Source: a bacterium (GTDB lineage: Bacteria; Patescibacteriota; Minisyncoccia; UBA6257; 02-FULL-45-10c). Taken from it: 64,000 nt of DNA. Made by a program: the position numbers and the translations under genes. Below are positions 1 through 64,000 of the stretch, in pieces; within the stretch, counting starts at the first letter, position 1, and each line of letters starts with the position of its first letter. The notes under the pieces are model-generated. The model was not told where the DNA came from, did not search any database, and saw only the letters and a list, made by a program, of their open reading frames with translations. The stretch lies in assembly GCA_030700025.1 (NCBI GenBank), contig JAUYKI010000017.1, forward strand, positions 2,748 through 66,747, in the 5' to 3' direction.

Positions 1-7770: not shown

Positions 7771-8440
7771 TGATGATGGGCAACAGTTGCTTTGCAGTGT
7801 TATGAGGTATTAGCCTCTAGCCATAAAGTGGCTGTCTGTTCTGCGTTGCTTCTGTTGCCGTTGACTCGGAATTTTGTCAGGGCGGGTGGACACCGGGTTA
7901 GCTCGCGCGGCTGAAAGAAAGTCAGCCTTCTATTCCCGGCGCCACCTTTGGCAGTGAGATGGTTGTAACACCCCACCGGCCAGCAGCCTGCCCCGACTTT
8001 ACGTCGGGGTCCCCTCCGGCTTGTGACCGGAGGATGATTCCAAATAGCAGTTGCCTTTCGCAGATTATGAGCCTATTGGGCTCTGACCAAAAAAGTGGTC
8101 TTCTTTCTGTTAGCTTCTGTTATTGGATGATTCCGCCCCGACGCTTTGTAAGCCGTCGGGGATACTGCTACTTGGTGAGCCGGTCCTAAGGTAGCGAATC
8201 TTTGGTTTCCTACCCACCAAGATGATGCTTCTTATTGTAGTTAAGGAACGAAAGTAGCGCGATGTGACTCTGCAACTGTCCAGTTTGTGTTGCATCGGAG
8301 CGGAATACCCGGGTGGACGGCCCCAAGGCTCCTACGGCTCTTTGCCTGATCTCGGGTTCTTCCCGACGTCAACCAAGCATTGTAAGAACCAAAGCCAGCA
8401 TCGCTAAGTAAGGATAGCACACCTCAAACCCTTTGTCAAT
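7771..8440. ncRNA. Candidate large structured noncoding RNA of unknown class.
   Basis: About 670 nt at roughly 55% GC have no ORF over 76 aa in any frame. Multiple stable hairpins are seen: ggcaacag...ctgttgcc, ggctgaaagaaagtcagcc, ccccgac...gtcgggg twice, and cctccggcttgtgaccggagg. A minus-strand terminator sits at 7741-7770 and a possible minus-strand promoter TTGACA-17-TATCCT near 8405-8439. Confidence 0.35.
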
Positions 8441-8603
8441 AGCGGGTTTGCAATCTCTAAATTCTAATCCCTAATCTCTAAATAAACTCGAAGCTCAAAT
8501 ATCCGGATTTTTAAATTTTATTTTTGAGATTGGACATTGGAAATTGTTTAGAAATTAGGGTTTAGGAATTAGAAATTTATCAAAACATGTTATTATTAAT
8601 TCC

Positions 8604-9473
8604 ATGAAACTTTTTGATTCTCACACCCACGTTCAATTCTCGGCTTACGATAATGACCGCGAAGAAGTTATTAAACGCGCTCGAGAAGCGGGCGTAAAAA
8701 TGATTTGCGTGGGTACGCAGTTTTCCACTTCCGAGGCGGGGATAAAATTGGCGGAAAAATATCCGGACGATATTTGGGCGTCGGTTGGTTTTCATCCGAA
8801 TCACGCGGTGAGCGAGGGCTGGCATCACGATCCGGACGAACAAAGCGAAGCTCGGCCGGAAAAGTTTGATTCGGACCAATTGGAAAAATTAGCCCTGAAT
8901 CCGAAAGTGGTGGCGATTGGGGAATGCGGATTGGACTACTATAGAATCAGGAATGATGAATTAGGAATTAAGAATAAGCAGAAAGAAGTTTTTTTGGCGC
9001 AAGCGGAGATTGCCCAAAAATTAAATAAAGCCCTTATGATTCATTGCCGTTCCTCGGTTTTGAAAAGCCCCGAAGGTAAATCAATAAAAACTGACGATGC
9101 TTATGAAGACCTATTTAACTTAATGACCAATAACCAATTACCAATAACCAAAGTAATTCACTTTTTTGCCGGGTCTTTAGAAATAGCAAAAAAATTATTA
9201 AATGCCGGCTGTTATTTTACTTTTGGCGGGGTCATAACGTTTACCCGGGATTATGACGAGGCAATTAAATATCTTCCTTTGGACAGAATCCTTTTGGAAA
9301 CCGACGCGCCCTATGTCGCGCCGGAGCCGTACCGGGGGAAGAGGAATGAGCCGGCTTATGTTGTGGAAGTAGCGAAAAAAATGGCGGAGTTCAAAGGCGT
9401 AAGTTTGGAGAAGGTGGCGGAAGCGACCACGCAAAATAACTTGACTATTTTTAGATTATCTGATATTGTATAG
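8604..9473 (+). CDS. tatD: TatD family metal-dependent hydrolase/DNase.
   Basis: The N-terminal MKLFDSHTHVQF His motif, TIM-barrel TatD signatures and a C-terminal DAPY motif are seen. Confidence 0.85.
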   Translation: MKLFDSHTHVQFSAYDNDREEVIKRAREAGVKMICVGTQFSTSEAGIKLAEKYPDDIWASVGFHPNHAVSEGWHHDPDEQSEARPEKFDSDQLEKLALNPKVVAIGECGLDYYRIRNDELGIKNKQKEVFLAQAEIAQKLNKALMIHCRSSVLKSPEGKSIKTDDAYEDLFNLMTNNQLPITKVIHFFAGSLEIAKKLLNAGCYFTFGGVITFTRDYDEAIKYLPLDRILLETDAPYVAPEPYRGKRNEPAYVVEVAKKMAEFKGVSLEKVAEATTQNNLTIFRLSDIV

Positions 9474-9551
9474 GCAGTTTCACTTTGATAAGCCCTCCGA
9501 CGGGTTCGACAAGCTCACCGCGGGCAATCTTGGGGTAAAGGAGGCGCTAAC

Positions 9552-9920
9552 GTGGGCAAATGGGTGTGGTGGCTCTGGATTTGGCCGGCATCAATTTTGC
9601 ACGCTTTGGATGTGACTACGACTTATGCCGGATTATCCACCGGTAAATTCCAGGAAACCAACCCTCTCATCAGCTCTTTAATTGAGAGATGGGGATTAGA
9701 AGTCGGATTGCTGGCAACGCTGGCAATTAAGATTTTGATCATAGTTGCCGGATGCGCTTTGTGCTGGTCGGCAGCGGAATTACGAAAGATTTTCAAAGAA
9801 TGGGGAGTGATTCTGGTTCCGTGGGCGTTGTCGGTTCTTCTGTACGCATCTTTGGGATTTCATTTGGCAGTCATGGTTTTCGTGGCAATGAATAATTTAA
9901 CAGTTTTGGCTCTGGGTTGA
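9552..9920 (+). CDS. Small integral membrane protein, hypothetical.
   Basis: 122 aa with a GTG start. A strong SD aaggagg lies 9 nt upstream. Four predicted TM helices. Confidence 0.5.
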   Translation: MGKWVWWLWIWPASILHALDVTTTYAGLSTGKFQETNPLISSLIERWGLEVGLLATLAIKILIIVAGCALCWSAAELRKIFKEWGVILVPWALSVLLYASLGFHLAVMVFVAMNNLTVLALG

Positions 9921-9984
9921 CCCCGGAGCATTTTTTTGTTATCATATCTCTGCAGTTTTTTGACAACCCACTTGGGAGGAAACA

Positions 9985-11694
9985 ATGAATTACAACCAGA
10001 CCGTGCCGGAGCTTTTTGCCCAGACAGTTCAGCGATATCCGAATAAAGACGCGATTCTTTTCCATGGCCGGTTTACTTACTCGGATTTGGATAAGATGTC
10101 AGATGAATTTGCCAAAGTGCTTTTGATGAACGGCATTTACAAGGGCGACCGGGTTTCGTTACTGTTGCCCAATAGCGTACATTTTGACGTGGCCTTTTTA
10201 GGCATTTTGAAAATCGGAGCGGTAGTGTCGGCGATGAATCCGTTGGTCAGCACTCCGGAAATTCTGGAGATGGCGAAACAAGCGAAGCCCACAATGATCA
10301 TTACCTTGGATATCGCGCCTTTTTACGCGCATAACCAGGCGATTTACAAGAGCTTGAAGCCCAACCAGATTATGATGGTTTGCGATTTGCGGGATTATTT
10401 CTCGCCGATTTTAAAGATTCTTTATACGCTGAAAACTTGGCGGGATAAACACTTCTTGGGAATCAGCTCCGAAGATGGCAGGCGGTCGGTATATTCGTGG
10501 GGCTATTGGAAGCGCGACAGTTTATCACAGAAATATTTGTTGCCTGACAATCCCACAATGGCAGCATTAACGAAAAAGAATTGTCCGACTCCGGACGATT
10601 TGGCTGTTTTGCAATCTACCGGCGGAACGACTGGAATTCCGAAGTTTGCTATGTTGAGCCATCGGAATATCATCAGTAACACTTTGCAGGCCTTGGCGCA
10701 TGTTAATGCCACGGGCCAGCTGGTTACCAAGGATTCTATTTTCTTGGGCGTTTTGCCGTTTTTCCATGTTTTCGGGCTTTCGGTTTGCCTGAACTTGGCT
10801 TTTGCGGTTGGCGCGACTGTGGTGATTATGCCGAAGTTTGACAGCGCGGAAGCGCTAAAGCTGATCAAGAAATACGGAGTGGATATTTTTCCGGCGATTA
10901 CCCGGATGTACGCGGCTTTGGTCGCGTTCGGATCTAAGGATTCGGAAAAATGCCGGACAATGTGCGCTAGCTTGAGGCTGTGCTTTTCCGGAGCCGGAGC
11001 TTTGGATCTGGCGGTAAAAGCCCAATGGGAAAAAATGACCGGAAAAGAAATCACCGAAGGCTACGGCTTGTCCGAAGCGTCGCCGATCGTTTCTTTTAAT
11101 CCGATTGGTGAAGGAAAAACCGGAAGCATGGGCACCTTGGTTCCGGATACGGAATTGAAATTAGTTCACCAGGATACCGGCGAACCGGTTGGCTGGGATG
11201 AATCTGGTGAATTGTGGATCCGTGGCCCGCAAGTGATGATGGGCTATTGGCAGAATGAAGAAGAAACGCGAATGGCGCTCCGCGAAGGCGGATGGCTGGC
11301 TACCGGCGATATCGTCCGATATCACGACGGATATTTATGGTTCGTGGACCGGAAAAAGGACATGGTGAAGATTAACGGAGAGAATGTTTATCCCAAGTCC
11401 ATTGAAGATGTAATCCGTACCTGTCCGATAGTGGCTGATGTGGCGGTGTTTGGCGTGCCAGATAAAGAAACCGGCGAACAGCTGGTAGCGTGCGTAGTTT
11501 TAAACGATAAAGCAGAGGGCGCGCTGAAATACACCGATTCGGCCTTGACTGACGCGATACACGGCCATTGCCGCAATAACCATCTGGCGGGAATCAAGAT
11601 TCCCAAGCGAGTGGTATCGGTTCCCGAAATTCCCAAAACGGTTGTAGGAAAAGTTCTGAAGAGAGTATTGAAAGAAAACCTTTTAAAAAACTAA
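9985..11694 (+). CDS. AMP-dependent synthetase/ligase (acyl-CoA synthetase family).
   Basis: The AMP-binding motif STGGTTGIPK, the downstream GYGLSE motif and a C-terminal conserved Lys region are seen. SD gggagg is present. Confidence 0.8.
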   Translation: MNYNQTVPELFAQTVQRYPNKDAILFHGRFTYSDLDKMSDEFAKVLLMNGIYKGDRVSLLLPNSVHFDVAFLGILKIGAVVSAMNPLVSTPEILEMAKQAKPTMIITLDIAPFYAHNQAIYKSLKPNQIMMVCDLRDYFSPILKILYTLKTWRDKHFLGISSEDGRRSVYSWGYWKRDSLSQKYLLPDNPTMAALTKKNCPTPDDLAVLQSTGGTTGIPKFAMLSHRNIISNTLQALAHVNATGQLVTKDSIFLGVLPFFHVFGLSVCLNLAFAVGATVVIMPKFDSAEALKLIKKYGVDIFPAITRMYAALVAFGSKDSEKCRTMCASLRLCFSGAGALDLAVKAQWEKMTGKEITEGYGLSEASPIVSFNPIGEGKTGSMGTLVPDTELKLVHQDTGEPVGWDESGELWIRGPQVMMGYWQNEEETRMALREGGWLATGDIVRYHDGYLWFVDRKKDMVKINGENVYPKSIEDVIRTCPIVADVAVFGVPDKETGEQLVACVVLNDKAEGALKYTDSALTDAIHGHCRNNHLAGIKIPKRVVSVPEIPKTVVGKVLKRVLKENLLKN

Positions 11695-11715
11695 AGACTA
11701 AAAATCAAAAAATTT

Positions 11716-11740
11716 AACCCCGATAAATGTCGGGGTTTTT
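11716..11740 (+). terminator. Rho-independent terminator after the acyl-CoA synthetase gene.
   Basis: The hairpin aaccccgataaatgtcggggtt is followed by ttttt. Confidence 0.65.
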
Positions 11741-11747
11741 AATTTAG

Positions 11748-11890
11748 AAAGAGTGTTTTATTCTCCCGCTACTGTTCAAACTCCCGGCGAGAGTTTTCAC
11801 TGGGTCTCGGGCTTCGCTCTTTCCGCCTTTGGCGGAAAACCCTGCCCGCTCAGCCCTCAGCCCGCGCTACGGAGAATAAAACACTCTTTC
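11748..11890. mobile_element. Family-2 MITE-like element, copy A (143 nt), with a perfect 18-bp TIR aagagtgttttattctcc / ggagaataaaacactctt.
   Basis: The interior ccgctac.gttcaaactccc...ttttcactgggtctcgggcttcgct...ccctgcccgctcagcc...cgcgctacgg matches the inverted copy at 36627-36806. Confidence 0.75.
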
Positions 11891-11904
11891 TAATTTTTAT
11901 GGAA

Positions 11905-11936
11905 ATAAAAAAACCACGGCTTAACGCACCGTGGTA
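11905..11936 (-). terminator. Minus-strand terminator for the small-peptide operon.
   Basis: On the minus strand, the hairpin ccacggtgcgttaagccgtgg is followed by tttttttatttcc. Confidence 0.6.
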
Positions 11937-11996
11937 TTGATTAGCGCCCTTGCTAATGCCCGCAAGAGTAAAGGGTTATGCCGAAACGGGCCCTGA

Positions 11997-12116
11997 TCAG
12001 GAATAGTGGCAGGTCAGGTTCAGGGCCATTACCAGAAGGATCATCGCGCCCGCCACGCCCACTATCACCCAGGCGACCTCCTGGCTCACCTTCTTCTCGT
12101 TCAGATACTTCATCAT
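11997..12116 (-). CDS. Small single-TM peptide, 39 aa (MMKYLNEKKVSQEVAWVIVGVAGAMILLVMALNLTCHYS).
   Basis: It is not in the ORF track because it falls under 60 aa. An SD ggaggctgcac lies before the ATG. GC content is about 58%, far above the surroundings. It sits between the upstream small membrane ORF and a terminator. Confidence 0.4.
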   Translation of the reverse strand: MMKYLNEKKVSQEVAWVIVGVAGAMILLVMALNLTCHYS

Positions 12117-12135
12117 GTGCAGCCTCCTTGTTAGT

Positions 12136-12333
12136 TTACTTTGGGCCCGAGATGGGGTTCTGTCGTTTCTTGAGCCCGCCTAACAAAAGACCAATCAGAA
12201 GGCCGATCAGGTATCCGATGTACAAACTGCAGCCTATGGTCACGAACGATGCGTGAGGGGTTCGCGGAGTCTCGAAGGCGTAGGGCAAAAACATGGCAAC
12301 TATCAACCCGATACCAAGCTGAATCATATACAC
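12136..12333 (-). CDS. Small two-TM membrane peptide, 65 aa.
   Basis: SD gggagg lies 9 nt before the ATG. A near-consensus promoter lies upstream. GC-rich codon usage is atypical for this window. Confidence 0.5.
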   Translation of the reverse strand: MYMIQLGIGLIVAMFLPYAFETPRTPHASFVTIGCSLYIGYLIGLLIGLLLGGLKKRQNPISGPK

Positions 12334-12368
12334 GATAGTCCTCCCAGCGTTTTCAAGTTTCTAAACAT

Positions 12369-12397
12369 ATCTTATCATATTATTCCAATCTTGTCAA
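12369..12397 (-). promoter_or_regulatory. Sigma-70-like promoter (TTGACA, 17-nt spacer, TAAGAT) driving the minus-strand small-peptide operon.
   Basis: On the minus strand, ttgacaagattggaataatatgataagat has the -35 at 12392-12397 and the -10 at 12369-12374. Confidence 0.55.
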
Positions 12398-12440
12398 TCG
12401 GGGATAGCAAATACCCCATTTTTAGCTTAAAATTTACCTA

Positions 12441-14966
12441 ATGAAGTACGACTTCAAAAAGATAGAAAAAAAGTGGCAGAAGACTTGGAGTAAGAATGAC
12501 TACGCCGTCTGGCACGCGGAGGAAAAGCCCAGGGCAAGGGAAATGTATGTTTTGGACATGTTTCCGTATCCTTCCGGCGAAGGTTTGCATGTGGGCCATG
12601 TGGAGGGCTACACTGCCTCGGATATTTTAAGCCGTTATTATCGGATGCGCGGTTTTAATGTTTTGCACCCAATGGGCTGGGACGCTTTCGGTTTGCCCGC
12701 GGAAAATTACGCGATTAAAAAGAAGGTCCATCCCGCGGAAGTAGTGAAGCAAAATGTTAAGCGGTTCAAAGAACAGCTGAACAAGCTGGGCTTCAGCTAT
12801 GACTGGCAAAGGGAAGTGAATACCACCGACCCGGAATATTATAAGTGGACTCAATGGATTTTCCTCCAGCTTTTTGAAAAGGGCTTGGCTTATGAAGCGG
12901 AAGTGCCGGTGAATTGGTGCCCGAAAGATAAAACGGTTTTAGCGAACGAGGAAGTGATTGACGGCTGTTGTGAACGCTGTAGCGAACAGGTGGAAAGGAA
13001 AAATCTCAAGCAATGGGTTTTAAAAATCACGGCTTACGCGGACCGGCTTTTAAAGGACTTGGAAGATTTGGACTGGCCGGACAAAGTGAAAGAAATGCAG
13101 AAAAATTGGATCGGCCGTTCCGAGGGCGCGGAAATTGATTTTCCAGTGGCTAATTCCACTTTAAAAATAAAAGTCTTCACCACCCGGCCGGACACGATTC
13201 CGGGAGTTACTTATTTAGTGCTGGCGCCGGAACATGCGCTGATTTCCCAGCTGGACGCGAGAATTACCAATCCGAACGCGGTTAAGGAATATCTGGAAAC
13301 CGCCAGGCATAAATCGGAACGGGAAAGAATCGCCGATATCAGGCAAAAAACCGGAGTGGAATTGCGGGGCATCAAGGCCGTGAATCCTTTAACCGGAAAA
13401 GAAATACCGGTTTGGACTTCGGATTACGTTTTATCCGGCTACGGCACCGGAGCGATTATGGCGGTTCCGGCGCATGACCAGCGGGATTTTGAATTTGCCA
13501 AGAATTTCGAATTGCCGATTGTCCAGGTCATTTCCCTTACCGGACGGGAAGAGGATTTAGCGTCGGCGTACGGAGGCGACGGCATTATGATTAACGCCGG
13601 CGAAGAATTAAACGGCTTGGGCAATCAGTTAGCGAAAGAAACAATTATTGAAAAATTGGAAGCTCATAAAAAGGTAAATTATAAGCTTCGGGACTGGGTA
13701 TTTTCCCGCCAGCGTTATTGGGGAGAACCTATACCGCTTATTTTTTGTGAACAGTGTAAAAAACAAGCGGTAAATTCCAAATTCCAAACTCCAAATTCCA
13801 AACATAATGAATTTAACGAAGGCGAGATTTTAAATCCGGGCTGGGTTCCGGTGCCGGAAGAAGATTTGCCGGTAGAACTGCCGAAAGTTAAAAACTATGA
13901 GCCGACCGGTTCGGCGGAGTCTCCGCTAGCAGGGATTGATAAGTGGGTGAATGTAAAATGTCCGCAATGCGGCGAGCCGGCGAAAAGAGAAACCAACACT
14001 ATGCCGCAATGGGCGGGCTCTTGCTGGTATTATCTCGCGTATATTTTAAGTGAAAAGTTAAAAGTTAAAAGTGACAAAGATTTTTGGGATAAAAAATCTT
14101 TGGATTATTGGCTGCCGGTGGATGTTTATATCGGCGGAGTAGAGCACGCCGTACTCCATCTTTTATATGCTCGTTTTTGGCATAAGTTTTTGCATGATAT
14201 TGAAGCTGTTTCTACGAAAGAGCCGTTTCAGCGGTTGGTGAATCAGGGCTTGATTTTGGGACCGGATAATCAAAAGATGTCCAAATCCCGCGGGAACGTG
14301 GTTAATCCGGATGAGCTGGTAGAAAAGTTCGGAGCGGATTCTTTGCGGTTATATGAAATGTTTATGGGGCCGTTGGAAGACGCTAAACCGTGGCAGCCGG
14401 ACGGAATTGTCGGCGTGCATCGGTTTCTTAATCGTGTATGGAATCTAGTAGGCGAAAAGCGAAAAACGAAAAGCGAAAAGACGGACGATAAATTAGAAAG
14501 ATTATTACACAAGACGATTAAAAAAGTTACTGAAGACGTAGAGGGGCTTAAATTTAATACCGCTATTTCCAGTTTAATGATTTTAGTGAATGAAATGGAG
14601 AAGGCGGAGTCAATAGTTAATAGTCAATTGTTATTAGTTACTAAGTTGCTGTTTCCTTTTGCTCCGCATATTGCCCAAGAGCTTTGGAGCCAGCTTGGCC
14701 CTTCGGCAAGTTCAGGACAAGCAAGCTTGCTGGATCATGAAGATTGGCCGAAATATGACGAGAAATTGATTACCGAAGAAGACTTTGAGCTTTTGATTCA
14801 GGTTAACGGAAAATTGCGCGATAAGGTTATGGTTTCAAAAAATACTACGCAAGAAGAAGCGGAGAAGTTGGTTTTGGGAATGGAAAAGATTAAAGAGTTT
14901 GTCGGCAAAGCTAAGCCTAAAAAAATAATTTTTGTGCCAGGCCGGTTAATTAATATTGTGGTTTAG
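12441..14966 (+). CDS. leuS: Leucyl-tRNA synthetase.
   Basis: The HVGHVEGY (HIGH) motif, a KMSKS motif, and the editing and anticodon domains are seen. Length is 841 aa. It carries four in-frame repeat inserts. Confidence 0.92.
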   Translation: MKYDFKKIEKKWQKTWSKNDYAVWHAEEKPRAREMYVLDMFPYPSGEGLHVGHVEGYTASDILSRYYRMRGFNVLHPMGWDAFGLPAENYAIKKKVHPAEVVKQNVKRFKEQLNKLGFSYDWQREVNTTDPEYYKWTQWIFLQLFEKGLAYEAEVPVNWCPKDKTVLANEEVIDGCCERCSEQVERKNLKQWVLKITAYADRLLKDLEDLDWPDKVKEMQKNWIGRSEGAEIDFPVANSTLKIKVFTTRPDTIPGVTYLVLAPEHALISQLDARITNPNAVKEYLETARHKSERERIADIRQKTGVELRGIKAVNPLTGKEIPVWTSDYVLSGYGTGAIMAVPAHDQRDFEFAKNFELPIVQVISLTGREEDLASAYGGDGIMINAGEELNGLGNQLAKETIIEKLEAHKKVNYKLRDWVFSRQRYWGEPIPLIFCEQCKKQAVNSKFQTPNSKHNEFNEGEILNPGWVPVPEEDLPVELPKVKNYEPTGSAESPLAGIDKWVNVKCPQCGEPAKRETNTMPQWAGSCWYYLAYILSEKLKVKSDKDFWDKKSLDYWLPVDVYIGGVEHAVLHLLYARFWHKFLHDIEAVSTKEPFQRLVNQGLILGPDNQKMSKSRGNVVNPDELVEKFGADSLRLYEMFMGPLEDAKPWQPDGIVGVHRFLNRVWNLVGEKRKTKSEKTDDKLERLLHKTIKKVTEDVEGLKFNTAISSLMILVNEMEKAESIVNSQLLLVTKLLFPFAPHIAQELWSQLGPSASSGQASLLDHEDWPKYDEKLITEEDFELLIQVNGKLRDKVMVSKNTTQEEAEKLVLGMEKIKEFVGKAKPKKIIFVPGRLINIVV
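13773..13803 (+). repeat. In-frame simple tandem repeat (aattccaaattccaaactccaaattccaaac) inside leuS.
   Basis: It is seen directly and encodes KFQTPNSKHN in a surface insertion. Confidence 0.7.
14047..14079 (+). repeat. In-frame repeat (agtgaaaagttaaaagttaaaagtgacaaag) in leuS, near-identical to the insert in glyQS at 2966-3000.
   Basis: It encodes SEKLKVKSDKD. GlyRS carries agtgaaaagttaaaagtgaaaagtgagg, which encodes SEKLKVKSE. Confidence 0.75.
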
Positions 14967-15027
14967 AAGAAAAATTATCTCGTCTTCGTTGCTTTAGTAT
15001 AAAATCATCAGTTATATATGTATATAT

Positions 15028-15168
15028 GCCCGGTATTACAACTTTGATCGTAAAAGTTTCAGCGAGTTATTTAAGAAAAACTATGAAATTACCTAATTTA
15101 TTAATTATAAAGTCGACAAAGCGCTTAATTTTAATTAAGCGCCAATCAAAGTTGTAATACCGGGTATG
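15028..15168 (+). promoter_or_regulatory. Long inverted repeat (21-bp arms gcccggtattacaactttgat / atcaaagttgtaataccgggt) enclosing the glmS 5' region. The right arm ends at the glmS ATG.
   Basis: The two arms sit about 95 nt apart. This is not the glmS ribozyme, because GCGCCAGAACUGGC and the GACGAGG core are absent. Confidence 0.5.
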
Positions 15169-17028
15169 TGCGGTATAGTCGGTTACATCGGAAAACAGAA
15201 AGCCGCTCCCATACTTTTGGACGGCATTAAAAGCTTGGAGTATCGCGGTTATGATTCAGCGGGAATTTCCGTGATTAATAATCAAGGAGGAGTGGCGGAG
15301 GCGCAAGTGGAAAAAGCGGTTGGCAAAGTAATTAATTTAGAAAATAAAATAAAGTCCCGGGAGCTGTTAGGCGGCCTCGGGATTATTCATACCCGCTGGG
15401 CCACTCATGGCGGAGCCACCGAGGCCAATGCTCATCCGCATAGCGATTGCGCTGGCAATATTTGGCTGGTTCACAATGGAATTATTGAGAATTATAAAGA
15501 GCTAAAAAATGAACTGATTTCCGCCGGCCATCAGTTTAAATCGGAAACTGACACGGAAGTCGTTGCTCATTTAATCGAAGAGCAAGTTAAAAGTTTAAAG
15601 TCAAAAGTTCAAAGTTATGCGTTAGAGGACGCGGTGCGGTTAGCTTTGAAAAAAGTCCGCGGAGCTTACGCGCTGGCGATTATTGATAAGCGCGAGCCGG
15701 AAAAATTAGTGGCCGTCCGGAATTCCAGCCCGCTGATTTTGGGAATCGGCAATGATGAATATCTGGTGGCTTCGGACGCTTCGGCGGTAGTAAAGCATAC
15801 CCGCAAAGTGATTTATTTTAATGACGGCGAAATGGCAATTTTAACTCCGGATAATCATCGGGTGGTTAATCTGGAAAACCAGGCAGTAGATTCTCAGCCG
15901 CAAGAATTAGATTGGACTGTGGAAAGCGCCCAGAAAGGAGGCTATCCGCATTTTATGCTGAAAGAAATTTTTGAACAGCCGGAAGCGGTAGAAAATTGTT
16001 TGCGCGGAAGATTGGTAGTTCAAGAGGGAACGGCTAAACTGGGCGGATTGGAATCCATTAAAGATAAATTGCGGGAAATAAAAAGAATTCATATTTCCGC
16101 CTGCGGTACGGCTTATTTGGCCGGAAAAGTGGGTGAATATATGCTGGAAGAATATGCCGGCATTCCGGTAGAAGTGGATTTGGCTTCCGAGCTTCGTTAT
16201 CGCAAACCCGTTTTTGATAATCATGACGCGGTGCTGGTGATTTCCCAATCCGGAGAAACGGCGGATACGCTGGCTTCGGTAAAAGAAGCCAAGGAAAAGG
16301 GAATTTTAACTTTAGGCATTGTTAATACGGTGGGATCGTCCATTGCCCGGGAAACCGAAGCCGGAATTTATCAGCATATCGGTCCGGAAATCGGCGTAGC
16401 TTCCACCAAAGCATTTACTTCGCAGGTGGCGGTGCTGGCGCTCTTAACTTTATTTTTGGGAAGGCAGCGGCAAATGTCTTTGGTAACCGGCGAGCGGATC
16501 GCGCGGGAATTGCAGAGGTTGCCGGAATTAATCCGAAAAGTTTTGCAGTCCGAAGATTTAATAAAACAAATCGCCGTCAAATATCAGACCCACAATAATT
16601 TTTTATACTTAGGCCGGAAATATAATCTGCCGATTGCTTACGAGGGAGCGTTAAAATTAAAAGAAATTTCCTATATCCACGCTGAAGGCTATGGCGCCGG
16701 AGAAATGAAGCACGGCCCGATTGCCATGATTGACCAGAATTTGCCGTCGGTAGTAATTGTTCCGTCGGACTCGGTTTATGAAAAAACTGTTTCTAATATT
16801 GAGGAAATTCGCGCCCGTCGAGGTCCGGTTATCGCCATTGCCACTGAAGGCAACGAAGATATTAAAAGTTTGGCGGACGACGTTATTTATATTCCGAAAT
16901 CTTTGGAAATGCTGACTCCGATTTTATCGGCGGTTCCGCTCCAGCTTTTTGCTTATCATGTCGGAGTTTTGCGGGGATTGGACGTAGATAAGCCCCGTAA
17001 TCTCGCTAAATCGGTTACCGTGGAATAA
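15166..17028 (+). CDS. glmS: Glutamine--fructose-6-phosphate aminotransferase.
   Basis: The MCGIVGY N-terminal nucleophile, the glutaminase domain and two SIS domains are seen. Length is 620 aa. It carries an in-frame VKSLKSKVQSY repeat insert at 15586-15616. Confidence 0.92.
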   Translation: MCGIVGYIGKQKAAPILLDGIKSLEYRGYDSAGISVINNQGGVAEAQVEKAVGKVINLENKIKSRELLGGLGIIHTRWATHGGATEANAHPHSDCAGNIWLVHNGIIENYKELKNELISAGHQFKSETDTEVVAHLIEEQVKSLKSKVQSYALEDAVRLALKKVRGAYALAIIDKREPEKLVAVRNSSPLILGIGNDEYLVASDASAVVKHTRKVIYFNDGEMAILTPDNHRVVNLENQAVDSQPQELDWTVESAQKGGYPHFMLKEIFEQPEAVENCLRGRLVVQEGTAKLGGLESIKDKLREIKRIHISACGTAYLAGKVGEYMLEEYAGIPVEVDLASELRYRKPVFDNHDAVLVISQSGETADTLASVKEAKEKGILTLGIVNTVGSSIARETEAGIYQHIGPEIGVASTKAFTSQVAVLALLTLFLGRQRQMSLVTGERIARELQRLPELIRKVLQSEDLIKQIAVKYQTHNNFLYLGRKYNLPIAYEGALKLKEISYIHAEGYGAGEMKHGPIAMIDQNLPSVVIVPSDSVYEKTVSNIEEIRARRGPVIAIATEGNEDIKSLADDVIYIPKSLEMLTPILSAVPLQLFAYHVGVLRGLDVDKPRNLAKSVTVE

Positions 17029-17041
17029 AGTCGCCGTGAAT

Positions 17042-17075
17042 AAAAAATGCCCATCCTTCCGGATGGGCTTTAATT
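17042..17075. terminator. Bidirectional rho-independent terminator between glmS and the convergent secreted-protein gene.
   Basis: The hairpin gcccatccttccggatgggc is flanked by A and T runs. Confidence 0.65.
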
Positions 17076-17530
17076 TATTTAGTGGCAGGCTTTTTGCGTG
17101 GCGGCAGTTTTTCCAGCGGAATGACATTAGAAGTTTCGGTGTAAGCAAACCAGATAGTTGCGCTTTCTTGTTTTGATTCATCAAACACCCGGACAACTTG
17201 GAGGATCGTAAACTTGCCGGCGTCTCTAACAATTTCGTGGAAAAGCGCGCGAAGCGTTTTTCCTCCTCCGTAGTTGCCGGCGTATTCTTGGGCAAAGTTA
17301 AATTCTTTAGATTGCAGGCGGATGGCTAGAGGGTCTTTTACTCTTTCGGATGCCCGCGGCAGGGTATAAATGATATTGGAGCTGTTGCCGACAGTAGTTT
17401 CGTCTCCGCCAAATAATACGGCGCCGGTTACCATGCCGAGAAGGAAGGTGCTCCCTTGGGCAGGCTGGGCGGTGGTTAATCCGAAGATCAGCAGAGCTGA
17501 CATTGCCAGGACACTCGCGGTTTTTTTCAT
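17075..17530 (-). CDS. Secreted hypothetical protein.
   Basis: 151 aa with the signal peptide MKKTASVLAMSALLIFGLTTAQPAQG. It lies convergent with glmS. Confidence 0.55.
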   Translation of the reverse strand: MKKTASVLAMSALLIFGLTTAQPAQGSTFLLGMVTGAVLFGGDETTVGNSSNIIYTLPRASERVKDPLAIRLQSKEFNFAQEYAGNYGGGKTLRALFHEIVRDAGKFTILQVVRVFDESKQESATIWFAYTETSNVIPLEKLPPRKKPATK

Positions 17531-17630
17531 GTTTTTCCCCGTGCTGAGCTTGTCGAAGCGCTCGATTCACTTTTCAATCTGCGTTAGCAATACTATTATG
17601 ACAGCCGTTAAGTGTCAATTGTTAAAAGTT

Positions 17631-18701
17631 TTAGATGCCGAGATAATCCAAGAATTTTCCAAGTTGGGCGTTTTTGGGGCTATGGCTGGTTTTTTCGTTT
17701 GGCGGATTAATAACCATAGATCCGCGAATCAGCTGGGTGTCCAGAAAAGCATCTTTCAGTTTTTTAAAAACTCCGGTTAATTTTTTGGTTTGGGATGTAA
17801 GGAAAAAACTGCTATTAGCAGAACTCCACAAAGCATAAGTATCAAAGCCTAGCGCTTTGGCGGCGGTAAATCCTAGAGGAATTTGATTGCGTTGTTTGAG
17901 CCGTCCGGTTTTTGGATCTTGCGTAGTTTCCACGATGTTTAATAATACTTTTCCCAATTCGGCGCTTTCCGGCTTGGCTCCGCCTTCTGCCATGCGTTTT
18001 TTGGCGGCTTCAATTCCGTTTAAAGATATTTGGACCAATCCTTTATTTTGAAGGCAGATATCCCATAAATTAACCTTTTTACCGCCGGATTCTTTTACCG
18101 TGATTTGTTTGGCCTCTTCTTCGGCAAATGGCTGGCGCGGATCCCGGCCCTCCTGGAAGAATTTGGCAATTAAGCTTAGTGGCAGGGCTTTATAGATTCC
18201 ATAAGGAGTCCGCCACCAGTCATTTTTTAAAAACTCTTCGTCAATCGGATAATCTAAATTATCTATTTGGGTTACAAACTCGGAAAAATTATCCAGCCAC
18301 TTTTCCTTTTTCAGCATTCCGGCTTTAGTCAGGGATTCATAAACAATTGCGGTGGCGGAAGTGGGCTTGCCTTGTTCCGGACCGTGATGGTCAAAGAAAA
18401 TACTGCCGTCTTCTTCCATGGTTAATTCCGGCTTGCCCCCGGTATCAATATGCACCGCGCCGGCCAGGTCTTTTCCTTTTGGCACGAAAGTTACCATTTT
18501 ATAATTAATGCCCGCTAAATCCATTAAAAAGACTCCGCCCATCGCGTCTAAGTCGGGCCGGAGCTTTAATTGGCTTTTTCCGCCTTCGTGGCGGAAATCA
18601 CCGTGGATAACCAGCTGGTCAAAGCCGGCCTTCAGGGTTTCCGCTACCCGTTCTAATGTTTTTTGCTCTGATTTTTCCGGATTGGCTTTAAATTGTTCCA
18701 T
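17631..18701 (-). CDS. Hypothetical protein, possibly a DHH-like phosphoesterase (weak).
   Basis: 356 aa with SD aaaggtgaggg. It contains FFDHHGP and HIDTGG, reminiscent of DHH motifs. No confident family assignment is possible by eye. Confidence 0.5.
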   Translation of the reverse strand: MEQFKANPEKSEQKTLERVAETLKAGFDQLVIHGDFRHEGGKSQLKLRPDLDAMGGVFLMDLAGINYKMVTFVPKGKDLAGAVHIDTGGKPELTMEEDGSIFFDHHGPEQGKPTSATAIVYESLTKAGMLKKEKWLDNFSEFVTQIDNLDYPIDEEFLKNDWWRTPYGIYKALPLSLIAKFFQEGRDPRQPFAEEEAKQITVKESGGKKVNLWDICLQNKGLVQISLNGIEAAKKRMAEGGAKPESAELGKVLLNIVETTQDPKTGRLKQRNQIPLGFTAAKALGFDTYALWSSANSSFFLTSQTKKLTGVFKKLKDAFLDTQLIRGSMVINPPNEKTSHSPKNAQLGKFLDYLGI

Positions 18702-19148
18702 CCCTCACCTTTAAAGAACTGCGACGCTATCGCAATTCTTGATTTTAATTAAATGACTTTTTATTGTTGAAAACATAGTTTTGAGTATTAACTTGGCTTC
18801 GGACGCATTATTGGTTCTTTAAGGGTGAGGGATTACTTTCTTTACGATAGCTTAAAACGGCTAACTTGGAAATGGGGGAATACATGGGGTACTTGACAAA
18901 ATAAGCCCTATATATTATCATATAAACTATGGAAATAAATTCCAATCGACAATTTAATATACAAGTTAAACCTCTTGGCACCCACTATGGGATGGTTTCG
19001 GTTTTTAGCCAAGGCGGTTTTTATATTAATTGGAGAATAGAGTAATTTAAACTTCAAAAGATATTGATCTTATTTAAAGAACGCCTCGGCTAGATAAACC
19101 GAGGCGTTTTGGTTTATCTAGAAAGCACCTTGAAAAGGAGAAAAGAAA

Positions 19149-19637
19149 ATGGACATCCGGGCAGTGATTCGCGGTGTCGGGCCGGACAAGAAGTTTCTGC
19201 TGGTTAGCTATAATTTGGTTTGGGGATTTAAGAGCGGAATACAGAACGGCGGACGGCTGATTATTTGCGCTGGCGATTCTAGAAGCGCCAGCTTAATGAG
19301 CGGAGAAGATAGGTTTGAAGCAGTAAGGCCCCGTTCCGAGTATGATGAGTTGGGATCTAGATTCGTTACCCCTTCGGGCCAGGAAGTTAGAAAGAGCGAC
19401 CTTGGGTTAGTAGTAGTTTACGCGGGATTCGATTTTAAGCTTGCCATAGATTGGGCAAGAATTTTAAAGAAGAATCGATCGATTATTGTCTGGGTCGTAG
19501 CTTGTGATTGTGACTGGGGAAGAAAGAAGAGGATGATAGAAGGAACCGATATTGAGTTAATAGAGGCACGGTGTGGCGGAGACTTTGAGATGGGAAATAT
19601 CGCGCGGGAGATATTGACTGCCACTAATCCAAATTAA
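19149..19637 (+). CDS. Hypothetical protein.
   Basis: 162 aa with SD aaggag. A terminator hairpin follows at 19644-19671. Confidence 0.55.
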   Translation: MDIRAVIRGVGPDKKFLLVSYNLVWGFKSGIQNGGRLIICAGDSRSASLMSGEDRFEAVRPRSEYDELGSRFVTPSGQEVRKSDLGLVVVYAGFDFKLAIDWARILKKNRSIIVWVVACDCDWGRKKRMIEGTDIELIEARCGGDFEMGNIAREILTATNPN

Positions 19638-19734
19638 GTTTGAAGCCGGGCATAATACCCGGCTTTTTTATTGACAGATTGATCGGGCCCATATATATTA
19701 ATTTGGCTACAAGAGCTTTGCGGGAGGTGGCGCA

Positions 19735-19974
19735 ATGGCAGTGGTTCACAAGAGAAATAAAGTTGCGGAAGCTCAGGAATTTTTGAATAGCGACGTTGCG
19801 AAGAGCCATGGACTTCGAATTATGAAATGGGATGGCAAAAAAGTTCTGGCATGGGATAGCCGAAGGCAAAAATGGACCATTGACGATTGCTTTCGGGGCG
19901 GACCACTATGGGAGGGCTTTGTACGGCTGGCATTCTATTTTCAACGAAAGAAGCCGTTTCAAGTTTCCATTTAA
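19735..19974 (+). CDS. Small hypothetical protein, 79 aa.
   Basis: SD ggaggtg lies 8 nt upstream of the ATG. A strong terminator follows at 19986-20017. Confidence 0.5.
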   Translation: MAVVHKRNKVAEAQEFLNSDVAKSHGLRIMKWDGKKVLAWDSRRQKWTIDDCFRGGPLWEGFVRLAFYFQRKKPFQVSI

Positions 19975-19985
19975 GATGGTATATC

Positions 19986-20017
19986 GCCCGCGGAATTCCG
20001 CGGGCATTTTTATTTTT
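19986..20017 (+). terminator. Rho-independent terminator.
   Basis: The perfect palindrome gcccgcggaattccgcgggc is followed by atttttattttt. Confidence 0.65.
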
Positions 20018-20029
20018 AATTGGCTTGTA

Positions 20030-20066
20030 TCGCGTTATGGGATTACTATTAGAATAGGTTCTATTA
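20030..20066. repeat. Solo 3' terminus of the family-1 element (gcgttatgggattactattagaataggttct) directly before a start codon.
   Basis: It matches gcgttatgggattattattgggataggttct at the ends of the copies at 6060-6093 and 44800-44831. Confidence 0.55.
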
Positions 20067-20905
20067 TGGAAAAGTTTATCGGATTAATTTTATTGGCTTT
20101 TGCCGTTGCCGCGGGAATCTTTATATTTTCCCGCGAGGGCGGTTTGTCCAAGTTGGCGGCTCCTTACACTGTTAAGTTGGAGCCGTATTCTTACCGGCAA
20201 AGATATTCGGATGCCGGAGCGGATCAGCCCTCTGGATCGGACTATAGCTCTTACGGCCAATCGGAAATTGAAAACAGAAAGTTGTTAACCATTTCTTCGT
20301 TCCGGCCAGCCAATAGTTATGTTTCTTATTCGGAGATAGTTTTAGATTCCAATTTGAACAGCGGCGAGACCGCGGACATTACCGGCTGGATCATTAAGGG
20401 TGAACACGGATCATTCACTATTCCGCGGGCGCAGGAAGTTTTTTCTTCCGGCGGAGTTGAGGGCAATATCGTGGCGCGTTCCCGGGACGCGATTTATCTT
20501 TATTCCGGCTTTGGACCGAAGGGCAATTTCCGTTTGAATAAATGCCTTGGTTACATAGAAGACGTTGCTCCGTTTACGCCGCCTCTGCCTAAAGATTGCC
20601 CGCAAATTTCCTGGTCGGAGATGCAGAGGTTCGGGGGTTATTGCCGGGATTATATTTCTTCGCTGGATACTTGCCAGACACCGAATGCTAATCCGCCGGT
20701 GCCCTTGGAAGATACGGCTTGCCACGCTTTTTTGCGGGATTTGAACTATGTCGGCTGTGTTGCGAATCATCGGAACGATCAGGATTTTCGTTCCAACGAA
20801 TGGAGGGTTTGGATGGGGGATCAGATGAATATCTTTGACCCAATTCACGATCGAATCCAGCTTTGGGATAAAAGCGGAAAATTGGTAGACGAATACATTT
20901 ATTAG
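20066..20905 (+). CDS. Secreted or membrane-anchored Cys-rich hypothetical protein.
   Basis: Signal/TM MEKFIGLILLAFAVAAGIFIF and multiple Cys residues are seen. The ORF-track extension to 19832 would overlap an upstream gene and terminator, so the start is taken at 20066. Confidence 0.6.
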   Translation: MEKFIGLILLAFAVAAGIFIFSREGGLSKLAAPYTVKLEPYSYRQRYSDAGADQPSGSDYSSYGQSEIENRKLLTISSFRPANSYVSYSEIVLDSNLNSGETADITGWIIKGEHGSFTIPRAQEVFSSGGVEGNIVARSRDAIYLYSGFGPKGNFRLNKCLGYIEDVAPFTPPLPKDCPQISWSEMQRFGGYCRDYISSLDTCQTPNANPPVPLEDTACHAFLRDLNYVGCVANHRNDQDFRSNEWRVWMGDQMNIFDPIHDRIQLWDKSGKLVDEYIY

Positions 20906-20947
20906 GCTACGAAATACGAAACAATACGAAATTACGAAAAAGAGGGA

Positions 20948-21985
20948 TTATTTTCTTTCCGCTAGGATAATCTTAAGCTCTAATTCTTTATTGCCGCGCA
21001 GAACCTTCATTTTTAAAATATCTCCGGCCCCAAGCTCTTCCAGGAAATCCTGAATGGTTTTTTGCATAGTAATTTTTTCGCCGTTGCATTCCAAAACAAT
21101 ATCTTTTTCTTGCAGGCCGGCTATTTCCGCCGGAGTGCCGGGCACGATTCCCGCGTGATGCGGGCCCTTACCAATAACTAAAGCGCCGTAATTTATCGGC
21201 AATTTCATTTTTTCTTGAAGAGTTTCGTCAATGGTGATGTAGCGGACTCCTAGAAGCGGACGGCGGACGTGGCCGAACTTAGCCACATCTTCCAAATCCC
21301 GCCTGGCATAATTGATTGGTATGGCAAAGCCGATATTCTGGGCGCCGAAGACAATGGCGGCATTAATGCCAATGGCCTCTCCGTTTATATTTACCAATGG
21401 GCCCCCGGAGTTGCCCGGATTGATAGCGGCGTCGGTTTGAATGAGCCCGCGCATTTCTTGAATTGGCGATTCTTGATCCGCCTTGGCGGCTATGGATCGG
21501 GATAATCCGGAGATGATTCCCGAAGAAACCGTATTTTGGAAGATTCCCAAGGCATTGCCAATTGCCAGAACAGTTTGTCCCAATTCCACCGTGGCGGATT
21601 CGCCCAGCGGAATAGTCGGCAAGTTTTTTGCGTCAATTTTGAGAATGGCTACGTCGTCTACCGGATCGCGCCCTAGAATAACCGCGGGGTATTTTTTATT
21701 ATCAAATGTAACAATGGTATATTCGGCGTTCGGGTCGGCGATTACGTGCTTGTTAGTTAAAATTATTCCATTTGGATCAACGATAAACCCCGATCCGCCG
21801 CCAATTTGCACCCGTCCATGGGCGTCAATTTTTTCTTCGGGGATTCTCATTTCCGGAACGCCGAACGGAAAAAAAGGAAACATTTCCAAGGGCAGTTCTT
21901 TTTCCAGCTCTTCCAGGCTTTTGGAAATAATAACAGAGACTACAGCCGGCATTGTTTTCTTAATTATTTTAGGAAATTCTTCCAT
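20948..21985 (-). CDS. htrA: HtrA/DegP-family serine protease (trypsin-like plus PDZ).
   Basis: GSGFIVDPNGIILTNKHV (His), GNSGGPL (Ser) and a C-terminal PDZ domain are seen. Confidence 0.85.
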   Translation of the reverse strand: MEEFPKIIKKTMPAVVSVIISKSLEELEKELPLEMFPFFPFGVPEMRIPEEKIDAHGRVQIGGGSGFIVDPNGIILTNKHVIADPNAEYTIVTFDNKKYPAVILGRDPVDDVAILKIDAKNLPTIPLGESATVELGQTVLAIGNALGIFQNTVSSGIISGLSRSIAAKADQESPIQEMRGLIQTDAAINPGNSGGPLVNINGEAIGINAAIVFGAQNIGFAIPINYARRDLEDVAKFGHVRRPLLGVRYITIDETLQEKMKLPINYGALVIGKGPHHAGIVPGTPAEIAGLQEKDIVLECNGEKITMQKTIQDFLEELGAGDILKMKVLRGNKELELKIILAERK

Positions 21986-22088
21986 AAGAGTATTCGCTAA
22001 TAATGCGAATTACGGCAAATAACACGAATAACAAAATATTTTTTTATCTTATATTCGCATTATTTAATGCTATTCGCGATTACTCATA

Positions 22089-24686
22089 TTATAGCTTTTT
22101 AATTACCAACTTACCAACTTCAATTGCTAGAATGTTTACAAAACCGACTGCGAATACTCCCCAAAGCCAAACTGGCGGCAGGGCGATGGTATTTAAGATA
22201 TTTTGAAGCGGCAGCCAATAGATGGAGAAGGCCATCAACGTCAGTCCGAGAACTACGCCAGCTACCACATAGAGGTTAGAGAATGGATTAAAGGTGAAAA
22301 TACTTCTTTGAAGATTGCGGATGGCAAATATCAGGAATAGCGAATAAGTTCCGAATGACGCGAAAATAAAAGTCCTGACCAATAGCGGATCAAATCCCGC
22401 TTTAAGCAATCCGTAATAAAGTCCGAAAAGTAAAAAGCTGGTTGGAAGGCTGATGGCAAAGATTAAGAACTTCATTTCTCTGTCTAGCAGGCCCTTGGTT
22501 AGTTTTCGCGGCTGGGTAAACAGATATTCAAAGCGATCTTCAAAGGCCAGGGTAATAGCCGGCAAGCTATCGGTGATTAAATTAACCCATAAAATTTGAA
22601 CGGCGCTTAGGGGCAGGGTTAGGCCAAACAGCAATGACCCGCCGATTAGAATCAATTCATCTCCTACGGAAGAGAAGAAATAGACAATGACTTTGCGGAT
22701 GTTTTCCATAATACGGCGGCCCTCGGCAATGGCGGTTACGATAGTTTCGTAGTTGTCATTTAAGAGCACCAGCTCGGAAACATCTTTAGCGACATCAGCG
22801 CCGGATCCCATGGCGATGCCAATGTCCGCTTGTTTTAAGCTGGGCGCGTCATTAACTCCGTCGCCGGTCATAGCGACAATCGCGCCCATTTCCTGGTATC
22901 CTTTAACAATTTTTACTTTTCCTTCCGGGCTGACGCGGGAAACAAAACTTAAATTCGGCAGGCGGAGCTTCAATTCTTCCATGGAAAGATTTTCTAATTC
23001 GGCGCCATCCAAGCCATTTTCCTTTTTAATTGGAAAACCCAGTTCTTTGGCAATAGTTTCGGCGGTGCCTCGATGATCGCCGGTGACAATAACGGTTTTA
23101 ATTCCGACTTGCTGGGTGCGGTGAATGGCGTCGTGAACGCCCGGCCGCAAGGGATCGCGAAACGAAATAGTGCCGAGAAATTTCAGATTTTCTATTTTCG
23201 CATTGGCGGTTAAGGAAAAATTTTTGCCGGTTACATCTTTAGTGGCCACGCCCAGCACCCTTTCACCGCTGTGCGCCATATGGTTGATATTTTGCGTTAT
23301 TTTTTTGCCTTCTTCTTCGGAAGTCTGGCCGGACAATTTTAATAATATTTCCGGCGCGCCAAAAACCGTTAGCCATTCTTTTCCCTCGGATTCAATTATG
23401 GCCGCGGAATATTTATTTAAAGAGTTAAACGGCAGATAGCCGAGAGTTTTTACCTCTTTTTTTATTTTATGCGCTAAAACTCCGAATGCCGCGCCAGCCC
23501 GCACGACCGCGGTTTCCAGCGGACGCCCGACAATCCGCCACTTTTCGTAAGGATCCTTGGGATTCTCAATTACCACATCCGAATTAATAATGGCAATTTG
23601 AAGCAAGAACTTTTGAGTAGATTCTGAATTGTCCATTGTGGTGATATTGGCTAGCGACATCTTAGCTTCGGTCAGAGTTCCGGTTTTGTCGGTCAAGATT
23701 ATCGAAGTGCTGCCTAAGGTTTCCGCCGCGAGCAATTTTTTTACCACGGCTTTTTTTCGCGCTAATCTTTGGACGCCGACAGCTAGAATAACCGTTAAAG
23801 CCACAGGCAATCCTTCGGGAACGGCTGAAACCGCGATGGCGACGGAAGTCAGGAACATTTCAAATGGCGAGCGTCCGCTAAAAAGTCCTATGGCAAAAAC
23901 AACGGCAGTAAGGCTGATTAAAATAATGGATGCCTTGACGCTGAAGCGATTGATGGCAGTTTGAAGCGGAGTGTCTTCTTGCCGGTGATGATTCCGGACC
24001 AAAGAGGCGATTCTTCCTAGTTCGGAATTAAGCCCGGTATTACAGACTACGGCATTAGCAAATCCCTGGACAATCAATGTTCCGCTGAAAACCATATTTT
24101 TTTGGTCGCCGATAACCGCCTGGAAATTAACCGGCTGGATTGATTTTCGGACCGGCAGAGATTCGCCGGTAAGAATTGACTCGTCCACCGTTAAATCATT
24201 GATGTAAAGCAATCGGCCGTCGGCCGGAATCCGGTCGCCTTGCGTAAGATGGATGATATCCCCGGGAACTAATTCCGTGGAGTCAATTTCATATTCGCGG
24301 TTTTCCCGGATGGTCCTCACCCTTTCTTCAATATAGCTTTTCAAGTGGGCAAGCGCGTTGCCGGCTTTATTTTCCTGATAGAACCCCAAAAAAGTATTAA
24401 AAAAAGCCGCCGCTAAAATAATTAGGGCGTCATTATAATCTTTTACTAAAACGCTAACCAAGCCGGCAATGACCAGCAGAAAAATCAGCGGGCTTTGGAG
24501 CTGTTCCAAAAAAATTTTGAATTTTGTGGCGCGGCTTTTTTCCGGGATGGCATTGGCGCCAAATATATTGAGCCGTTCCTTGGCTTCGTTTTCGGTTAAC
24601 CCTTCCTGGTTAGTTTCCAGGCAGTCCAGAACCTCCGGAATGGGCAGGGCCCAAAAAGATTTTTTTATAATATTTTCAGATATCAC
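22089..24686 (-). CDS. P-type cation-transporting ATPase (P2-type, Ca/Mg-like).
   Basis: DKTGTLT phosphorylation motif, TGES and GDGVNDAPSL are seen. The 865 aa protein has 10 TM segments. Confidence 0.9.
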   Translation of the reverse strand: MISENIIKKSFWALPIPEVLDCLETNQEGLTENEAKERLNIFGANAIPEKSRATKFKIFLEQLQSPLIFLLVIAGLVSVLVKDYNDALIILAAAFFNTFLGFYQENKAGNALAHLKSYIEERVRTIRENREYEIDSTELVPGDIIHLTQGDRIPADGRLLYINDLTVDESILTGESLPVRKSIQPVNFQAVIGDQKNMVFSGTLIVQGFANAVVCNTGLNSELGRIASLVRNHHRQEDTPLQTAINRFSVKASIILISLTAVVFAIGLFSGRSPFEMFLTSVAIAVSAVPEGLPVALTVILAVGVQRLARKKAVVKKLLAAETLGSTSIILTDKTGTLTEAKMSLANITTMDNSESTQKFLLQIAIINSDVVIENPKDPYEKWRIVGRPLETAVVRAGAAFGVLAHKIKKEVKTLGYLPFNSLNKYSAAIIESEGKEWLTVFGAPEILLKLSGQTSEEEGKKITQNINHMAHSGERVLGVATKDVTGKNFSLTANAKIENLKFLGTISFRDPLRPGVHDAIHRTQQVGIKTVIVTGDHRGTAETIAKELGFPIKKENGLDGAELENLSMEELKLRLPNLSFVSRVSPEGKVKIVKGYQEMGAIVAMTGDGVNDAPSLKQADIGIAMGSGADVAKDVSELVLLNDNYETIVTAIAEGRRIMENIRKVIVYFFSSVGDELILIGGSLLFGLTLPLSAVQILWVNLITDSLPAITLAFEDRFEYLFTQPRKLTKGLLDREMKFLIFAISLPTSFLLFGLYYGLLKAGFDPLLVRTFIFASFGTYSLFLIFAIRNLQRSIFTFNPFSNLYVVAGVVLGLTLMAFSIYWLPLQNILNTIALPPVWLWGVFAVGFVNILAIEVGKLVIKKL

Positions 24687-24708
24687 TTCCTCTAATTATA
24701 ACAGATGG

Positions 24709-24745
24709 GGCGGGGATTGCGTTTTAAAACCCCCGCGTTTGCGGG
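24709..24745 (-). terminator. Minus-strand terminator after tRNA-Ser.
   Basis: On the minus strand, the hairpin cccccgcaaacgcggggg is followed by ttttaaaac. Confidence 0.5.
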
Positions 24746-24822
24746 GGTTAAATCGTAGCTCCGATGCTTCGATCGGGGCATAAGAAAATTTAAAGCTCAT
24801 TTTTCGCTAAGATTTTCTAATG

Positions 24823-24909
24823 CGGAAGCGGAAGGATTCGAACCTTCGAAGCCATTTCTGGCTTACCGCATTTCAAGTGCGGCCCATTCAACCGCTCTGG
24901 CACGCTTCC
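24823..24909 (-). tRNA. tRNA-Ser (anticodon TGA).
   Basis: An 87-nt cloverleaf with a long variable arm, the anticodon loop cuUGAaa, discriminator G and no encoded CCA. Confidence 0.85.
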
Positions 24910-24925
24910 ATCGAGGGTAACTAAT

Positions 24926-25282
24926 TTATAATAACCATAAAAGGAAACTAGCGACACTAATCGGAAAAATAATCAGCTGGATAGTTTTAACCTTTTCCAT
25001 ATCCAGGTTCATTCCTATCCGGTTGAAGAAATCAGCCACGAAGCTGTCCAGCGCCGGTTTGGGGGGATTCATTTTTTCCCGCAATTGATTTTGAATGATA
25101 GTCACTGCGCAACGCGGCCAGGTTATGGCTTGAGTTATTGAAACAACCAGGAAGAAAGCAATATTAAATACTTTAAGCGCAGGATGCCATAAGGCAATGG
25201 AGTTCGTAACCGGAAGAAAAATAACCCACATTACGATAAGGGCGTGCAGCCAGTACAGGATGGCTTCCAGGAGTACGATCAT
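24926..25282 (-). CDS. Small membrane protein, hypothetical.
   Basis: 118 aa with 3-4 TM helices. Confidence 0.5.
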   Translation of the reverse strand: MIVLLEAILYWLHALIVMWVIFLPVTNSIALWHPALKVFNIAFFLVVSITQAITWPRCAVTIIQNQLREKMNPPKPALDSFVADFFNRIGMNLDMEKVKTIQLIIFPISVASFLLWLL

Positions 25283-25341
25283 GATTGCGCCTCCTTCTTT
25301 ATATTAGATTTTAAACAGCTATCGAATTTTTATCAGGAAAA

Positions 25342-26547
25342 TTAGATATTGTCCAGCGCTTGGGAGAGGTCGTTGATTAAATCTCGGGGATCTTCCCGGC
25401 CGATTGAGAGTCGCAGGGTAGACTGGGAAATTCCGGCTTTCTTCAGCTCCGCCGGGGTTAATTGTCCGTGAGTGGTAGTGGCCGGATGGATGACCAATGA
25501 CCGGGCCTCGCCAATGTTAGCGGCGTGCCAAAAGAGTTTTAATGATTCCAGGACTTTTCGGGCTTCCCGGATTCCGCCCCTAACTTCAAAAGCCATGAGT
25601 CCTCCAAATCCTTTAGGCATCATTTTTTTATTAAAACGCCGGCGATCGCCGTATTCCGGATAAAGAACCCTTTTAACTTTCCGATGGCGGGAAAGATATT
25701 TAGCCACTAAAGAAGCGTTGCGACAGTGTTCTTTCATTCGGCCGAAAAGCGATTCAATGTGGTAGCACAAAATAGCGGCATTATCCGGAGAAATGCACGG
25801 ACCAGTATCGCGGAACCAGCCGATTCGGATTTCATTAATAAGTTTCTTTCGTCCCAAAATGGCTCCCGCCACCACTTCGCCGTCCCCCATATATTTAGAT
25901 AGCGAATGGATTACAATATCCGCTCCCAGTTTTAGCGGCCGGAGCAGGGCCGGAGTAGAGAGGGTGTTGTCTACCACCAGCGGCAAATTATATTTATGCG
26001 CCAGGTTGGCAAGCATTTTAATATCAAATACGTCTAAGGTGGGATTGGACGGATTTTCTACGTAAAGAAATTTAGTTTTAGGGCCGATGGCTTTAGTCCA
26101 GGATTTTTCTTCCAGCGGTTTTTCCACGAAAGTAGTTTTAATTCCGAGCGCCGGCAGGCGATCACGGAATAAATGAAAAGTTCCGCCGTAGATGCGGTTG
26201 GAAGTTACGATGTGCCCGCCGTTGTTGGCGAGATGAAGGGCGATTAATTGGATTGCGGACATTCCGGAAGAAGTGGCTAATCCGGCCTCGGCATTTTCTA
26301 AAGATGCCAGCCGTTTTTCTAATTTATCAACTGTGGGATTATTGACGCGGGTATAAATAAATCCTTCTTCTTCGCCGGCAAATAATCGTTTAGCACGTTC
26401 AAAGGAACCCAGCGAAAATCCGATAACCCGGTGCAGGCCGGGACGCATTTCCGAATCGGTCAGCGATCCGCCCCCGTGGATTTCCAAGGTATTGGGATGC
26501 AGGGGCATTATTCTTTCCGGTTTGTTTGCTTTGGATTTTTTTGCCAT
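25342..26547 (-). CDS. PLP-dependent Cys/Met-metabolism enzyme (O-acetylhomoserine/O-acetylserine sulfhydrylase family).
   Basis: The family's N-terminal conserved region (IYTRVNNPT), the PLP-lysine context HSLSKYMGD and a length of 401 aa are seen. Confidence 0.8.
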   Translation of the reverse strand: MAKKSKANKPERIMPLHPNTLEIHGGGSLTDSEMRPGLHRVIGFSLGSFERAKRLFAGEEEGFIYTRVNNPTVDKLEKRLASLENAEAGLATSSGMSAIQLIALHLANNGGHIVTSNRIYGGTFHLFRDRLPALGIKTTFVEKPLEEKSWTKAIGPKTKFLYVENPSNPTLDVFDIKMLANLAHKYNLPLVVDNTLSTPALLRPLKLGADIVIHSLSKYMGDGEVVAGAILGRKKLINEIRIGWFRDTGPCISPDNAAILCYHIESLFGRMKEHCRNASLVAKYLSRHRKVKRVLYPEYGDRRRFNKKMMPKGFGGLMAFEVRGGIREARKVLESLKLFWHAANIGEARSLVIHPATTTHGQLTPAELKKAGISQSTLRLSIGREDPRDLINDLSQALDNI

Positions 26548-26656
26548 TTGTGGAAATTATAACATTATTTACTGGACTCTCACAAAGGCGCAATGTTGTA
26601 ATTTATTTAGAAAAATGTTACTATTTTGCTAGTTTATTGAAACCTCGGAGGGGAAC

Positions 26657-27073
26657 ATGAAGGAAGAAAATGACCTTTCCTACCTTCAGGCAGTAAAGGA
26701 AGACCTTAGCGATATTCCGATTATGGACTTCGGCAATCTGGCGCTTAGCGATGATTTAAAGATTAATACCCGGCAGACGATTTATACGGTTCGTTTTCTG
26801 GGCCCGCCTTCTCAAAAGAAACGCCTGGCCGGCATTCAAAGCACCGGCAAGCATCTTTTTGACGGTCGAGTTACATTGATTGGTTCGGAAGTAAAATCTT
26901 CTCCCGGCGGCGCGCTGACGGTTTTGGAAGGGGGATTGATGGTTGGATTTTCGGCTGTGTTCTTTGATATCGTTGAAGAAAGATTGTTGAAATTGCCGGT
27001 TACTCAGGAAGTTTGGCTGAACGGAAAAAGAATTTTGCCGGATTTCTCCAGAGTTCCCGCAAGGGAAAAATAA
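26657..27073 (+). CDS. Hypothetical protein.
   Basis: 138 aa with SD ggagggg. Confidence 0.5.
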   Translation: MKEENDLSYLQAVKEDLSDIPIMDFGNLALSDDLKINTRQTIYTVRFLGPPSQKKRLAGIQSTGKHLFDGRVTLIGSEVKSSPGGALTVLEGGLMVGFSAVFFDIVEERLLKLPVTQEVWLNGKRILPDFSRVPAREK

Positions 27074-27074
27074 A

Positions 27075-27146
27075 TCCCGCTTAGAAGCAGGCCGCCCCAA
27101 GGTGGCTGTAGCCACTCGCTAAAAGCGAGGGCGGCTTCTAACGGGA
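27075..27146. repeat. Degenerate copy of the 'cccgttagaagc ... gcttctaacggga' palindromic element with a GC-rich hairpin interior and no start codon.
   Basis: The arms tcccgcttagaagc and gcttctaacggga flank ggccgccccaaggtggctgtagccactcgctaaaagcgagggcggc. Confidence 0.5.
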
Positions 27147-27280
27147 TAAACAAACACTCCGCATAGCGGGGTGTTTTACTTTGGCTTGTCCTGCCTGCCC
27201 TGAGTCGTATCGAAGGGAGTTTGCTGGCAGTGAGCTTGTCGAATCTGCCGAAGGGGCTTGCGTTGAGCAAGGTCGAAGTG

Positions 27281-27351
27281 TGGACCTAAGGAGAATCGAA
27301 CTCCTACCTCTTCCATGCCATGGAAGCGTAATGCCACTTTACTATAGGCCC
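27281..27351 (-). tRNA. tRNA-Ala (anticodon GGC).
   Basis: A 71-nt cloverleaf with the G3:U70 identity pair, anticodon loop auGGCau and the T-loop ttcgatt. Confidence 0.75.
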
Positions 27352-27398
27352 AAAATTAACTATTAACTTATAACCGATAATTTATAACTTTTCAAACC

Positions 27399-27473
27399 TG
27401 GTGTCCCCGGACTGAATCGAACAGTCATCCACTCCTTAGGACGGAGTTGTTCTATCCATTGAACTACGGGGAC
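27399..27473 (-). tRNA. tRNA-Arg (anticodon CCT).
   Basis: 75 nt including an encoded CCA. The anticodon loop is guCCUaa and the T-loop is ttcgatt. Confidence 0.8.
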
Positions 27474-27762
27474 GTTTTTCTTTATCCACAAGGCTTACTT
27501 TACAATGTTTGGCGGTAATTTGCTATAATAGTTTCTAGTTGTGTCGCGTCCATAAAAGGGTTTTTGTTGTTTCTTAGAACCCGGTTGTGAGGACTGGATT
27601 TTGAGAAAGGCAGGTTTGTTTCAAAAAATAAGAATCGAGTGGCGGGTCGAATATTATTTATATAATTTAATTCACCGCGCCCAAGCATTCTTTTTCAAAA
27701 ACAAAACGGAAAGTCTTATGAGCCCTCCGCGGAGTCATAAGACTTGCCAGCCCTTTTATGGG

Positions 27763-28041
27763 CGTAGGGGTCTGTCATAAAATTACTGGCTTAATTTGGA
27801 GGCCTGGATTTGAGACAGGTACGAGACGCGACGACGACAACGTGTCTGAATGAAGGACACGTTGAGGAGGAGTAACGAAGTAGCTGGCCAAAGATAGGCC
27901 TCCCCGAAGGGCCAAAGCATTTTATGGGCTGCGACTGCGTCACTCGTCGTCAATGTAGCTAAAGCTACAATCTCCTCCTCGTTTCTTGTCTCGCTCCAAA
28001 AATGCTATGGTAAATAAGTCATTAATTTTATGACAGACCCC
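27763..28041. repeat. Family-1-related structured element, copy 2, with a different terminal inverted repeat (ggggtctgtcataaaatta / taattttatgacagacccc).
   Basis: It shares the core cgacgacga...gttgaggaggagtaacgaag...ccaaag...aatttt...tcgtcgtc...gtagctaaagctaca with copies 1 and 3. Confidence 0.65.
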
Positions 28042-28151
28042 AGTATGGTATAGTTTAAGTAAGCATTATAAACAAGAACCTATTGAAATGGGTTCGGGCA
28101 ATCGATTTGATAAGGTCGCGATTAGCTCAATTCTAATTTTTCAAAAAAACT

Positions 28152-28400
28152 ATGGCAAATTCTGCATTTATGAAGCCGTTGAAAGTTAGCTCGGACTTAG
28201 CCGCGGTAGTCGGCAATGGCCCAATGCCTCGGAGCGAAGTTGTAAAGAAGCTCTGGGTATACATCAAAAAGAACAACCTTCAAGATCCTACAAATAAGCG
28301 CAACATCAACGCCGACGCGAACTTGAAAAAAGTTTTTGGCGGAAAGTCAGTTGTGAACATGTTTGAAATGACCAAATTGGTTTCCAAGCATCTTTCTTAA
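28152..28400 (+). CDS. SWIB/MDM2-domain protein.
   Basis: 82 aa with a SWIB-like pattern (PMPRSEVVKKLWVYIKKNNLQDPTNKR...DANLKKVFG). Confidence 0.7.
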   Translation: MANSAFMKPLKVSSDLAAVVGNGPMPRSEVVKKLWVYIKKNNLQDPTNKRNINADANLKKVFGGKSVVNMFEMTKLVSKHLS

Positions 28401-28514
28401 TTGATTAAGAAATAAAAAATCCGGTCGCCTTAGGCGGCGGGATTTTTTATTTGGGGCATGATATAATGCAGTTAAAGCCCAAAGGTCTGACAATTAAATT
28501 AAGAATTTAATTTC

Positions 28515-28673
28515 ATGGAAGGATATTGTGTAAAGTGCAAAGCGAAAAGAGAAATGAAAGACGCCAAAGAGGTTGAAATGAAAGGAAAGGGCGGCAAGCC
28601 CAGGATGGCAATGACCGGCGTTTGCCCAGTTTGCGGCACTAAAATGTTTCGCATCATGGGCGCCAAGAAATAA
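28515..28673 (+). CDS. Small zinc-ribbon protein, 52 aa.
   Basis: It is not in the ORF track because it falls under 60 aa. CxxC ... CxxC in MEGYCVKCKAKREMKDAKEVEMKGKGGKPRMAMTGVCPVCGTKMFRIMGAKK. Confidence 0.5.
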   Translation: MEGYCVKCKAKREMKDAKEVEMKGKGGKPRMAMTGVCPVCGTKMFRIMGAKK

Positions 28674-28813
28674 TTTATCTTCTCCAGCTTGGTAAGATAT
28701 CTAACAAAAAATCTGGTCAAAAGCCGGATTTTTTGTTAGATTCTAGATTAGAGTAGGGCTAAATCTCACGAAGCGAGATCGCCCGAACATTTTATTGAAA
28801 TAAAATGTTTTAG

Positions 28814-28900
28814 GGAAGCGTGCCAGAGCGGTTGAATGGGCCGCACTCGAAATGCGGTATGCCCGAAAGGGCATCGAAGGTTCGAATCCTTCCGCTTCCG
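28814..28900 (+). tRNA. tRNA-Ser (anticodon CGA).
   Basis: 87 nt. It is near-identical to the tRNA-Ser(TGA) at 24823-24909 except for the anticodon and variable arm. Confidence 0.85.
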
Positions 28901-28957
28901 CAATTTTTAAATTGAGGTTGTTTTTATTTGTTAATCGTGGTATTTATATAGAGCTTT

Positions 28958-30130
28958 TTGAAAACTGATAAAAAGGCGGTTACGATGGAACCGAAAAAGG
29001 GCTTGCGTGATGTTCCGGCCGGACAGACCCGGCTTTGCTTGTTGGATGAAGCCAACAGCGAACTTTATTATTGCGGTTATTCTATCAGGGATTTAGTTGA
29101 GCATTATCCCTATGAAGCCGTGGCTTATTTGATGCTTCACGGCGAATTGCCTTCCGAGTCGGAATTAAAAATTTTCACCCGTCGCCTGGTGAATAACGCA
29201 TGGAATATGCCTCAAGTGGTAGTTAAGAGTTTGGAGTTAAAAACTCCATTCACTGATGCCCATCCGATGGATAAATTGTCACTGATAATCCGGGCTGACG
29301 GCAATACTCACGGCATTCCGTTTTCTACGCCATCGTTAGAGAATAATTTGGACTTAGCGAAATCTTTGATTGCCCGGTTGCCTTTAATGGTTGCTTTGCT
29401 GGGCGGCGCTAGCCGGAATTATTTTGACTATTTTGATCCAGACCGCACGCTGATGGAAAATTTTGTAGATTCTTTGCGGATCCCGAACGAAGGCGGTTTG
29501 GCAACGAAATTAATGAATGTCGCGTTTATTCTTTACGCGGAACATGAATTCAACGCCGGGTCTTTCGCGGTTCGGGTGGCAGCCAGCGCGCACACCGATA
29601 TTTATTCCGCGGTTTTGGGAGGATTAGGAACTTTGCGCGGTACTCGCCACGGCGGAGCCAATGAAGAAGTAATGAAGAAGATGCTGGAAATCGGAACACC
29701 GGAAAAAACGCGCGAATATTGCGACCGATTTTTGTCTCAGCCGGGAGCGCGCTTGCCGGGATTTGGCCACGCGGTTTATACCATCGGCGATCCGCGGGTA
29801 GCGGTTCTCCGCCCGCTGGTAAAAGATTTGTCGGTCCGAAAGAACGATATGCGCTGGTATGAAATTGCTGTCGCGCTGGAAGAATATATGGCGGAGCGTT
29901 CTCGGGGAAAGTCTAAGCCCTTGCCGGCTAACACTGACCTTTGGACGGCGCCGTTATATCACTTGCTGGGCATCCCGATTCGTCTTTTCACCCCGCTTTT
30001 CGCCGCCTCCCGGGTTTCCGGCTGGTGCGGACATTATTTGGAAGTGCGGCATGTTTACAACGAACCGATTCTTCGGCCGCGCGCCGAATATGTCGGATCC
30101 GCTCCTCGGAAAGTAATCCCTCACTCTTGA
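28958..30130 (+). CDS. Citrate synthase family protein (citrate/2-methylcitrate synthase-like).
   Basis: GFGHAVYTIGDPR and LMLHGELPS motifs are seen in a 390 aa protein. The last four codons and the stop codon come from a palindromic element. Confidence 0.75.
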   Translation: MKTDKKAVTMEPKKGLRDVPAGQTRLCLLDEANSELYYCGYSIRDLVEHYPYEAVAYLMLHGELPSESELKIFTRRLVNNAWNMPQVVVKSLELKTPFTDAHPMDKLSLIIRADGNTHGIPFSTPSLENNLDLAKSLIARLPLMVALLGGASRNYFDYFDPDRTLMENFVDSLRIPNEGGLATKLMNVAFILYAEHEFNAGSFAVRVAASAHTDIYSAVLGGLGTLRGTRHGGANEEVMKKMLEIGTPEKTREYCDRFLSQPGARLPGFGHAVYTIGDPRVAVLRPLVKDLSVRKNDMRWYEIAVALEEYMAERSRGKSKPLPANTDLWTAPLYHLLGIPIRLFTPLFAASRVSGWCGHYLEVRHVYNEPILRPRAEYVGSAPRKVIPHS

Positions 30131-30191
30131 AAGAATTAACCTCGCTTATAGCGAGGTTTTTTATAGCAACGTTATTTCAAAAGTGAGGGAT
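30116..30191. repeat. Palindromic element atccctcactcttgaa ... ttcaaaagtgagggat (76 nt). It overlaps the 3' end of the citrate-synthase-like gene and supplies IPHS and the stop codon.
   Basis: The inverted repeat has one mismatch and an inner hairpin cctcgcttatagcgagg. The same termini occur at 63107-63245 and 36742-36767. Confidence 0.7.
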
Positions 30192-30269
30192 TTATTTTGA
30201 AGTTGATTTTTATGGAATTTAGCATTAAACTATTCTCGTTCTTTAATAACGAGGTATGGAGGATGAAAC

Positions 30270-31586
30270 ATGTTGACTACTAAAAATCTGCTGAATCACT
30301 TAGTAAATTTTTCTCATGACCTCAAATACAAAGATCTGCCGCCGGAAGTTGTCCACGAAGCTAAGCGGCGCTTAATTGATTCTATGGCCTGCGCGATAGC
30401 TGGCTCGCATGATCCGGCCACGCTTTTACTTGCTAAAAACTCTTGCGAATCCATGGAAGAGAAAGCCTTCAGATTTACGCATTTAATCCGCGTACTGGAT
30501 TGGAACGATACCTATCTTTCCAAAGAGCCGGCTCATCCTTCTGATAATATCGGCGCCCTGCTCGCGCTTTGTAACTATGGCATTTCCGGAGAAGATTTTA
30601 TTACCGCCATGGTGCTGGCTTATGAAATCCAGTGCCGGTTCTGCGACGCGGCTTCGCTCCGTAAAAATGGCTGGGACCACGTTGCTTACGTTTCGTTAGC
30701 CACTGCGTTTGCCACGGCAAAAATCCTGAAACTCAACCGCGAAAAAATGACCCATGCCGCTTCGCTGGCTCTCCGCTGGATTCCGCTTCGCCAAGTGCGC
30801 GCCGGATCGGACCTTTCAATGTCAAAGGGGCTTTCGGCGGCAGAAGCGGTAAAATTCGGCGTTCATTCAGCTCAATTAGCTAATTGCGGAATTACCGGCC
30901 CAAGCGAAATGATGGAAGGACAATTTGGATTTATTAATCAAGCAACCGGCGAGCTGGATTTTTCCGCCTTTACTTCACTCGGTTCGGAATTCAAAATTCT
31001 GAAAACCCACATTAAACTTTATCCGGTGGAATACCATGCCCAAGCCGCAGTGGATGTGGCTCTGCAAATCCGAAAAACACTAAATGGACGAGTGGAGAAC
31101 ATTACTCGCCTTGACCTTGAATCCTATGAAGCATGCCGAGCCATTATTGCCGACAAAAACAAACGCCGGCCAGCCACTAAAGAATCTGCTGACCATTCCC
31201 TGTTTTATATCATGGCAGTTACTCTTTTAGACGGAGAAATGACCTTGAAGCAATACGCACCCGAAAGATACAATGATCCGGCAGTACTTCAGCTGATTGA
31301 TAAAATGAGCGACGTTCAAGAAACGCCAAAATTTAATGAAGCTTATCTCAATCGAGAAAAACCCGCTTTTCCGCTTCGTTGCAAAGTTATTGGCTACCCC
31401 ATTCCATATACGGTAGAGGTTGAATTTCCCAAGGGCCACTTTGCAAATCCTTTAACCGACGATGAATTAGTTGAAAAGTTTAAGGCCCTAACTAGCCAAG
31501 ATATAAATCCAGTTTCATTAAAATCGGGCCTGGAATATCTTTGGCACTTGGAAGACGAACCGCGCCTCGCTCCTGTAAAATTTTAA
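30270..31586 (+). CDS. MmgE/PrpD family protein (2-methylcitrate dehydratase-like).
   Basis: The N-terminal PrpD signature (LIDSMACAIAG) is seen in a 438 aa protein with SD ggagg. Confidence 0.8.
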   Translation: MLTTKNLLNHLVNFSHDLKYKDLPPEVVHEAKRRLIDSMACAIAGSHDPATLLLAKNSCESMEEKAFRFTHLIRVLDWNDTYLSKEPAHPSDNIGALLALCNYGISGEDFITAMVLAYEIQCRFCDAASLRKNGWDHVAYVSLATAFATAKILKLNREKMTHAASLALRWIPLRQVRAGSDLSMSKGLSAAEAVKFGVHSAQLANCGITGPSEMMEGQFGFINQATGELDFSAFTSLGSEFKILKTHIKLYPVEYHAQAAVDVALQIRKTLNGRVENITRLDLESYEACRAIIADKNKRRPATKESADHSLFYIMAVTLLDGEMTLKQYAPERYNDPAVLQLIDKMSDVQETPKFNEAYLNREKPAFPLRCKVIGYPIPYTVEVEFPKGHFANPLTDDELVEKFKALTSQDINPVSLKSGLEYLWHLEDEPRLAPVKF

Positions 31587-31677
31587 TCTCCACCTTAAGT
31601 GGAGATCTTTTTCTTTTGTTTAAAGAAAACCTCGTAATATAAAAAAGCCACGACCCCAAGGTCGTGGTATTTTAATT

Positions 31678-32871
31678 TTATTTATCTTTTTTCTTTTCGC
31701 GGACTAACGGCAGAGCCAGCCACATCAGAGCGGTCAGTATGGCGGATAAGATTACCAGATTTGGATAGCCGATTTGTTCATAAAGTTTTGCTCCGGCAAG
31801 AGAGCCCAGCCGGCCGGCAAAATTGTAAAGCGACATCAAGAGGGCAAATACTATAGCTTCGGCATACTTCGGGCAAGCTTTGGCGGCAATGGTCAGCGTC
31901 CCCAGGAATCCGGCAATCGTTATAATCGGGTTCAGCGCGGAAATGATGTAAGCGCTCGTGGCATCGCGGTAGAAATAGAACATCAGATTGCCGATTACTC
32001 CAGTGATAATAATAGAGCGAATTAAGATTTCGTAGCTGATTCGCTTGGAATATATTCCGTACAGGAAAGTGCCGATAACAAAGGCGATGCTCCCAACTGT
32101 TTCAATGTTGCCGATTAAAACATCGGAAAACTTCAAAACATCTTTTTGATAATAGTAGAAAGTTTCTCCCAAGTGCGGATTACATTGGAATAGGAACAAA
32201 AAGATGGCGGCGGCCCAAAGAGTTCTGGACTTTACCGCGTCTTTCAGCCCGCCCCAAGATTGGCGCGAAGCTTCGCCGACAGAATTAACCGGTTCTTCTT
32301 TCAAGAAAAAGAAAGTAAACACCGCCATTAAAAGCGGAGCCCCAGCGGTCAGCATGATGGCGTCTTGAAGCGACCAATATTCAGCGATTCTTCCTTTGGT
32401 AGCGGCTATGAGAATTCCGGCTACTCCGCCGGCTGCCCATTGGGCGGCTTGCAAGCGATCGGTAATTTTTAACGGCTGGCCTTTTTCCACCATGACGGCG
32501 TCGCAGAGAACATCAGTGAAAGCGATTCCGATAGCGGCAATGACTAGCATTATCAGAAGCGTAGATTGGGTGAGGGGCAGAAAATAGATCGTACTATAGG
32601 CCGCGGCGGCGAGCAGGCTCATTAAGATGAAGTAGCTCTTCCGCCTTAATTTAAAAATCGGCAGAAAGTCAGAAATAATTCCGTAAAGCGGTTTAATCGT
32701 CCAAGGCAGGATAAGCATAGACATAAAGGCGGCCATTTCCGTTGGCGTGAAGTTTAGAACTTCTTTTAAATACTTTTGCAGAGATTGAATATGAAAACCC
32801 GGATTGCCTCCGGCGCCCTGCAAAAAGTAATAACCCCACATCAGGAACACTAAGTAGCGGACGCTTGCCAT
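31678..32871 (-). CDS. MFS-type transporter.
   Basis: 397 aa with 12 predicted TM helices. Confidence 0.7.
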   Translation of the reverse strand: MASVRYLVFLMWGYYFLQGAGGNPGFHIQSLQKYLKEVLNFTPTEMAAFMSMLILPWTIKPLYGIISDFLPIFKLRRKSYFILMSLLAAAAYSTIYFLPLTQSTLLIMLVIAAIGIAFTDVLCDAVMVEKGQPLKITDRLQAAQWAAGGVAGILIAATKGRIAEYWSLQDAIMLTAGAPLLMAVFTFFFLKEEPVNSVGEASRQSWGGLKDAVKSRTLWAAAIFLFLFQCNPHLGETFYYYQKDVLKFSDVLIGNIETVGSIAFVIGTFLYGIYSKRISYEILIRSIIITGVIGNLMFYFYRDATSAYIISALNPIITIAGFLGTLTIAAKACPKYAEAIVFALLMSLYNFAGRLGSLAGAKLYEQIGYPNLVILSAILTALMWLALPLVREKKKDK

Positions 32872-33060
32872 GTTGCCTCCCTAAATCAAATTTGCTTAGC
32901 AAATTTGATCGGGCGTCCCGCTTTGCGGGATTAGCCTGATTTCAAACAGCTGAGGAGATTTTAGTCGGGACTTGCTTCAAAGTCAAATTATTCTTATAAT
33001 CATTAACGGCTCATTAAAAATATCAGCGTTCTTGATGGGGCGCTAAGGAGAAAATTTACG

Positions 33061-34599
33061 ATGGGACCGGAAGAAGCAGATCAGTTAGTTCAGAAATATT
33101 TTAAGCGAAAGGGATTGCCGTTAATGCCAGCAGTTACCTTTGATGATGTTTTAGTTCGGGAAGGAATTTCCAGCATTGCTAGCCGGAGCGACATTACTAA
33201 TTTAAAGGCTCAGCTGGCAAAAGATTTTTGGCTGAATATTCCGGTAGTGTCCGCTAATATGGACACGGTTACGGATTCGCGTATGGCAATTGCTTTGGCT
33301 CGGCTGGGCGGTATGGGTTTCATCCATCAGTTCGTTTCGCTGGAAGACCGGCTGGAAGAAGTCAGCAAGGTTAAGCGGGCGGACAATATGGTGATTGAAA
33401 ATCCGGCGACCATTCGTCCGGAAGCAACTTGGGCGGAAGCGCAAGCGGTAATGGCGGAACGGGAAATTTCCTGTTTGCTGGTTACTGACGCGCAAGGAAT
33501 TTTGGCCGGCATCTTAACGTCGCGCGATACTCAATTTTGTTCCGACCCCAACGCTTTAGTTGGAGATTTAATGACTCCGAAAACCAGAGACGGACACTTT
33601 GTTTTGCAAACTGCCCGTCCGGATATTTCCAATGAAGACGCGGAAAAAATGTTAAAGCGTTCCAAGGTAGAAAAACTTCCTTTAATAGATGATGAGGGCA
33701 AGGTGGTTGGATTGATTACGGCGAAAGATATTTTAAAGCGCCGGATGTTTCCCAACGCGGCCCGGGACGAAAAGGGCCAGCTGTTAGTTGGCGCTACTTT
33801 GCGGTTCAGCGGAAATTATTTGGAAGAAGCGAAAGCGTTGATCGACGCCGGAGCGGATGTATTGCTGTTAGATACGGCGCGAGCCAGTTCTTCATCAGAG
33901 GACGGAATTTTGGCGTCGCAGTATTTAACGCCCGGGAAAATTGTGGAATTAGCCGCGGAAAGAACCGCGAAAATTAAATACGTGTTTCCAAAAATAGTTT
34001 TAGTGGTTGGTAATACTGCCAATCCGGAAGCGGTGGCGCTTCTGGCAAGCCGTGGAGCGGATTGCGTTAAAATCGGAATTGGGCCGGGAGCGGGATGTAA
34101 GACTCAGGAAGTAGCCGGAATCGGTTCGCCTCAGCTTCACGCGATCGCGCAATGCGCGGCGGTGGCCAGAGAAATCGGAGTTTGTTTAATGGCTGACGGC
34201 GGAATTAGAAATGGCGGTTGCATGGTTAAAGCGCTAGTTGGCGGAGCAAATGTGGTGATGCTGGGAAGTTTGCTGGCGGGAACCGACAAATCTCCGGGCC
34301 TGCTGGTTTGGAATCGAAAGGAAAATAAACTGGTTAAGAAATACCGCGGTTCGGCATCCACTGAACATCAGCTGGATAGGATTAAAGTTGGGGATTTGCA
34401 CGCGGTTAGAACGTCAGAGGGCGAAGCCGGAGCGGTTCCTTACATGGGCACGACGGTTTCGCTGATTGATGATCTGCTTGGCGGATTGCGGTCGGGCATG
34501 AGTTATGTCGGCGCCCATAACCTAGAAGAGCTTTGGCAGTTCGGCAGATTTGTTTGGAGAACGCAGGCCGGAATTGAAGAAGGAAGACCCCGAATATAA
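33061..34599 (+). CDS. guaB: Inosine-5'-monophosphate dehydrogenase with a CBS pair.
   Basis: The IMPDH signature VKIGIGPGAGCKTQEVAGIG (catalytic Cys), a CBS pair insert and SD aaggag are seen. Confidence 0.85.
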   Translation: MGPEEADQLVQKYFKRKGLPLMPAVTFDDVLVREGISSIASRSDITNLKAQLAKDFWLNIPVVSANMDTVTDSRMAIALARLGGMGFIHQFVSLEDRLEEVSKVKRADNMVIENPATIRPEATWAEAQAVMAEREISCLLVTDAQGILAGILTSRDTQFCSDPNALVGDLMTPKTRDGHFVLQTARPDISNEDAEKMLKRSKVEKLPLIDDEGKVVGLITAKDILKRRMFPNAARDEKGQLLVGATLRFSGNYLEEAKALIDAGADVLLLDTARASSSSEDGILASQYLTPGKIVELAAERTAKIKYVFPKIVLVVGNTANPEAVALLASRGADCVKIGIGPGAGCKTQEVAGIGSPQLHAIAQCAAVAREIGVCLMADGGIRNGGCMVKALVGGANVVMLGSLLAGTDKSPGLLVWNRKENKLVKKYRGSASTEHQLDRIKVGDLHAVRTSEGEAGAVPYMGTTVSLIDDLLGGLRSGMSYVGAHNLEELWQFGRFVWRTQAGIEEGRPRI

Positions 34600-34711
34600 A
34601 TTTCTAATTACTAATTTCTAATTACTAATGACTAAGTTCAAAATTCAAATCCCGCAATTGCGGGATTTTTTATTTGAAAATACTTCAAAATTGATTTAAT
34701 ATATTTTCAAC

Positions 34712-34785
34712 GGGCCGTTAGCTTAGTGGCAGAGCACCCGGTTTGCATCCGGGAGATGCGAGTTCGATTCTCGCACGGTCCACCA
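34712..34785 (+). tRNA. tRNA-Ala (anticodon TGC).
   Basis: 74 nt with a G3:U70 pair, the anticodon loop uuUGCau and an encoded CCA. Confidence 0.85.
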
Positions 34786-34826
34786 AATAAAAATTCCCTC
34801 CGACGCAAGGTCGGAGGGAATTTTTA
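34786..34826. terminator. Bidirectional terminator between tRNA-Ala and the LOG gene.
   Basis: The hairpin ttccctccgacgcaaggtcggagggaa is flanked by A and T runs. Confidence 0.65.
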
Positions 34827-35597
34827 TTATGAAGTCAAAGATAAATTTTTATTGAATTCTTTTCTTGGTTTGGATTTTTTGATAATCCGCAACGCTTCCG
34901 CCGGAGTGTCCACGATTGTGAAAAGATTCAAGTCCGCTTTATCAATGGCGTCAAACTTTTCATACATTTCCACTTCAAACCATTTGACCAGCGGTTCCCA
35001 GAATTTTTTCCCGTAAAGGATAATCGGAATCTTATCAGTTATTTTTTTAGTTTGGACAAGAGTAAGAATCTCAAAAAATTCGTCCAAGGTTCCGAAACCG
35101 CCCGGAAAATAAACATAGGCCTGGGCAGAGTAGGAGAGCATCACTTTTCTCACAAAGAAATAGTGAAAGGCGATGCTTTTGGAAACATAGGCGTTAATGC
35201 GCTGTTCAAACGGCAGTTTGATATTCAGGCCGATGGACTCACCCTTATTTTCAAAGGCGCCGTGGTTTCCGCCCTCCATGATTCCCGGTCCGCCGCCCGT
35301 TACTACGCCAAAGCCGTTTTTGGCCAATAAGCCTCCCAATTTTCTGGCCTCTTCATACCAGCGGCTTCCTTCTGGAAATCGGGCGGAACCGAAAATAGTG
35401 ACGGTTTTTTTGAAGTCGGCCAAAAATTGCCAGCCGTCCACAAACTCGGACATAATGCGCAACACTCTCCAGTGGAAGGAAGACCGGAAGTCGGTTGGAT
35501 GCCGCCGGACATCTATCGGCAGTTTAGATGCCGGCAGATTCAAGTGCCCCCTTTTGGAATTATTATTTTTCCCGTTTTTATTCTTTTTCTTAAGCAT
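34827..35597 (-). CDS. LOG family protein (TIGR00730 Rossmann-fold; cytokinin riboside 5'-monophosphate phosphoribohydrolase-like).
   Basis: TIFGSAR...GGGPGIMEGGNHGA motifs are seen. The N-terminal 48 residues are K/N-rich, so the real start may be the internal Met at about 35453. Confidence 0.75.
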   Translation of the reverse strand: MLKKKNKNGKNNNSKRGHLNLPASKLPIDVRRHPTDFRSSFHWRVLRIMSEFVDGWQFLADFKKTVTIFGSARFPEGSRWYEEARKLGGLLAKNGFGVVTGGGPGIMEGGNHGAFENKGESIGLNIKLPFEQRINAYVSKSIAFHYFFVRKVMLSYSAQAYVYFPGGFGTLDEFFEILTLVQTKKITDKIPIILYGKKFWEPLVKWFEVEMYEKFDAIDKADLNLFTIVDTPAEALRIIKKSKPRKEFNKNLSLTS

Positions 35598-35784
35598 TTA
35601 TTAAGTATATCAGATATGACAAGAACTACGGAACTAATAACTATTAACCAATGACTAATTGACTTTATCCCAAAATGATATATAATATCCCCAAGCATCA
35701 GATACTTCGGTATTTGATGCGGTTCGTTGAAAAAGAAAACCAATTCAGCCGCTAATCCCGGCTGAGCGGAACAGGGGTCCTAAA

Positions 35785-35819
35785 TCCGCTAAGCGCGGAT
35801 CGGACAAGGAGAGAGAAAG
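35785..35819 (+). promoter_or_regulatory. Conserved leader hairpin plus SD (cctaaatccgctaagcgcggatcggacaaggagagagaaag) before the 35820 gene. A near-identical leader sits at 55322-55363.
   Basis: The stem atccgc/gcggat is immediately 5' of the SD in both copies. Confidence 0.45.
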
Positions 35820-36566
35820 ATGGCTGCTAATGACAGCGTCAGAGTAAGGGTGACGGATTTAGTCACCAAGCTGTTGGAGTACGTTCGGGACGGAAAACGG
35901 GACGCTAATGACGTGGCCCGGGTTCTCCAGGTCGTAAAAGACGACCCGAATTTCATCCACCAGCTGTTTCCGGAAGAAACCGGTAGGCCGCAAGTACCCG
36001 CGCGTAATCGGAGAGCCAGGCATTTGCTGGACCAGTGGTACGACATCTATGTCAGAGAGTTTGGAATGAAATTAGATCTTGAGGAATTTCGAGCTATTAA
36101 AATTCCGCCTCGTAGATCCGAATTTGACCGTCTGATTGTCGTGCTGAAGGGACTGACTCTTGGTCAGATTGTCCAAGTCCTTCAAAAACATATGAAGATT
36201 GATATTCGCGCTGGCCATCTCAATTCCATCACTTCCGTCCGAAACACCAGTCAAACTTATGCCATCTGGGTCCGCGACTACCAGGAAGCCGACAAAGAGT
36301 TCGAGAATATGTCAGCTGAGTACTTAATCGGAAAGCAAATTAAGGGTATTACCTTGGAAGAGTATTTTCTCTTTGAACTTAAGTATTACTTGGAGTTAGG
36401 CCTGCACCTGGATATTAAGAATGTTACTCGTTGCGATGGTTCGCGCAATTCGAATGGCAATGTTCTGATCGCGAGCTGGGATCCGGACGATGGCGAGGTC
36501 ATCGTCTATTGGTACGATCCGTTGGATGCAGGTTCTGGTGTGCGTTCCCGTCAGGTTATTGCTTAA
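35820..36566 (+). CDS. Hypothetical cytoplasmic protein.
   Basis: 248 aa. It is preceded by the conserved leader and followed by a terminator and a family-2 MITE. Confidence 0.5.
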   Translation: MAANDSVRVRVTDLVTKLLEYVRDGKRDANDVARVLQVVKDDPNFIHQLFPEETGRPQVPARNRRARHLLDQWYDIYVREFGMKLDLEEFRAIKIPPRRSEFDRLIVVLKGLTLGQIVQVLQKHMKIDIRAGHLNSITSVRNTSQTYAIWVRDYQEADKEFENMSAEYLIGKQIKGITLEEYFLFELKYYLELGLHLDIKNVTRCDGSRNSNGNVLIASWDPDDGEVIVYWYDPLDAGSGVRSRQVIA

Positions 36567-36626
36567 AAATTTTCGCCTCGGCTTTTTGCCGGGGCTTTTT
36601 ATTTCTACGAAAGCAGTTTTTGAGAA

Positions 36627-36806
36627 AAGAAACTTTATTCTCCGTAGCGCGGGCTGAGCCTGCCTGCCGGTAGGCAGGGGCTGAGCGGGCAGGGTGTCCC
36701 GCGAAGCGGGACGAGCGAAGCCCGAGACCCAGTGAAAACTTCCCTCACTCTTGTACAAAAGTGAGGGACTGGGAGTTTGAACGGTAGCGGGAGAATAAAG
36801 TTTCTT
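36627..36806. mobile_element. Family-2 MITE-like element, copy B (180 nt, inverted relative to copy A), with a 17-bp TIR aagaaactttattctcc / ggagaataaagtttctt.
   Basis: Its reverse complement aligns with 11748-11890. It carries two nested palindromic inserts: ccctcactcttgtacaaaagtgaggg at 36742-36767 and cctgcctgccggtaggcagg. Confidence 0.75.
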
Positions 36807-36808
36807 TT

Positions 36809-37543
36809 CTAGCGTGTTTTAGCAATTACCAACGCGATTATTTTTTTGGCGCCGGCGGATTTTAAAGTTTTAGCGGCTTCGCGGATAGTGGCTCCGGAAG
36901 TGTGAACGTCGTCAACGAGAAGGATATTTTTTCCCACTATCAGTTCTGGGTAATTAACCGCGAAGCAGTTAATCACATTTTGCGCCCGTTCTTCATGATT
37001 CTTGGCAAGCGACTGGGTTTTAGTATTTTTAATTCTTTGAATCGGCTCCGTTAAATCTAATTTATAAAAATCAGCAACAATTTTCGCAATCAATTTTGCC
37101 TGATTAAATCCGCGTTCTTTTTCCCGATCTTCGTGAAGCGGGATTGGAACCACGGTAAAATTTCTAATATCTAAATCCAAATTTCTAAGATACGAGACTA
37201 GAATTTCGCCTAATGGCCTTTGAAGCCGCTGCCATTTTTTAAATTTAAATAATTTCAGCAAAGTCCGGATGGAATCGTTATCGTAATTAGTGGCGGCGGC
37301 CAAAAGATAAGGAGAATCTTTATGGCAGACCTTTTTATTATCCGCCAGGCGCAATCCGCAAACCGGGCAAAAAAGCGAAGTATTGAGGCGGATGCCGGCC
37401 CAGCACTCCGGGCAAAGATCGCCTTCAGCGTTTTTTTGGCAGTTTAAGCAGAGCGGAGGAAAGAGGATGTCCCACAGCCAGGTTTTCATTTTTTGGAGAT
37501 AGCTCATGTCTGTTATACTAATAATAGATTTAGAATAAGGCAA
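36809..37543 (-). CDS. comFC: ComF family protein (double zinc ribbon plus phosphoribosyltransferase domain).
   Basis: N-terminal Cys clusters (CLNCQ...CPECW...CPVCG) and the PRTase motif ILLVDDVHTSGATI are seen. Confidence 0.75.
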   Translation of the reverse strand: MPYSKSIISITDMSYLQKMKTWLWDILFPPLCLNCQKNAEGDLCPECWAGIRLNTSLFCPVCGLRLADNKKVCHKDSPYLLAAATNYDNDSIRTLLKLFKFKKWQRLQRPLGEILVSYLRNLDLDIRNFTVVPIPLHEDREKERGFNQAKLIAKIVADFYKLDLTEPIQRIKNTKTQSLAKNHEERAQNVINCFAVNYPELIVGKNILLVDDVHTSGATIREAAKTLKSAGAKKIIALVIAKTR

Positions 37544-37750
37544 TGGATTCCAATAACTAATTTCTAATATCTAATTTCTAATAAAATGACCGAAATCACA
37601 AACCACAAGCACCAAATCACAAACAAGCACCAATGACCAAAATCATAAATTTAAAACCCGTTTGGAATTTCTATTATTTGAATTTAGAATTTGTTTGTAA
37701 TTTGAGATTTGTAATTTGGAATTTTATCAGAAATTGTAAATTGTAAATTT

Positions 37751-38812
37751 ATGTCTTTTTTTGAAAAACTTCTTCATAACAAAACTTATTTCGGCGTGGA
37801 TATCGGCACGACCTCTATTAAAATTGTGGAATTAAAACAGGGAGGCCAGAAGCCGGGCCTGAAAGATTATTGCGTTTTGGAAAGCTACGCGCATCTGGAA
37901 AAATTTAACGCGGCCATTCAAACCAGCAATTTAAAAATGCTGGACCAGAAAACCGCGGAATATTTGAAAACCGCGATTCAGCAGATAGAGTCTAAAGACA
38001 TTGAAGCCATTGCTTCGGTTCCGACTTTTTCCGCTTTTACTACTTTGATTGAAATGCCGGCTATGTCGGAGGCGGATACGAGCAAGGCCATGGCATTCCA
38101 GGTTAGGCAGTATGTTCCTTTGCCGATTTCGGAAGTAACCACCGACTGGATAAAAATTATGGAAAAAAAGGATTCTGCCGGCAATTTAATCCAGCAAGTT
38201 CTGCTGATTTCCATTCCGAATGAAATTATTAATAAGTATAAAAATGTTTTTCAGTTGGCGGGCGTGAAATTAATCGCTTTAGAAGTGGAAGGATTGAGTT
38301 TGGCGCGGGCGCTGACTCTTGGTTCGCCGGAAGTTTCGCTGATTGTGGATATCGGATCCCGGTCTACCAGTATTCTTATCGCCCAAAACGGCTTTTTGAA
38401 GTTTGTCAGCCAGACGGATTTCGCCGGCAGTTCCTTAACGCAGAATTTGGCTGCCGGAACCAGCCTTTCTCCGCAGGAGGCCGAAGAAATGAAACGGCAG
38501 AGGGGCATTGTCTCGGGGGAGTTATCCACACTGCTGATACCGGTGCTGGATGCTATAATAAATGAGACGAGACTAGTCAAGGAAGATTTTGAAAAGAACT
38601 ATAAAGAGCCGGTCCAAAAGCTTATTTTGACCGGAGGCGGGGCTAATCTGAGCGGCATTGAGAAGTACTTTGGCGAGCAATTGGGCTTGCCGGCCGTTAA
38701 GGGCAATCCGCTGTCACGGGTGGATTATCCGGAAGAATTAAACCCCTTGCTTGGAGAATTGAATAATACTTTGGCGATTGCCGCCGGACTCGCTTTAAGG
38801 GATGTACACTAG
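37751..38812 (+). CDS. pilM: Type IV pilus assembly protein PilM (actin-like ATPase fold).
   Basis: FGVDIGTTSIKIVEL N-terminus. A 353 aa protein with PilM architecture. Confidence 0.8.
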   Translation: MSFFEKLLHNKTYFGVDIGTTSIKIVELKQGGQKPGLKDYCVLESYAHLEKFNAAIQTSNLKMLDQKTAEYLKTAIQQIESKDIEAIASVPTFSAFTTLIEMPAMSEADTSKAMAFQVRQYVPLPISEVTTDWIKIMEKKDSAGNLIQQVLLISIPNEIINKYKNVFQLAGVKLIALEVEGLSLARALTLGSPEVSLIVDIGSRSTSILIAQNGFLKFVSQTDFAGSSLTQNLAAGTSLSPQEAEEMKRQRGIVSGELSTLLIPVLDAIINETRLVKEDFEKNYKEPVQKLILTGGGANLSGIEKYFGEQLGLPAVKGNPLSRVDYPEELNPLLGELNNTLAIAAGLALRDVH

Positions 38813-38830
38813 TTAAAAAAATAAATTGTA

Positions 38831-39373
38831 ATGGCGCTATTAAATCAAAAACCAATGGAGCACTACGTGCCGGAAACACCGGTTGCCGGAACACCGTGGC
38901 GCCTTTTTACTTACGCCGGATTGGCATTTTTGGCGTCTTTGTTGATTTATCTGGGATTAAGCATGGGCTATAGCGCTTACTTAAGTTCCCGGATTACCGC
39001 GGTGGAACAGCAATTAAAACAATTGGGAACTTCCATTTCCAAAGAAGATCAGGATAAGTTTGTCCGATTTTATTCCCAGCTGGTTAACTTTAATAAGCTT
39101 TTAGATAATCATATTTTATCCGCCGATACATTTTCTTTATTGGAAAAAAATACCAATCAAAAAGTCCGTTATACTAATTTTGATTTAAAAATTGACGAGC
39201 GGAAGCTTACTTTAGACGGTTCGGCTCTTTCTTATGAAATTTTGGCGCAACAGCTGGCGTCTTTTGCCGCCGATCCCGGCGTAGAGAACTACATGCTTAA
39301 TCAATCGCAAATGAGCGATGGAAGCGTAAAATTCAAGGCGGTATTAATATTAAAAAAGGAAGTTTTAAAATAA
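38831..39373 (+). CDS. pilN: PilN-like bitopic pilus assembly protein.
   Basis: Single N-terminal TM followed by a coiled coil. Position after pilM supports the call. Confidence 0.55.
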   Translation: MALLNQKPMEHYVPETPVAGTPWRLFTYAGLAFLASLLIYLGLSMGYSAYLSSRITAVEQQLKQLGTSISKEDQDKFVRFYSQLVNFNKLLDNHILSADTFSLLEKNTNQKVRYTNFDLKIDERKLTLDGSALSYEILAQQLASFAADPGVENYMLNQSQMSDGSVKFKAVLILKKEVLK

Positions 39374-39380
39374 GATGAAT

Positions 39381-39505
39381 CCCACACATAACAAAGACTA
39401 TAGGATATTTAAGCTAATAACTATGATAGTAGAATTAAAATGTCACATTAAATTAAAAGGCAAGGATTTGCGGAAAACTTCGCAGTCTTTGTTATGTGTG
39501 GGATG
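39381..39505 (+). promoter_or_regulatory. Inverted repeat (19-bp arms cccacacataacaaagact / agtctttgttatgtgtggg) enclosing the pilO 5' region. The right arm contains the pilO start codon.
   Basis: The arms sit about 85 nt apart. The ATG codons at 39494 and 39503 both lie within or adjacent to the right arm. Confidence 0.5.
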
Positions 39506-40078
39506 AAAGCTTCTACTCAAAGAGCCTTGGGATTGTTGGGAACCGGACTATTGTTTGTCGGAGCGGCGGCGATTTTTGCTTTTTTATCGGTTCCGGCTTA
39601 TCAGGACATCCAGGATTTGAAATCCACGCTGTCGTCTAAATCAACATTATTTCAAAATCAATCCCGCGATTTGACCCAGGTTCAAAACTTGTTATCGCAA
39701 TATCAGGGAGTGGTCCGGCTGGAAGAATCTTTAAATTTGGCTCTGCCTACCAAAGAAGAGTCCGGAAGCATCGTGAATCAGCTGGATGTTATTACTAAGT
39801 CCAACGGCGTTTTAATTAAATCCCTCGGGCTGGATTATGTTCCGGCCGGACGGACCGCCGGGACCGCTTTGGTAAAAAATGTTTCTACTTTGCGGCTGAC
39901 AATAAAATTAGCCGGTTCTTATTCCGCGTTTAAAAAAGCTTTAGCCGCGCTGGAAACCAATATTCGCATCATGGATTTAGTGAGTTTGAAGATGGAGCCG
40001 GTTAGCGCCGCGCCCGGCCAGGAATCCGCGGATTTATTTGATTACACCTTAGTTATTAATACTTATTATCAATTGTAA
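39494..40078 (+). CDS. pilO: PilO-like pilus assembly protein.
   Basis: N-terminal TM with a periplasmic-type domain. Position in the pilMNO set supports the call. Confidence 0.5.
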   Translation: MCGMKASTQRALGLLGTGLLFVGAAAIFAFLSVPAYQDIQDLKSTLSSKSTLFQNQSRDLTQVQNLLSQYQGVVRLEESLNLALPTKEESGSIVNQLDVITKSNGVLIKSLGLDYVPAGRTAGTALVKNVSTLRLTIKLAGSYSAFKKALAALETNIRIMDLVSLKMEPVSAAPGQESADLFDYTLVINTYYQL

Positions 40079-40101
40079 AATTTATTAGAGATTTAAATAA
40101 T

Positions 40102-40392
40102 ATGGCAATTACATTTGAAAAAGAAAAAAAACCGTTTGGCATTGTTCGGCTTGTTATCGTGATAGCGGCGGTGGTGTTTATTGTCGGCGGAGCCTACTTT
40201 TTATTCTTCGCTTCAACTCCGGGCATAGAAGCTTTAGTTCCTTCGGAACAAAGGTTAGCCACCCAGATTTCTAAATTAGAATTGAATACCCAGCCGGCCG
40301 TGGAAGCTTTTACTTCTAACCGCCTTAAAAGATACGCCGGTCCGCCTTCGGTTGGACAAGTTGGCAGATTAAATCCATTTGTCCGATTTTAG
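40102..40392 (+). CDS. Small N-terminally anchored protein, hypothetical (pilus-associated by position).
   Basis: 96 aa with one TM helix. Confidence 0.4.
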   Translation: MAITFEKEKKPFGIVRLVIVIAAVVFIVGGAYFLFFASTPGIEALVPSEQRLATQISKLELNTQPAVEAFTSNRLKRYAGPPSVGQVGRLNPFVRF

Positions 40393-40394
40393 GA

Positions 40395-40522
40395 ATGGAT
40401 CCCGTTAGAGATAGGCCGTCAAAGGCGGCCGTAGCTCGTCCGTTCTAATGGCGCTCAGAGTTTAAAATAAAAACAAAGGTTAATAATATAAATCTAATTT
40501 AGTTATCTCTAACGGGATGGAT
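40395..40522. repeat. 5'-UTR palindromic element atggatcccgttagag ... ctctaacgggatggat. Its right arm supplies the pilB start codon.
   Basis: The 16-bp arms sit about 95 nt apart and are of the same family as 1846-1963. Confidence 0.6.
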
Positions 40523-42250
40523 GCTCAAGTTTTACTTAAAGCTCTTGTTGATAAGGAACTTCTAAAACAGGATCAGGCGGATAAGCTGATTCAGGAATCT
40601 TCGGCTGGGCAAAAATCCGCTGAAGATTTAATTTACGAAAACCGGCTGGTGGACGAAACCGAAGTGGCGAAAACCAAAAGCCAGCTTTTAAAAATACCTT
40701 ATAAGAAAATTTCGGCGGATACTCTGGATAAAGAATTTTTAAAAGTTATTCCGATTGAAACCGCCCAAACTTATAAAATAATTCCTATTTCCCGGACGGA
40801 AAATATGCTGGTGGTGGGAATGGTGAATCCGGACGACCAAAAAGCCCAGGACGCGCTCCGGTTTGTCGCTAAGCAATTGCACTCCAATCTTGGAGTTTAT
40901 TTGATTTCACACGGCGATTTGGACGCAGTCTTAAAAAAATATTCTCCGTTTAAAGATGAAGTAGAAGCGGCAGTGCGGGCTTTGGGGACTAGGCCGGGCA
41001 GGAAAGTCGGCCAGGCAATTCAACTGGAAGAGGGAACCGCGGTTACGGAAGAAGCGCCGGTAATTAAAATTGTCGCTTCAACGCTTAGAGAAGCGGTCAA
41101 CGTCGGAGCTTCGGACATTCACGTTGAGCCAGAGCGGGAAAAATTCCGGATTCGTTTCCGGATTTCCGGAGATTTGCAGACCATCAGCGAAATGCCGATT
41201 GAATTGCACCAGCCGATAGTTTCCCGCATTAAAGTTATGTCCAAGTTAAAATTAGATGAAAACCGCGTTCCGCAAGACGGCCGGTTTCGCAGCCAGGTAT
41301 CGGGCCGGGACATTGATTTCCGGATCGCGACTTTTCCAACTCCAGCCGGAGAAAAAGTGGCAATCCGGGTTCTGGATTCTTCTACCGGCTTACGGACTTT
41401 AAATGAATTGGGATATAGCGATCGGAATGTAAAAATTGCCATGGAGGCGATTGAGCGCCCGTTTGGCACCGTGGTCATTACCGGTCCGACCGGTTCGGGA
41501 AAATCCACCACTCTTTATTCGTTGATGCAGATTTTAAATCAGCCGGACGTTAACATCGTCAGCTTGGAAGATCCGGTGGAGTATTATATTGACGGCGCCA
41601 ACCAGTCGCAGGTTCGGCCGGAAATCGGCTATGATTTCGCCGCCGGTTTGCGGCAAATTTTGCGGCAAGACCCGGACGTGATTATGGTTGGAGAAGTGCG
41701 GGACGTGGAAACTGCCACTTTGACCATCCACGCCGCTTTAACCGGACACATCGTATTAACCACCTTGCACACTAATAATGTAGTGGGCGTAGTGCCCCGC
41801 TTATTGGATTTAAAAGTAGACGCGTTTTTATTGCCGCCGGCGGTAAATTTGATGGTGGCCCAGCGCTTGCTTTCCAAGCTTTGCCCGAAATGCAAAAAGC
41901 CCGAACCTGCTCCGGGAAATATCGCCGAAATGATCAAAAAAGAATTGGAAAAATTGCCGGCAGACGTCAGGGCGGAATTAAAATCTAAAGAACCGTATAA
42001 AATCTATCGGTCGGCCGGATGCGCTTCTTGTAAAAATAAAGGGACAGCCGGGCGGATGGCCATTTCGGAGCTTTTAAAAATGACTCCACAATTGTCGGAA
42101 ATTATCAGCGCCGGCCCGACCGAGAACCGGATTTTAGAAGAGGCTAAGCGCCAAGGAATGGTAACGATGCGGCAAGACGGAATTATTAAAGCCCTGGACG
42201 GATTATTGGGAATGGAGGAGGTATTGCGAGAGACTGCGGAGCTGACCTAA
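40517..42250 (+). CDS. pilB: Type IV pilus assembly ATPase PilB (GspE family) with an N-terminal GspII domain and a C-terminal zinc-binding domain.
   Basis: Walker A GPTGSGKST, Asp and His boxes, and C-terminal CPKC...CASC are seen. Confidence 0.9.
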   Translation: MDAQVLLKALVDKELLKQDQADKLIQESSAGQKSAEDLIYENRLVDETEVAKTKSQLLKIPYKKISADTLDKEFLKVIPIETAQTYKIIPISRTENMLVVGMVNPDDQKAQDALRFVAKQLHSNLGVYLISHGDLDAVLKKYSPFKDEVEAAVRALGTRPGRKVGQAIQLEEGTAVTEEAPVIKIVASTLREAVNVGASDIHVEPEREKFRIRFRISGDLQTISEMPIELHQPIVSRIKVMSKLKLDENRVPQDGRFRSQVSGRDIDFRIATFPTPAGEKVAIRVLDSSTGLRTLNELGYSDRNVKIAMEAIERPFGTVVITGPTGSGKSTTLYSLMQILNQPDVNIVSLEDPVEYYIDGANQSQVRPEIGYDFAAGLRQILRQDPDVIMVGEVRDVETATLTIHAALTGHIVLTTLHTNNVVGVVPRLLDLKVDAFLLPPAVNLMVAQRLLSKLCPKCKKPEPAPGNIAEMIKKELEKLPADVRAELKSKEPYKIYRSAGCASCKNKGTAGRMAISELLKMTPQLSEIISAGPTENRILEEAKRQGMVTMRQDGIIKALDGLLGMEEVLRETAELT

Positions 42251-42284
42251 CCAATAACCGCCGACTAATGATATTATAAAGTGT

Positions 42285-43352
42285 ATGGCTGATTATAAGG
42301 CGAGATTAATAGATTTACTTTCCGAGGCGGTCAAGCAAGACGCTTCGGATTTGCATATTGCGGTAGGTCAAAAGCCGATGCTTCGGAAGGACGGAAGTTT
42401 GGTAGCTTTAGAAAGTGAATCGGTTCTGAACCCTAAGGACGCCGAAGGATTGGTGTTGGCGTTATTAAACCCTGATCAAAAAAACAAATTCTTGGAAGAA
42501 AAGCAGTTAGATTTTGCGTATGACCTGGATGGCAGAGCCAGGTTCCGTATTAACGCCTATTTTCAAAGAGGATTTATGTCGGCGGCGCTCCGTTTAATTT
42601 CGGCGAAAGTTAAAACATTGGAAGAATTGGGCTTGCCGATGGTGTTGAGGGAATTTGCCAAATTATCCCAAGGGCTCTTGCTGGCAGTCGGTCCGGCTGG
42701 ACAAGGAAAGTCCACGACTTTAGCGGTGGTAGTAGATGAAATCAATCGCCAGCGCGCCGACCATATTATTACCATTGAAGACCCGATTGAATATTTGTTT
42801 GAACAAAATAAAAGCATTATTTCCCAGCGGGAAGTTCGTTTGGATACTTTAACGTTTCACGACGCCTTGCGATCGGTTTTGCGGCAGGATCCGGATGCAA
42901 TTATGATCGGTGAAATGCGCGACGCGGAATCTATTGCCAGCGCTTTAACCGCCGCGGAAACCGGCCATTTGGTTCTTTCCACCTTGCATACTAATTCGGC
43001 TTCTCAGACTATTGACCGGATTGTGGATAGTTTTCCGTCCGGCCAGCAGCCGCAAATTATTTCTCAGCTGGCATCCACTTTGATAGGCATTGTTTCCAAA
43101 AGATTAATTCCTAAAATTGGCGGCGGACGGGTTCCGGCTTGCGAAATTATGATAATGAATCCGGCAATCCGGAATTTAATCCGGGAAAAGAAGTTTTTCC
43201 AGATAGATAACGTTATTGAAACCAGCAAAGGCGAGGGCATGATCAGCTTAAACCGTTCTTTATCGGAGCTGGTGAAGGCCAAGCAAATTACTCCGGCGAA
43301 CGCGGAATTATATTCCATTAGCCCGAAAGAATTAAAATTGATGTTAAAATGA
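42285..43352 (+). CDS. pilT: Twitching motility/retraction ATPase PilT.
   Basis: Walker A GPAGQGKSTT and a PilT-size protein (355 aa) are seen. It overlaps pilC by 4 nt. Confidence 0.88.
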   Translation: MADYKARLIDLLSEAVKQDASDLHIAVGQKPMLRKDGSLVALESESVLNPKDAEGLVLALLNPDQKNKFLEEKQLDFAYDLDGRARFRINAYFQRGFMSAALRLISAKVKTLEELGLPMVLREFAKLSQGLLLAVGPAGQGKSTTLAVVVDEINRQRADHIITIEDPIEYLFEQNKSIISQREVRLDTLTFHDALRSVLRQDPDAIMIGEMRDAESIASALTAAETGHLVLSTLHTNSASQTIDRIVDSFPSGQQPQIISQLASTLIGIVSKRLIPKIGGGRVPACEIMIMNPAIRNLIREKKFFQIDNVIETSKGEGMISLNRSLSELVKAKQITPANAELYSISPKELKLMLK

Positions 43353-44557
43353 AATTTAAATACGTTGCTAAAACTAAAACCGGCGAGCTGCAAACAGGAT
43401 TTATTGAATCGCAGGACCGCAATTCCGCCACTAGCGCTTTGGTTAGCCACGAGCTGGCAGTTTTAAGCTTAGAATCCGCGGATGTGCCAAAGTGGTACGA
43501 ACAATTTTTAAATTTATTTAAAAGAGTAAGCAGTACCGACCTGATGGTTTTTACCCGCCAATTCGCCACTTTATTGGATGCTAAAATTTCCTTGGGCGAT
43601 TCTTTAAAAAATCTTCATCGCCAAACCCGCAATGTTGCCTTAAAAGAAGCGGTATTTGATATTTCGGCGGACATTGAAGCCGGCTTGTCTTTATCGCAGG
43701 CCTTGGAGCGGCACTCCGCGATTTTTCCGGACTTCTACGTTAACATGGTGCGTTCGGCGGAAATTACCGGCCGGATGAGCGAAGTTATGATGTTTTTGGC
43801 GGATTATCTGGAAAAGACCCAGGCGACTTCCACTAAAGTCCGGAACGCCATGATTTATCCGGTAGTGGTAATTATTTTGCTGGTTGGCGTGATGCTGGTG
43901 ATGGTAGGTTTTGTTTTTCCTAAGTTAATTCCGGTTTTTGAAGAATCAAACGTGGAATTGCCGTTAATCACTAAAATAATTTTTGCCATTGGAACCTTTA
44001 TCAGCAATTGGTGGTGGCTGGTTTTGCTGGCTTCTATTGCCGGAGCTTATTTTCTGGTTTCTTACTTAAAAACCAAAGAGGGCAGGGTAGTGTTAGACGA
44101 AGTTTTAATGAAATTGCCGGTTTTTGGAACTATGCTTCGGAAGCTGTATATTTCTAGATTTGCCGAACTGACCAGCGTTTTGATAAAAGGCGGAACTCCG
44201 ATAGCCCAAAGTTTGGGAATTGCCGGCAATACCGTGGGCAGTTTTATTTATCGGGACCAGATTTTAGAAATTGCCGAAGCGGTCCGGCAGGGACAGCTGA
44301 TGTCCCAGGCGCTGGAAGAACGGCAGGTGTATTTTCCGGTTTTAGTCAGCCAGATGGTTTCCGTGGGCGAAAGCACCGGCAAGCTGGAAGAGTTATTAAG
44401 CCGGGTATCAAGCTTTTACACAAGAGAAGTGGATGACTTGGTTAATAATTTGGTAGAATTAATTCAGCCCCTTCTGATGGTAGTAATCGGCGTGGCAGTA
44501 GGAATTTTATTTGCTTCAGTATTGCTGCCAATTTTCAGCTTGGTGCAGACTTTCTAA
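43349..44557 (+). CDS. pilC: Type IV pilus inner-membrane platform protein PilC (GspF family).
   Basis: Two GspF repeats and 3 TM helices in a 402 aa protein. Confidence 0.85.
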   Translation: MKFKYVAKTKTGELQTGFIESQDRNSATSALVSHELAVLSLESADVPKWYEQFLNLFKRVSSTDLMVFTRQFATLLDAKISLGDSLKNLHRQTRNVALKEAVFDISADIEAGLSLSQALERHSAIFPDFYVNMVRSAEITGRMSEVMMFLADYLEKTQATSTKVRNAMIYPVVVIILLVGVMLVMVGFVFPKLIPVFEESNVELPLITKIIFAIGTFISNWWWLVLLASIAGAYFLVSYLKTKEGRVVLDEVLMKLPVFGTMLRKLYISRFAELTSVLIKGGTPIAQSLGIAGNTVGSFIYRDQILEIAEAVRQGQLMSQALEERQVYFPVLVSQMVSVGESTGKLEELLSRVSSFYTREVDDLVNNLVELIQPLLMVVIGVAVGILFASVLLPIFSLVQTF

Positions 44558-44559
44558 TG

Positions 44560-44831
44560 AACCTATCCCAATAATAATCCTCAAACGCGTTGCTAGTATA
44601 AATTGAAAATTTCTAGGCCTGCCGAGGAGCTTGTGGCCATAGCCACAGTGAGGAGGCAGAACAACGAAATTTTCAATTTAGACAGCAACCCCAAGAGGGA
44701 TACAGCCAATTTTATCCATAACGTCGTTGCTCGTCGAAGATATAGCTTACGCTATAAATCTTCTCCTCGCGTCTAGTTCTGAATAAAATTGGCTAATATC
44801 GCGTTATGGGATTATTATTGGGATAGGTTCT
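44560..44831. repeat. Family-1 structured repeat element, copy 3 (272 nt), between pilC and the pilin gene.
   Basis: It is almost collinear with 5805-6093, including both terminal inverted repeats and the internal core. Confidence 0.75.
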
Positions 44832-44932
44832 ATGTTACACTTATTAAAGGTCGGAAATAAGATGTAATACCAATATACGAATTATTCGTATCATTAGTAT
44901 GAATTAGTATATTAGTATCTCATTATAAATAT

Positions 44933-45382
44933 ATGAAAAATAAAAAAGGTTTTACATTAATAGAAATTTTAATCGTTATCTCCATTATCGGGCTTTTGGC
45001 CTCGGTAGTGTTGGTGAATTTGGGAGGTTTTAGGGCTAAAGGAAGAGATTCGCGCCGGATTGCGGACTTACGGACTTTGCAAAATACCTTGGAACTTTAT
45101 TTTGGAGTTAACAATAAGTATCCAAGCGCCATAACGGAATTAATTAGTCCGGAATTGGGAGTTACCAGGTTACCTCAAGATCCAGGCACTACTTTGGATT
45201 ACTCCTATTGTTATAAAAATGACAGCGGCGGCAATCCAACCAGTTATATTGTAGGCGCTAAGTTGGAGGGTAGAAATGTGGCTTTGGATTCCGATGAAGA
45301 TGACACCGCTGGCTACACTTGCAGCGCGGCCACGGATTGTTCTGACGCGGCGAATGTCTGGGGTTACTGCATAAAGTTCTAA
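44933..45382 (+). CDS. pilA: Type IV major pilin (prepilin-type N-terminal cleavage/methylation domain).
   Basis: KGFTLIEILIVISIIGLLASV class III signal and a C-terminal Cys pair are seen. Confidence 0.75.
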   Translation: MKNKKGFTLIEILIVISIIGLLASVVLVNLGGFRAKGRDSRRIADLRTLQNTLELYFGVNNKYPSAITELISPELGVTRLPQDPGTTLDYSYCYKNDSGGNPTSYIVGAKLEGRNVALDSDEDDTAGYTCSAATDCSDAANVWGYCIKF

Positions 45383-45389
45383 GGATTTT

Positions 45390-46175
45390 ATGGCCGCGGT
45401 ATTTCTATTTGTCTTTGGCCTAGTCATAGGAAGCTTTTTAAATGTGCTGGCATTTCGCTACGATCCGGATCAGCCGTTTTTTGGCTTGAAAAGATGGGGC
45501 GGCCGTTCTCATTGTTTGTTTTGCTCACAGCAATTGAAGTGGTATGAGCTGATTCCGATCCTCAGTTTTATTATTCAGGAGGGCCGTTGCCTGGTGTGCC
45601 GTAAAAAACTTTTTTGGCAATATCCTTTGGTGGAATTGGCCAGCGGGCTTACTTTTTTTCTGCCTTATTATTTTTATAATTCCGCGAACGAAGCCTCTTA
45701 TTTTATTACCGCGTTTTGGATTCTAATTTTCTTGATTTTTATTTTAATCTGGGCGATTGACGCGCGGATTTCCGTAATTCCGGACGAATTGAATTTCTTT
45801 TTAGGGCTGTTGGGAGTCGCTTTATTAGACATGACTAATGCCAGCCGGGTGATTTGGCTTAATCATTTTTGGGCCGCTCTGGCGGGCGCGTTATTCTTCG
45901 GAGCGATTATTTATTTCAGCGAGGGGCGGGCAATGGGCGGCGGAGATTTAAAAATGGCGGTGGCGCTCGGTTTAATTTTCGGCTGGCCGAATCTTGTCTA
46001 TATTTTGGCGGTAGCCTTTGTAGTGGGAGCTTTTTGGGGCCTGACGCTGATGGGATTAAACAAGAAAAATTCCAAAGACGCCGTGCCCTTCGGGCCATTC
46101 TTGATTCTCGGTTCGCTGGTGATATTTTTCTTTGGAGACGTTTTGATTTCCGCTTATTGGCGGTTGCTGATCTAG
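45390..46175 (+). CDS. pilD: Prepilin peptidase (A24 family).
   Basis: An N-terminal CxxC...CxxC zinc motif, 8 TM helices and conserved Asp residues are seen. Confidence 0.85.
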   Translation: MAAVFLFVFGLVIGSFLNVLAFRYDPDQPFFGLKRWGGRSHCLFCSQQLKWYELIPILSFIIQEGRCLVCRKKLFWQYPLVELASGLTFFLPYYFYNSANEASYFITAFWILIFLIFILIWAIDARISVIPDELNFFLGLLGVALLDMTNASRVIWLNHFWAALAGALFFGAIIYFSEGRAMGGGDLKMAVALGLIFGWPNLVYILAVAFVVGAFWGLTLMGLNKKNSKDAVPFGPFLILGSLVIFFFGDVLISAYWRLLI

Positions 46176-46300
46176 TAGTGTTAAATATCTTAAATAAGAA
46201 ATAATCTTACCTATACTTATTCTCGCCATGGCGAGAATAAGTATAGGGCAGGATAGTTTAAGCTTGGTCTAAGCTTAAACTAAGTTCTATTCCGGCTTCA

Positions 46301-46810
46301 TTAATAAAGCCGCGCGCTGATTGAGGTTTGGATGTGTATAAACGGAGTGTCTAATTGAACAGCCGGCGCGCCAATAGACAGGGCAATAGTAATCCGATCC
46401 GGCAATTCGGCTCCGGCTGGATTTTCCAATAAATTAAATACTAGTTTTTCTACAGTCACATTTTCGGCGGTAATTCTTTCCCCGTCTTTTTCAATGGATT
46501 TCAGATTTGTATTCCACGTATAAGTAACATTTTGTTTTTCCCGGCTGCTGTAAAAAGTGACGCTTTCGCCTTCGCCGGCAGTTCCAAGGCCGAAACCAAC
46601 GTCAAAATCTTTGCCCGTCCTCATTTCTCGTGACATTTGTTCAATCGCTAAAGAGGCATTGCTGTTTGCGGCGATTAGCGCTACGGTTCCGCGCTGAGTC
46701 CGCAGGGATTGCACGAATACGCCGGAAATAATTGCCATCAACATGACAAAAAGCGACATCGCCACCAGTAATTCTACAATTGTAAACCCCCTTTGATTTG
46801 AATTGGTCAT
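46301..46810 (-). CDS. Minor pilin/pseudopilin (prepilin-type N-terminal domain).
   Basis: NQRGFTIVELLVAMSLFVML class III leader. Confidence 0.6.
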   Translation of the reverse strand: MTNSNQRGFTIVELLVAMSLFVMLMAIISGVFVQSLRTQRGTVALIAANSNASLAIEQMSREMRTGKDFDVGFGLGTAGEGESVTFYSSREKQNVTYTWNTNLKSIEKDGERITAENVTVEKLVFNLLENPAGAELPDRITIALSIGAPAVQLDTPFIHIQTSISARLY

Positions 46811-47310
46811 TGTTGCAGATTGAAAAAATGGCTTTCCACTTCGGATTTGGATTGGCCGCCTCCGCGCGTAGACCAGCTGACCCTAGAAACTACCTTAATC
46901 TCATCGCCATTATTTAGGGTTGGGTCTATGGATATTATCCTATGAAATTTAGTCGGCTGGCCGTTGCTGTAATTGTAATATTGATCGTCAAATAATAATG
47001 GCTGGCTGGCGCTGATAATCGGTTGCAAGCTTAATTCTTGAAAATCGATTTCATAATCGGTCGGATCGGCATCGGGGATGGCATCGGGGCTGTTCCAAGG
47101 ATGGCTGTCCACTAAATTTTTCACTAACTCAATTCCTTCGGCAGCTAAGTAAGTTCCGACATATTGGTCGGCAATAACGCGGTTCAAGCTAAAAGACCGG
47201 GAAACAAATTCAAAAACTCCGAGCAGTCCGACAACGGCTACGGAAATGGCCACCAGGGCCTCTACCATGACCTCTCCTTTTTTATTTTTGCGTAGTGACT
47301 TGTCCAGCAT
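46807..47310 (-). CDS. Minor pilin-like protein.
   Basis: An N-terminal hydrophobic helix follows a basic leader (GEVMVEALVAISVAVVGLL). It overlaps the downstream gene by 4 nt. Confidence 0.55.
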   Translation of the reverse strand: MLDKSLRKNKKGEVMVEALVAISVAVVGLLGVFEFVSRSFSLNRVIADQYVGTYLAAEGIELVKNLVDSHPWNSPDAIPDADPTDYEIDFQELSLQPIISASQPLLFDDQYYNYSNGQPTKFHRIISIDPTLNNGDEIKVVSRVSWSTRGGGQSKSEVESHFFNLQQ

Positions 47311-47806
47311 TGTTTATTTTAACGGTTATTTCGGCAGTTCCGTCGGCAGTTCCGATTCTAACTAAAGCCTCTTTTTTGGAAGGGTCTTGGTCTAAAAAGG
47401 TTTTCGGATCTGGCGGAACAAATACGACATCAGTTAAATCCAGCTGGGTAAACTGTAAATCTGCGGGCAAATCATGAGTTTCCAATTCCTCGCCTGGATC
47501 GTAGGATCTGTTGGCCCCCTCGCAATTCGGCGCGGAATCTTTAAAGAGAACAAAATTATTATCGGCAAGATTAAAGTGAATTCCGTAACCGCAAGCCGGA
47601 GCTTGTTCGGAAAAAGTCTGGATGGATAAAGATTTGGCGCGCAGAACCGCGCTGACTAAGCCCGCTTGTTCTTTGAATAGCATAATCTGTTTTTCGCCGG
47701 TCCGGCTGTAAAGCAATAACAGCGAAGTTAACAGCGCCATAATGCCCAAGGAAACCAATATCTCAATAATCGTGAAGCCGCGAGTCATACTTAGATTATA
47801 CAACAC
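47282..47806 (-). CDS. Minor pilin (prepilin-type N-terminal domain).
   Basis: MTRGFTIIEILVSLGIMALL class III leader. Confidence 0.6.
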   Translation of the reverse strand: MLYNLSMTRGFTIIEILVSLGIMALLTSLLLLYSRTGEKQIMLFKEQAGLVSAVLRAKSLSIQTFSEQAPACGYGIHFNLADNNFVLFKDSAPNCEGANRSYDPGEELETHDLPADLQFTQLDLTDVVFVPPDPKTFLDQDPSKKEALVRIGTADGTAEITVKINNAGQVTTQK

Positions 47807-48076
47807 AGGCGTTCTTTGCTATAATATAAGCGTTATATGAATAAGAATTTTTACGCGTTAGGAGTGTTGCTTTTGACGGGAGTTTGGCTGGCCGGAACCG
47901 GTTTTTTCCTGCAAGAGAATGGAATTTCCTTAAATTGGGATTTTTCTCCGAATTATGCCCAACGGCCTTTGCCGGTTCCGGCGCCGGTAGCGTCAGCGGA
48001 GAACTTTTTGAGCAATAATCTCTTTGCGTGGATTTTCCTCACGCACTAAGGAGGACTTTGTGTTATAATCTAAATA

Positions 48077-50476
48077 ATGATTAAGGGGTTGCGCATTTTT
48101 ATTATTTTATCCGGAGCGTTTCTTTTGTCTTCTTCCGCCCTGGCGGGGTCGGGGGTTTATTCAGCTAATATTTTTGACGCCGGATTAAATGTATCTGGCG
48201 TTGGGCCGGTTGATTATTCGGATATTTTGAGCGCTCGGCTGGCGGGCTGGAATAATTTATTGCAAAGAGTTAATCCCCAAACCCCGCCTAATTATTGGAT
48301 TTGGCTTGGCCATATTGCGTCTTATGGTTATGCTGGATGCAGCAGCGCTTCTATCGGCGCTTTGTCGAGCGCTTATGGCAATCAATATGGTTTGGAAGTT
48401 TATAAAGATTCGGCAACCGGAAATTGCACGGCGCTTCAATCCAAACCGCTTTCTTCCGGCGCCACCCACTCAATAAATTTAACTAAATCCGGATTGGGAG
48501 ACGGGACAGTTAGTTCCAATCCAACCGGCATTAGTTGCGGAGCGATTTGTTCCAGCGATTTTACTCATGGCGCCAGCGTTGCGCTTAGCGCGGCTGCGGA
48601 TGGAGTTTCGCAGTTTGCCGGCTGGGGAGGAAATTTTTGCGCCGCTACCAGCACGCCAAGTAATTGTATGGCGCTGATGGTCAGCGACCGGACGATTACC
48701 GCAACTTTCGTTCCGATCGGAACCCCATTAAATACTTTAACCGTTCAAAAAATTGCAGTTGGCAATGCCAATGGCGTGATTACGGATTCCGGACTGGGCC
48801 AAGGGTCATTTTTAAATATTAATTGCGGAACTGATTGTTCCGAGTCCTATGTTGCCGGCGCGTCAGTTATTCTTTATGCCTATCCTAATGCCGAATCTAA
48901 TTTCGGATCTTGGGTTGGCTGTAATAGCGTTTCCGGCAATGCCTGCACGGTAACGATGAGCGCGGCCAAAAATGTCCGGGCTGGTTTTAGTAATAAAAAT
49001 TTTCCGGTTACGGTTTCTAAGACTGGAGCGGGAACCGGCAGCGTGTCTGGCACCGGAATTAATTGCGGAGCGACTTGTTCCGCGAATCTTTCGGCCGGAA
49101 ACGGATTTTTGTTTATTGCCAGCCCGGGGGTTAATTCTAAATTTGAAAGTTGGAGCGGCTGCGATTATTCAGCGGGAAATAATTGCTTAATAGATGTATT
49201 TTCGGCTAAATCAATTACCGCGAATTTCTCCGCCTCTTATGCGGTCACCGTTACGAAAAGCGGTAATGGCGCGCCTGCGGGCAGCGTTACTTCTACTGGC
49301 GGAATAGACTGCGGAATTATTTGTTCGGCTAGTTTTGTTCCGGGAGCTAATGTAGCTTTAACCGCCTCCGTGGGCGATCCTCAATATCAATTTTCCGGCT
49401 GGGGAGGCGATTGCGCTTCTTTCGGAACTAATCTAACCTGCAGTTTAAATAACATTTCTTCCGCTAAATCAGTTTCCGCTGTTTTTGATGCTGTTCGCCC
49501 GACTTTAACTATTACCAAATCCGGCACCGGAGACGGATCGTTTAGTATTAGCGGCGGTTCACCAATTTGCACCCCCGGTTGCGTTTACGCGTATGGCTCG
49601 GTAGTGACAATTTCCGCTACTCCAAACGCCTTTTCTACATTTACCGGCTGGACCGGTGATTGCGCTAGTTTTGGCGCGAACACCACCTGTACTTTAACTA
49701 TGACTTCTAATAAAAGCGCCTCGGCTATTTTTGACTTGCCGGTTCTGACTTTAAATAAGAGCGGCGCCGGGCAGGGAACGGTTTCGGATGCCCCATTGAA
49801 AATTAATTGCGACCCGTCTTGCGTTACTGCTTCCGCTAGTTACAACAAGCAAAGCTCCGTAACTCTGACCGCGGCGCCGGACGCCGATTCCAGCTTTTTT
49901 GACTGGTCCGGCTGTGATAATTTTACCCCCACCACCTGCACGATATTAATGAATACCCACCGGACCGTTACAGCCGATTTTTTAGCCACGGACGTTAAAT
50001 ATGATTTAACGGTTTCTAAGTCCGGAGCGGGCGACGGAACAGTTACTTCTTCGGTGGCGGGAATTAATTGCGGCGCCGATTGTTCTGAAAAATATATTGA
50101 AAATTCCGATATCGTTCTCCACTCGTCTTCTAATCTTGATTCAGCCTTTGTCGGCTGGACCGGATGCGATAGCGTTAATGGCAATTCCTGCGTAGTTACT
50201 ATGAGTACCGCGAAAAATATTAGCGCGGAATTTGCCGCGTCGCCGGTGTCCGGAAGTTATTCTTTGAGTGTTTTTAAAGTTCCGGACGGCGGAACAATAG
50301 TTTCCAGTGAAAGTTATATTGATTGCGGCGGGACTTGTTCCAAAACCCTAGGCACTGTTTGGAGCACTACACTGACCGTAATGACTAATAATGATTATCA
50401 ATTTGCCGGATGGACTGGAGATTGCACCAGCACCAGCGGAAGCTCATGCGTAATTAATTTTACCCAATGCCAATAA
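48077..50476 (+). CDS. Large secreted protein built from about 9 tandem Cys-containing repeat domains resembling divergent InlB B-repeats.
   Basis: A signal peptide is followed by repeats of about 85 aa with the pattern GxGxVxSxPxGIxCGxxCSxxFxxGxxVxLxAxPxxxSxFxGWxGDCxxxxxCxxxMxxxKxVxAxF. Confidence 0.7.
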   Translation: MIKGLRIFIILSGAFLLSSSALAGSGVYSANIFDAGLNVSGVGPVDYSDILSARLAGWNNLLQRVNPQTPPNYWIWLGHIASYGYAGCSSASIGALSSAYGNQYGLEVYKDSATGNCTALQSKPLSSGATHSINLTKSGLGDGTVSSNPTGISCGAICSSDFTHGASVALSAAADGVSQFAGWGGNFCAATSTPSNCMALMVSDRTITATFVPIGTPLNTLTVQKIAVGNANGVITDSGLGQGSFLNINCGTDCSESYVAGASVILYAYPNAESNFGSWVGCNSVSGNACTVTMSAAKNVRAGFSNKNFPVTVSKTGAGTGSVSGTGINCGATCSANLSAGNGFLFIASPGVNSKFESWSGCDYSAGNNCLIDVFSAKSITANFSASYAVTVTKSGNGAPAGSVTSTGGIDCGIICSASFVPGANVALTASVGDPQYQFSGWGGDCASFGTNLTCSLNNISSAKSVSAVFDAVRPTLTITKSGTGDGSFSISGGSPICTPGCVYAYGSVVTISATPNAFSTFTGWTGDCASFGANTTCTLTMTSNKSASAIFDLPVLTLNKSGAGQGTVSDAPLKINCDPSCVTASASYNKQSSVTLTAAPDADSSFFDWSGCDNFTPTTCTILMNTHRTVTADFLATDVKYDLTVSKSGAGDGTVTSSVAGINCGADCSEKYIENSDIVLHSSSNLDSAFVGWTGCDSVNGNSCVVTMSTAKNISAEFAASPVSGSYSLSVFKVPDGGTIVSSESYIDCGGTCSKTLGTVWSTTLTVMTNNDYQFAGWTGDCTSTSGSSCVINFTQCQ

Positions 50477-50477
50477 T

Positions 50478-53453
50478 ATGAATATCCGGAATTATAAATT
50501 TTTAATACTTTTCTTAATCGGCCTTTGGGGCGCCGGTAATTTGGCCTTTGCGCAAATTACGCCGGACCCTGGTGAGCACGCGGTTAGAGTTTATAAATCC
50601 GGCACCGGCAGTGGTTTGGTAACAGACCAGTATTCCCAAATTGACTGCGGGAACGATTGCCAGGGGAATTATATTGGGGCTGCTTCCACCTGGGTTACTT
50701 TGGAACCTTTTCCTTCTCCTAACAGCTCTTTTGCCGGTTGGTACGGTTGTGACTCCGTAAATACCATGGTTATATTGCCTGATTTGCCGACTTGCTCAGT
50801 TAATACGAGCCCCTTCGTTCCTAGATCAGTTAACGCGATTTTTAACTCTAACACCCCGTGGCATCAAGCTAAATTAACCGTGACTACATCGGGCGATGGC
50901 GGGGGATCGGTATTTTCCAATCCCGGATTTATCAGTTGCGGAGCGGTTTGTTCCGATAATTTTTCGAATCCTTCTTATCCTTTATTTACCGCCACTCTTA
51001 TCAACACCGGTTCCTTAGGGTCATTTACCAATCAGCAGGTAATACATATTGTTGATAGCAGTGGTAGAATCACAGTGGGCGGAAATAGGCTTCAGACCCT
51101 CAATTCGGAAGGTGTGACCAATCCTCAGCAAACTATTATTGACATAGCGGACGGATTTATAAACGTATCGCCGACTATTAAATATATTTACGCGCTGGGA
51201 TATAGGGGGAGTGGAAATATTGCTGAATATCTTTTGGACGTGATTAATCCTTCTGCTCCTCAGGGAGCGCAAGCTAGTGCGCCAGAGGTGGTGAATCGTA
51301 TTCCGCTCCCCATAGATTCAACTGGAGGGGAAGATTACAGCGTTTACTCTAAAATTGCTCTGGCCGGAAATTTTGTTTATATAACTCGTTGGTCAGGAAC
51401 TTCGGTCAGCGCGGGTGGCAGTGGAGGCGCTTTATTGATTTTTGATATATCTGATCCGTTGAATCCGGCGCAGGTCGGGTTCATTGCTCCCCGCTTCAGT
51501 CCTGGCTATGGAATCGCGGCGATTAATAATCCTTTTATTGGAAATTATGCTTATATGGGACAGCAGCATCAGTTCTCTGTAATTGATGTTTCCAGTCCGG
51601 CTAGTCCGGCAGTTGTCGGCACTGTCGGCGGCACCGGCCTATTTAAGGGCGTTTTTAATGAAGTGGCTGAAGCCTTTCCGTATGTTTATGTTTCCAGCGT
51701 GAATGCTTCGGATAATTCCAATACGCTTTATATTATAGACGTTAGTAAGCCGAACAGCCCGGCGTTGATTAGCGCGACACCGATTGATTATTTTAACGGC
51801 GATTTAAGGCCGGCCGTCGGAGGAAAGCTTCTTTTTATCGGTTCCACGGTTTATGATGTTTCTGATCCGTTTCATCCCAGAAAAATCGGCCAAGGGCCGG
51901 GAGGCGTTCAATATGGGGGCGATACTTCTTTTCAAGTTGGAAGTTTGAATGAAGGCAATGATTATGTTGTAACCGGAACCAACGCTACGGGATTCGGCAT
52001 CTACTCGATTAAAAGAACTTTTGTTACGGGTACTGGTTGGGTTCCCACTTATGACCTTTTATCTTTTGCTCCCGGATTGGGAATTTATCCTAACCCGACT
52101 GTTAGTTTATCCGGAGAGCCGGAAGACGATTCGATTTTGGGCGCTTGGTCCGGAGATGTTCCGGGAACTTGCGCCAACAACGCGTCGTGTTTAGTAACTG
52201 CTGTTTTGGGCGCGGAAACTAACGCAGATGCCAGATTTGATGCCGCCGCGGCGCTCGCGCCTACTTCGGCAACTTTAACCGTTACTAAATCCGGAAATGG
52301 ATCCGGCCATGTATCTGATTCGGCTTTGGATTCTTCTTCGTTAGGCGGCGCTTCTTTGGGCGGCGGATCATTGGGTTTTGTTTCCGGGGGAATTGATTGC
52401 GGCGGGGATTGCGATGAAACTTACCCAACGGACACCAGCGTAATTCTTTTGGCAACGCCAAGCGCCGGATCGGATTTTGTAAAATGGAATGGCTGTGTAA
52501 TCGGTGCGGTAATGAAAGATGACGGAGCGCTTTGGAATCCGGCTACTTTGGCGGCTAAACAATCTAACGGCGCTAATGCTTGGGACGGAAGAAATTACAG
52601 CGCCTTGGCTTTCCAAAACAAGCTTTGGGTTTTAGGAGGCGGGAGCACCTTAGGCCAAGTATGGTATTCGGCTGACAACGGCATTACTTGGGCGCAGTAT
52701 ACTCGGGCCTTTATCGCTCCGTCGTCGTGGGCTCCGTGGTGGTCAACTAAATTCGGATTCTCGGCGTTGAGCTACGGAACCAAGATGTGGGTTTTGGGCG
52801 GAACGGAGGGCGGTAGTTCTTATACTAATGAAGTTTGGAGTTCTTTTGACGGCCAAAATTGGAGTCAGGGGCTGAATGCCGATTGGTCTCCGCGGGTTAA
52901 CTTTGCCGCAACCAGATTTAACGGCTCTATGTGGGTATTGGGCGGAAATGCTAAAGAAAATAATAGTTTTGTAAATAAAAATGATGTCTGGTCTTCGGTT
53001 GGCAGTTCCGGATATTGGAGTCCTGTAAATGTATCTGCCGCTTGGTCTGCCCGACAAGGCCATGCCGCAGTCGCTTTTAATGGCCAATTATGGGTTTTAG
53101 GCGGATTGGACGCGGGCGGTTATAAGAATGACGTTTGGTCATCTTCCAACGGAACTGATTGGATTCAAAAAAATTCTTCGGCGCCTTGGCCGGCTCGGGC
53201 TTTTCATAAAGTTTTGGTTTTTGATAATAAACTTTGGGTGATGGGCGGTTCGGGCTCTTTTCAGCCGGCCGATTTTAAAAATGATGTGTGGTATTCCGTG
53301 GACGGCGTTAATTGGATTCAGTCGGGATTGGCGGATTGGCCGGCTCGGTTTGATTTTGGCGCTACGGTTTTCAATAATAAAATGTGGATTTTGGGCGGAA
53401 CGGTCGGGTCCAATTTATATGTAAATGACGTTTGGTATTCGGCGGCGCATTAA
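50478..53453 (+). CDS. Giant secreted protein with N-terminal InlB-B-like repeats, a central beta-rich region and C-terminal Kelch beta-propeller repeats.
   Basis: A signal peptide is seen. Kelch-type repeats (W..ARxxH..VFNxKxWVxGG) occur six or more times at the C-terminus. The start lies 2 nt after the previous stop. Confidence 0.7.
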   Translation: MNIRNYKFLILFLIGLWGAGNLAFAQITPDPGEHAVRVYKSGTGSGLVTDQYSQIDCGNDCQGNYIGAASTWVTLEPFPSPNSSFAGWYGCDSVNTMVILPDLPTCSVNTSPFVPRSVNAIFNSNTPWHQAKLTVTTSGDGGGSVFSNPGFISCGAVCSDNFSNPSYPLFTATLINTGSLGSFTNQQVIHIVDSSGRITVGGNRLQTLNSEGVTNPQQTIIDIADGFINVSPTIKYIYALGYRGSGNIAEYLLDVINPSAPQGAQASAPEVVNRIPLPIDSTGGEDYSVYSKIALAGNFVYITRWSGTSVSAGGSGGALLIFDISDPLNPAQVGFIAPRFSPGYGIAAINNPFIGNYAYMGQQHQFSVIDVSSPASPAVVGTVGGTGLFKGVFNEVAEAFPYVYVSSVNASDNSNTLYIIDVSKPNSPALISATPIDYFNGDLRPAVGGKLLFIGSTVYDVSDPFHPRKIGQGPGGVQYGGDTSFQVGSLNEGNDYVVTGTNATGFGIYSIKRTFVTGTGWVPTYDLLSFAPGLGIYPNPTVSLSGEPEDDSILGAWSGDVPGTCANNASCLVTAVLGAETNADARFDAAAALAPTSATLTVTKSGNGSGHVSDSALDSSSLGGASLGGGSLGFVSGGIDCGGDCDETYPTDTSVILLATPSAGSDFVKWNGCVIGAVMKDDGALWNPATLAAKQSNGANAWDGRNYSALAFQNKLWVLGGGSTLGQVWYSADNGITWAQYTRAFIAPSSWAPWWSTKFGFSALSYGTKMWVLGGTEGGSSYTNEVWSSFDGQNWSQGLNADWSPRVNFAATRFNGSMWVLGGNAKENNSFVNKNDVWSSVGSSGYWSPVNVSAAWSARQGHAAVAFNGQLWVLGGLDAGGYKNDVWSSSNGTDWIQKNSSAPWPARAFHKVLVFDNKLWVMGGSGSFQPADFKNDVWYSVDGVNWIQSGLADWPARFDFGATVFNNKMWILGGTVGSNLYVNDVWYSAAH

Positions 53454-53456
53454 AAT

Positions 53457-55103
53457 ATGGAAAACTGGAAACAAAAAATTTATTTATTGTTGGCGTTGGC
53501 GGGAATTGGATTTATCGCGGGAACCGTTTTTGCCGCGGATGCCGGGGTTCGCTGGTTTCAAACCGATCCGGTCGCCGGGGCAATCTGGACTGCCAGAAAC
53601 GGACACTCGGCTCTGGTTTTTAACAACAAAATGTGGATTTTAGGAGGAACTCTCTCGCCGGGTTATAAAAATGATGTTTGGCTTTCTTTTAATGGCATCA
53701 ATTGGGTTCAACGGACTCCGTCCGCCGCGTGGCAGGCCAGGACCGAACACGCGTCCCTAGTCTTTAATAATAAAATGTGGGTTTTGGGAGGATCTATCTC
53801 GACGGGTTTTAAAAATGATGTTTGGTCTTCCGCGGATGGATTTACTTGGAATTCAGAAACTGCCGCGGCCGCCTGGCCGGCAAGAGATCGCCACGCGTCC
53901 CTAGTTTTTAATAATAAAATGTGGATTTTAGGAGGATCTACCTCGGCGGGTTCGAAAAATGACGTTTGGTCTTCCGTGGACGGAATTACTTGGACGCAAG
54001 AAACTGCTTCCGCCGGCTGGTCTCCGCGTTTCGACTTAGTAGCTCTCGTTTTTAATAACAAGATGTGGGTTTTAGGCGGCAGTGGTTCTCTGAATGATGC
54101 TTGGTCTTCTTCAGATGGAGTTACGTGGACCAGGGTCAGTCCGGCAATTGGCGCTGATTGGCCGGGGCGGTCCGGGCATACCGGAGTGGTTTATGACGGA
54201 AAAATGTGGATTTTTGGCGGACAAAGAGCAAATACCATTTTTAATGATGCTTGGTATTCCGTGGACGGAATAAGTTGGTCTCAGGCGTTATTAGCGGCTG
54301 ATTCTCAATGGGGCGCCCGATGGAATCACGCTTCTTTAGTCTTTAATAATAAAATGTGGATTTTGGGCGGTTCTGGCGGCCCTAATAAAAATGATATTTG
54401 GCATTCCCAGCAGGATAATCTTCCGGTGGAAGCGTGCGTGATTACCAGTGATAGAAATCGGACTGTTGACGCGGAATTTAAAGGCCAGCTTTATACGGTT
54501 ACGGTGGTTAGCATTAATCAGGACGGAGCCGGAAAAGGCGCGGTTAGTTCCACGGATAATAAAATCAGCGATTGCCAAACGATTTGTTCCGCCGAAAATT
54601 ATGCTTACAATTCCAGTGTTGCTTTAAACGCCATGGCCGCCGACGGTTCGGAATTTGACCATTGGGAAGGGCCAAGCCCTTGCGATAACAGCGCCGAATT
54701 GAGCTGTTCTTTGACTTTAACCGGCGATGTAACTGTTTACGCGGTATTTAAATCGTTGATGGCCGCTTGCGTGGTGGAAAAATCAGTTACCGCGAACTTT
54801 GCCACTTCTTTTCCGACTTGTACGCTGACGATTGCTCCGCAAGGAACAAATGCCAGTCAGGCAATTATTTCTTGGACCACCACTAATAATCCGACTAGCG
54901 CTGTTATAGATGATGGCGTTGGTGCGCCAGTAGCGGTGACTATCCCGCCGGCCAGCGGTAGCATGACGATTACTCCGCCTGGCAACACTACTTATATTAT
55001 GACCGTCACGAATAACGCCGGCAGCCGCACTTGCAGCGCTCAGGCTTCAGCGGCGCCCGGAAGATTTCAATTTAAAGATATTCGCGAAATTCTCCCGTTT
55101 TAG
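53457..55103 (+). CDS. Kelch-repeat beta-propeller protein with a C-terminal InlB-B-like repeat and Ig-like domain.
   Basis: An N-terminal TM/signal is followed by 8 Kelch repeats (VFNNKMWILGG). The DNA shows near-identical intragenic repeats. Confidence 0.7.
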   Translation: MENWKQKIYLLLALAGIGFIAGTVFAADAGVRWFQTDPVAGAIWTARNGHSALVFNNKMWILGGTLSPGYKNDVWLSFNGINWVQRTPSAAWQARTEHASLVFNNKMWVLGGSISTGFKNDVWSSADGFTWNSETAAAAWPARDRHASLVFNNKMWILGGSTSAGSKNDVWSSVDGITWTQETASAGWSPRFDLVALVFNNKMWVLGGSGSLNDAWSSSDGVTWTRVSPAIGADWPGRSGHTGVVYDGKMWIFGGQRANTIFNDAWYSVDGISWSQALLAADSQWGARWNHASLVFNNKMWILGGSGGPNKNDIWHSQQDNLPVEACVITSDRNRTVDAEFKGQLYTVTVVSINQDGAGKGAVSSTDNKISDCQTICSAENYAYNSSVALNAMAADGSEFDHWEGPSPCDNSAELSCSLTLTGDVTVYAVFKSLMAACVVEKSVTANFATSFPTCTLTIAPQGTNASQAIISWTTTNNPTSAVIDDGVGAPVAVTIPPASGSMTITPPGNTTYIMTVTNNAGSRTCSAQASAAPGRFQFKDIREILPF

Positions 55104-55129
55104 TTAGAAGGTTTTAACTCGAAGTCGAA

Positions 55130-55256
55130 GCAACATCTCTTTAAGGGAACATCCCGCAGGCGTATTTTGCTTGGACCACAAAATACGCCGAGGGCGAAGA
55201 AAATCCGGCCGCTGGAGCCGGATTATTCTGTTTCCCAAAAAAGAGATGTTGCTAAG
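55130..55256. repeat. Long compound palindrome (about 127 nt) downstream of the Kelch gene.
   Basis: The outer stem is agcaacatctcttt / aaagagatgttgct. Inner hairpins are ggcgtattttg...caaaatacgcc and aatccggc...gccggatt. Confidence 0.5.
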
Positions 55257-55363
55257 ATCCTTGACGGGGATTTTTTAATGCCATAAAATATACTGGCGTT
55301 CTTTAACAAAGCAACAAGGTAGCCTTAAATCCGCTAATAGCGGATTGGGCAAGGGAGACGAAA

Positions 55364-56008
55364 ATGCGAAAGATGATTTGTTCGGGCTTGATGGCCACGG
55401 CGTTAGTGGTTTTGTCGGCAGTTCCGGTTTTGGCTAATGACGACGAAGAAGTTTTGTTGGACAGCGAAGATACTTCCAGCACCGAATATACCGGAGTCAG
55501 AGAAATGTCTCTGGGCGCCCGGCTGTTTCCTTACGCGCCTTTGCGCGGCGGCATGGATTTCTTGTGGCGTCCCAAGTGGGGAATTTGCGCGGCCCAGATT
55601 GAAAACATCAATTATACCGCGGAAGTAAATGGCCAGCCGATTCATTGTACCGGCGCTGAACTTCATTTCGGCGGCGGCATCTGGTCCAATATGGAAAAAA
55701 CTAATTGGTGGGGCTATCATATTTATTTCAGCATGGTTTGGCCGCTAACGTGGGTTAGGAACGTTCAGGGTTCGACTAGATTTGCTTTTGGTAATGGAAA
55801 ATCTTTGGGCCTCGGATTGGATTTTTATCCGCGCATTTGGCGGGGTGGAACGATTGTTAGAGGAGATAAATTTGTCAGTTATTTCGCGGACGTTCAAGCG
55901 GCTTCCCGGTTATTGATAGTAGACTGGGGAGGTCAGCACAGCGACCGATTCTCATCTTCTATGTTTAAAAATATCACTTTCCAGGTCGGAGCCAGATACT
56001 GGTTTTAA
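55364..56008 (+). CDS. Secreted hypothetical protein.
   Basis: 214 aa with a signal peptide. It is preceded by the conserved leader hairpin shared with the gene at 35820. Confidence 0.5.
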   Translation: MRKMICSGLMATALVVLSAVPVLANDDEEVLLDSEDTSSTEYTGVREMSLGARLFPYAPLRGGMDFLWRPKWGICAAQIENINYTAEVNGQPIHCTGAELHFGGGIWSNMEKTNWWGYHIYFSMVWPLTWVRNVQGSTRFAFGNGKSLGLGLDFYPRIWRGGTIVRGDKFVSYFADVQAASRLLIVDWGGQHSDRFSSSMFKNITFQVGARYWF

Positions 56009-56118
56009 ACTTTAAATAAGCCCCCCGACCCCCATCCTAATGGGGGCTTTGCTTTTTTAGAAGAATAATGTTATTTTATTAACAGTTTTCAGAACTTTAA
56101 AAACTCAAGGAGATAAAA

Positions 56119-57093
56119 ATGAAAACGACAGCGCTGGCGTTGATTTTGCTGGCCGGATCTGCCGGGGCAACAATTGGAACTAATTCCGGATTAACCGCGC
56201 TTTATATTTCTGGCAGTGAAATTTACGTCACGAGCGCTTCGACCAATACCGTAAAAATCTTCCGTTTTTCTCCGCCGTCAACTTTAGCGCAGGTCGGGAT
56301 TCCTGCCTCCACGGATCAGGAACCGGTCTTTATTTCGGTTCCAAACCCCTATGCTTATGTTTTGAATCGGGGAGCCAAGACATTGCAGACCTTTATCGCG
56401 GACGATAATTTCTTATTGCCATTAGGATCGGTTCCGGTCGGATTTAATCCGACTTCGGCCGTGGTTCGGATACCGCATATTCTTATTACTAATTCCGGAT
56501 CTAATTCTTTGCAGGCGCTGGATGTTTCCTGCAATTCCCGCCCGGTAACTATCGGGCGAATTTCTACCGGTTCGGTTCCGACATCGTTATACGCGGAGGG
56601 AAAATATGCTTTTGTGACTTGTTCCGGAGAAGATCTGTATCAGATTTTTAATATCGGCAAATTGCGGTGGGGAATATCATTAACCGGATCAATTAAGACC
56701 GATGAGGGTCCGGTGGCAAGTTATGTGGCGGGTCCGAATGCTTTCGTCATTAATACGATTGCCAATACTCTGCAGGCGTTCAATGTTTCTGATCCGGTGA
56801 AGCCCGCGGAATTAGGCTGGGTTCGCACTAGCGTGGGCCCGATTGCGATTACTGGCAGCGGAAACTTATTATTTGTCGCTTGCCGGTTTTCCAATACTTT
56901 GGAAATTTTTGACGCGTCTAATCCCGCGAAAATGGTTTTGCTTCACGGGATTGGCGTGGATTACGGCCCAACGGCAGTAGCGGTCAATGGCCCCTATGCC
57001 TTTGTGGCTTCCCACAAAATGCTCCAAGTGTTTGACGTTTCCGATCCGCTTCGCAAACCGCCGGTTCTGGTCGCTTCCATTACAGTGAATTAA
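56119..57093 (+). CDS. Secreted LVIVD-repeat beta-propeller protein.
   Basis: A signal peptide is followed by repeated motifs (YAFV...TLQAFNVSDP, LEIFDASNP, LQVFDVSDP) typical of LVIVD repeats. Confidence 0.65.
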   Translation: MKTTALALILLAGSAGATIGTNSGLTALYISGSEIYVTSASTNTVKIFRFSPPSTLAQVGIPASTDQEPVFISVPNPYAYVLNRGAKTLQTFIADDNFLLPLGSVPVGFNPTSAVVRIPHILITNSGSNSLQALDVSCNSRPVTIGRISTGSVPTSLYAEGKYAFVTCSGEDLYQIFNIGKLRWGISLTGSIKTDEGPVASYVAGPNAFVINTIANTLQAFNVSDPVKPAELGWVRTSVGPIAITGSGNLLFVACRFSNTLEIFDASNPAKMVLLHGIGVDYGPTAVAVNGPYAFVASHKMLQVFDVSDPLRKPPVLVASITVN

Positions 57094-57099
57094 AGTTTA

Positions 57100-57133
57100 T
57101 TCCCCCTAGACTGCGGTCAGGGGGAATTTTTAT
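57100..57133 (+). terminator. Rho-independent terminator. A solo family-1 terminus (attaggataggttctt) follows at 57127-57150.
   Basis: The hairpin ttccccctagactgcggtcagggggaa is followed by tttttatt. Confidence 0.65.
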
Positions 57134-57162
57134 TAGGATAGGTTCTTGGTATAATTTAAGTA

Positions 57163-57582
57163 ATGAGAAATGAACGCGGGCAGGTAATGCTCTTAACTGT
57201 TTTGCTTTTATCTGGAACTATTTTAAGCGCCACTACCATTGCCGGCTTATTAATGCTTTATCAAATCCGCCAAGCAACGGATATCGCCAATTCTACCAAA
57301 GCTATTTATGCCGCGGACACGGGGATAGAAAGGCGGGTATATGATATTTTTCTGGATCCGGACGGCCTTTGCAGTTTAAGCGAGCCATCGTTAGACGGCA
57401 CTTTAGACAATGGCGCCGCTTTTCAAGTAGCTTGTGATAAGCAAACTCAGACCAACGCTGATGGCAGCAAAACGGAGACTATCACTATCAGATCTACCGG
57501 CAATGCCAATAAAAATTATCGAGCGCTGGAGACGGTTTTGGCTAGAGATATTCCACCTCCGCCGCCTCCACTGGCGCCTTAA
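57163..57582 (+). CDS. PilX-N-like minor pilin or pilus-associated protein with a Pro-rich C-terminus.
   Basis: MRNERGQVMLLTVLLLSGTIL resembles the PilX N-terminal domain. It ends PPPPPPLAP. Confidence 0.5.
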   Translation: MRNERGQVMLLTVLLLSGTILSATTIAGLLMLYQIRQATDIANSTKAIYAADTGIERRVYDIFLDPDGLCSLSEPSLDGTLDNGAAFQVACDKQTQTNADGSKTETITIRSTGNANKNYRALETVLARDIPPPPPPLAP

Positions 57583-57610
57583 TCGCGGGCTATTAACTCA
57601 TAATTTTTAA

Positions 57611-59665
<2,055 letters not shown>

Positions 59666-59723
59666 AATCTTAATTTATGTTAAGATAGACGCAGTTTGAA
59701 CTTTGTCAAAAAGGAGGTGCCTC

Positions 59724-60392
59724 ATGGGCAAGTTGTCCGACCAGGAGCTCGGAAAAATTAGCCGGCGTTTGACGGAGGTCCTCCTCCGTACAGATAAAGG
59801 CCTTTTGAATCCGGAATCGGTCATGATTGGCTTGCAGTTTATTTTGAATGGGCAAGTGAAGCCGGGGATTTACCAGGACGAAGATAGTGGCAATATGTTT
59901 ACCATCCGGGTTAATCACGACCTATCTTTGAAAGAAATGATTAAGCTGGGAGAGTACCAGAAAATTTCCCTGAACCTGTCAGAATTAGCAGTCCGAGCTT
60001 TAACTCAAGGTTATAGCGGTGAAGAAGAAGTGCGCATTCAGCTTTTCCATTTTGGACGGACAATGACTTCGGCTCAGGTTCTGGAAGAGTTGCAAAAGAG
60101 CGGCTGCCGGCCGGCTACGATGGTTGAGTTATTGGCAATTGGCGCCCAGCATCCATTGCGGCAAAAACAGTACCGGATTGCTACGATTGACACCCTGGTT
60201 AAGGTCCGAGTTCTTGATGATCTGGAATTGAGCGAAGCTGGAGACGCGGAGGTTAGCCATACCGAGGCCACGGCTAATATACCCGGAGTTTGCTTGTTTA
60301 CCTCTAAGACTACGGGAGAACGGATTCTCGCGGAGTTTAGCGGATTTTTGCAATGGGCTGGAGACTTCCGGTTTCCCGCCGTCCACCTATAA
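59724..60392 (+). CDS. Hypothetical protein.
   Basis: 222 aa. SD aaggagg lies 6 nt before the ATG at 59724. The ORF-track start at 59703 lies inside the SD. Confidence 0.5.
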   Translation: MGKLSDQELGKISRRLTEVLLRTDKGLLNPESVMIGLQFILNGQVKPGIYQDEDSGNMFTIRVNHDLSLKEMIKLGEYQKISLNLSELAVRALTQGYSGEEEVRIQLFHFGRTMTSAQVLEELQKSGCRPATMVELLAIGAQHPLRQKQYRIATIDTLVKVRVLDDLELSEAGDAEVSHTEATANIPGVCLFTSKTTGERILAEFSGFLQWAGDFRFPAVHL

Positions 60393-60407
60393 GTCTATTA
60401 AGACTCT

Positions 60408-60437
60408 CATCCCACCAAACGGTGGGATTTTTTATTT
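60408..60437 (+). terminator. Rho-independent terminator.
   Basis: The hairpin atcccaccaaacggtgggat is followed by tttttatttt. Confidence 0.65.
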
Positions 60438-60479
60438 TCTGGAAAAAGGATTTCTATTGTATTATTAATATAGAATTAT

Positions 60480-60800
60480 ATGGCCGAATTAAGCAAAAAA
60501 ACTTTGGAGCATTTGGCGGAGTTGGCCCGGATTAATTTGAATGAGGAGGCCGCCCAAAAGGGCGAGCCTCGCCCTGGCGAAGCCGGGCGGGAAAAACTGT
60601 TAAATGATTTGCAGATGATTTTGGGGCATTTTGGGGAGTTGCAGGCTTTGGATACTTCAAGCGTCCAGCCAATGACCGGCGGAACTAATTTGGAAAATGT
60701 TTTGCGGAATGACGAAAATGCCACCCAAGACACCGGTAAGGGGCTGGACGCTTTCCCGGAAAATAAAGACGGCTATTTAAAAGTACCGCCCGTATTTTAA
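60480..60800 (+). CDS. gatC: Asp/Glu-tRNA amidotransferase subunit C with a GC-rich in-frame insertion.
   Basis: The GatC-like N-terminus (LEHLAELARINLNEEE) and C-terminus are seen. The insert at 60541-60600 (AAQKGEPRPGEAGREK) is related to the metG insert. Confidence 0.7.
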   Translation: MAELSKKTLEHLAELARINLNEEAAQKGEPRPGEAGREKLLNDLQMILGHFGELQALDTSSVQPMTGGTNLENVLRNDENATQDTGKGLDAFPENKDGYLKVPPVF

Positions 60801-60924
60801 GTAATGAGATACTAATATACTAATATACTAATTCATGCGAATGATACTAATAAAATGCGAATATAAAAGCATTAGTATGCTATTCGTATCATTAGTACCA
60901 TTTGTATATTAGTATCATATTTTT

Positions 60925-62373
60925 ATGCATTTACATGACTTAACTATAAAAAAATTCCACGAAGGTTTGGTGAATAAAGAATTTTCCGCGCATGAAATGG
61001 CGCAGGAAGTTTTTGATTTAATTAAAGCGGAGGATGGAAAAATTCACGCGTATTTAAGTTTGAATGAGCGAATGGCGTTACGGCAAGCGGAAGAAGCCGA
61101 TTTAAAAATTGCCAAAAATGAGCCGGTGGGTTTTTTAACCGGCGCGCTTATGGCGATTAAAGATAATATTTTAATTGAGGGACTGCCGTGCACTTCGGCC
61201 TCTAAAATTTTAGAAAATTATACTGCCAGCTATGACGCAACGGTGATTAAGAAATTAAAATCCAGCGGCGCCGTATTTTTAGGTAAAACTAATATGGATG
61301 AATTCGCCATGGGTTCGTCTACGGAAAATTCCGCATTTGGGCCAACCAAGAATCCCCATGATTTGACTAGAGTTCCGGGGGGATCGTCCGGCGGTTCAGC
61401 AGCGGCAGTGGCCAGTCATATGGCTGTGGCGGCGCTGGGTTCGGACACCGGCGGTTCTATCCGCCAGCCTGCGGCCTTTTGCGGAGTTGTCGGCCTAAAG
61501 CCTACCTATGGCGCGGTTTCCCGTTATGGAGTGACGGCGATGGCTTCCAGCTTGGATCAGATCGGACCCTTTACGAAAACCGTGGAAGACGCGGCGATTT
61601 TATTTAATGAAATAAAAGGAGTGGATGCCATGGATTCCACAAGTTCGCCACAAGCTAGCGAGATTAAAGAAGAAGATTTATTAAAACCCAAGCTGGAAGA
61701 TATTCGAAAATTGCGGATAGGCATTCCGAAAGAATATTTCGTGGAAGGGCTTTCCGCGGAAATTGGCAGCGCCGTAGAAAAAGCCATTCAAGATATTAAA
61801 AGCTTGAAAGTAGAAATCAAAGAAATCAGCCTGCCTCACACGAAATACGCGCTTTCTTGTTATTATATTATTATGCCGGCGGAAGTGAGTTCCAACCTGG
61901 AACGATTTGAGGGGATTCGCTATGGCAGCCGCCAATCGGCGGAAAAATTGATAGATTTATATAAGAAAAATCGGGAAGCCGGATTCGGAGATGAATCCAA
62001 GCGCAGAATTTTATTAGGAACTTTCGTTCTGTCTTCCGGCTACTATGACGCTTATTATGCCAAGGCTCAAAAAGTCAGGCGATTAATTGCCCAAGACTTT
62101 GACCAGGTATTTAAGGAAGTAGATTTGGTGCTGACGCCGGTTACGCCGACTCTGCCGTTTAAGTTCGGAGAAAAAACCGATAATCCATTGGAAATGTATC
62201 TTTCCGACGCGTTTACTATTCCGGTGAACTTAGCCGGTTTGCCGGCGATGTCTTTGCCGGTTAATCAAACTAAAAAAGATAAATTGCCAGTCGGCTTTCA
62301 GCTGATTGGCCGGCATTTTAAAGAGGCGGATATTTTAGGATTAGGGCAGTATTACGAAAAATTATCCCGTTAG
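60925..62373 (+). CDS. gatA: Glutamyl-tRNA(Gln) amidotransferase subunit A (amidase signature family).
   Basis: The amidase signature GGSSGGSAAAVA and the Ser-cisSer-Lys triad context are seen. Length is 482 aa. Confidence 0.9.
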   Translation: MHLHDLTIKKFHEGLVNKEFSAHEMAQEVFDLIKAEDGKIHAYLSLNERMALRQAEEADLKIAKNEPVGFLTGALMAIKDNILIEGLPCTSASKILENYTASYDATVIKKLKSSGAVFLGKTNMDEFAMGSSTENSAFGPTKNPHDLTRVPGGSSGGSAAAVASHMAVAALGSDTGGSIRQPAAFCGVVGLKPTYGAVSRYGVTAMASSLDQIGPFTKTVEDAAILFNEIKGVDAMDSTSSPQASEIKEEDLLKPKLEDIRKLRIGIPKEYFVEGLSAEIGSAVEKAIQDIKSLKVEIKEISLPHTKYALSCYYIIMPAEVSSNLERFEGIRYGSRQSAEKLIDLYKKNREAGFGDESKRRILLGTFVLSSGYYDAYYAKAQKVRRLIAQDFDQVFKEVDLVLTPVTPTLPFKFGEKTDNPLEMYLSDAFTIPVNLAGLPAMSLPVNQTKKDKLPVGFQLIGRHFKEADILGLGQYYEKLSR

Positions 62374-62486
62374 AAGCCGCGATCGCTTTAATTAATAATA
62401 TTATTTCCATTTATTATGCATGGTCGTTATTATAAAAATATATTACGTAGAATCGCTTTGATCGCGATCTGCTTCTAACGGGATGG
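62365..62486. repeat. 5'-UTR palindromic element tcccgttagaagccgcgatcgc ... gcgatcgcgatctgcttctaacgggatgg. Its left arm overlaps the gatA stop and its right arm supplies the next gene's start codon.
   Basis: A roughly 22-bp inverted repeat with a TAGAAT-like -10 box inside. It is of the same family as 1846-1963 and 40395-40522. Confidence 0.6.
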
Positions 62487-63121
62487 CAAAACCACCAGAA
62501 ACAAGCCCTCCTCCTTCCGGATTAGATTTTATAATCTTAATTTTTCTTTTCATGGCGATCTTGCCTATGATCGGAGGATTTTTGGTTTATTTAGGCGATC
62601 CGAGCGGCTTACTGACCCGGATAAAAGAATTTTTGGCTCCCTACCTGCTTAATAATTTATGGTGGATGAAAATTGTATCGGTTTTAATATCCGGATTATT
62701 CGTCTGGGGAATAGCCCATATTTTATCTAAATTGAATTACGTGAATCTGCGAACCGAACAATTTTTAAATATTTTGGGCAGTTCGGGATTAAGTCGGCGC
62801 CGGTCTTTGCGCGCCTGGAGGCAGATTCAAGCGAGATTGGCGGTTGAAGATCCCCAGCAATGGAAAATAGCTATTTTAGAAGCGGATGAGATTTTAAACG
62901 AAGTTCTAAAATTATCGGGTTATTTGGGAAAAATGGAGGATAAGCTGGATTTAATTACTCCAGCGCAGTTGGCCAGCATTGAAGACATTAAAATAGCGCA
63001 TCGGATTCGTAATCAGATTTCCGGCAGCCCGGCCTTTGAATTATCGCGGGAAGTCGCCGAAAGAACCGCTCATATTTACAGAAGGGCGTTTGTGGAAACG
63101 AATTTAATCCCTCACTCTTGA
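62483..63121 (+). CDS. Membrane protein, hypothetical. The C-terminal IPHS and stop codon come from a palindromic element.
   Basis: 212 aa with 2-3 TM helices. It ends in aatccctcactcttga, the same sequence that ends the gene at 28958-30130. Confidence 0.5.
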   Translation: MAKPPETSPPPSGLDFIILIFLFMAILPMIGGFLVYLGDPSGLLTRIKEFLAPYLLNNLWWMKIVSVLISGLFVWGIAHILSKLNYVNLRTEQFLNILGSSGLSRRRSLRAWRQIQARLAVEDPQQWKIAILEADEILNEVLKLSGYLGKMEDKLDLITPAQLASIEDIKIAHRIRNQISGSPAFELSREVAERTAHIYRRAFVETNLIPHS

Positions 63122-63245
63122 AGCGCTGCGATTTCTGAACGCTTGTTGTAATATACTGTTTTTTATCCCCCAGACTTTATTTACGGATATTTAATGCCCC
63201 ATAGAGAAATCAACTAGGCGTTTCGGCGCTTCAAAAGTGAGGGAT
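63107..63245. repeat. Palindromic element atccctcactcttgaagcgc ... gcgcttcaaaagtgagggat (139 nt). It is the larger member of the IPHS-stop family.
   Basis: The 20-bp inverted repeat has one mismatch. The termini are identical to those of 30116-30191. Confidence 0.7.
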
Positions 63246-63279
63246 AAAAAACTCCGCAATCAGCAGAGTTAGTTGTTAT

Positions 63280-63765
63280 TTATTTCTTGGTTACGGCGAT
63301 CCGAATTTCATTAATAATTAGATAGGTCATAGCGCCGATAAGGCCGGTTAGAAGCCCCTGGCCCAGCTGATTGATGTAAGGATTGCGTTCGCTGCCGGTA
63401 TTGTTTCTGTGAGTCAGCAGGTAGCTTTGGAGCACGCCCTTTTTATTAAAGGTTAATTCCAAATTATAAGTTATAGTATTCTCGGTTTTTTCGGAATAAG
63501 TAAAGCGGCTTTTGGACTTTATGATGCTTCGGGAGAATTTATAGACCCATTTTTCGGAATCTTTATTGGCATGGATTTCAGGATTGCCGGCGATGATTTT
63601 TCGGAGTTCTGGCTGGGCCGGCCGGCCGATATTTTTATCCAAGAGAGCCGTGAGTTCGTTTAATTGGTTTTCGGGATAAAATTGGGCGCCGGAAGTTTTT
63701 ACCGATGCGCAGCTGGACTGGAGAATTAGCAAGAAACTAAGCAGGAGGCGGACGGGATATTTCAC
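63280..63765 (-). CDS. Putative lipoprotein, hypothetical.
   Basis: A signal peptide with the lipobox-like LQSSCAS. Length is 161 aa. Confidence 0.5.
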   Translation of the reverse strand: MKYPVRLLLSFLLILQSSCASVKTSGAQFYPENQLNELTALLDKNIGRPAQPELRKIIAGNPEIHANKDSEKWVYKFSRSIIKSKSRFTYSEKTENTITYNLELTFNKKGVLQSYLLTHRNNTGSERNPYINQLGQGLLTGLIGAMTYLIINEIRIAVTKK

Positions 63766-63862
63766 GGCTATCTCCTTTGTCTTTTAAGGTACGAGAGTAT
63801 TATCGTTGATTTTCCGCCGTTGTCAATGTATTATGGATTAGGATTTGAGTATCAAGGCCAAT

Positions 63863-63939
63863 GCGGTGGTAGCTTAGCTGGCTAAAGCGCCTCCCTGTCA
63901 CGGAGGAGATCGCGGGTTCGAGTCCCGTCCACCGCGCCA
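63863..63939 (+). tRNA. tRNA-Asp (anticodon GTC).
   Basis: 77 nt with the anticodon loop cuGUCac and an encoded CCA. A terminator hairpin follows at 63947-63972. Confidence 0.85.
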
Positions 63940-63966
63940 TGTTAAAATTGCTGCTTCGGCAGCAAT

Positions 63967-64000
63967 TTTAGTTTTACATAAGGACTCGAACCGATGGCCG
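63967..64000 (-). tRNA. Partial tRNA (3' half, T-arm ggttcgagtcc) truncated by the window edge.
   Basis: The reverse complement reads cggccatcggttcgagtcc, with T-loop and acceptor features. Its identity cannot be determined. Confidence 0.4.

Follow-up and report, generated by a model that had tools for sequence, protein, structure and literature searches.

A probable structured noncoding RNA gene between metG and tatD in Patescibacteria carries a block antisense to 23S rRNA

In the stretch of DNA analyzed here (64,000 nt, hereafter the window), metG and tatD are separated by a gap of 881 nt (7723-8603) whose longest ORF is 76 aa, which raises the question of whether the gap holds a gene for an RNA and, if so, what that RNA might do. 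The original prediction proposed an ORF-free, GC-rich candidate for a large noncoding RNA. A Pfam search of the ORFs in the gap returned no match, in line with the first part of that description. Transcription of the candidate would converge on that of metG and diverge from that of tatD.

6094-7722: metG (Pfam tRNA-synt_1g)
8604-9473: tatD (TatD_DNase)
7735-8404, minus strand: candidate noncoding RNA transcript of ~670 nt, its 5′ end placed from promoter geometry and its 3′ end from the T-run of the terminator

GC content over 7735-8404 is 0.525, compared with 0.454 for the window, 0.459 for metG, and 0.436 for tatD, as had been claimed, with local values of up to 0.58 in the 5′ part of metG. 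The gap had also been called the largest noncoding stretch, and this needs rewording: when ORFs of at least 100 aa are masked, 27116-28957 is a longer ORF-free stretch, but three tRNAs and two small plausible genes lie within it, and the metG-tatD gap thus stays the window's largest stretch without a recognizable gene.

Two transcription signals anticipated by the original prediction bracket the candidate on the minus strand.

8411-8439, minus strand: sigma-70-type promoter, TTGACA-17 nt-TATCCT, with a TG extension in the spacer (10/12 consensus match)
7736-7767, minus strand: intrinsic terminator, CCCCUGAC GCAU GUCGGGGG followed by a U-run (hairpin 7768..7747, then TTTTTCTTTT)

We looked for a plus-strand terminator at 7747-7768 and at the end of metG and found none; the predicted terminator lies on the minus strand only, as had been claimed. 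We then asked whether these signals recur in relatives and recovered four homologous elements from uncultured Parcubacteria metagenome contigs (L002/L003, L010, L016, and L021), all syntenic in the metG-tatD slot. The family as recovered therefore numbers five sequences including the window copy, all from a single narrow clade, and the MetG proteins of the RNA-bearing loci are closest to Candidatus Harrisonbacteria. A promoter of the form TTGACAA-N16-TGCTATNNT directly precedes the conserved RNA 5′ end GCGAUGCUGG, at constant distance, in all five members. Minus-strand terminators equivalent to that of the window are present in L021, L002, and L010, and also in L016, where the terminator follows a small ORF. 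A promoter and an intrinsic terminator of its own, on one strand and conserved in homologues, are the marks of an independent bacterial noncoding RNA gene, and both were found here.

The distribution is patchy. The close relatives L004, L006, L009, and L019 have unrelated protein genes in the slot and no RNA, and its absence from several close relatives means that the RNA is dispensable or lineage-specific. Covariance model R1 detected a single copy at each RNA-bearing locus and no further one in the rest of the 64-kb window or in 12 other loci, BLAST of the modules described below found no further copies, and phage and plasmid collections gave no match to the RNA. A scan of genome contigs for the pattern GAGCNGGTCCTAAGGTAGCG gave one match, in an otherwise dissimilar Oscillospiraceae MAG (L008), which we rejected as chance (∼4 random matches are expected in 596 Gb). 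Three matches to the promoter plus 5′-end pattern in metagenome contigs all fell in coding or eukaryote-like sequence, and one match to the 82-nt module pattern in viral contigs lay within an integrase-like ORF; these too were set aside as chance. The contig collections scanned do not contain the known members (the JGI contig of L010 was missed), and the lack of a match there says little about distribution.

We were concerned that the gap could be a nonfunctional spacer or a decayed protein gene, particularly since the slots of L009, L004, and L006 hold genes for hypothetical proteins of ∼200 aa on the same strand as the RNA. A tblastn search with the slot proteins from relatives found no similarity to the RNA region, in none of the recovered contigs did gene callers place an ORF within the RNA, and substitutions across the aligned members lacked 3-nt periodicity, with most indels not multiples of three. 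Thus, neither an ORF, periodicity, in-frame indels, nor protein homology, the signs by which a protein-coding gene or pseudogene is recognized, was found, and the translated search and periodicity analysis turned up no sign of the pseudogene remnants against which the original prediction was to be checked. The aligned RNA blocks are 73 to 81% identical, far above the 50 to 63% identity of third codon positions in the flanking genes, and the RNA is therefore under purifying selection. Taken with the conserved promoter and terminator and the compensatory base-pair changes described below, these results make a spacer or pseudogene extremely improbable.

Which strand makes the RNA was addressed by comparing folding and base pairing on both. 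In the window, the MFE z-score of the minus strand is -9.3 (from the folding tool) or -6.4 (from 40 shuffles), compared with about -4 for the plus strand, and in each of the five members the minus strand has the lower score. Read in the minus sense, the consensus pairs hold 41 G-U versus 9 A-C cells over the full length and 30 versus 4 in the core, an excess that fixes the RNA strand as minus. One could argue that the plus strand is the functional one, as metG-tatD read-through containing a miniature mimic of 23S rRNA H69-H71 that binds an rRNA-binding protein (a modification enzyme, ribosomal protein, or nuclease), with the minus transcript acting as a cis-antisense regulator. The plus strand does carry sense 23S sequence, with degenerate similarity to ∼nt 1983; metG lacks a plus-strand terminator of its own; the plus strand is more structured than its shuffles (z -3.9 to -7.2); and, by inspection, two pairs are G-U on the plus strand and A-C on the minus strand (P1 of module A in the window and the inner hairpin in L002). 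The pairing counts run the other way, the z-scores are always better for the minus strand, the conserved strong promoter and the terminators are exclusive to the minus strand, and we saw no conserved signals on the plus strand. We consider a plus-strand function very unlikely.

The RNA was modeled from alignments of the members, giving the following elements, in 5′ to 3′ order.

8257-8404, minus strand: 5′ domain, with the P1 closing helix GCGAUGCUGG + CAUCGC
8243-8250, minus strand: 5′ strand CGUUCCUU of the long-range core-closing helix
8171-8226, minus strand: anti-23S domain, consisting of an AUCAUC box, a CUUGGUG/CACCAAG closing stem, and an inner hairpin with an asymmetric loop
8136-8161, minus strand: hairpin E, CCCCGAC...GUCGGGG
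8013-8033, minus strand: hairpin F, CCUCCGG...CCGGAGG
7991-8009, minus strand: hairpin E2, a second CCCCGAC hairpin, specific to the window (absent in L021, L002, and L016)
7950-7981, minus strand: hairpin G, GGCCGGUGGGG...CUCACUGCC
7940-7948, minus strand: 3′ strand AAGG-U-GGCG of the long-range helix, overlapping the invariant GGUGGCGCCG block (7935-7946)
7885-7897, minus strand: conserved CCCGGUGUCCACC motif, a possible partner of GGUGGCGCCGGG by inspection

In the predicted architecture, a 5′ P1 domain is followed by a core closed by the long-range helix, by one or two 82-nt modules, and by the terminator; the core itself would combine the anti-23S domain with a multi-helix junction bearing two to three hairpins and the GGAAUCAUCC box. 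Across the 213-position core, 96.6% of the cells at 51 pairs are paired, and 13 of these pairs show changes on both sides, a count that compares with a shuffle mean of 4.9, was reached in none of 500 shuffles, and fell to 0 to 1 in slid controls. This covariation comes from four to six sequences of one narrow clade and so represents few independent events. Compensatory substitution was nevertheless found twice over in this set, in the core and between paralogous copies of the module helices.

The double changes are spread over several helices. P1 is present in all five members, as a G-U variant in L010 and with three double changes in L021 (ACGUUGU-GGUU/AACC-ACAGCGU); in the window it encloses a specific insertion of ∼125 nt that contains a second GUCCACCCGG motif. 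The 10 pairs of the long-range helix (helix 1) are formed in 97.5% of cells; many of these are G-U, and one double change replaces U-A by C-G. Its GGUGG/CCGGG sequences may, by inspection, pair alternatively with CCCGG..CCACC at 7885-7897, an arrangement that is conserved and without covariation. The closing stem of the anti-23S domain (helix 2) contains three pairs with double changes and occurs as CUUGGUG/CACCAAG, CUUGGCG/CGCCAAG, CUUGGCA/UGCCAAG, and CUCGGCG/CGCCGAG. An alternative UCUUGG/CCAAGA pairing in this domain was discarded because L016 (GCUCGG) breaks it, while the outer stem covaries instead. Hairpins E (helix 5; three double-change pairs) and F (helix 6; two of nine pairs with double changes) are both 100% paired, and hairpin G (helix 7) has four double-change pairs. 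Hairpins E and E2 are the two copies of the duplicated CCCCGAC...GTCGGGG hairpin noticed in the original prediction, and a third, related copy forms the terminator hairpin.

The repeats extend beyond single hairpins. The GGATGATTCC boxes already noted on the plus strand occur exactly twice, on either side of one of two related domains.

8125-8134, minus strand: GGAAUCAUCC box, copy 1 (plus strand, GGATGATTCC)
8043-8124, minus strand: module A, an 82-nt three-way-junction domain of alpha type, between the two boxes
8032-8041, minus strand: GGAAUCAUCC box, copy 2
7779-7859, minus strand: module B, the 3′-terminal 82-nt three-way-junction domain, of beta type

L002 has a single module, to which module A is 88% identical. 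Alpha and beta modules differ by compensatory changes in P2 (CAGA/UCUG versus GCAG/CUGC), P3 (GACC/GGUC versus AGCC/GGCU), and P4 (GAGCC/GGCUC versus GAGGC/GCCUC). The site of module A is empty in L002 and L016, which have a single copy of the box (GGAAUUAUCC in L016), and occupied in L021. It is possible that the boxes are a target-site duplication left by insertion of the module. In L021 the boxes around module A have diverged (GGAAGATTCC/ATGATGATTCC), which indicates that any insertion is old and that the boxes may be simply structural. That the repeats belong to whole duplicated structural modules goes beyond the original prediction, as do the narrow, patchy distribution and the 23S antisense match described below.

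To ask whether the RNA belongs to a described family, we ran cmscan with the 4227 covariance models of Rfam 15, which include RNase P, tmRNA, SRP, 6S, group I and II introns, and riboswitches, as well as OLE, GOLLD, ROOL, raiA, and HEARO. Over the whole window, at the gathering thresholds of the families, this returned six tRNAs, all elsewhere, and no family match for the RNA. At E ≤10, region 7600-8700 gave merely sub-threshold miRNA-like matches on an AT-rich hairpin at 8452-8577, and the RNA regions of L002, L010, L016, and L021 gave no match at E ≤5. The statement that no common RNA family fits thus extends from the window to its four homologues. A literature search on large CPR noncoding RNAs or anti-23S RNAs found nothing relevant. 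The family lies outside Rfam 15 and, judged by its sequence and by the literature found, appears to be new. The earlier picture of a roughly 650-nt structured, antisense-oriented transcript is upheld at ∼670 nt, as a prediction, by the conserved promoter and terminator, the covariation, and the z-scores, and the alignment of the metG-tatD region across relatives that was to check it yielded a homologous element with these same features. We conclude that 7735-8404 is very probably a genuine structured noncoding RNA gene on the minus strand.

What this RNA does is suggested by its most conserved segment, which is antisense to 23S rRNA.

8181-8198, minus strand: UUCGCUACCUUAGGACCG, 18 nt perfectly antisense to 23S rRNA (E. 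coli 1920-1937); plus-strand DNA, CGGTCCTAAGGTAGCGAA

Measured against the 23S rRNA of E. coli, the match is 18 nt long in the window, 16 nt in L002 and L021, and 15 nt in L016, whose block has GCAAUG in place of the E. coli GCGAAA. No invariant run in the core alignment is longer than its 14-nt part GCUACCUUAGGACC. The target is the H69/H70 junction in domain IV. Because the antisense block is the single most conserved element, the RNA may act in trans on 23S rRNA. On balance, we favor a noncoding RNA that is stable, highly structured, and transcribed on its own from the minus strand, and whose most likely mode of action is trans pairing with 23S; the rRNA-pairing mechanism, taken on its own, we put forward only tentatively. 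The antisense block would base-pair in trans with nt 1920-1937 of 23S rRNA or its precursor, the remaining fold would act as a scaffold that binds proteins or lets the RNA associate with itself, and the outcome would be altered 50S maturation, quality control, or activity. Since these nucleotides of 23S are base-paired and buried once the 50S subunit is mature, pairing would be possible solely on nascent or unfolded rRNA. Accessibility of the block as predicted by partition functions was inconsistent between members, and the best local models place CUACC, part of the block, in a helix. The short-form L010 contains neither the antisense block nor an 82-nt module, and 23S pairing is therefore not a universal function of the family. 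A more specific version, in which a large trans-encoded RNA recognizes the H69/H70 junction by 14 to 18 nt of pairing and acts as a 50S-assembly chaperone, checkpoint, or inhibitor, having arisen from an antisense rDNA fragment captured in the ultra-small CPR lineage, seems to us rather unlikely.

The same conservation could also arise if the fold itself were the function. The RNA might be an RNA-only or RNA-protein scaffold resembling OLE, ROOL, GOLLD, or raiA, whose function lies in its three-dimensional fold and perhaps in self-association, with the 23S-like block kept because it takes part in internal structure or in a kissing contact. In favor of such a scaffold are the size and multi-domain nature of the fold, its long-range helices and duplicated modules, the partial intramolecular pairing of the antisense block in the consensus models, and the retention of promoter, P1, and linker in L010 without that block. 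The invariant blocks are also palindromic or nearly so (GGCGCC in GGUGGCGCCG, CUGGCCAG in L016 and L021, and CCUUAGG in the antisense block). Against this, chance is an improbable source of 18 identical nt shared with a universal rRNA segment (an estimated ∼10^-4 when 670 nt are compared in both orientations with 4.5 kb of rRNA), the weak 23S similarity reaches past the antisense block, OLE, ROOL, GOLLD, and raiA share no sequence or structure similarity with the RNA, and oligomerization is purely something that we infer. A scaffold role for the fold or for the block is conceivable and has an appreciable, minority share of our confidence.

The target also lies in the I-CeuI/L1917-L1931 intron hot spot of 23S rDNA. 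The RNA could be what is left of, or derived from, a mobile element directed at 23S rDNA (a degenerate intron or guide-RNA element), with the block as its captured homing site. The block coincides with a classical target of homing endonucleases and group I introns, and, as we read it, runs anti-3′-exon then anti-5′-exon, the order of a group I internal guide sequence. The patchy occurrence among close relatives, the variable slot, and the modules that look inserted between duplicated 10-nt boxes also agree with mobility, and Patescibacteria are reported to be rich in introns, including rRNA and tRNA introns (PMC13011429). Set against these points, Rfam models detected no group I or II core in the window copy at E ≤10 or in the four homologues at E ≤5, there is no GUGYG 5′ end, and endonuclease, reverse transcriptase, or transposase genes adjoin none of the five loci. 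The single copy at each locus, with no extras in the 64 kb or the 12 other loci, and the lack of a match in phage and plasmid collections are likewise unlike a mobile element. A fixed syntenic site, a strong promoter of its own, and covarying helices indicate a domesticated, selected gene rather than a decaying relic, and we regard a relic as improbable.

Whichever reading holds, large, intricately folded bacterial RNAs are rare, past cases having been ribozymes, RNP cores, and recently RNA-only assemblies, and every further class points toward new biochemistry. Patescibacteria (CPR) are episymbionts with minimal genomes, and for such a genome to keep a consensus promoter followed by 0.45 to 0.8 kb of noncoding DNA implies a real cost-benefit balance. 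They are also known for atypical ribosomes and rRNA genes, some ribosomal proteins being missing and introns present. A block antisense to a universal 23S segment at the subunit interface offers a testable hypothesis, that of an RNA-guided rRNA interaction in a bacterium, which, if the pairing is true, would be a functionally "snoRNA-like" principle in Bacteria. Even if the rRNA link is a relic, the family documents modular evolution in which three-way-junction domains are duplicated and inserted. The compact 440-nt variant in L016 suits structural work.

Among known systems, the rRNA-mimicking leaders of ribosomal proteins (for example, the L1, L10, and L20 leaders) likewise contain a short rRNA-identical stretch outside an rRNA gene; unlike them, the RNA described here has this identity on the nontranscribed plus strand, is ∼10 times larger, and leads no gene. 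Group II introns are distinguished by a 5′ GUGYG and by domains V/VI, and the first is absent and the second unmatched by Rfam models in our RNA. With group I internal guides and the introns at L1917-L1931 of 23S it shares complementarity to a contiguous exon junction in P10 plus P1 order. The polarity fits a group I guide, yet the block is internal and partly paired, and its complementarity, at 18 nt, is much longer and lies 95 to 210 nt from the RNA 5′ end; moreover, Rfam models did not detect the group I catalytic core P3-P9, the RNA sits outside the rRNA gene, and no homing endonuclease or other mobility gene adjoins it at any of the five loci.

OLE, GOLLD, ROOL, raiA, and HEARO are closer in general form: all are several hundred nucleotides long with their own promoter and terminator, have multi-domain folds with covarying long-range helices, exceed their surroundings in GC, are lineage-restricted, and have a function not evident from context. 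Our RNA differs from them in matching none of their Rfam models, in belonging to Patescibacteria, a phylum other than those of their hosts, and in occupying a fixed slot between two housekeeping genes instead of prophage or tRNA contexts. We know of no exact antisense copy of an rRNA segment in any of the five.

In that last property the RNA invites comparison with the box C/D and H/ACA guides and the U3-, U8-, and snR30-type snoRNAs of archaea and eukaryotes. It is far larger than guide RNAs and lacks the bipartite pocket layout of H/ACA guides; box C (RUGAUGA) is absent in all members, no CUGA box D lies beside the antisense block, and we know of no snoRNP proteins in the bacterial host. Like these RNAs it would be trans-encoded and complementary to rRNA, with the complementarity embedded in structure. 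A box C/D guide is complementary to rRNA over at least 10 nt, and 18 nt were found in the window and 15 to 16 nt in three relatives against E. coli 23S. By its sequence, then, the RNA appears to share with the rRNA-pairing snoRNAs a perfect complementarity of 14 to 18 nt to a universally conserved rRNA segment.

The candidate noncoding RNA gene (hereafter, the RNA) occupies most of an 881-nt gap (7723–8603) between two genes of the opposite strand.

6094–7722, plus strand: metG (methionyl-tRNA synthetase), upstream flank of the gap
7735–8404, minus strand: the RNA, ∼670 nt
8604–9473, plus strand: tatD (TatD-family hydrolase), downstream flank of the gap

The original prediction described this region as free of ORFs and richer in GC than its neighbors. 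Indeed, the longest ORF in 7723–8603 has 76 aa, none of the four longest matches Pfam, and the GC content of 7735–8404 is 0.525, compared with 0.459 for metG, 0.436 for tatD, and 0.454 for the window. It was also said to be the largest noncoding stretch, which does not hold as worded since 27116–28957 is longer (with ORFs ≥100 aa masked); because three tRNAs and two small genes lie in that interval, the metG–tatD gap is still the largest without anything recognizable. The expected minus-strand signals are present: a TTGACA-17-TATCCT promoter at 8439..8411, which also has a TG extension, and a terminator at 7768..7747 with a T-run, found on the minus strand only. The repeats are there as well, namely two GGATGATTCC boxes (8032–8041 and 8125–8134) and a CCCCGAC/GTCGGGG hairpin at 7991–8009 (hairpin E2) and 8136–8161 (hairpin E). 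Against dinucleotide shuffles, the minimum free energy (MFE) z-score of the minus strand is −9.3 as given by the tool and −6.4 with 40 shuffles, while the plus strand gives a weaker ∼−4. An AT-rich 126-nt hairpin (8452–8577; 52-nt arms, 75% complementary, GC ∼0.26) separates the RNA promoter from the tatD start; it occurs once in the window and has just sub-threshold plant-miRNA-like matches in Rfam; at this position, L002 (a related locus) has another inverted repeat with 20-bp arms, and L016 and L021 have none.

The source is an uncultured bacterium of the Parcubacteria/Patescibacteria whose nearest MetG is 72% identical and whose named relatives are Candidatus Harrisonbacteria. Among contigs encoding the closest MetG and TatD homologues, a homologous element was present in four further loci, every one between metG and tatD and on the opposite strand to both.

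L002 copy: ∼770 nt, identical in L003 (a second assembly)
L010 copy: ∼440 nt, short form
L016 copy: ∼440 nt, compact form
L021 copy: ∼570 nt, closest to the window copy (71% identity over 547 nt)

All five members share the promoter TTGACAA-N16-TGCTATNNT at a fixed spacing to the RNA 5′ end, which is GCGAUGCUGG in four and ACGUUGUUGG in L021, and a minus-strand intrinsic terminator closes the RNA in four. In L016, a 59-aa hydrophobic ORF (3817–3996, minus strand) with a strong Shine-Dalgarno sequence, absent from the other four loci, adjoins the RNA 3′ module upstream of the terminator, so this RNA and the small membrane protein are probably cotranscribed. In L002, a further 200 nt (5173–5370) rich in GC and prone to hairpin formation (GTCCGAGTAGTGG...CCACTACTCAC) lie between the metG stop and the RNA terminator and have no counterpart in the window; GCGATAGATCCCA is found again within the L002 RNA.

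Some close relatives lack the RNA. In L004, L006, and L009, the slot is filled by unrelated hypothetical protein genes, and in L019 there is a short gap followed by another gene. The slot proteins are ∼200 aa and encoded on the minus strand like the RNA (L009 2723–3373, L004 13758–14432, L006 11583–12161); those of L009 and L004 share 24% identity over 210 aa and match nothing in Pfam, and the L004 interval also has a gene for an S4 + PseudoU_synth_2 (RluA-family) pseudouridine synthase. The contigs of three independent assemblies of close relatives (L011, L017, and L018) stop ∼120 nt after metG, where the RNA would begin, which could reflect a repeat or strain heterogeneity at the locus. A search of the 64-kb window and 12 other loci with a covariance model of the core turned up no further copy, and two large pattern scans had almost no yield and did not recover the known members themselves. 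The family thus stands at ≥5 sequences, a lower bound and not a measured distribution.

We considered whether the element is junk or a pseudogene. All six frames of the RNA region are interrupted, three-base periodicity is absent from the substitutions that separate members (chi-square p 0.37–0.94), only 21 to 41% of indels are divisible by three, and tblastn with the relatives' slot proteins found no similarity in the RNA regions. Aligned RNA blocks are 73 to 81% identical between members, which equals or exceeds the flanking genes overall (69–81% nucleotide identity) and is well above their third codon positions (50–63%). Junk or a pseudogene is thereby a most improbable reading, and comparative sequence data establish the RNA as a conserved, selected, highly structured minus-strand gene that would be independently transcribed.

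Alignment of the four long forms (E-INS-i) with RNAalifold gave 88 consensus pairs, with G-U in 41 cells versus A-C in 9. On a 213-position core alignment, from which the module A insertion (described below) and the window-specific hairpin E2 were excised, RNAalifold gave 51 pairs, with 96.6% of cells paired, G-U in 30 cells versus A-C in 4, and two-sided changes in 13 pairs, a covariation signal based on few sequences. Shuffled controls averaged 4.9 such pairs and none of 500 reached 13; sliding the 3′ partners by 1 to 3 columns left 0 to 1, with ∼30 to 50% pairing. In each of the five members, the minus sense had the more negative MFE z-score. These z-scores and the conserved promoter and terminators, with the G-U/A-C counts, assign the RNA to the minus strand and, together with the covarying helices, support the antisense-oriented structured transcript originally proposed.

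Helices with compensatory support
P1: RNA 5′ end
Long-range helix: CGUUCCUU with AAGG-U-GGCG, closes the core
Closing stem of the anti-23S domain (8171–8226, minus strand): four sequence variants
Hairpins E (8136–8161), F (8013–8033), and G (7950–7981), minus sense: core

By inspection, we also saw an AGCAG/CUGCU junction helix (U-G in L021, two G-U in L002) and an alternative partner for GGUGG-CG-CCGGG farther downstream, CCCGG-N3-CCACC, which is conserved and shows no covariation.

The RNA is modular, built in part from an 82-nt domain whose three-way junction bears two hairpins and which also has an 8-bp P1, a symmetric AAGCNA internal loop, and a 4-bp P2. There are two copies in the window (module A, internal, 8043–8124; module B, 3′-terminal, 7779–7859), two in L021, and one each in L002 and L016. 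The copies fall into two types, alpha and beta, set apart by compensatory changes.

Module helices by type
P2: alpha CAGA/UCUG; beta GCAG/CUGC
P3: alpha GACC/GGUC; beta AGCC/GGCU
P4: alpha GAGCC/GGCUC; beta GAGGC/GCCUC

Two GGAAUCAUCC boxes exactly flank the internal module; L002 and L016 carry a single box there, without the module. The insertion therefore involved a complete folded domain and probably predates the split between the window and L021 lineages. Duplications of the CCCCGAC hairpin and a GUCCACCCG motif are specific to the window, and the "repeats" first noticed correspond to these module, hairpin, and motif duplications.

Within the anti-23S domain, plus-strand CGGTCCTAAGGTAGCGAA (8181–8198) is identical to Escherichia coli 23S rRNA 1920–1937 and is thus antisense in the RNA sense, as measured against E. 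coli rRNA. No other stretch of ≥11 nt on either strand matches E. coli 16S, 23S, or 5S, and the calculated chance expectation of an 18-mer identity (670 nt, both strands, versus 4.5 kb of rRNA) is ∼1e-4. The match spans 16 nt in L002 and L021 and 15 nt in L016, and L010 has none; GCUACCUUAGGACC is the longest invariant run of the core alignment (14 columns), followed by GGUGGCGCCG (10). The RNA might pair in trans with domain IV of (pre-)23S rRNA, a tentative proposal favored because no part of the RNA is as conserved as the antisense block, whose target does not vary across life; against it, the block is missing in L010, is in part paired internally, and has inconsistent predicted accessibility. 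It is likewise possible, and held just as tentatively, that the RNA is of the "ornate" kind, serving as a scaffold or self-associating, with the 23S-like block in an internal role. Plus-strand identity to rRNA could instead mean that the plus strand encodes an rRNA mimic whose antisense regulator is the minus RNA, a very unlikely reading given the G-U/A-C asymmetry and the transcription signals.

In gapped alignments, a collapsed, degenerate 23S similarity runs onward to ∼nt 1983 (for example, GGTAGCGA--TTCCTT-CCGGGT in L021), and when flanks were shuffled with the 14-mer fixed, the observed score was reached in 5, 7, 65, and 5 of 300 trials in four members. This is weak evidence that the anti-23S domain may descend from a piece of rDNA captured in inverted orientation. 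In 23S rRNA, nt 1906–1924 form H69 (bridge B2a), and the DNA of this region is the I-CeuI site and a group I intron hot-spot. That a mobile element targeting rDNA left the RNA as a domesticated relic is unlikely. A 20-nt GAGCCGGTCCTAAGGTAGCG identical to the window occurs in a non-rRNA context on an unrelated Firmicutes contig (L008 1321–1340; Oscillospiraceae MAG CAJTZM010000029.1), which we rejected as a homologue: about four chance matches are expected for the pattern in 596 Gb, and there is otherwise no similarity to the RNA.

Other structured elements were seen in the window. A 678-nt stretch (27474–28151) that separates tRNA genes from a small SWIB-like gene and has no convincing ORF folds with z ∼−7.7 on both strands, matches nothing in Rfam at E up to 1, and contains an inner ∼275-nt element (27767–28041) closed by 30-nt inverted arms (90% complementary); it may be a palindromic element or another structured RNA of no known class. 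A ∼150-nt structured palindromic repeat (core ..TCTCCGTAGCRCGGG..GAGCGGGCAGGGTT..CCGCCAAAGGCGGA..GTAGCGGGAG) has two window copies in opposite orientations (11745–11895 and ∼36634–36803) and a third in L016 (∼3544–3700), between metG and the terminator after the RNA and small ORF, and may be a MITE/REP-like element or a small multicopy ncRNA of the lineage. The minus-strand interval 11950–12425, which looks intergenic at a 100-aa ORF cutoff, has two small hydrophobic ORFs (65 aa at 12333..12136 and ∼39 aa just downstream) with their own TTGACA-17-TAAGAT promoter.

Finally, we compared the RNA with known systems. The Rfam 15 scan matched no family for any of the five loci at gathering scores or permissive E-values, which excludes recognizable RNase P, tmRNA, SRP, 6S, group I/II introns, and riboswitches, as well as recognizable OLE, GOLLD, ROOL, raiA, and HEARO. 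Box C and a GUGYG 5′ end are absent, box D is not suitably placed, and phage and plasmid collections contain no match. The RNA belongs to a family that is absent from Rfam 15 and has no description in the literature searched.

Follow-up and report, generated by a model that had tools for sequence, protein, structure and literature searches.

A dispersed repeat family with perfectly paired but variable arms and exchangeable palindromic hairpin tips in Patescibacteria-like genomes

Two inverted copies between housekeeping genes

The window, by which we mean the whole 64,000-nt stretch of DNA analysed here, includes genes for aminoacyl-tRNA synthetases and type IV pili and has the look of a Patescibacteria-type genome. 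The closest relatives of its PilM protein are named Pacebacteria, Harrisonbacteria or Patescibacteria, and the protein encoded at 9985-11694 is 56% identical to its nearest relative. Two copies of a small palindromic element, which we term family 2, lie in this window next to housekeeping genes (Table 1). Copy A starts 6 nt past an intrinsic terminator and is flanked by facing terminators, one on the plus strand (11716-11737) and one on the minus strand (11913-11935). Copy B lies between a terminator and a ComF-like gene (36809-37543, minus strand), whose stop codon is overlapped by the last 2 nt of the element. No promoter was predicted inside either copy. The flanks of A and B are unrelated to each other, as are the neighbouring genes, and both orientations of the family occur on one replichore. 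At gathering thresholds, Rfam returned tRNAs alone for the whole window, and around A and B no credible match appeared at E ≤ 10.

A sequence-only reading had described A and B as inverted copies of a MITE-like element with perfect terminal inverted repeats (TIRs). Both perfect TIRs are present, within wider limits than reported and with arms of 23 bp in A and 21 bp in B, and alignment places the two copies in mutually inverted orientation, 24.9 kb apart. They have an interior in common, in four blocks of 94-100% identity, with a longest exact run of 28 nt. The string TTATTCTCC occurs four times in the window, exclusively at the four arms, against 0.83 occurrences expected, and two occurrences of the 20-nt core CACTGGGTCTCGGGCTTCGC compare with 0.01 expected. 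The TIRs had also been taken as shared, which is true of the inner 10 bp, TTTATTCTCC, and of an outer AGAAA; a 6-bp block inside the arm is wholly different, reading GAGTGT in A and AGAAAC in B, and the opposite arm mirrors the change (ACACTC and GTTTCT, respectively).

Apart from this arm block, A and B differ in three places: the stem of one hairpin (slot X), the loop of another (slot 1) and a 20-nt palindrome. Over the 42-pair structure, eight pairs have changed on both sides and none on one side only, all pairs being Watson-Crick; this value was reached in one of 500 shuffles. Folding z-scores for both strands of A and B ranged from -7.2 to -11.1 relative to shuffled sequence. As the earlier reading had it, copy B contains a 26-nt and a 20-nt palindrome that are missing from A, and the 20-mer recurs exactly in a copy of another repeat, family 1.

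Table 1. Features of family 2 and associated palindromic units. Coordinates refer to the window unless a relative's locus (L175, L179, L180) is named; R1 is the covariance model built from copies A and B.
Feature	Position	Strand	Remarks
Copy A (150 nt, basic form without extra palindromes)	11744-11893	+	R1 190.8 bits
Copy A, 5' arm TTAGAAAGAGTGTTTTATTCTCC	11744-11766	+	23 bp, perfect complement to 11871-11893
Copy A, 3' arm GGAGAATAAAACACTCTTTCTAA	11871-11893	+	pairs with 5' arm
First CGCTAC, just inside the arms of copy A	11767-11772	+	direct repeat, second at 11865-11870; GTAGCG on opposite strand
Hairpin slot 1 of copy A (AAACTC-CCGGCGA-GAGTTT)	11778-11796	+	predicted fold
Conserved block TCACTGGGTCTCGGGCTTCGCTC of copy A	11797-11819	+	part of the 28-nt run identical in A and B; partly kept in C and D
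Hairpin slot X of copy A (TTTCCGCC-TTT-GGCGGAAA)	11820-11838	+	predicted fold
Block ACCCTGCCCGCTC of copy A	11839-11851	+	first 12 nt (ACCCTGCCCGC) invariant in five of five copies
Copy B (188 nt), inverted relative to copy A	36623-36810	-	R1 227.4 bits
Copy B, arm AGAAAAGAAACTTTATTCTCC	36623-36643	+	pairs with 36790-36810, 21 bp, zero mismatch
Copy B, arm GGAGAATAAAGTTTCTTTTCT	36790-36810	+	partner of 36623-36643 arm
20-nt palindromic unit CCTGCCTGCCGGTAGGCAGG in copy B	36659-36678	+	between two GGCTGAG repeats that are uninterrupted in copy A
Hairpin slot X of copy B (GTCCCGC-GAA-GCGGGAC on the plus strand)	36696-36712	+	fold
26-nt palindromic unit CCCTCACTCTTGTACAAAAGTGAGGG in copy B	36742-36767	+	fills the loop of hairpin slot 1
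Second 20-nt unit CCTGCCTGCCGGTAGGCAGG	6007-6026	+	inserted in family-1 copy 1 (5802-6092)
Copy C	L175 8434-8579	-	R1 68.2 bits, E = 1.4e-17; between MetRS and a conserved non-coding region
Copy D	L179 4013-4142		R1 60.7 bits; between AlaDh and a 160-aa gene
Copy E	L180 5837-6053		R1 26.3 bits; same site as D
5' arm composition, copy A: TTAGAAAGAGTGT-TTTATTCTCC			23 bp
5' arm composition, copy B: AGAAAAGAAAC-TTTATTCTCC			21 bp
5' arm composition, copy C: GGAAACC-TTTATTCTCC			17 bp
5' arm composition, copies D and E: GGAAACCCC-TTCTCC			15 bp

Family 1 comprises three units of 275-290 nt in the window (5802-6092, 44559-44832 and 27767-28041), with terminal stems of 30-38 bp. The terminal stem of the third is completely different, and its interior is conserved (e.g., CACRTTGAGGAGG..AACGAAG, CCC..AAGGG and CGTYRCTCG). 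RNAalifold counted 22 compensated pairs among the units, which had no Rfam match. Family 1 looks like a structured element of no recognised kind.

Five copies at four loci

Using R1, we found only A and B in the window, the next best matches being generic hairpins of at most 24 bits, and there was no match over 678 kb of unrelated loci. Three further copies (C, D and E) were found among the relatives' loci that carry the nearest homologues of the window's genes, and whose gene order is strongly conserved with it. Family 2 thus has five copies at four unrelated loci in three related genomes, namely that of the window and those of two uncultivated relatives. The site orthologous to A is empty in L175 and in L178, where the spacer is merely 95 nt; the site orthologous to B is empty in L179, L180 and L181, and that orthologous to C is empty in the window. 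Since the copies occupy non-orthologous sites and the orthologous sites are empty, this is a genuine dispersed and variably present family, and local duplication is ruled out. A further rival is a duplicated regulatory or terminator region, with no element in its own right; the earlier reading would have turned to a duplicated regulatory region had A and B been the only copies, with no target-site duplications. This rival would fit the count of just two copies in 64 kb, both adjoining terminators. It is contradicted by C, D and E, which lie in other contexts and genomes, including a divergent promoter region, and the unrelated flanks and neighbours of A and B also speak against it; we regard it as highly improbable. 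Judged by sequence, a TTGACA-17-TATAAT promoter lies downstream of D and E and points away from them, and a hairpin with a T-rich tail is also found on their downstream side.

Searches of larger collections returned little. The core 20-mer CACTGGGTCTCGGGCTTCGC had no match in 185,579 GTDB species genomes and none in IMG/VR, and its three matches in JGI metagenomes, inside one high-GC gene, were dismissed as chance; in hindsight, CGCGCTACGGAGAA would have been a better census probe. At the protein level, a six-frame concatenated query against 5.8 billion proteins returned no ORFs lying over other copies, its candidate list possibly being swamped, and the open frame through A, searched exhaustively with HMMER, matched just three unrelated repetitive proteins. 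Among 1.84 billion representative proteins, the open frames through the element have no relatives. On the sequences compared, family 2 is a dispersed family that appears restricted to a Patescibacteria-like clade.

Further copies are likely. In sample SRR13727534, Logan contigs (k=31) with the window's proteins break off at 11816, in the family-2 core, and at 36707, in slot X, with a start at 36760. All three breaks fall inside family-2 elements, even though the longest exact run common to A and B is 28 nt. The start at 36760 directly follows the single asymmetric base of the 26-nt palindrome; this one data point would fit the presence of both orientations of that palindrome in the sample. Contigs of the same sample also start or stop at 5819, in a family-1 arm, and at 34731, in a tRNA. 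Breaks at repeats of this kind suggest further copies or population variants.

All five copies follow one plan. They are non-coding, measure 130-217 bp and have perfect terminal stems of 15-23 bp with the consensus GGAAAC(C)...TTCTCC. In each, the stem encloses direct repeats, unpaired conserved blocks and two or three hairpin slots. All five copies share the innermost part of the arm, TTCTCC/GGAGAA, outside which the sequence is variable yet always perfectly complementary; the motif GAAAC(C) recurs in the arms of B, C and D. A direct repeat CGCTAC lies inside both arms in A, B, C and D, the 3' one being GACTAC in E. The unpaired blocks conserved across copies include AACCCTGCCCGC and ...CTCGCTCAC..., and they have been kept between genomes whose neighbouring proteins share 56-65% identity. 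Copy C has the same overall predicted fold, with a hairpin CTCGCT/AGCGAG at the position of slot 1. Slot X holds GTCCCGC-TTC-GCGGGAC in B, GTCCCGC-TAC-GCGGGAC in C, CCGCC-TGC-GGCGG in D and a 36-nt palindrome in E.

Two features of this plan bear on what the element is. First, the four distinct terminal stems (76 bp, with D and E sharing one) and the slot-X hairpins of the five copies (43 bp) are Watson-Crick throughout. The lack of any G-T pair in these ~119 bp of family-specific stems, counted by eye, argues for symmetry at the DNA level rather than selection at the RNA level. Second, conservation is higher in the interior blocks than at the termini, and arm sequence varies on both arms together, with eight two-sided and no one-sided changes between A and B and the same behaviour in C and D. 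This does not sit well with a strict reading as a classical MITE, which would derive from an insertion sequence (IS) by deletion, have TIRs bound by a DDE transposase and leave a target-site duplication of fixed length. The size, the non-coding nature, the TIRs and the intergenic location do fit such an element, as do the several unrelated loci, the arm motif of B, C and D, and a clean 6-bp direct repeat, TCATTC, around D and E. The flanking direct repeats are inconsistent, however: B and C have none, and at A the candidate TTTTTA is offset, adjoining the right end and lying 2 nt away on the left.

Genes for a suitable enzyme were also missing from the DNA sampled. No transposase, reverse transcriptase, Y1/HUH or GIY-YIG domain was found in the 52 window ORFs scanned (out of 53 non-overlapping ORFs of at least 80 aa), nor were any found in ~110 kb of the relatives through precomputed Pfam annotation; altogether, no IS or transposase was found in ~170 kb of the window and the relatives' loci. 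The absence of the core 20-mer from the species genomes and IMG/VR, with chance matches only in JGI metagenomes, likewise counts against the classical MITE. With its termini the least conserved part and its duplications inconsistent, an ordinary MITE is a less likely explanation, and we consider it rather improbable. Family 2 is MITE-like in the loose sense only.

Turnover of small palindromes at hairpin tips

The comparison of D with E is particularly informative. The two loci, L179 and L180, are 80-85% identical in AlaDh, and a segment of L179 (3840-4660) is ~99% identical to its counterpart. This near-identity over 800 bp indicates a recent exchange, so that D and E represent one insertion event, not two. 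The backbone and flanks of the two copies are identical, and three hairpin swaps or insertions are the sole differences between them within the ~99% segment. In slot X, the 13-nt CCGCCTGCGGCGG of D is matched in E by a perfect 36-nt palindrome; a 40-nt insert containing a hairpin follows CCCTGCCCGC; and CTCG is replaced by TCCCTCACTCTTGAATAAAAGTGAGGGA, which is the 26-nt unit of copy B in a different slot. Two more hairpin-sized gaps occur just upstream of D/E within the same segment. Compared with A, moreover, B gains the 20-mer as a clean addition, and family-1 copy 1 carries it as an insert that copies 2 and 3 lack. The slot tips are therefore replaced or extended by palindromic modules much faster than point substitutions accumulate. 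That hairpin modules change faster than bases between D and E is the strongest support for the suggestion, made from the window alone, that tiny palindromic units move; they do come and go, as the D/E differences, the relocation of the 26-nt unit in E and the clean additions of the 20-mer all attest.

The 20-mer CCTGCCTGCCGGTAGGCAGG is not confined to this clade. Exact matches were found at 15 positions in 12 IMG/VR stretches, with GC contents from 33% to 70%, and in at least 120 stretches of species genomes, whereas two control hairpins of matched composition and structure had no matches at all (0 and 0). The matches listed include three isolates and cover Bacteroidota, Ignavibacteria, Chloroflexota, Nitrospirota, Planctomycetota, Omnitrophota and many Patescibacteria. 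A perfect-palindrome variant, CCTGCCTGCCGGCAGGCAGG, was found at 42 sites and an A-T variant at one. By comparison, the 26-nt palindrome was absent from IMG/VR, even with a relaxed loop. No literature beyond the Ssn paper discussed below was found for these sequences or their typical translations.

Among the listed matches, the flanks of the 20-mer are random save at position -1 (G in 71%, A in 23%) and position +1 (G in 55%, T in 27%), and none has a target duplication. A flanking inverted repeat of at least 6 bp is present in 10.5% of the listed cases, compared to 2% of control positions. The 20-mer often lies at the apex of another hairpin: its sites include terminator loops, GTCATTCCCGCGAAA|GCGGGAATC hairpins and CCCTCTCC..GGAGAGGG hairpins, and some copies of the unit have another at their exact centre. 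Its orientation relative to genes is unbiased among the listed matches (25 co-oriented, 34 opposed), and no neighbouring protein family is common to the 132 listed loci. The sequence of the unit can be written (CCTG)2CC|GG(CAGG)2, a repeat structure that makes repeated independent origin possible.

A DNA-level process that favours hairpin apices may account for the entry of such palindromes. A bolder extension is that palindromes of 20-40 nt (e.g., CCTGCCTGCCGGTAGGCAGG and CCCTCACT..AGTGAGGG) form an unrecognised insertion class, whose preferred target would be the apex of existing hairpins, including their own copies, and which would enter by a single-strand or replication-linked mechanism at work in many bacterial phyla and their phages. 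Scaffolds like family 2 would then be "Russian-doll" products of apex insertion that later spread as units. We offer this as a speculation and think it unlikely in this general form.

The 26-nt unit also has longer relatives. Its arms, ATCCCTCACTCTTGAA and TTCAAAAGTGAGGGAT, bracket longer inserts at 30116-30191 and 63107-63245 in the window and at 16985-17051 in L180, one of which holds a terminator. The unrelated genes at 28958-30130 and 62483-63121 both encode proteins ending in ...IPHS*, and the left arm of a unit of this type contains the stop codon; the unit thus appears to supply both C-terminus and stop codon.

A foldback reading, its rivals and known systems

Taking the evidence together, we favour, at about even confidence, the view that family 2 is a dispersed DNA repeat of foldback type, non-autonomous and restricted to one lineage, and that its behaviour would be nearer to that of REP/REPIN, ERIC or IS200/IS605-derived palindromes than to that of a cut-and-paste MITE. 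Four observations favour this view: the copies are not syntenic, their arms are strictly Watson-Crick, the spacers they occupy appear untranscribed, and modules turn over at the DNA level. A trans-acting enzyme encoded elsewhere could recognise the element in folded form, as single-stranded or cruciform DNA, and propagate it. Handling as folded DNA would account for arms that keep their shape but not their sequence. Alternatively, one arm might be copied from the other.

The serious rival is a gene for a structured non-coding RNA, present in multiple copies and encoding a small or a cis-acting RNA; the ends of that RNA would form a long closing helix, and its hairpin tips would vary freely. 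Unpaired conserved blocks combined with compensated stems are the hallmark of such RNAs, and family 2 has both. The strongly negative folding z-scores (-7.2 to -11.1, on both strands), the conservation of the blocks between genomes at 56-65% protein identity, the T-tailed hairpin downstream of D/E and the neighbouring family 1, with its 22 compensated pairs and an entirely different closing stem, all point the same way. What weighs against an RNA gene is that ~119 bp of family-specific stems contain not a single G-U pair, that no promoter was predicted in A or B, that A begins 6 nt behind an intrinsic terminator and lies between facing ones, that the copies are non-syntenic with empty orthologous sites, and that no Rfam family matches, even at E ≤ 10. 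On balance we judge an RNA gene possible but doubtful.

Several known repeats come close to family 2. The ERIC or IRU sequences of enterobacteria are imperfect palindromes of ~127 bp, of which longer variants arise through insertions at fixed internal sites. Family 2 resembles them in being intergenic, non-coding, similar in size and palindromic overall, and in having longer variants with inserts at fixed internal sites. However, ERIC sequences are conserved and usually lie in transcribed regions, whereas family 2 has perfect arms that vary between copies, several copies in apparently untranscribed spacers, and inserts that are recurring palindromes. The REP/REPIN elements mobilised with RAYTs (Y1, IS200/IS605-like) are similar in that hairpin shape is kept, no consistent target duplication is made and the elements are intergenic, often between convergent genes. 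The GTAGCG repeat of family 2, which lies on the complementary strand inside both arms, also recalls the GTAG of REP, although we take this as a lead only. Unlike REPs, which are units or doublets of 20-40 nt formed by an imperfect palindrome behind GTAG, family 2 is a multi-hairpin unit of 130-217 bp, and the DNA sampled here yielded neither a RAYT nor a Y1 gene.

Other systems share fewer traits. The Correia or NEMIS elements of Neisseria and the Rickettsia palindromic elements (RPEs) are also small and dispersed, have inverted ends and can supply stop codons or terminators, as the units at 30116-30191 and 63107-63245 may do. In Correia elements, however, the 26-bp TIRs are conserved and a TA is duplicated, RPEs enter genes in frame, and in neither are modules swapped at hairpin tips. 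The GC clusters of yeast mitochondria are small GC-rich palindromes that nest in one another within AT-richer spacers, but they are organellar, differ in sequence and have no larger conserved scaffold. Two further candidates were rejected on sequence, one being a hammerhead or other ribozyme core and the other an integron attC site. The latter are bounded by terminal R'' (RYYYAAC) and R' (GTTRRRY) boxes at cassette boundaries, and the arms of family 2 begin GGAAACC or AGAAAAG and end GGTTTCC or CTTTTCT, next to housekeeping genes.

A precedent for tiny palindromes that cross phyla is provided by the NTS or Ssn-related motifs (SRM), which are short hairpin repeats that are handled in single-stranded form and linked to small GIY-YIG nucleases specific for single strands (PMC11893778). 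Membership in that class was tested with the pattern HGTCWYN(0-2)YYVSBRHN(0-5)WNVSBRGN(0-2)RNCYNB together with a nearby single-domain GIY-YIG gene, and was rejected: slot X of B (TGTCCC) and of E (TGTCCA) fails at the W position, and the window has no GIY-YIG match. By eye, neither the slot-X hairpins nor the 20-mer have the GTCWY 5' flank, and the 20-mer has no shared neighbouring protein family.

Patescibacteria/CPR genomes are regarded as streamlined, with little mobile DNA, and to our knowledge small dispersed repeats have barely been described in them. Such repeats break short-read assemblies and supply stop codons and terminators to genes. Family 2 adds to the known small palindromic dispersed repeats, and the insertion of palindromes at hairpin tips is the more interesting question. 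Perfect pairing maintained despite arm change, together with conserved blocks and fast-changing hairpin tips, points to a hairpin-reading enzyme or a replication process, and the pairs D/E and A/B offer a concrete system for finding it. The 20-nt unit common to many phyla and phages makes one ask how tiny palindromes originate or spread, a question that has recently been answered in part for one other class only, the Ssn/NTS motifs.

Several other repeats and spacers were seen along the way. Hairpins with the conserved loop TGAGCTTGTCGAA and variable stems occur in the window at 9485-9527 (minus strand), 17535-17577 and 27218-27255, and also in unrelated phage and genome contigs (L013, at ~13745, and L048, where the loop carries an inserted 20-mer). 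L175 has a modular repeat, AAACCCAATCGCGGTGAGCGACAAGTGGA-[variable hairpin]-GGAACGGGTTGAGGRAAG, at 8240-8425 and 11880-12060; one such repeat occupies the site orthologous to copy A, and a similar block flanks the 20-mer in L091. The spacer between MetRS and TatD (window ~7740-8440) is 68-81% identical to L175 8768-9107, is partly duplicated in the window and contains a 23S-rRNA-like string, GGTCCTAAGGTAGCGAA; it has no Rfam match and may encode a large minus-strand RNA of a new type. Finally, AT-rich heptamer-like runs (TTAGAAAT, TCTAATT) occur on both strands in many intergenic regions (3358-3404, 8537-8580, 34588-34649, 37548-37587 and 58092-58135) and may be low-complexity sequence of promoter regions.

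Follow-up and report, generated by a model that had tools for sequence, protein, structure and literature searches.

Short palindromic elements supply the last three codons and the stop codon of two unrelated genes in a Patescibacteria genome

In the 64-kb stretch of DNA from an uncultured member of the Patescibacteria analysed here (the window), two unrelated proteins owe their final three residues and their stop codon to an inserted palindromic element. These elements are apparently copies of small non-coding palindromic DNA that is mobile or recently has been. The genes concerned, coding for a citrate/2-methylcitrate synthase (28958..30130) and a 212-aa membrane protein (62483..63121), are unrelated to each other and have the common 3' end AATCCCTCACTCTTGA (30115-30130 and 63106-63121), which reads I-P-H-S-stop. 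The original prediction that two unrelated genes share this ending is confirmed by sequence and reading frame, and equally the shared end is the left arm of an inverted repeat, as had been proposed, with one copy at 30116-30191 (76 nt) and another at 63107-63245 (139 nt).

The native ends of the two proteins differ from those in the window. None of 60 citrate synthase orthologues ends in IPHS, with the C-terminus of the orthologue at 91% identity reading …SAPRKISVL versus …SAPRKVIPHS in the window. Equally, all ten membrane protein orthologues end in NLI-x-E(E) and none in IPHS, whereas the window protein ends in NLIPHS. This ending was otherwise seen only in P0122, a shorter gene call of 99% identity that is probably derived from the same organism as the window and was left out of the ten orthologues counted. 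The proposal that insertions have remodelled the two C-termini thus holds, as the orthologue ends are different and the DNA of a close relative is without the element. The contribution of the element is, on the other hand, smaller than the four codons plus stop codon initially assigned to it: Pro-His-Ser-stop stems from the element, but the Ile codon is native because empty sites also contain the flanking AT. For the membrane protein, the net change is from SE-stop to PHS-stop.

The inserted unit is CCCTCAC…GTGAGGG with the arms ATCCCTCACTCTTGAA / TTCAAAAGTGAGGGAT, and four copies, 26-135 nt in size and without an open reading frame or other coding capacity, occur in the window, which derives from a contig of 98.9 kb. 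The consensus arm (AT)CCCTCAC[T/C][C/T]TT[G/A] is found in these four copies and in five metagenome loci, with the conserved inverted arms CCCTCACTCTTG… / …CAAAAGTGAGGG surrounding a variable stretch of 2-111 nt. Copy 1 (30118..30189, plus strand; 72 nt without the flanking AT) provides CCT CAC TCT TGA (P-H-S-stop, 30119-30130) to the synthase gene, and copy 2 (63109..63243, plus strand; 135 nt without AT) provides P-H-S-stop (63110-63121) to the membrane protein gene. The minimal copy (36742..36767, plus strand; 26 nt, CCCTCACTCTTG-TA-CAAAAGTGAGGG) is located, as originally described, within another MITE-like inverted-repeat element (36623-36810), where it occupies the hairpin apex; a sibling of this host element at 11741-11896 has only ctcgcc where the minimal copy stands. 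A copy absent from the original description, copy 4 (18702..18831, minus strand; 18700-18833 including flanks), possesses the variant arms CCCTCACCCTTAAAGAAC / GTTCTTTAAAGGTGAGGG on the minus strand, that is ATCCCTCACC[T/C]TTAAAGAAC, with the same C/T arm asymmetry at the same position, and its right end abuts, as GGG|ATG, the start codon of the minus-strand gene 17631..18701. A single, unpaired arm was not seen in the window. With up to two mismatches, a 13-mer gave seven matches in the window versus 0.94 expected, while TCCCTCAC gave nine versus 0.89 and the paired-arm pattern three versus 0.00. The elements are not an assembly artefact, since four of them recur, with 100% identity to the window, in the independent Logan contigs L003, L133 and L134.

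Presence and absence of the unit in relatives define its boundaries. In a relative about 82% identical in DNA, the elements are base-precisely missing, with breakpoints exactly at CCCTCAC…GTGAGGG, and altogether three empty sites with base-precise boundaries have been identified in relatives. At the copy 2 site, relative L119 has TAGCGA instead (BLAST breakpoints 63108|63244) within the sequence ATT AGC GAA TAA AAA ACT; the window retains ATAAAAAACT directly after GTGAGGG, and the former TAA stop of the 212-aa gene persists as a relic just 3' of the right arm (63245..63247, plus strand). Copy 1 is absent from L001, a relative of 84% identity, and identical in the independent contig L003. Equally without element, the copy 4 site in relative L120 reads gaaaataat|ATGgaac, and the gatA junction in L119 (breakpoints 62365|62483) is an overlapping stop/start, CTA TAATGG. 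The elements are found inserted in the context of AT|AT sites at gene junctions. Most copies have AT on both sides, and at each of the three usable empty sites both ATs pre-exist in the relative; this AT could represent the target, a part of the repeat or a duplication of 2 bp. The extra change required at the three empty sites amounts to 0, 1 and 6 nt without duplication versus 2, 3 and 8 nt with AT duplication, and an unambiguous target-site duplication was not found in flanks and empty sites. Two sister copies that carry ATGGAT on both sides, however, misfit a reading without duplication.

The two ends of the element are inverted copies of each other that form one hairpin, with a predicted fold of -38.5 kcal/mol (z = -6.25) for copy 1 and of -49.1 kcal/mol (z = -5.95) for copy 2, and z-scores of the long copies ranging from -5.2 to -7.5. 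In the stem, 91% of cells are paired and 11 of 20 pairs have changed on both sides, resulting in a covariation score of 0.284 versus 0.065, which was reached by none of 500 shuffles. A C·A mismatch is invariant in the CCCTCAC copies (9/9), and in six of nine copies the stem is extended by at least three copy-specific base pairs (P about 1e-9), while the interiors of different copies are unrelated to one another. Covariation among palindromes could, though, derive from a palindrome-generating mechanism instead of selection. The CTCTTG arm is located 5' relative to the direction of the neighbouring gene in all five determinable cases.

Whether the hairpin doubles as a transcription terminator, as had been suggested for examination, depends on the copy. 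The interior of copy 1 contains an intrinsic-terminator-like stem-loop, AACCTCGCttaTAGCGAGGTT followed by TTTTAT (30138..30158, plus strand), which with a 9-pair stem, five G-C pairs and a T-run is a canonical terminator by sequence criteria, and the outer stem of this copy is followed by ATTTATTTT. Copy 2 (63107), on the other hand, has no terminator of its own and adjoins a native one; the arms of copies 2 and 4 show no T-run after the G+C-rich stem, and most copies are without T-run. An ancestral origin of the inner terminator of copy 1 was considered and dropped, its likeness to the terminator in L001 being weak (p about 0.005) and mostly due to the T-run. A search of Rfam gave no family match, only microRNA precursor hairpin models scoring, far below threshold.

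A palindrome in ligA, initially regarded as an in-frame variant of the element at 58135-58156, does exist and is in frame, but is located at 58133-58154 and is not a copy of the element: it encodes the conserved native LigA motif IPxRLxVRGEVF, and the region aligns to E. coli LigA IPARLEVRGEVF. One additional TCCCTCAC in 64 kb fits chance at 0.89 expected.

Sister families occupy comparable positions. The CCCGTTAGA family, with five copies, has the same ATCCC…GGGAT foot as the CCCTCAC elements. One of its copies, CCCGTTAGAAGC…GCTTCTAACGGG (62366..62482, plus strand), is situated between gatA (60925..62373) and the ATG at 62483, its left arm providing the final two codons and the stop codon of gatA (TCC CGT TAG, S-R-stop) and its right arm abutting the ATG. 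The CCCGTTAGA-family copies at 1853..1957 and 40401..40516 (both plus strand) have ATGGAT on both sides, of which the right one starts glycyl-tRNA synthetase (M-D-K; NCBI protein MDP3999695.1 begins at this ATG) and the T2SS/T4P ATPase gene 40517..42250, respectively. A further copy (27076..27145, plus strand), with a 1-nt insertion in the left arm, lies 2 nt past the TAA stop codon of 26657..27073, and at the edge of the window, which truncates the copy, a right arm (…GGCTCTAACGGG; 1..68, plus strand) directly precedes the start codon of gene 69..1781 (ATG at 69). Equally, a CCCACAC…GTGTGGG element (39381..39502, plus strand), whose stem carries a T-to-A change that is compensated and whose flanks are ATGAAT/ATGAAA, lies between the TAA stop codon of 38831..39373 and the ATG of the next gene (39503), for which the NCBI annotation gives the same start. 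Among 11 CCC…GGG-footed elements in the window, seven precede a genuine ATG start codon, which adjoins the element in six cases and is one base away in the seventh.

Beyond the window, the same arms with the same asymmetry occur at five metagenome loci (L123, L125, L127, L131 and L132), with L131 and L129 being one locus on opposite strands. In L127 the element directly follows the TAA stop codon of a gene and has the GTAAT flank of two window copies, and in L125 a diverged copy lies within the loop of another copy (score 33 versus a shuffle maximum of 20), while the copies in L123 and L132 could be chance hairpins. Symmetric metagenome matches (L121, L122, L124, L126, L128 and L130) were taken as chance terminator hairpins, because the stem of most of these continues past CCC/GGG into unrelated sequence. 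The 16-mer ATCCCTCACTYTTGAA, too short a pattern for a genome collection of 596 Gb, had among the matches listed only single chance ones in unrelated taxa, and the paired-arm pattern with two gap ranges had no match in viral contigs. No transposase, recombinase or HUH enzyme was detected among the 51-gene map (50 proteins versus Pfam, the ligase via solved structures); equally, in the 64-kb window no Pfam match to a RAYT (Y1 HUH transposase) gene was obtained, and no autonomous element or parent insertion sequence with the same arms was seen.

It is likely that these sequences are non-autonomous, hairpin-dependent mobile elements, resembling MITEs or REPINs, that survive only at the gene junctions of a compact genome. 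Where an insertion falls within a gene close to its 3' end, in the frame ATC CCT CAC TCT TGA, the left arm replaces the final native codons by Pro-His-Ser and TGA, and the sister family with the ATCCC…GGGAT foot acts likewise on gatA using TAG. Mobilisation would occur in trans, through an enzyme whose gene lies elsewhere in the genome, with transfer probably as a folded single-strand hairpin and not by classical double-strand cut-and-paste, as suggested by the compensatory stem changes, the invariant mismatch, the smallest copy of 26 nt, copies placed within other hairpin loops and empty sites without clear target duplication. In a compact genome, with a coding fraction here of about 86%, selection would purge all insertions save those at stop/start junctions, where the early in-frame stop codon in the arm and the intact downstream ATG would keep both genes working; a terminator would be brought incidentally by some copies. 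The unrelated interiors, unexpected for a simple copy-and-paste family, speak against this reading, as do the negative search of the window for a transposase or autonomous element, the failure to find an unambiguous target-site duplication and the ATGGAT flanks of two sister copies.

Several findings can be seen in a different light. Terminal inverted repeats, small size, lack of coding capacity and several copies, most of them AT-flanked on both sides, also characterise a classical MITE, a deletion derivative of an insertion sequence with DDE transposase that moves double-stranded via its terminal inverted repeats and creates a duplication of AT (2 bp) or, in the sister family, of 6 bp. The ATGGAT direct repeats around two CCCGTTAGA copies and ATGAAT/ATGAAA around the CCCACAC copy would fit such a duplication, and a fixed difference between left and right arm is usual for insertion-sequence ends. 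We nevertheless consider this origin unlikely, as the empty sites require less extra change without duplication, copy-specific compensatory stem extensions are unexpected if only protein-binding ends matter, and the parent insertion sequence was not seen in the 64-kb window. Equally, at 26 nt with an interior of 2 nt, the minimal copy is very small to take part in a double-strand synaptic complex.

Stem covariation, the conserved mismatch and the z-scores of the long copies, together with the canonical terminator in copy 1, the frequent position before an ATG and the uniform orientation of the CTCTTG arm, might equally indicate native RNA or DNA signals under selection that are not mobile, such as terminators, mRNA-stabilising or RNase III sites, or coupling devices in which the stem foot holds the upstream stop and downstream start codon together so that translation stays coupled. 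This is a very improbable origin, however, with the hairpins base-precisely absent from a relative of about 18% divergence in which the same genes overlap (TAATG) or end normally, with identical 16-nt arms beside unrelated genes that are hard to reach by in-situ evolution, with copies nested in other repeats and with most copies lacking a T-run; secondary use of some inserted copies may occur. Coincidence, that is a 16-mer and an IPHS ending shared by chance or native C-termini of this sequence, has only the short length of the shared sequence in its favour and a negligible probability: chance sharing of the 16-mer is ruled out by counts far above the shuffled expectation and by the further copies in the window and in metagenomes, and no orthologue ends in IPHS. 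A more far-reaching reading, which we regard as rather doubtful, unites the ATCCC…GGGAT-footed CCCTCAC, CCCACAC and CCCGTTAGA elements, and possibly CCCGGTATTACA (foot ATGCCC), in one Patescibacteria superfamily of structure-dependent hairpin transposons without target duplication. These would integrate specifically at AT|AT in stop/start junctions and be tolerated or kept because the stop codon in the left foot beside the ATG at the right foot preserves coupling of formerly overlapping (TAATG) genes. If so, the elements would be mobile intergenic punctuation and not plain junk insertions.

The base-precise empty sites indicate that tiny palindromic repeats actively reshape gene ends in a streamlined Patescibacteria genome, with citrate/2-methylcitrate synthase and GatA among the core enzymes affected. 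In such genomes, an odd hairpin between genes or a short difference at a C-terminus may consequently be an insertion scar and not an adaptation, and gene callers may place starts and stops wrongly where elements have inserted. With their conserved mismatch, compensatory stems and exact start-codon abutment, the elements are a tractable case for movement of a hairpin without target duplication, and equally for the question whether genes separated by an insertion can stay translationally coupled through a stem. A paper describing such elements in Patescibacteria was not found in the literature.

Among known systems, integron attC sites and pairs of DNA uptake sequences were considered and rejected: the arms misfit RYYYAAC/GTTRRRY and are never single, and paired uptake sequences would repeat perfectly, whereas the elements here carry a fixed mismatch. 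Cyanobacterial small dispersed repeats (SDRs), ascribed to Elhai et al. 2008, are reportedly palindromic units of 21-27 nt, said to be nested in their own copies, inside mini-transposons and beside tandem heptamer repeats; all three settings are present in this window, a resemblance only, as the sequence is unrelated. That study is cited in PMC3116915 and in PMC5861425, the latter of which reports SDRs as confined to Nostocaceae. Palindrome-associated elements derived from IS200/IS605 have a separate subterminal hairpin at each end and no terminal inverted repeats, and they insert on the 3' side of a fixed target of 4-5 nt, which is not duplicated. An assignment to this group was rejected, because the ends here form one hairpin, and the only likenesses are the apparent lack of duplication and the recurrent (G)TAAT left flank.

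As in MITEs, the elements are small and non-coding with shared terminal inverted repeats, and dispersed copies differ in presence between relatives; fusions of MITEs with open reading frames have been reviewed (PMC2229807). Neisseria Correia/NEMIS and Rickettsia palindromic elements likewise produce long stem-loop transcripts that affect neighbouring mRNAs (PMC2229807), but the ends of Correia elements measure 24 bp and their duplication is TA, with the flank here being AT, and Rickettsia elements reside inside genes and are fully translated, unlike the three codons and stop codon contributed here. REPINs are hairpin-forming REP doublets, mobilised by RAYT transposases, in which the arms are conserved, the spacer varies and compensatory changes are common (PMC3116915). 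An inverted doublet hairpin with poorly conserved spacer and compensatory changes was equally found here, as were apparent non-autonomy, location near gene ends, copies inserted inside or beside each other and an apparent lack of classical target duplication. Each REP arm is, however, a short imperfect palindrome, whereas the arm ATCCCTCACTCTTGAA has no internal self-complementarity and fold prediction gives arm-to-arm pairing only; furthermore, REPINs are extragenic, normally supply no codons and are defined as a system by a RAYT gene flanked by the repeat. Closest in effect on gene ends, QMITE1 and QMITE2 of Coxiella burnetii are also small non-coding inverted-repeat elements with long hairpins, which hit all affected functional genes at the 3' end with an overlap of 1-50 bp, supply the final residues, the stop codon or both while hardly altering protein length, and have proposed terminator and RNase III roles (PMC5896051). 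They differ in phylum, sequence, direct repeats and size (100-400 bp; PMC5896051), and start-codon abutment or a 26-nt minimal form, as present here, is not reported for them. The family described here is thus new, while comparable events are established in other bacteria through Coxiella QMITEs, Correia elements and RPEs.

Two unrelated genes, one of the citrate synthase family (28958..30130; match to Pfam Citrate_synt at E = 1e-99) and the gene of a 212-aa membrane protein for which no Pfam match was found (62483..63121), share the 3' end AAT CCC…, read in frame as ATC CCT CAC TCT TGA or I-P-H-S-stop, and an inverted repeat, ATCCCTCACTCTTGAA … TTCAAAAGTGAGGGAT (30116-30191 and 63107-63245), here called the CCCTCAC element, has this end as its left arm in both cases, as the original prediction had located it. 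When the native C-terminus was looked up in synthase-family orthologues, as had been advised, the IPHS ending was found in 0 of 60, the closest orthologue (P0001; 91% identical) agreeing through …GSAPRK and continuing with ISVL-stop versus VIPHS-stop in the window. Equally, the 212-aa protein of the window closes with NLIPHS and its ten orthologues all close with NLI-x-E(E), the former ending being common only to P0122 (99% identical, a shorter gene call), which probably represents the same organism and was left out of the ten. Judged from these alignments, the IPHS C-termini of both proteins are not native. The finding is thus real and the core interpretation, remodelling of C-termini by the element, is right; amended has to be the extent of the donation, as the isoleucine belongs to the host and the donated part is P-H-S-stop.

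An insertion polymorphism with exact boundaries is seen in comparison with a relative of ~82% DNA identity (Logan runs SRR22387938 and SRR22388086). At 63109 the relative reads TTTAAT|TAGCGA|ATAAAAAACTCC (…N-L-I-S-E-stop) and the window TTTAAT[CCCTCAC…GTGAGGG]ATAAAAAACTCC, from which it follows that the inserted unit is CCCTCAC…GTGAGGG (63109-63243) and that the Ile codon is host-derived; the BLAST breakpoints are 63108|63244, and the original TAA stop persists at 63245-63247. A fourth copy with variant arms (18700-18833), absent from the original list, was recovered by an inverted-repeat scan; at its site (18702, minus strand) the relative has gaaaataat|ATGgaac and the window gaaagtaat[element]ATGgaac, which places the element directly 5' of the start codon. 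In the same region, the orthologues of 17631..18701 and 19832..20905 are separated by ~95 nt in a relative (L120 550-644) versus ~1.35 kb in the window, where 18860-20057 holds an unannotated 162-aa ORF (19149..19637; no Pfam match) and a single repeat end (20038-20062). At the synthase 3' end, homology to the relative breaks off at …GAAA and restarts in a T-rich stretch past the right arm, and since ~62 nt of the relative are without counterpart in the window, the insertion history is less clean. The citrate/2-methylcitrate synthase gene adjoins an MmgE/PrpD-family gene (the pair spanning 28958-31586) in a genome that, by the names of the nearest named homologues, belongs to an uncultured bacterium of the Patescibacteria group; the two genes overlap (GTGA) in a 68% relative and are separated in the window by 139 nt holding the element and a terminator-like hairpin.

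The frequency of the motif in the window is far above chance, with 7 matches to the 13-mer at up to two mismatches (0.94 expected), 9 to the 8-mer (0.89 expected) and 3 to the paired-arm pattern (0.00 expected), so that, with the fourth copy at hand, a coincidental 16-mer without further copies is contradicted. Four elements recur with 100% identity in Logan contigs of sample SRR13727534 and are therefore not assembly artefacts. The minimal 26-nt copy (36742-36767), predicted to lie within a MITE, indeed forms the hairpin apex of another inverted repeat (36623-36810), the sibling of which (11741-11896) has just ctcgcc there; these repeats measure ~150-190 nt with ends AGAAA…TTATTCTCC / GGAGAATAA…TTTCT, and the former overlaps the stop codon of 36809..37543 (-). 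On the other hand, the proposed in-frame variant in ligA was rejected as a copy: the palindrome CCCTCACGAC-TG-GTCGTGAGGG (58133-58154) encodes P-S-R-L-V-V-R-G, which aligns residue by residue with E. coli LigA IPARLEVRGEVF (PDB 2owo) and is native conserved coding sequence, and chance can account for one additional TCCCTCAC per 64 kb (0.89 expected). At 58092-58154 of ligA, a tandem AAATTAG-type heptamer repeat constitutes a 4-residue insertion (EIRNSKLE versus HGEN in E. coli) and is followed at once by this perfect 10-bp palindrome with its CCCTCAC heptamer encoding conserved PSRLVVRG, a curious joint coincidence that is unexplained. Intergenic DNA repeatedly holds heptamer-like tandem repeats (TTCTAAT/TACTAAT, AAATTAG; 3358-3401, 8448-8580, 34588-34649, 37155-37188, 37548-37581 and 37683-37759). 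Periodic DNA repeats of 144 nt occur in three large adjacent repeat-protein genes (48077-55103; InlB B-repeat-like, Kelch and LVIVD repeats), which adjoin a cluster of type IV pilus genes (37751-47806).

A census of long-stem inverted repeats across the window found the architecture AT[CCC…GGG]AT to be common to several families, and the CCCTCAC insertions are an instance of something this genome does generally. The CCCGTTAGA family has five copies (8 arm matches versus 1.14 expected), four with a start codon directly 3' and the remaining one starting 2 nt past a TAA stop. One copy (62366-62482) lies exactly between gatA (60925..62373) and the 212-aa gene, its left arm supplying the TCC CGT TAG (S-R-stop) of gatA and its right arm, …CTAACGGG|ATG, leading into the next start. 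In the relative the two genes overlap (CTA TAATGG; breakpoints 62365|62483), and because the element is absent there and S-R-stop lies in its left arm, the end of GatA has changed from …EKL-stop to …EKLSR-stop. P-H-S-stop is hence donated by the CCCTCAC element and S-R-stop by a sister family, while the downstream ATG is kept at the element junctions. The CCCACAC element (39381-39502), with a compensated stem change relative to CCCTCAC, equally spans from stop to start codon, and in the NCBI annotation five genes start at exactly the ATG directly or nearly directly 3' of an element. Other families (GAACCTATC…, GGAGAATAAA…) end 1-2 nt from starts or stops. Copies of the (A)GAACCTATC[C/T]CAATAATA… family (5803-6092 and 44559-44830; ~270-290 nt) end 2 nt before the MetRS start in one case and start 2 nt past a stop codon in another, with single ends at 20038-20062 and 57122-57146; the hairpin element CCCGGTATTACAACTTTGATCG… (15029-15164; flanks ATG/TAT) stops one base short of the GlmS start codon (15166), the start also annotated by NCBI. 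The ends of a 275-nt inverted repeat (27767-28041) begin GGGGTCTGTCAT and resemble the Tn3-family terminal repeat (GGGGTCTGACGC), so that this is possibly a Tn3-derived miniature element.

All CCCTCAC copies display the same asymmetry, C in one arm and T in the other at the same position, so that one strand has a C·A mismatch and the opposite strand a G·U pair; the position is unpaired in 9/9 copies. The arms are conserved over 12-16 nt and the interiors of long copies are unrelated, with stems running past the shared arm via copy-specific complementary sequence (at least 3 bp added in 6/9 copies; P about 1e-9). When 10 copies were aligned in register with the foot of the hairpin, 91% of the cells were paired (34-56% in slid controls) and 11/20 pairs have changes on both sides, with a covariation score of 0.284 versus 0.065 in shuffles (reached by 0/500), a pattern which a palindrome-generating mechanism could, however, produce without selection, each sequence being a palindrome. 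Long copies are predicted to fold at -38 to -49 kcal/mol (z-scores -5.2 to -7.5), and an Rfam search of the elements returned no matching family. That the hairpin doubles as a terminator may hold for copy 1 (30116-30191) alone, which encloses a canonical terminator hairpin; no other copy contains one, and copy 2 (63107-63245) adjoins the native terminator of a convergent gene.

Scanning metagenomes for paired arms gave 12 loci, five of which (L123, L125, L127, L131 and L132; L129 is L131 on the opposite strand and was counted once) keep the C/T asymmetry and have stems ending at CCC/GGG, each followed by A. The membership of L123 and L132 is uncertain. In L125, a diverged copy (CCCTTCAC…GTGAAGGG plus T-run) sits in the loop of another (score 33 versus a shuffle maximum of 20); the L127 element lies 3' of a TAA stop with the GTAAT flank of two window copies. 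Six symmetric hits, mostly parts of longer generic terminator stems, were treated as chance. In all five cases with clear neighbouring-gene direction the CTCTTG arm lies 5' (P about 0.06), which is suggestive only.

The elements occupy AT|AT sites in gene junctions. Within the 64-kb window there is no gene for a transposase, recombinase or HUH enzyme, and the element would be non-autonomous and mobilised in trans. The folded hairpin is most likely the mobile form, as suggested by a stem that is maintained with an invariant mismatch, a minimal size of 26 nt and the insertion into loops of other hairpins. A possible alternative, for which the ATGGAT repeats flanking two sister copies speak, is a classical MITE of the DDE type that duplicates 2 bp or 6 bp; the three empty sites favour no target duplication, requiring 0, 1 and 6 additional nt of change without duplication versus 2, 3 and 8 nt with an AT duplication, and this equally points to the folded hairpin. 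Selection in a ~86% coding genome would spare junction insertions only.

Of moderate extra interest are the hairpin foot common to several families, the conservation of the mismatch, the fact that no duplication is clearly seen, and the precision with which stop and start codons are bridged. A full-text literature search turned up nothing on MITEs in Patescibacteria; for MITE-ORF fusions there is a review covering Correia, ERIC and RPE elements (PMC2229807). REPINs consist of two conserved inverted arms and a loosely conserved hairpin-forming spacer with frequent compensatory changes (PMC3116915). They are the closest architectural match, although, unlike in REPINs, the arms of the CCCTCAC element are not themselves palindromic REPs, which speaks against membership. 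Nesting, tiny size and neighbouring heptamer repeats recall the small dispersed repeats of cyanobacteria. Such repeats are cited in passages of PMC5861425 and PMC3116915. The CCCTCAC elements are a new family of a kind of element that is already known.

What the first reader, a model, noticed from the sequence alone, without database searches (positions are those of the whole stretch)
36809..57582. The competence/type IV pilus locus is fused to an operon of three giant secreted proteins built from InlB-B-like repeats and Kelch propellers. This is a candidate pilus-linked adhesin system.
The locus runs comFC, pilMNO, pilB, pilT, pilC, the pilin gene, pilD and three minor pilins. These are followed by an operon of secreted proteins of 799, 991 and 548 aa with stop-start spacings of 1-3 nt. 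An LVIVD propeller protein and a PilX-like protein follow. The repeat type (Cys-containing modules of about 85 aa) and the Kelch propellers are typical of surface adhesins.

In small-genome episymbiotic bacteria, T4P are implicated in host attachment and DNA uptake. Co-localised giant adhesin-like proteins would be the host-contact component.
Basis: partly seen in the sequence, partly recalled or inferred. Interest (0 to 1): 0.5.

Follow-up and report, generated by a model that had tools for sequence, protein, structure and literature searches.

The report
Propeller-adhesin cassette inside a pilus operon
In a small clade of ultrasmall (CPR/Paceibacteria) bacteria, a block of genes for secreted stalk-and-propeller proteins has been inserted into the tip-subunit (minor pilin) operon of their type IV pilus, which makes these proteins good but unproven candidates for the part of the pilus that grips a host cell.

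Summary
The gene order is comFC, pilMNO, pilB/T/C, pilin, pilD and three minor pilins. Three tightly coupled genes follow (gaps of 1 and 3 nt). They encode Sec-type secreted proteins built from 4-Cys InlB-B-like (Flg_new_2) repeats of about 84 aa, an LVIVD propeller and six-bladed Kelch propellers.

Corrections: the proteins are large, not giant. The minor pilins lie on the opposite strand.

New findings:
- In cassette-less Paceibacteria relatives the PilX-like gene directly follows the third minor pilin. The 9-kb block is therefore an insertion into the minor-pilin operon, roughly where pilY1 sits in Pseudomonas.
- The cassette occupies this slot in at least five lineages, while its big proteins diverge to about 31% identity.
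- One rare promoter motif precedes the minor pilins, the cassette and pilX.
- PilX-like proteins of the three cassette lineages where the gene was recovered have a polyproline tail.
- One repeat module is split between two adjacent proteins, and the Cys counts suggest disulfide-linked assembly.

Best reading: a pilus-associated, fast-evolving host-binding complex, working like PilY1 or TM7x PilX2 (confidence about 0.45). No experiment supports this yet.

The parts
36809..37543 (-). comFC (double zinc ribbon plus phosphoribosyltransferase), divergent from pilM
   Evidence: Pfam DZR_2 E 7e-11 and Pribosyltran E 1e-8. Found in the same position in relatives.
37751..40392 (+). pilM, pilN-like, pilO and a conserved 96-aa ORF (alignment subcomplex)
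   Evidence: PilM_2 E 1e-35 and PilO E 2e-4. The PilN-like gene and the 96-aa ORF rest only on orthology and position in 15 or more relatives.
40517..44557 (+). pilB (extension ATPase), pilT (retraction ATPase), pilC (platform)
   Evidence: T2SSE E 2e-122 and E 3e-47; T2SSF E 1e-55.
44933..46175 (+). major pilin (149 aa) and prepilin peptidase pilD
   Evidence: N_methyl E 3e-9; A24_N_bact plus Peptidase_A24.
46301..47806 (-). Three minor pilins: mp169 (GspJ/ComGF-like), mp167 (PilV-like) and mp174 (GspH-like). The likely true start of mp174 is the ATG at 47788. The block is inverted relative to the ancestral order.
   Evidence: N_methyl and NCBIfam hits. The genes are on the + strand after pilD in L002 and in 14 or more relatives, and inverted in the window, L001 and L120.
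47791..47800 (-). TATAATCTAA promoter motif, ending 2 nt before the mp174 ATG (leaderless-type)
   Evidence: The motif occurs 4 times in 64 kb against 0.8 expected. Sequence context. It is ancestral in front of mp174 in relatives.
47837..48049 (+). Conserved small ORF (70 aa, one hydrophobic helix)
   Evidence: 73% aa identity to the L001 ORF. Substitutions by codon position are 13/7/23.
48064..48073 (+). TATAATCTAA promoter motif, ending 3 nt before the A799 ATG
   Evidence: It forms a 29-nt inverted repeat with the mp174 copy (pair I2).
48077..50476 (+). A799: signal peptide, a unique N-terminal domain (aa 25-130) and eight B-repeats. The last repeat (aa 728-799) lacks the final strand and carries a fifth Cys (ends ...CVINFTQCQ).
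   Evidence: Flg_new_2 E 1e-44. Repeat HMM. 35 Cys, conserved in the orthologues. AF2 model of one repeat has pLDDT 94.
50478..53453 (+). B991: signal peptide; repeat r1; repeat r2 with an LVIVD propeller inserted (about aa 185-535, bases 51030-52082); N-terminal two-thirds of repeat r3 (aa 598-673, bases 52269-52496, ending at Cys3); six-bladed Kelch propeller (aa 690-991).
   Evidence: Pfam LVIVD and Kelch. Repeat HMM. The AF2 Kelch part has pLDDT 70-89 and Foldseek TM about 0.76 to 6-bladed Kelch domains. 11 Cys, an odd number.
53457..55103 (+). C548: signal peptide; Kelch propeller (aa 30-312); orphan C4-hairpin of a B-repeat (aa 322-341, bases 54420-54479); full repeat (aa 351-431); second orphan strand CVVEKSVTANF (aa 438-448, within the aa 436-449 segment, bases 54762-54803); Ig-like domain (aa 450-533); conserved tail ...KDIREILPF.
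   Evidence: Pfam. HMM alignment. Regex test. The tail and the CVVEKSV motif are conserved in L117, P0092 and P0111. The Ig-like domain is a common repeat.
55202..55224 (+). Terminator-like hairpin after C548, followed by a promoter-like site at 55261-55289
   Evidence: Consensus scan only.
55364..56008 (+). D214: secreted beta-rich protein with no known family, ending ...ARYWF
   Evidence: No Pfam or NCBIfam hit. Only two homologues in 5.8 billion proteins. Adjacent to the C548 orthologue in L117. A divergent copy is in L120.
56119..57093 (+). E324: secreted LVIVD-repeat propeller protein, the best-conserved member of the cassette
   Evidence: LVIVD at 43.1 bits. 61% identical to the L120 copy and 47% to the L119 copy.
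57150..57159 (+). TATAATTTAA promoter motif, ending 3 nt before the F139 ATG
   Evidence: Cassette-less relatives have no such promoter in front of this gene.
57163..57582 (+). F139: PilX/GspK-like fourth minor pilin (GQxMxL, hydrophobic helix, AxYAADxGxE) with a polyproline tail (aa 128-139)
   Evidence: Alignment A2. PilX_N in 4 of 13 orthologues. The Pro-rich tail is present only in cassette lineages.
57614..59665 (+). ligA, the conserved downstream boundary of the pilus locus
   Evidence: Pfam. It directly follows the PilX-like gene in the relatives where both genes are on the recovered contig.

Best explanation
This is a lineage-specific accessory cassette of the type IV pilus in a small Paceibacteria (CPR) clade. 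Its genes are a small ORF, A799, B991, C548, D214 and E324. It is inserted into the minor-pilin operon between the third minor pilin and the PilX-like fourth one.

Proposed mechanism:
1. The products are exported by Sec.
2. A799 is a rod of eight disulfide-braced B-repeat stalk modules, with a unique N-terminal domain.
3. B991 and C548 carry the ligand-binding heads: one LVIVD and two six-bladed Kelch propellers.
4. The three proteins probably assemble with each other. One B-repeat module is split between B991 and C548, and A799 and B991 each have one unpaired Cys.
5. The complex is made together with the pilus-priming minor pilins, because all three units share the same promoter motif.
6. It is displayed on or handed over by the pilus tip complex, where it binds a surface ligand of a host cell, probably a glycan.

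In function it would be an analogue of PilY1 and of the propeller-bearing PilX2 of Saccharibacteria, but it is homologous to neither.

Shown: the gene content, the domains, the insertion site, the conservation of synteny, the promoter motif, and the split module at sequence level.

Inferred: assembly of the three proteins, attachment to the pilus, and binding to a host.
For: 1. Domains typical of extracellular binding proteins. The single repeat folds at pLDDT 94 into an 8-strand beta module. Its nearest solved folds, weakly, are the stalk B domains of the adhesins SdrD and UafA. The Kelch part matches six-bladed Kelch domains.

2. Insertion site. In 9 or more cassette-less relatives the PilX-like gene follows the third minor pilin within 25 nt, and ligA comes next.

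3. The cassette is in the same slot in the window, L001, L002, L119 and L120. Across these, PilC and PilT stay 68-72% identical while A, B and C fall to about 31% and are rearranged. In L002 pilD, the minor pilins and the cassette all lie on one strand.

4. TATAATYTAA occurs 4 times in 64 kb (0.8 expected; 0 of 100 shuffles reach 4). Three of the copies end 2-3 nt before the ATGs of mp174, A799 and F139.

5. The PilX-like protein has a Pro-rich tail in the three cassette lineages where it was seen, and in none of 12 others.

6. A second, independent association: a secreted Kelch protein sits next to comFC at a Paceibacteria pilus locus (L063).

7. Precedent: the beta-propeller of TM7x PilX2 is needed for host binding (PMC11623550).

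8. Split module. B991 repeat r3 stops at Cys3. The missing Cys4 hairpin follows the Kelch propeller of C548. The pattern for that hairpin has 0 hits in 20.6k background residues. The odd Cys counts are conserved in the orthologues.
Against: - A799, B991 and C548 have ordinary Sec-type N-termini with no prepilin motif or pilin domain. Any pilus contact must therefore be non-covalent and is unobserved.
- There is no Pfam similarity to PilY1.
- None of the 18 closest relatives by PilC has the cassette, so the pilus works without it.
- The same slot holds an M16 peptidase and other secreted proteins in L004, and Lnt in L010. It may simply tolerate insertions.
- In the window the cassette has its own promoter-like and terminator-like sites and is not co-transcribed with the minor pilins.
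- All cassette lineages are probably one clade, so the synteny and the Pro-tail correlation may trace back to a single event.
- The same Kelch subtype is widespread in secreted proteins that have no pilus genes nearby.
Confidence: 0.45

Rival explanations
1. These are pilus-independent surface or secreted binding proteins that lie in a permissive insertion site. The gap between the third minor pilin and pilX tolerates foreign DNA. The cassette landed there once in an ancestor and has been inherited since. The proteins act as free or envelope-associated lectin-like proteins unrelated to the pilus.
For: - The slot carries unrelated genes in other lineages: an M16 peptidase in L004 and Lnt in L010.
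- RT-like insertions lie nearby in L012 and L019.
- The cassette has its own promoter-like and terminator-like sites.
- There is no pilin domain.
- The Kelch subtype occurs in about 80 metagenome loci, almost all without pilus genes, many with T9SS-like or lipoprotein ends.
Against: - Adjacency survives an inversion of the minor-pilin block, gene reshuffling (the order of D and E differs between the window and L120) and divergence of A, B and C to 31% identity.
- A rare 10-nt promoter motif is shared with mp174 and F139.
- The Pro-rich tail on PilX is restricted to the cassette clade.
- A second Kelch gene sits at another edge of a related pilus locus (L063).
Confidence: 0.3
2. These are cargo of the pilus machine rather than a tip adhesin. 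After Sec export, the proteins are pushed through the cell envelope by the growing pilus. Docking on the tip minor pilins is only transient, as with the type IVb pilus substrates CofJ and TcpF. The proteins then act as released colonisation or host-modifying factors.
For: - They are encoded inside the pilus locus, like tcpF and cofJ (PMC9565799, PMC6048534, PMC10120004).
- They have Sec signal peptides and no membrane or wall anchor.
- A conserved short terminal peptide (...REILPF) on the C-type protein could be a docking signal.
Against: - A 30-nm-class rod of eight stalk repeats and disulfide-linked assembly fit a displayed structure better than a diffusible factor.
- The known T4bP substrates use an N-terminal signal. 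No similarity to CofJ or TcpF was found in the Pfam, NCBIfam or PDB searches.
- The machinery here is T4a-like, with PilT and PilMNO.
Confidence: 0.15
3. The Kelch and LVIVD proteins are extracellular enzymes or sugar-processing proteins (galactose-oxidase-like or mutarotase-like), and the B-repeats serve only as spacers.
For: Weak NCBIfam hit of C548 to the cyclically permuted mutarotase family (E 1e-3, 18 bits against a cut-off of 243). Some bacterial Kelch propellers are enzymes (own knowledge).
Against: The scores are far below the family cut-offs. No catalytic domain was found. The best structural matches are ligand-binding Kelch domains.
Confidence: 0.05

Closest known systems
PilY1 / PilC of type IVa pili (Pseudomonas, Neisseria, Myxococcus)
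   Same: A large Sec-exported non-pilin protein with a beta-propeller, encoded within the minor-pilin operon. PilY1 forms the priming and tip complex with the minor pilins and acts as an adhesin (Treuner-Lange 2020, as cited in PMC11623550; own knowledge). The gene position matches: among GspH/I/J/K-like minor pilins, next to pilX.
   Different: There is no sequence similarity: no PF05567 hit at E <= 0.1. The propellers are of other types (Kelch, LVIVD). There are several proteins rather than one. B-repeat stalks are present. The organism belongs to the CPR, which is thought to lack an outer membrane (own knowledge), and no secretin gene was seen among the locus genes examined. The cassette is dispensable in most relatives, whereas PilY1 is usually needed for piliation.
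PilX2 of Nanosynbacter lyticus TM7x (Saccharibacteria)
   Same: A CPR type IV pilus component with a beta-propeller that is experimentally required for efficient host binding and is proposed to be a glycan-binding tip adhesin (PMC11623550).
   Different: PilX2 is itself a (non-canonical) pilin with a fused 7-bladed RCC1 propeller. Here the PilX-like protein is only 139 aa, and the propellers sit on separate secreted proteins. The phylum-level lineage also differs (Paceibacteria).
Modular pilins PilB/PilC of Streptococcus sanguinis
   Same: Adhesive modules are added to a type IV pilus in a bacterium without an outer membrane (PMC8179133, listed).
   Different: Those modules are grafted covalently onto pilin domains. 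A799, B991 and C548 have no pilin domain.
CofJ-CofB and TcpF-TcpB (type IVb pili)
   Same: Secreted non-pilin proteins encoded in the pilus operon that dock on the tip minor pilin through a short terminal peptide (PMC6048534, PMC9565799, PMC10120004).
   Different: Those are T4b systems of Gram-negative pathogens, with small single-domain cargo and an N-terminal docking peptide. No homology was found.
B-repeat stalks of Gram-positive surface adhesins (InlB B-repeat / Flg_new_2; SdrD, UafA B domains)
   Same: Tandem beta modules of about 80 aa that project a binding head away from the cell. There is a Pfam Flg_new_2 match and weak fold similarity.
   Different: There is no LPXTG or other wall anchor. 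Each module carries two putative disulfides (4 Cys). Propellers are inserted inside modules, and one module is split between two genes.

Membership tests
Flg_new_2 / divergent InlB B-repeat (PF18998) | Sequence match above the Pfam gathering score; tandem beta modules of about 75 aa | tested here: met
   A799 scores 150 bits against a cut-off of 23.6, in 7 stretches. C548 scores 25.6 bits. B991 is below the cut-off in Pfam (13.3 bits) but is found by the repeat HMM built here. The AF2 model of one unit is all-beta, pLDDT 94.
Kelch beta-propeller (PF01344, PF24681) | Kelch motifs above the cut-off that form a six-bladed propeller | tested here: met
   B991 scores 77.6 bits and C548 96.4 bits against a cut-off of 20.1. 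The model region aa 700-990 has pLDDT 70-89, with Foldseek E 6e-18 and TM 0.76 to the LZTR1, KLHL12 and Keap1 Kelch domains.
LVIVD repeat (PF08309) | LVIVD repeats above the cut-off | tested here: met
   B991 scores 40.9 bits and E324 43.1 bits against a cut-off of 20.2. The propeller fold was not confirmed: that part of the B991 model has low confidence.
Type IVa pilus machinery | PilM/N/O, PilB, PilT, PilC, PilD, a pilin with a prepilin motif, and a minor-pilin set | tested here: met
   Pfam hits for all except PilN, which is assigned by position and orthology. The minor pilins give GspH-, PilV- and GspJ-like hits.
PilX / GspK-like minor pilin (PF14341 PilX_N) | N-terminal hydrophobic helix without Glu5, followed by the AxxAAExG motif; match to PilX_N | tested here: inconclusive
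   The window protein has no Pfam hit. Four of 13 orthologues hit PilX_N, best E 3e-5. The motifs GQxMxL and AxYAADxGxE are conserved. A profile of the family finds nothing in the PDB.
PilY1 / Neisseria PilC (PF05567) | Sequence homology to the PilY1 C-terminal propeller | tested here: not met
   No such family appears among the Pfam hits of A799, B991, C548 or E324 at E <= 0.1. The resemblance lies only in gene position, size class and the presence of a propeller.
Modular type IV pilins (pilin domain plus grafted module) | Prepilin leader with G/FxxxE and a hydrophobic N-terminal helix on the same chain as the adhesive module | tested here: not met
   The N-termini of A799, B991 and C548 are Sec-type signal peptides, with no N_methyl hit.
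Sortase- or lipid-anchored surface adhesins (LPXTG, lipobox) | C-terminal LPXTG plus a TM segment, or a lipobox Cys | tested here: not met
   There is no TM-like segment beyond aa 40, no lipobox and no LPXTG. The C-termini are ...TQCQ...YSAAH and ...REILPF.
Candidate Phyla Radiation / Paceibacteria origin | Phylogenetic placement of the genome | tested here: inconclusive
   The source record is named only 'bacterium'. The closest PilC relatives (51-61% identity) and the shared locus synteny are in Paceibacterota, Harrison-, Wolfe-, Jorgensen- and Colwellbacteria MAGs. No marker-gene phylogeny was run.
Donor-strand / split-domain assembly (as in chaperone-usher pili) | An incomplete beta domain on one chain is completed by a strand from another chain | not testable with these tools
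   Sequence only. B991 repeat r3 lacks the Cys4 hairpin, and C548 has an orphan copy of it. A799 repeat r8 lacks its last strand.

The most novel reading that the evidence does not exclude
A799, B991 and C548 build a disulfide-locked heteromeric tip fibre by complementation between chains.
- The truncated B-repeat of B991 (it ends at Cys3) would be completed by the orphan Cys4 hairpin that follows the Kelch propeller of C548.
- The strand-deficient last repeat of A799 (with an extra Cys) would be completed by the highly conserved CVVEKSV(T/L)AxF strand of C548.
- The complex would dock on the PilX-like minor pilin through that pilin's clade-specific polyproline tail, perhaps via the conserved LVIVD protein E324.

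This would be a new way of mounting an exchangeable, fast-evolving adhesin on a type IV pilus: type IV pilus biology combined with donor-strand logic known from chaperone-usher pili.
Probability: 0.15. Interest if true: 0.8.

Novelty: new variant of a known kind. Interest (0 to 1): 0.55.

Why it matters
How uncultivated CPR bacteria recognise and hold their hosts is largely unknown. The only experimental handle is the propeller-bearing pilin PilX2 of oral Saccharibacteria.

This locus offers a concrete and testable candidate for the host-contact module of a Paceibacteria pilus. It shows that such modules can be separate secreted proteins, slotted into the minor-pilin operon, that evolve several-fold faster than the machine itself.

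The split repeat module, the odd Cys counts, the shared promoter motif and the polyproline tail on PilX each give a specific prediction for structure prediction or biochemistry.

If the assembly model is right, it would add a new architecture to the known ways of arming type IV pili.

Tried and rejected
- **Exact look-up of B991 and of its database twin P0001:** not on record.
- **Homologue search with C548 aa 305-548:** no hit, not even to itself. That search was wasted.
- **Metagenome scan with the B991 alignment:** it returned only the generic Kelch part (aa 682-989) in 80 loci. No further full-length relatives appeared, and no case of a Kelch propeller inserted in a B-repeat within one chain.
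- **AF2 of full B991 with a 3-sequence alignment:** mean pLDDT 45. Only the Kelch part is usable, so the LVIVD propeller, the domain insertions and the truncated repeat could not be inspected.
- **PDB sequence searches:** nothing with A799 or with the PilX-like profile.
- **C-terminal motif [KR]E[IV]xP as a general tag of 'slot' proteins:** only C548 and L004-632 match the pattern, so I do not claim this. Within the C548 family the tail REI(L/S)PF is conserved.
- **Read-through fusion of B991 and C548 (they share a frame in the window):** rejected. They are in different frames in L002, and C548 has its own conserved signal peptide.
- **Recent horizontal transfer judged from composition:** GC is 0.46-0.49 against 0.42-0.47 around it, too small a difference to argue from.

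Full report

Yes. Pfam confirms the following:
- ComFC, PilM, PilO, PilB, PilT, PilC, a pilin, PilD, and the prepilin motif in two of the three minus-strand minor pilins.
- 799-aa protein: Flg_new_2 (divergent InlB B-repeat), E 1e-44, seven stretches.
- 991-aa protein: LVIVD (40.9 bits) and Kelch (E 5e-22).
- 548-aa protein: Kelch (E 1e-31) and Flg_new_2.
- 324-aa protein: LVIVD (43.1 bits).

The gene junctions are TAA-t-ATG and TAA-aat-ATG with no Shine-Dalgarno sequence. The three genes are therefore translationally coupled.

An HMM built from the repeats finds eight units of 78-85 aa in the 799-aa protein (A799). The first seven have exactly four Cys and the truncated eighth has five. All five downstream proteins have a Sec-type N-terminal hydrophobic segment, no other TM segment, no lipobox and no LPXTG.

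- The proteins are large, not giant.
- The minor pilins are on the opposite strand.
- PilN is assigned by position only.
- The 139-aa 'PilX-like' protein (F139) has no Pfam hit itself. However, 4 of its 13 orthologues hit PilX_N, and the family keeps the GQxMxL helix and the AxYAADxGxE motif.
- Two genes were overlooked. One is a conserved 70-aa ORF (47837-48049), whose codon-position substitution pattern of 13/7/23 against L001 is typical of coding sequence. The other is a 214-aa secreted protein (D214).

**2. Whose genome is it?**

The 991-aa protein (B991) is identical to a protein of an NCBI MAG that is labelled only 'bacterium'. The closest PilC sequences among GTDB species representatives are 51-61% identical. 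They come from Paceibacterota: Harrison-, Wolfe-, Jorgensen- and Colwellbacteria MAGs. This supports a CPR origin by taxonomy. An episymbiotic lifestyle is not shown.

**3. The key comparative result**

I mapped the window proteins onto 18 related loci. The ancestral order is:

comFC(-) | pilM N O orf96 B T C A D | three minor pilins | PilX-like | ligA

All genes after comFC lie on one strand. In at least nine relatives the PilX-like gene starts within 25 nt of the third minor pilin.

In the window, about 9 kb (48077-57093: A799, B991, C548, D214, E324) lies between the third and fourth minor pilins, and the three minor-pilin genes are inverted. None of the 18 relatives has B-repeat, Kelch or LVIVD genes in its pilus locus. 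The block is therefore an insertion into the minor-pilin operon. The slot is roughly where pilY1 sits next to pilX in Pseudomonas (own knowledge).

**4. Is the link to pilus genes conserved?**

B991 has only two full-length homologues among 5.8 billion proteins.
- Both lie next to the minor pilins, followed by the start of a C548 orthologue (L001, 67% identity; L002, 42% identity).
- In L002, pilD, the minor pilins and the cassette are co-directional.

A sensitive search with the C-terminus of C548 found two more relatives. Their contigs show the same design:
- **L120** (GCA_040961635.1): pilB, pilT, pilC, pilin, pilD | three inverted minor pilins | 260-aa, 1239-aa and 1347-aa B-repeat/Kelch proteins | E324 orthologue | D214-like | PilX-like | ligA, gatC, gatA.
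- **L119:** B-like, C-like, E324 orthologue, PilX-like.
- **L117:** C548 and D214 orthologues adjacent.

Identities between the window and L120:

| Protein | Identity |
|---|---|
| PilT | 72% |
| LigA | 71% |
| PilC | 68% |
| PilD | 63% |
| E324 | 61% |
| Minor pilins | 47-56% |
| F139 | 52% |
| A799, B991, C548 | about 31%, with domains reshuffled |
| D214 | 27% |

The large proteins evolve much faster than the machine, as expected for proteins that contact a variable partner. E324 behaves like a core component.

Separately, another Paceibacteria-type pilus locus (L063) has a secreted 574-aa Kelch protein between leuS and comFC.

**5. Regulatory link**

The 10-mer TATAATYTAA occurs four times in the 64-kb window. 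The chance expectation is 0.8, and 0 of 100 shuffles reach four. Three copies end 2-3 nt before the ATGs of mp174, A799 and F139, each as an extended -10 element (TGnTATAAT). This is the geometry of a leaderless promoter.

Relatives have a TATAAT at the same distance in front of the first minor pilin. They have none in front of the PilX-like gene, which is coupled to the preceding gene. The mp174 and A799 copies form a 29-nt inverted repeat.

My inference is that the minor-pilin promoter was copied when the cassette was inserted, so the three transcription units remain co-regulated. Terminator-like hairpins follow C548 and D214 (consensus matches only).

**6. Anatomy of the proteins**

*The repeat module.* AF2 of one repeat, using an alignment of 42 repeats, gives pLDDT 94 and eight beta strands. 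Cys1 and Cys2 lie four residues apart, and Cys3 and Cys4 flank a hairpin. The nearest solved folds match only weakly (E 0.06-0.2). They are stalk B domains of the adhesins SdrD and UafA and a Pediococcus adhesion exoprotein.

*A799.* It consists of a signal peptide, a unique conserved N-terminal domain and eight repeats. The last repeat lacks the long final strand and ends ...CVINFTQCQ with a fifth Cys. This ending is conserved in L001 and L002. A similar ending occurs in L120, in the 260-aa protein and at the repeat-Kelch junction of the 1239-aa protein.

*B991.* It consists of a signal peptide, repeat r1, repeat r2 with the LVIVD propeller inserted between its halves, and repeat r3 only as far as Cys3, followed by a six-bladed Kelch propeller.

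*C548.* It consists of:
- a signal peptide and a Kelch propeller;
- an orphan segment VEACVITSDRNRTVDAEF, which is exactly the Cys4 hairpin plus final strand that B991 repeat r3 lacks;
- one complete repeat;
- a second orphan strand, CVVEKSVTANF, nearly invariant across lineages that are otherwise 31-45% identical;
- a common Ig-like domain;
- a conserved tail REI(L/S)PF.

A pattern for the Cys4 hairpin finds every complete repeat plus the C548 orphan, and nothing in 20.6k background residues.

*Cys counts.* A799 has 35 Cys in all three orthologues. B991 has 11, and its orthologues have 11 and 15. All of these are odd. C548 has 8, including two single Cys in the orphan segments. L120 shows the same odd/odd/even pattern.

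The most economical reading is that the three proteins assemble through complementation of incomplete modules and through inter-chain disulfides. I could not test this.

**7. A correlated change in the pilus itself**

The PilX-like protein ends in a Pro-rich tail in the three cassette lineages where it was recovered:
- Window: DIPPPPPPLAP.
- L119: LPKLPPPSPPAA.
- L120: LIPPPPCPPPAP.

None of the 12 cassette-less orthologues has such a tail. This may be a docking site. Because the cassette lineages probably form one clade, it counts as a single evolutionary observation.

**8. Mechanism and rivals**

My best explanation (confidence about 0.45) is a pilus-associated host-binding complex that is made together with the priming minor pilins and displayed at the tip. 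It would work like PilY1 and like PilX2 of TM7x. In TM7x, loss of the propeller-bearing pilin halves host binding, and glycans are implicated (PMC11623550).

It is not a member of either family. There is no PilY1 homology and no pilin domain.

Rivals:
- **Unrelated secreted lectin-like proteins in a permissive slot (0.3).** Supported by the M16 peptidase and Lnt found in the same slot in L004 and L010, and by the wide distribution of this Kelch subtype away from pilus genes.
- **Pilus-dependent secreted cargo in the manner of CofJ/TcpF (0.15).** Precedents: PMC6048534, PMC9565799, PMC10120004.
- **Extracellular enzymes (0.05).**

**9. Novelty**

I found no paper that links Parcubacteria or Paceibacteria pili with Kelch, LVIVD or B-repeat proteins. 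The general idea of a propeller adhesin on a CPR pilus is published for Saccharibacteria only.

This locus is a new variant. The adhesin candidates are separate Sec-secreted proteins inserted into the minor-pilin operon, with propellers nested inside stalk modules and one module split between two genes.

All of this is computational, and it concerns a small clade known only from MAGs and short contigs.

Noticed in passing
window 27661-28140 (+): The fourth copy of the TATAATTTAA promoter motif precedes about 470 nt that have no ORF. This stretch folds far better than shuffled sequence (-171 kcal/mol, z = -7.5). Rfam gives no match even at E <= 1. It is a candidate unannotated structured RNA and contains a GGAAAGUC stretch reminiscent of RNase P RNA.
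   Followed up: partly
window 47837-48049 (+): A 70-aa ORF with one hydrophobic helix lies between the minor pilins and A799. It is 73% identical to an ORF at the same place in L001, and its substitutions are biased to third codon positions (13/7/23). L002 has no room for it.
   Followed up: partly
window 55364-56008 (+); also P0043, P0044, L120:15335-15943: D214 is a secreted, beta-rich protein of about 200 aa with no known family. It ends ...R(Y/C)WF, which looks like the C-terminal beta-signal of outer-membrane barrels. That is odd for a CPR bacterium, which is presumed to lack an outer membrane. The L004 slot holds a 199-aa secreted protein that ends ...LIFYW.
   Followed up: partly
window 57544-57579 (F139 aa 128-139); L119:6516-6938; L120:15931-16410: A polyproline-rich C-terminal tail on the PilX-like minor pilin is found only in the cassette-bearing lineages.
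   Followed up: partly
L004:14459-18337 and L010:14208-19468: In Harrisonbacteria and Wolfebacteria relatives the same slot holds other genes: an M16 peptidase, Lnt, small secreted proteins, and large secreted proteins of 632 and 780 aa with no Pfam family. The two large proteins share a C-terminal Ig-like domain (blastp E 5e-6).
   Followed up: partly
L012:14653-15681 and L019:13090-13695: Wolfebacteria relatives carry extra DNA between pilD and the first minor pilin. In L012 this includes a reverse-transcriptase-like ORF of 342 aa, judged by eye from its N-terminal sequence.
   Followed up: no
L002:1354-2238: The third minor pilin is called as one ORF together with an upstream PD-(D/E)XK_3 domain (precomputed Pfam). 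This is probably an inserted gene or a mis-called start.
   Followed up: no
L038:9722-11062: A 446-aa Kelch protein of the same subtype has a pilin-like N-terminus (MNKKTLTLIEIVIA...). It sits next to pilC and two pilB-like genes in what appears to be a different kind of bacterium. It may be a Kelch module fused to a pseudopilin. The residue before the putative cleavage site is not Gly.
   Followed up: partly
L013:2614-4587: A 657-aa protein with a prepilin motif and an ALK/LTK glycine-rich domain lies just upstream of pilM in a relative. It is another kind of large pilus-locus accessory protein.
   Followed up: no
window 69-1781 (+): A 570-aa protein with DUF11 repeats, another likely surface protein elsewhere in the window.
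   Followed up: no
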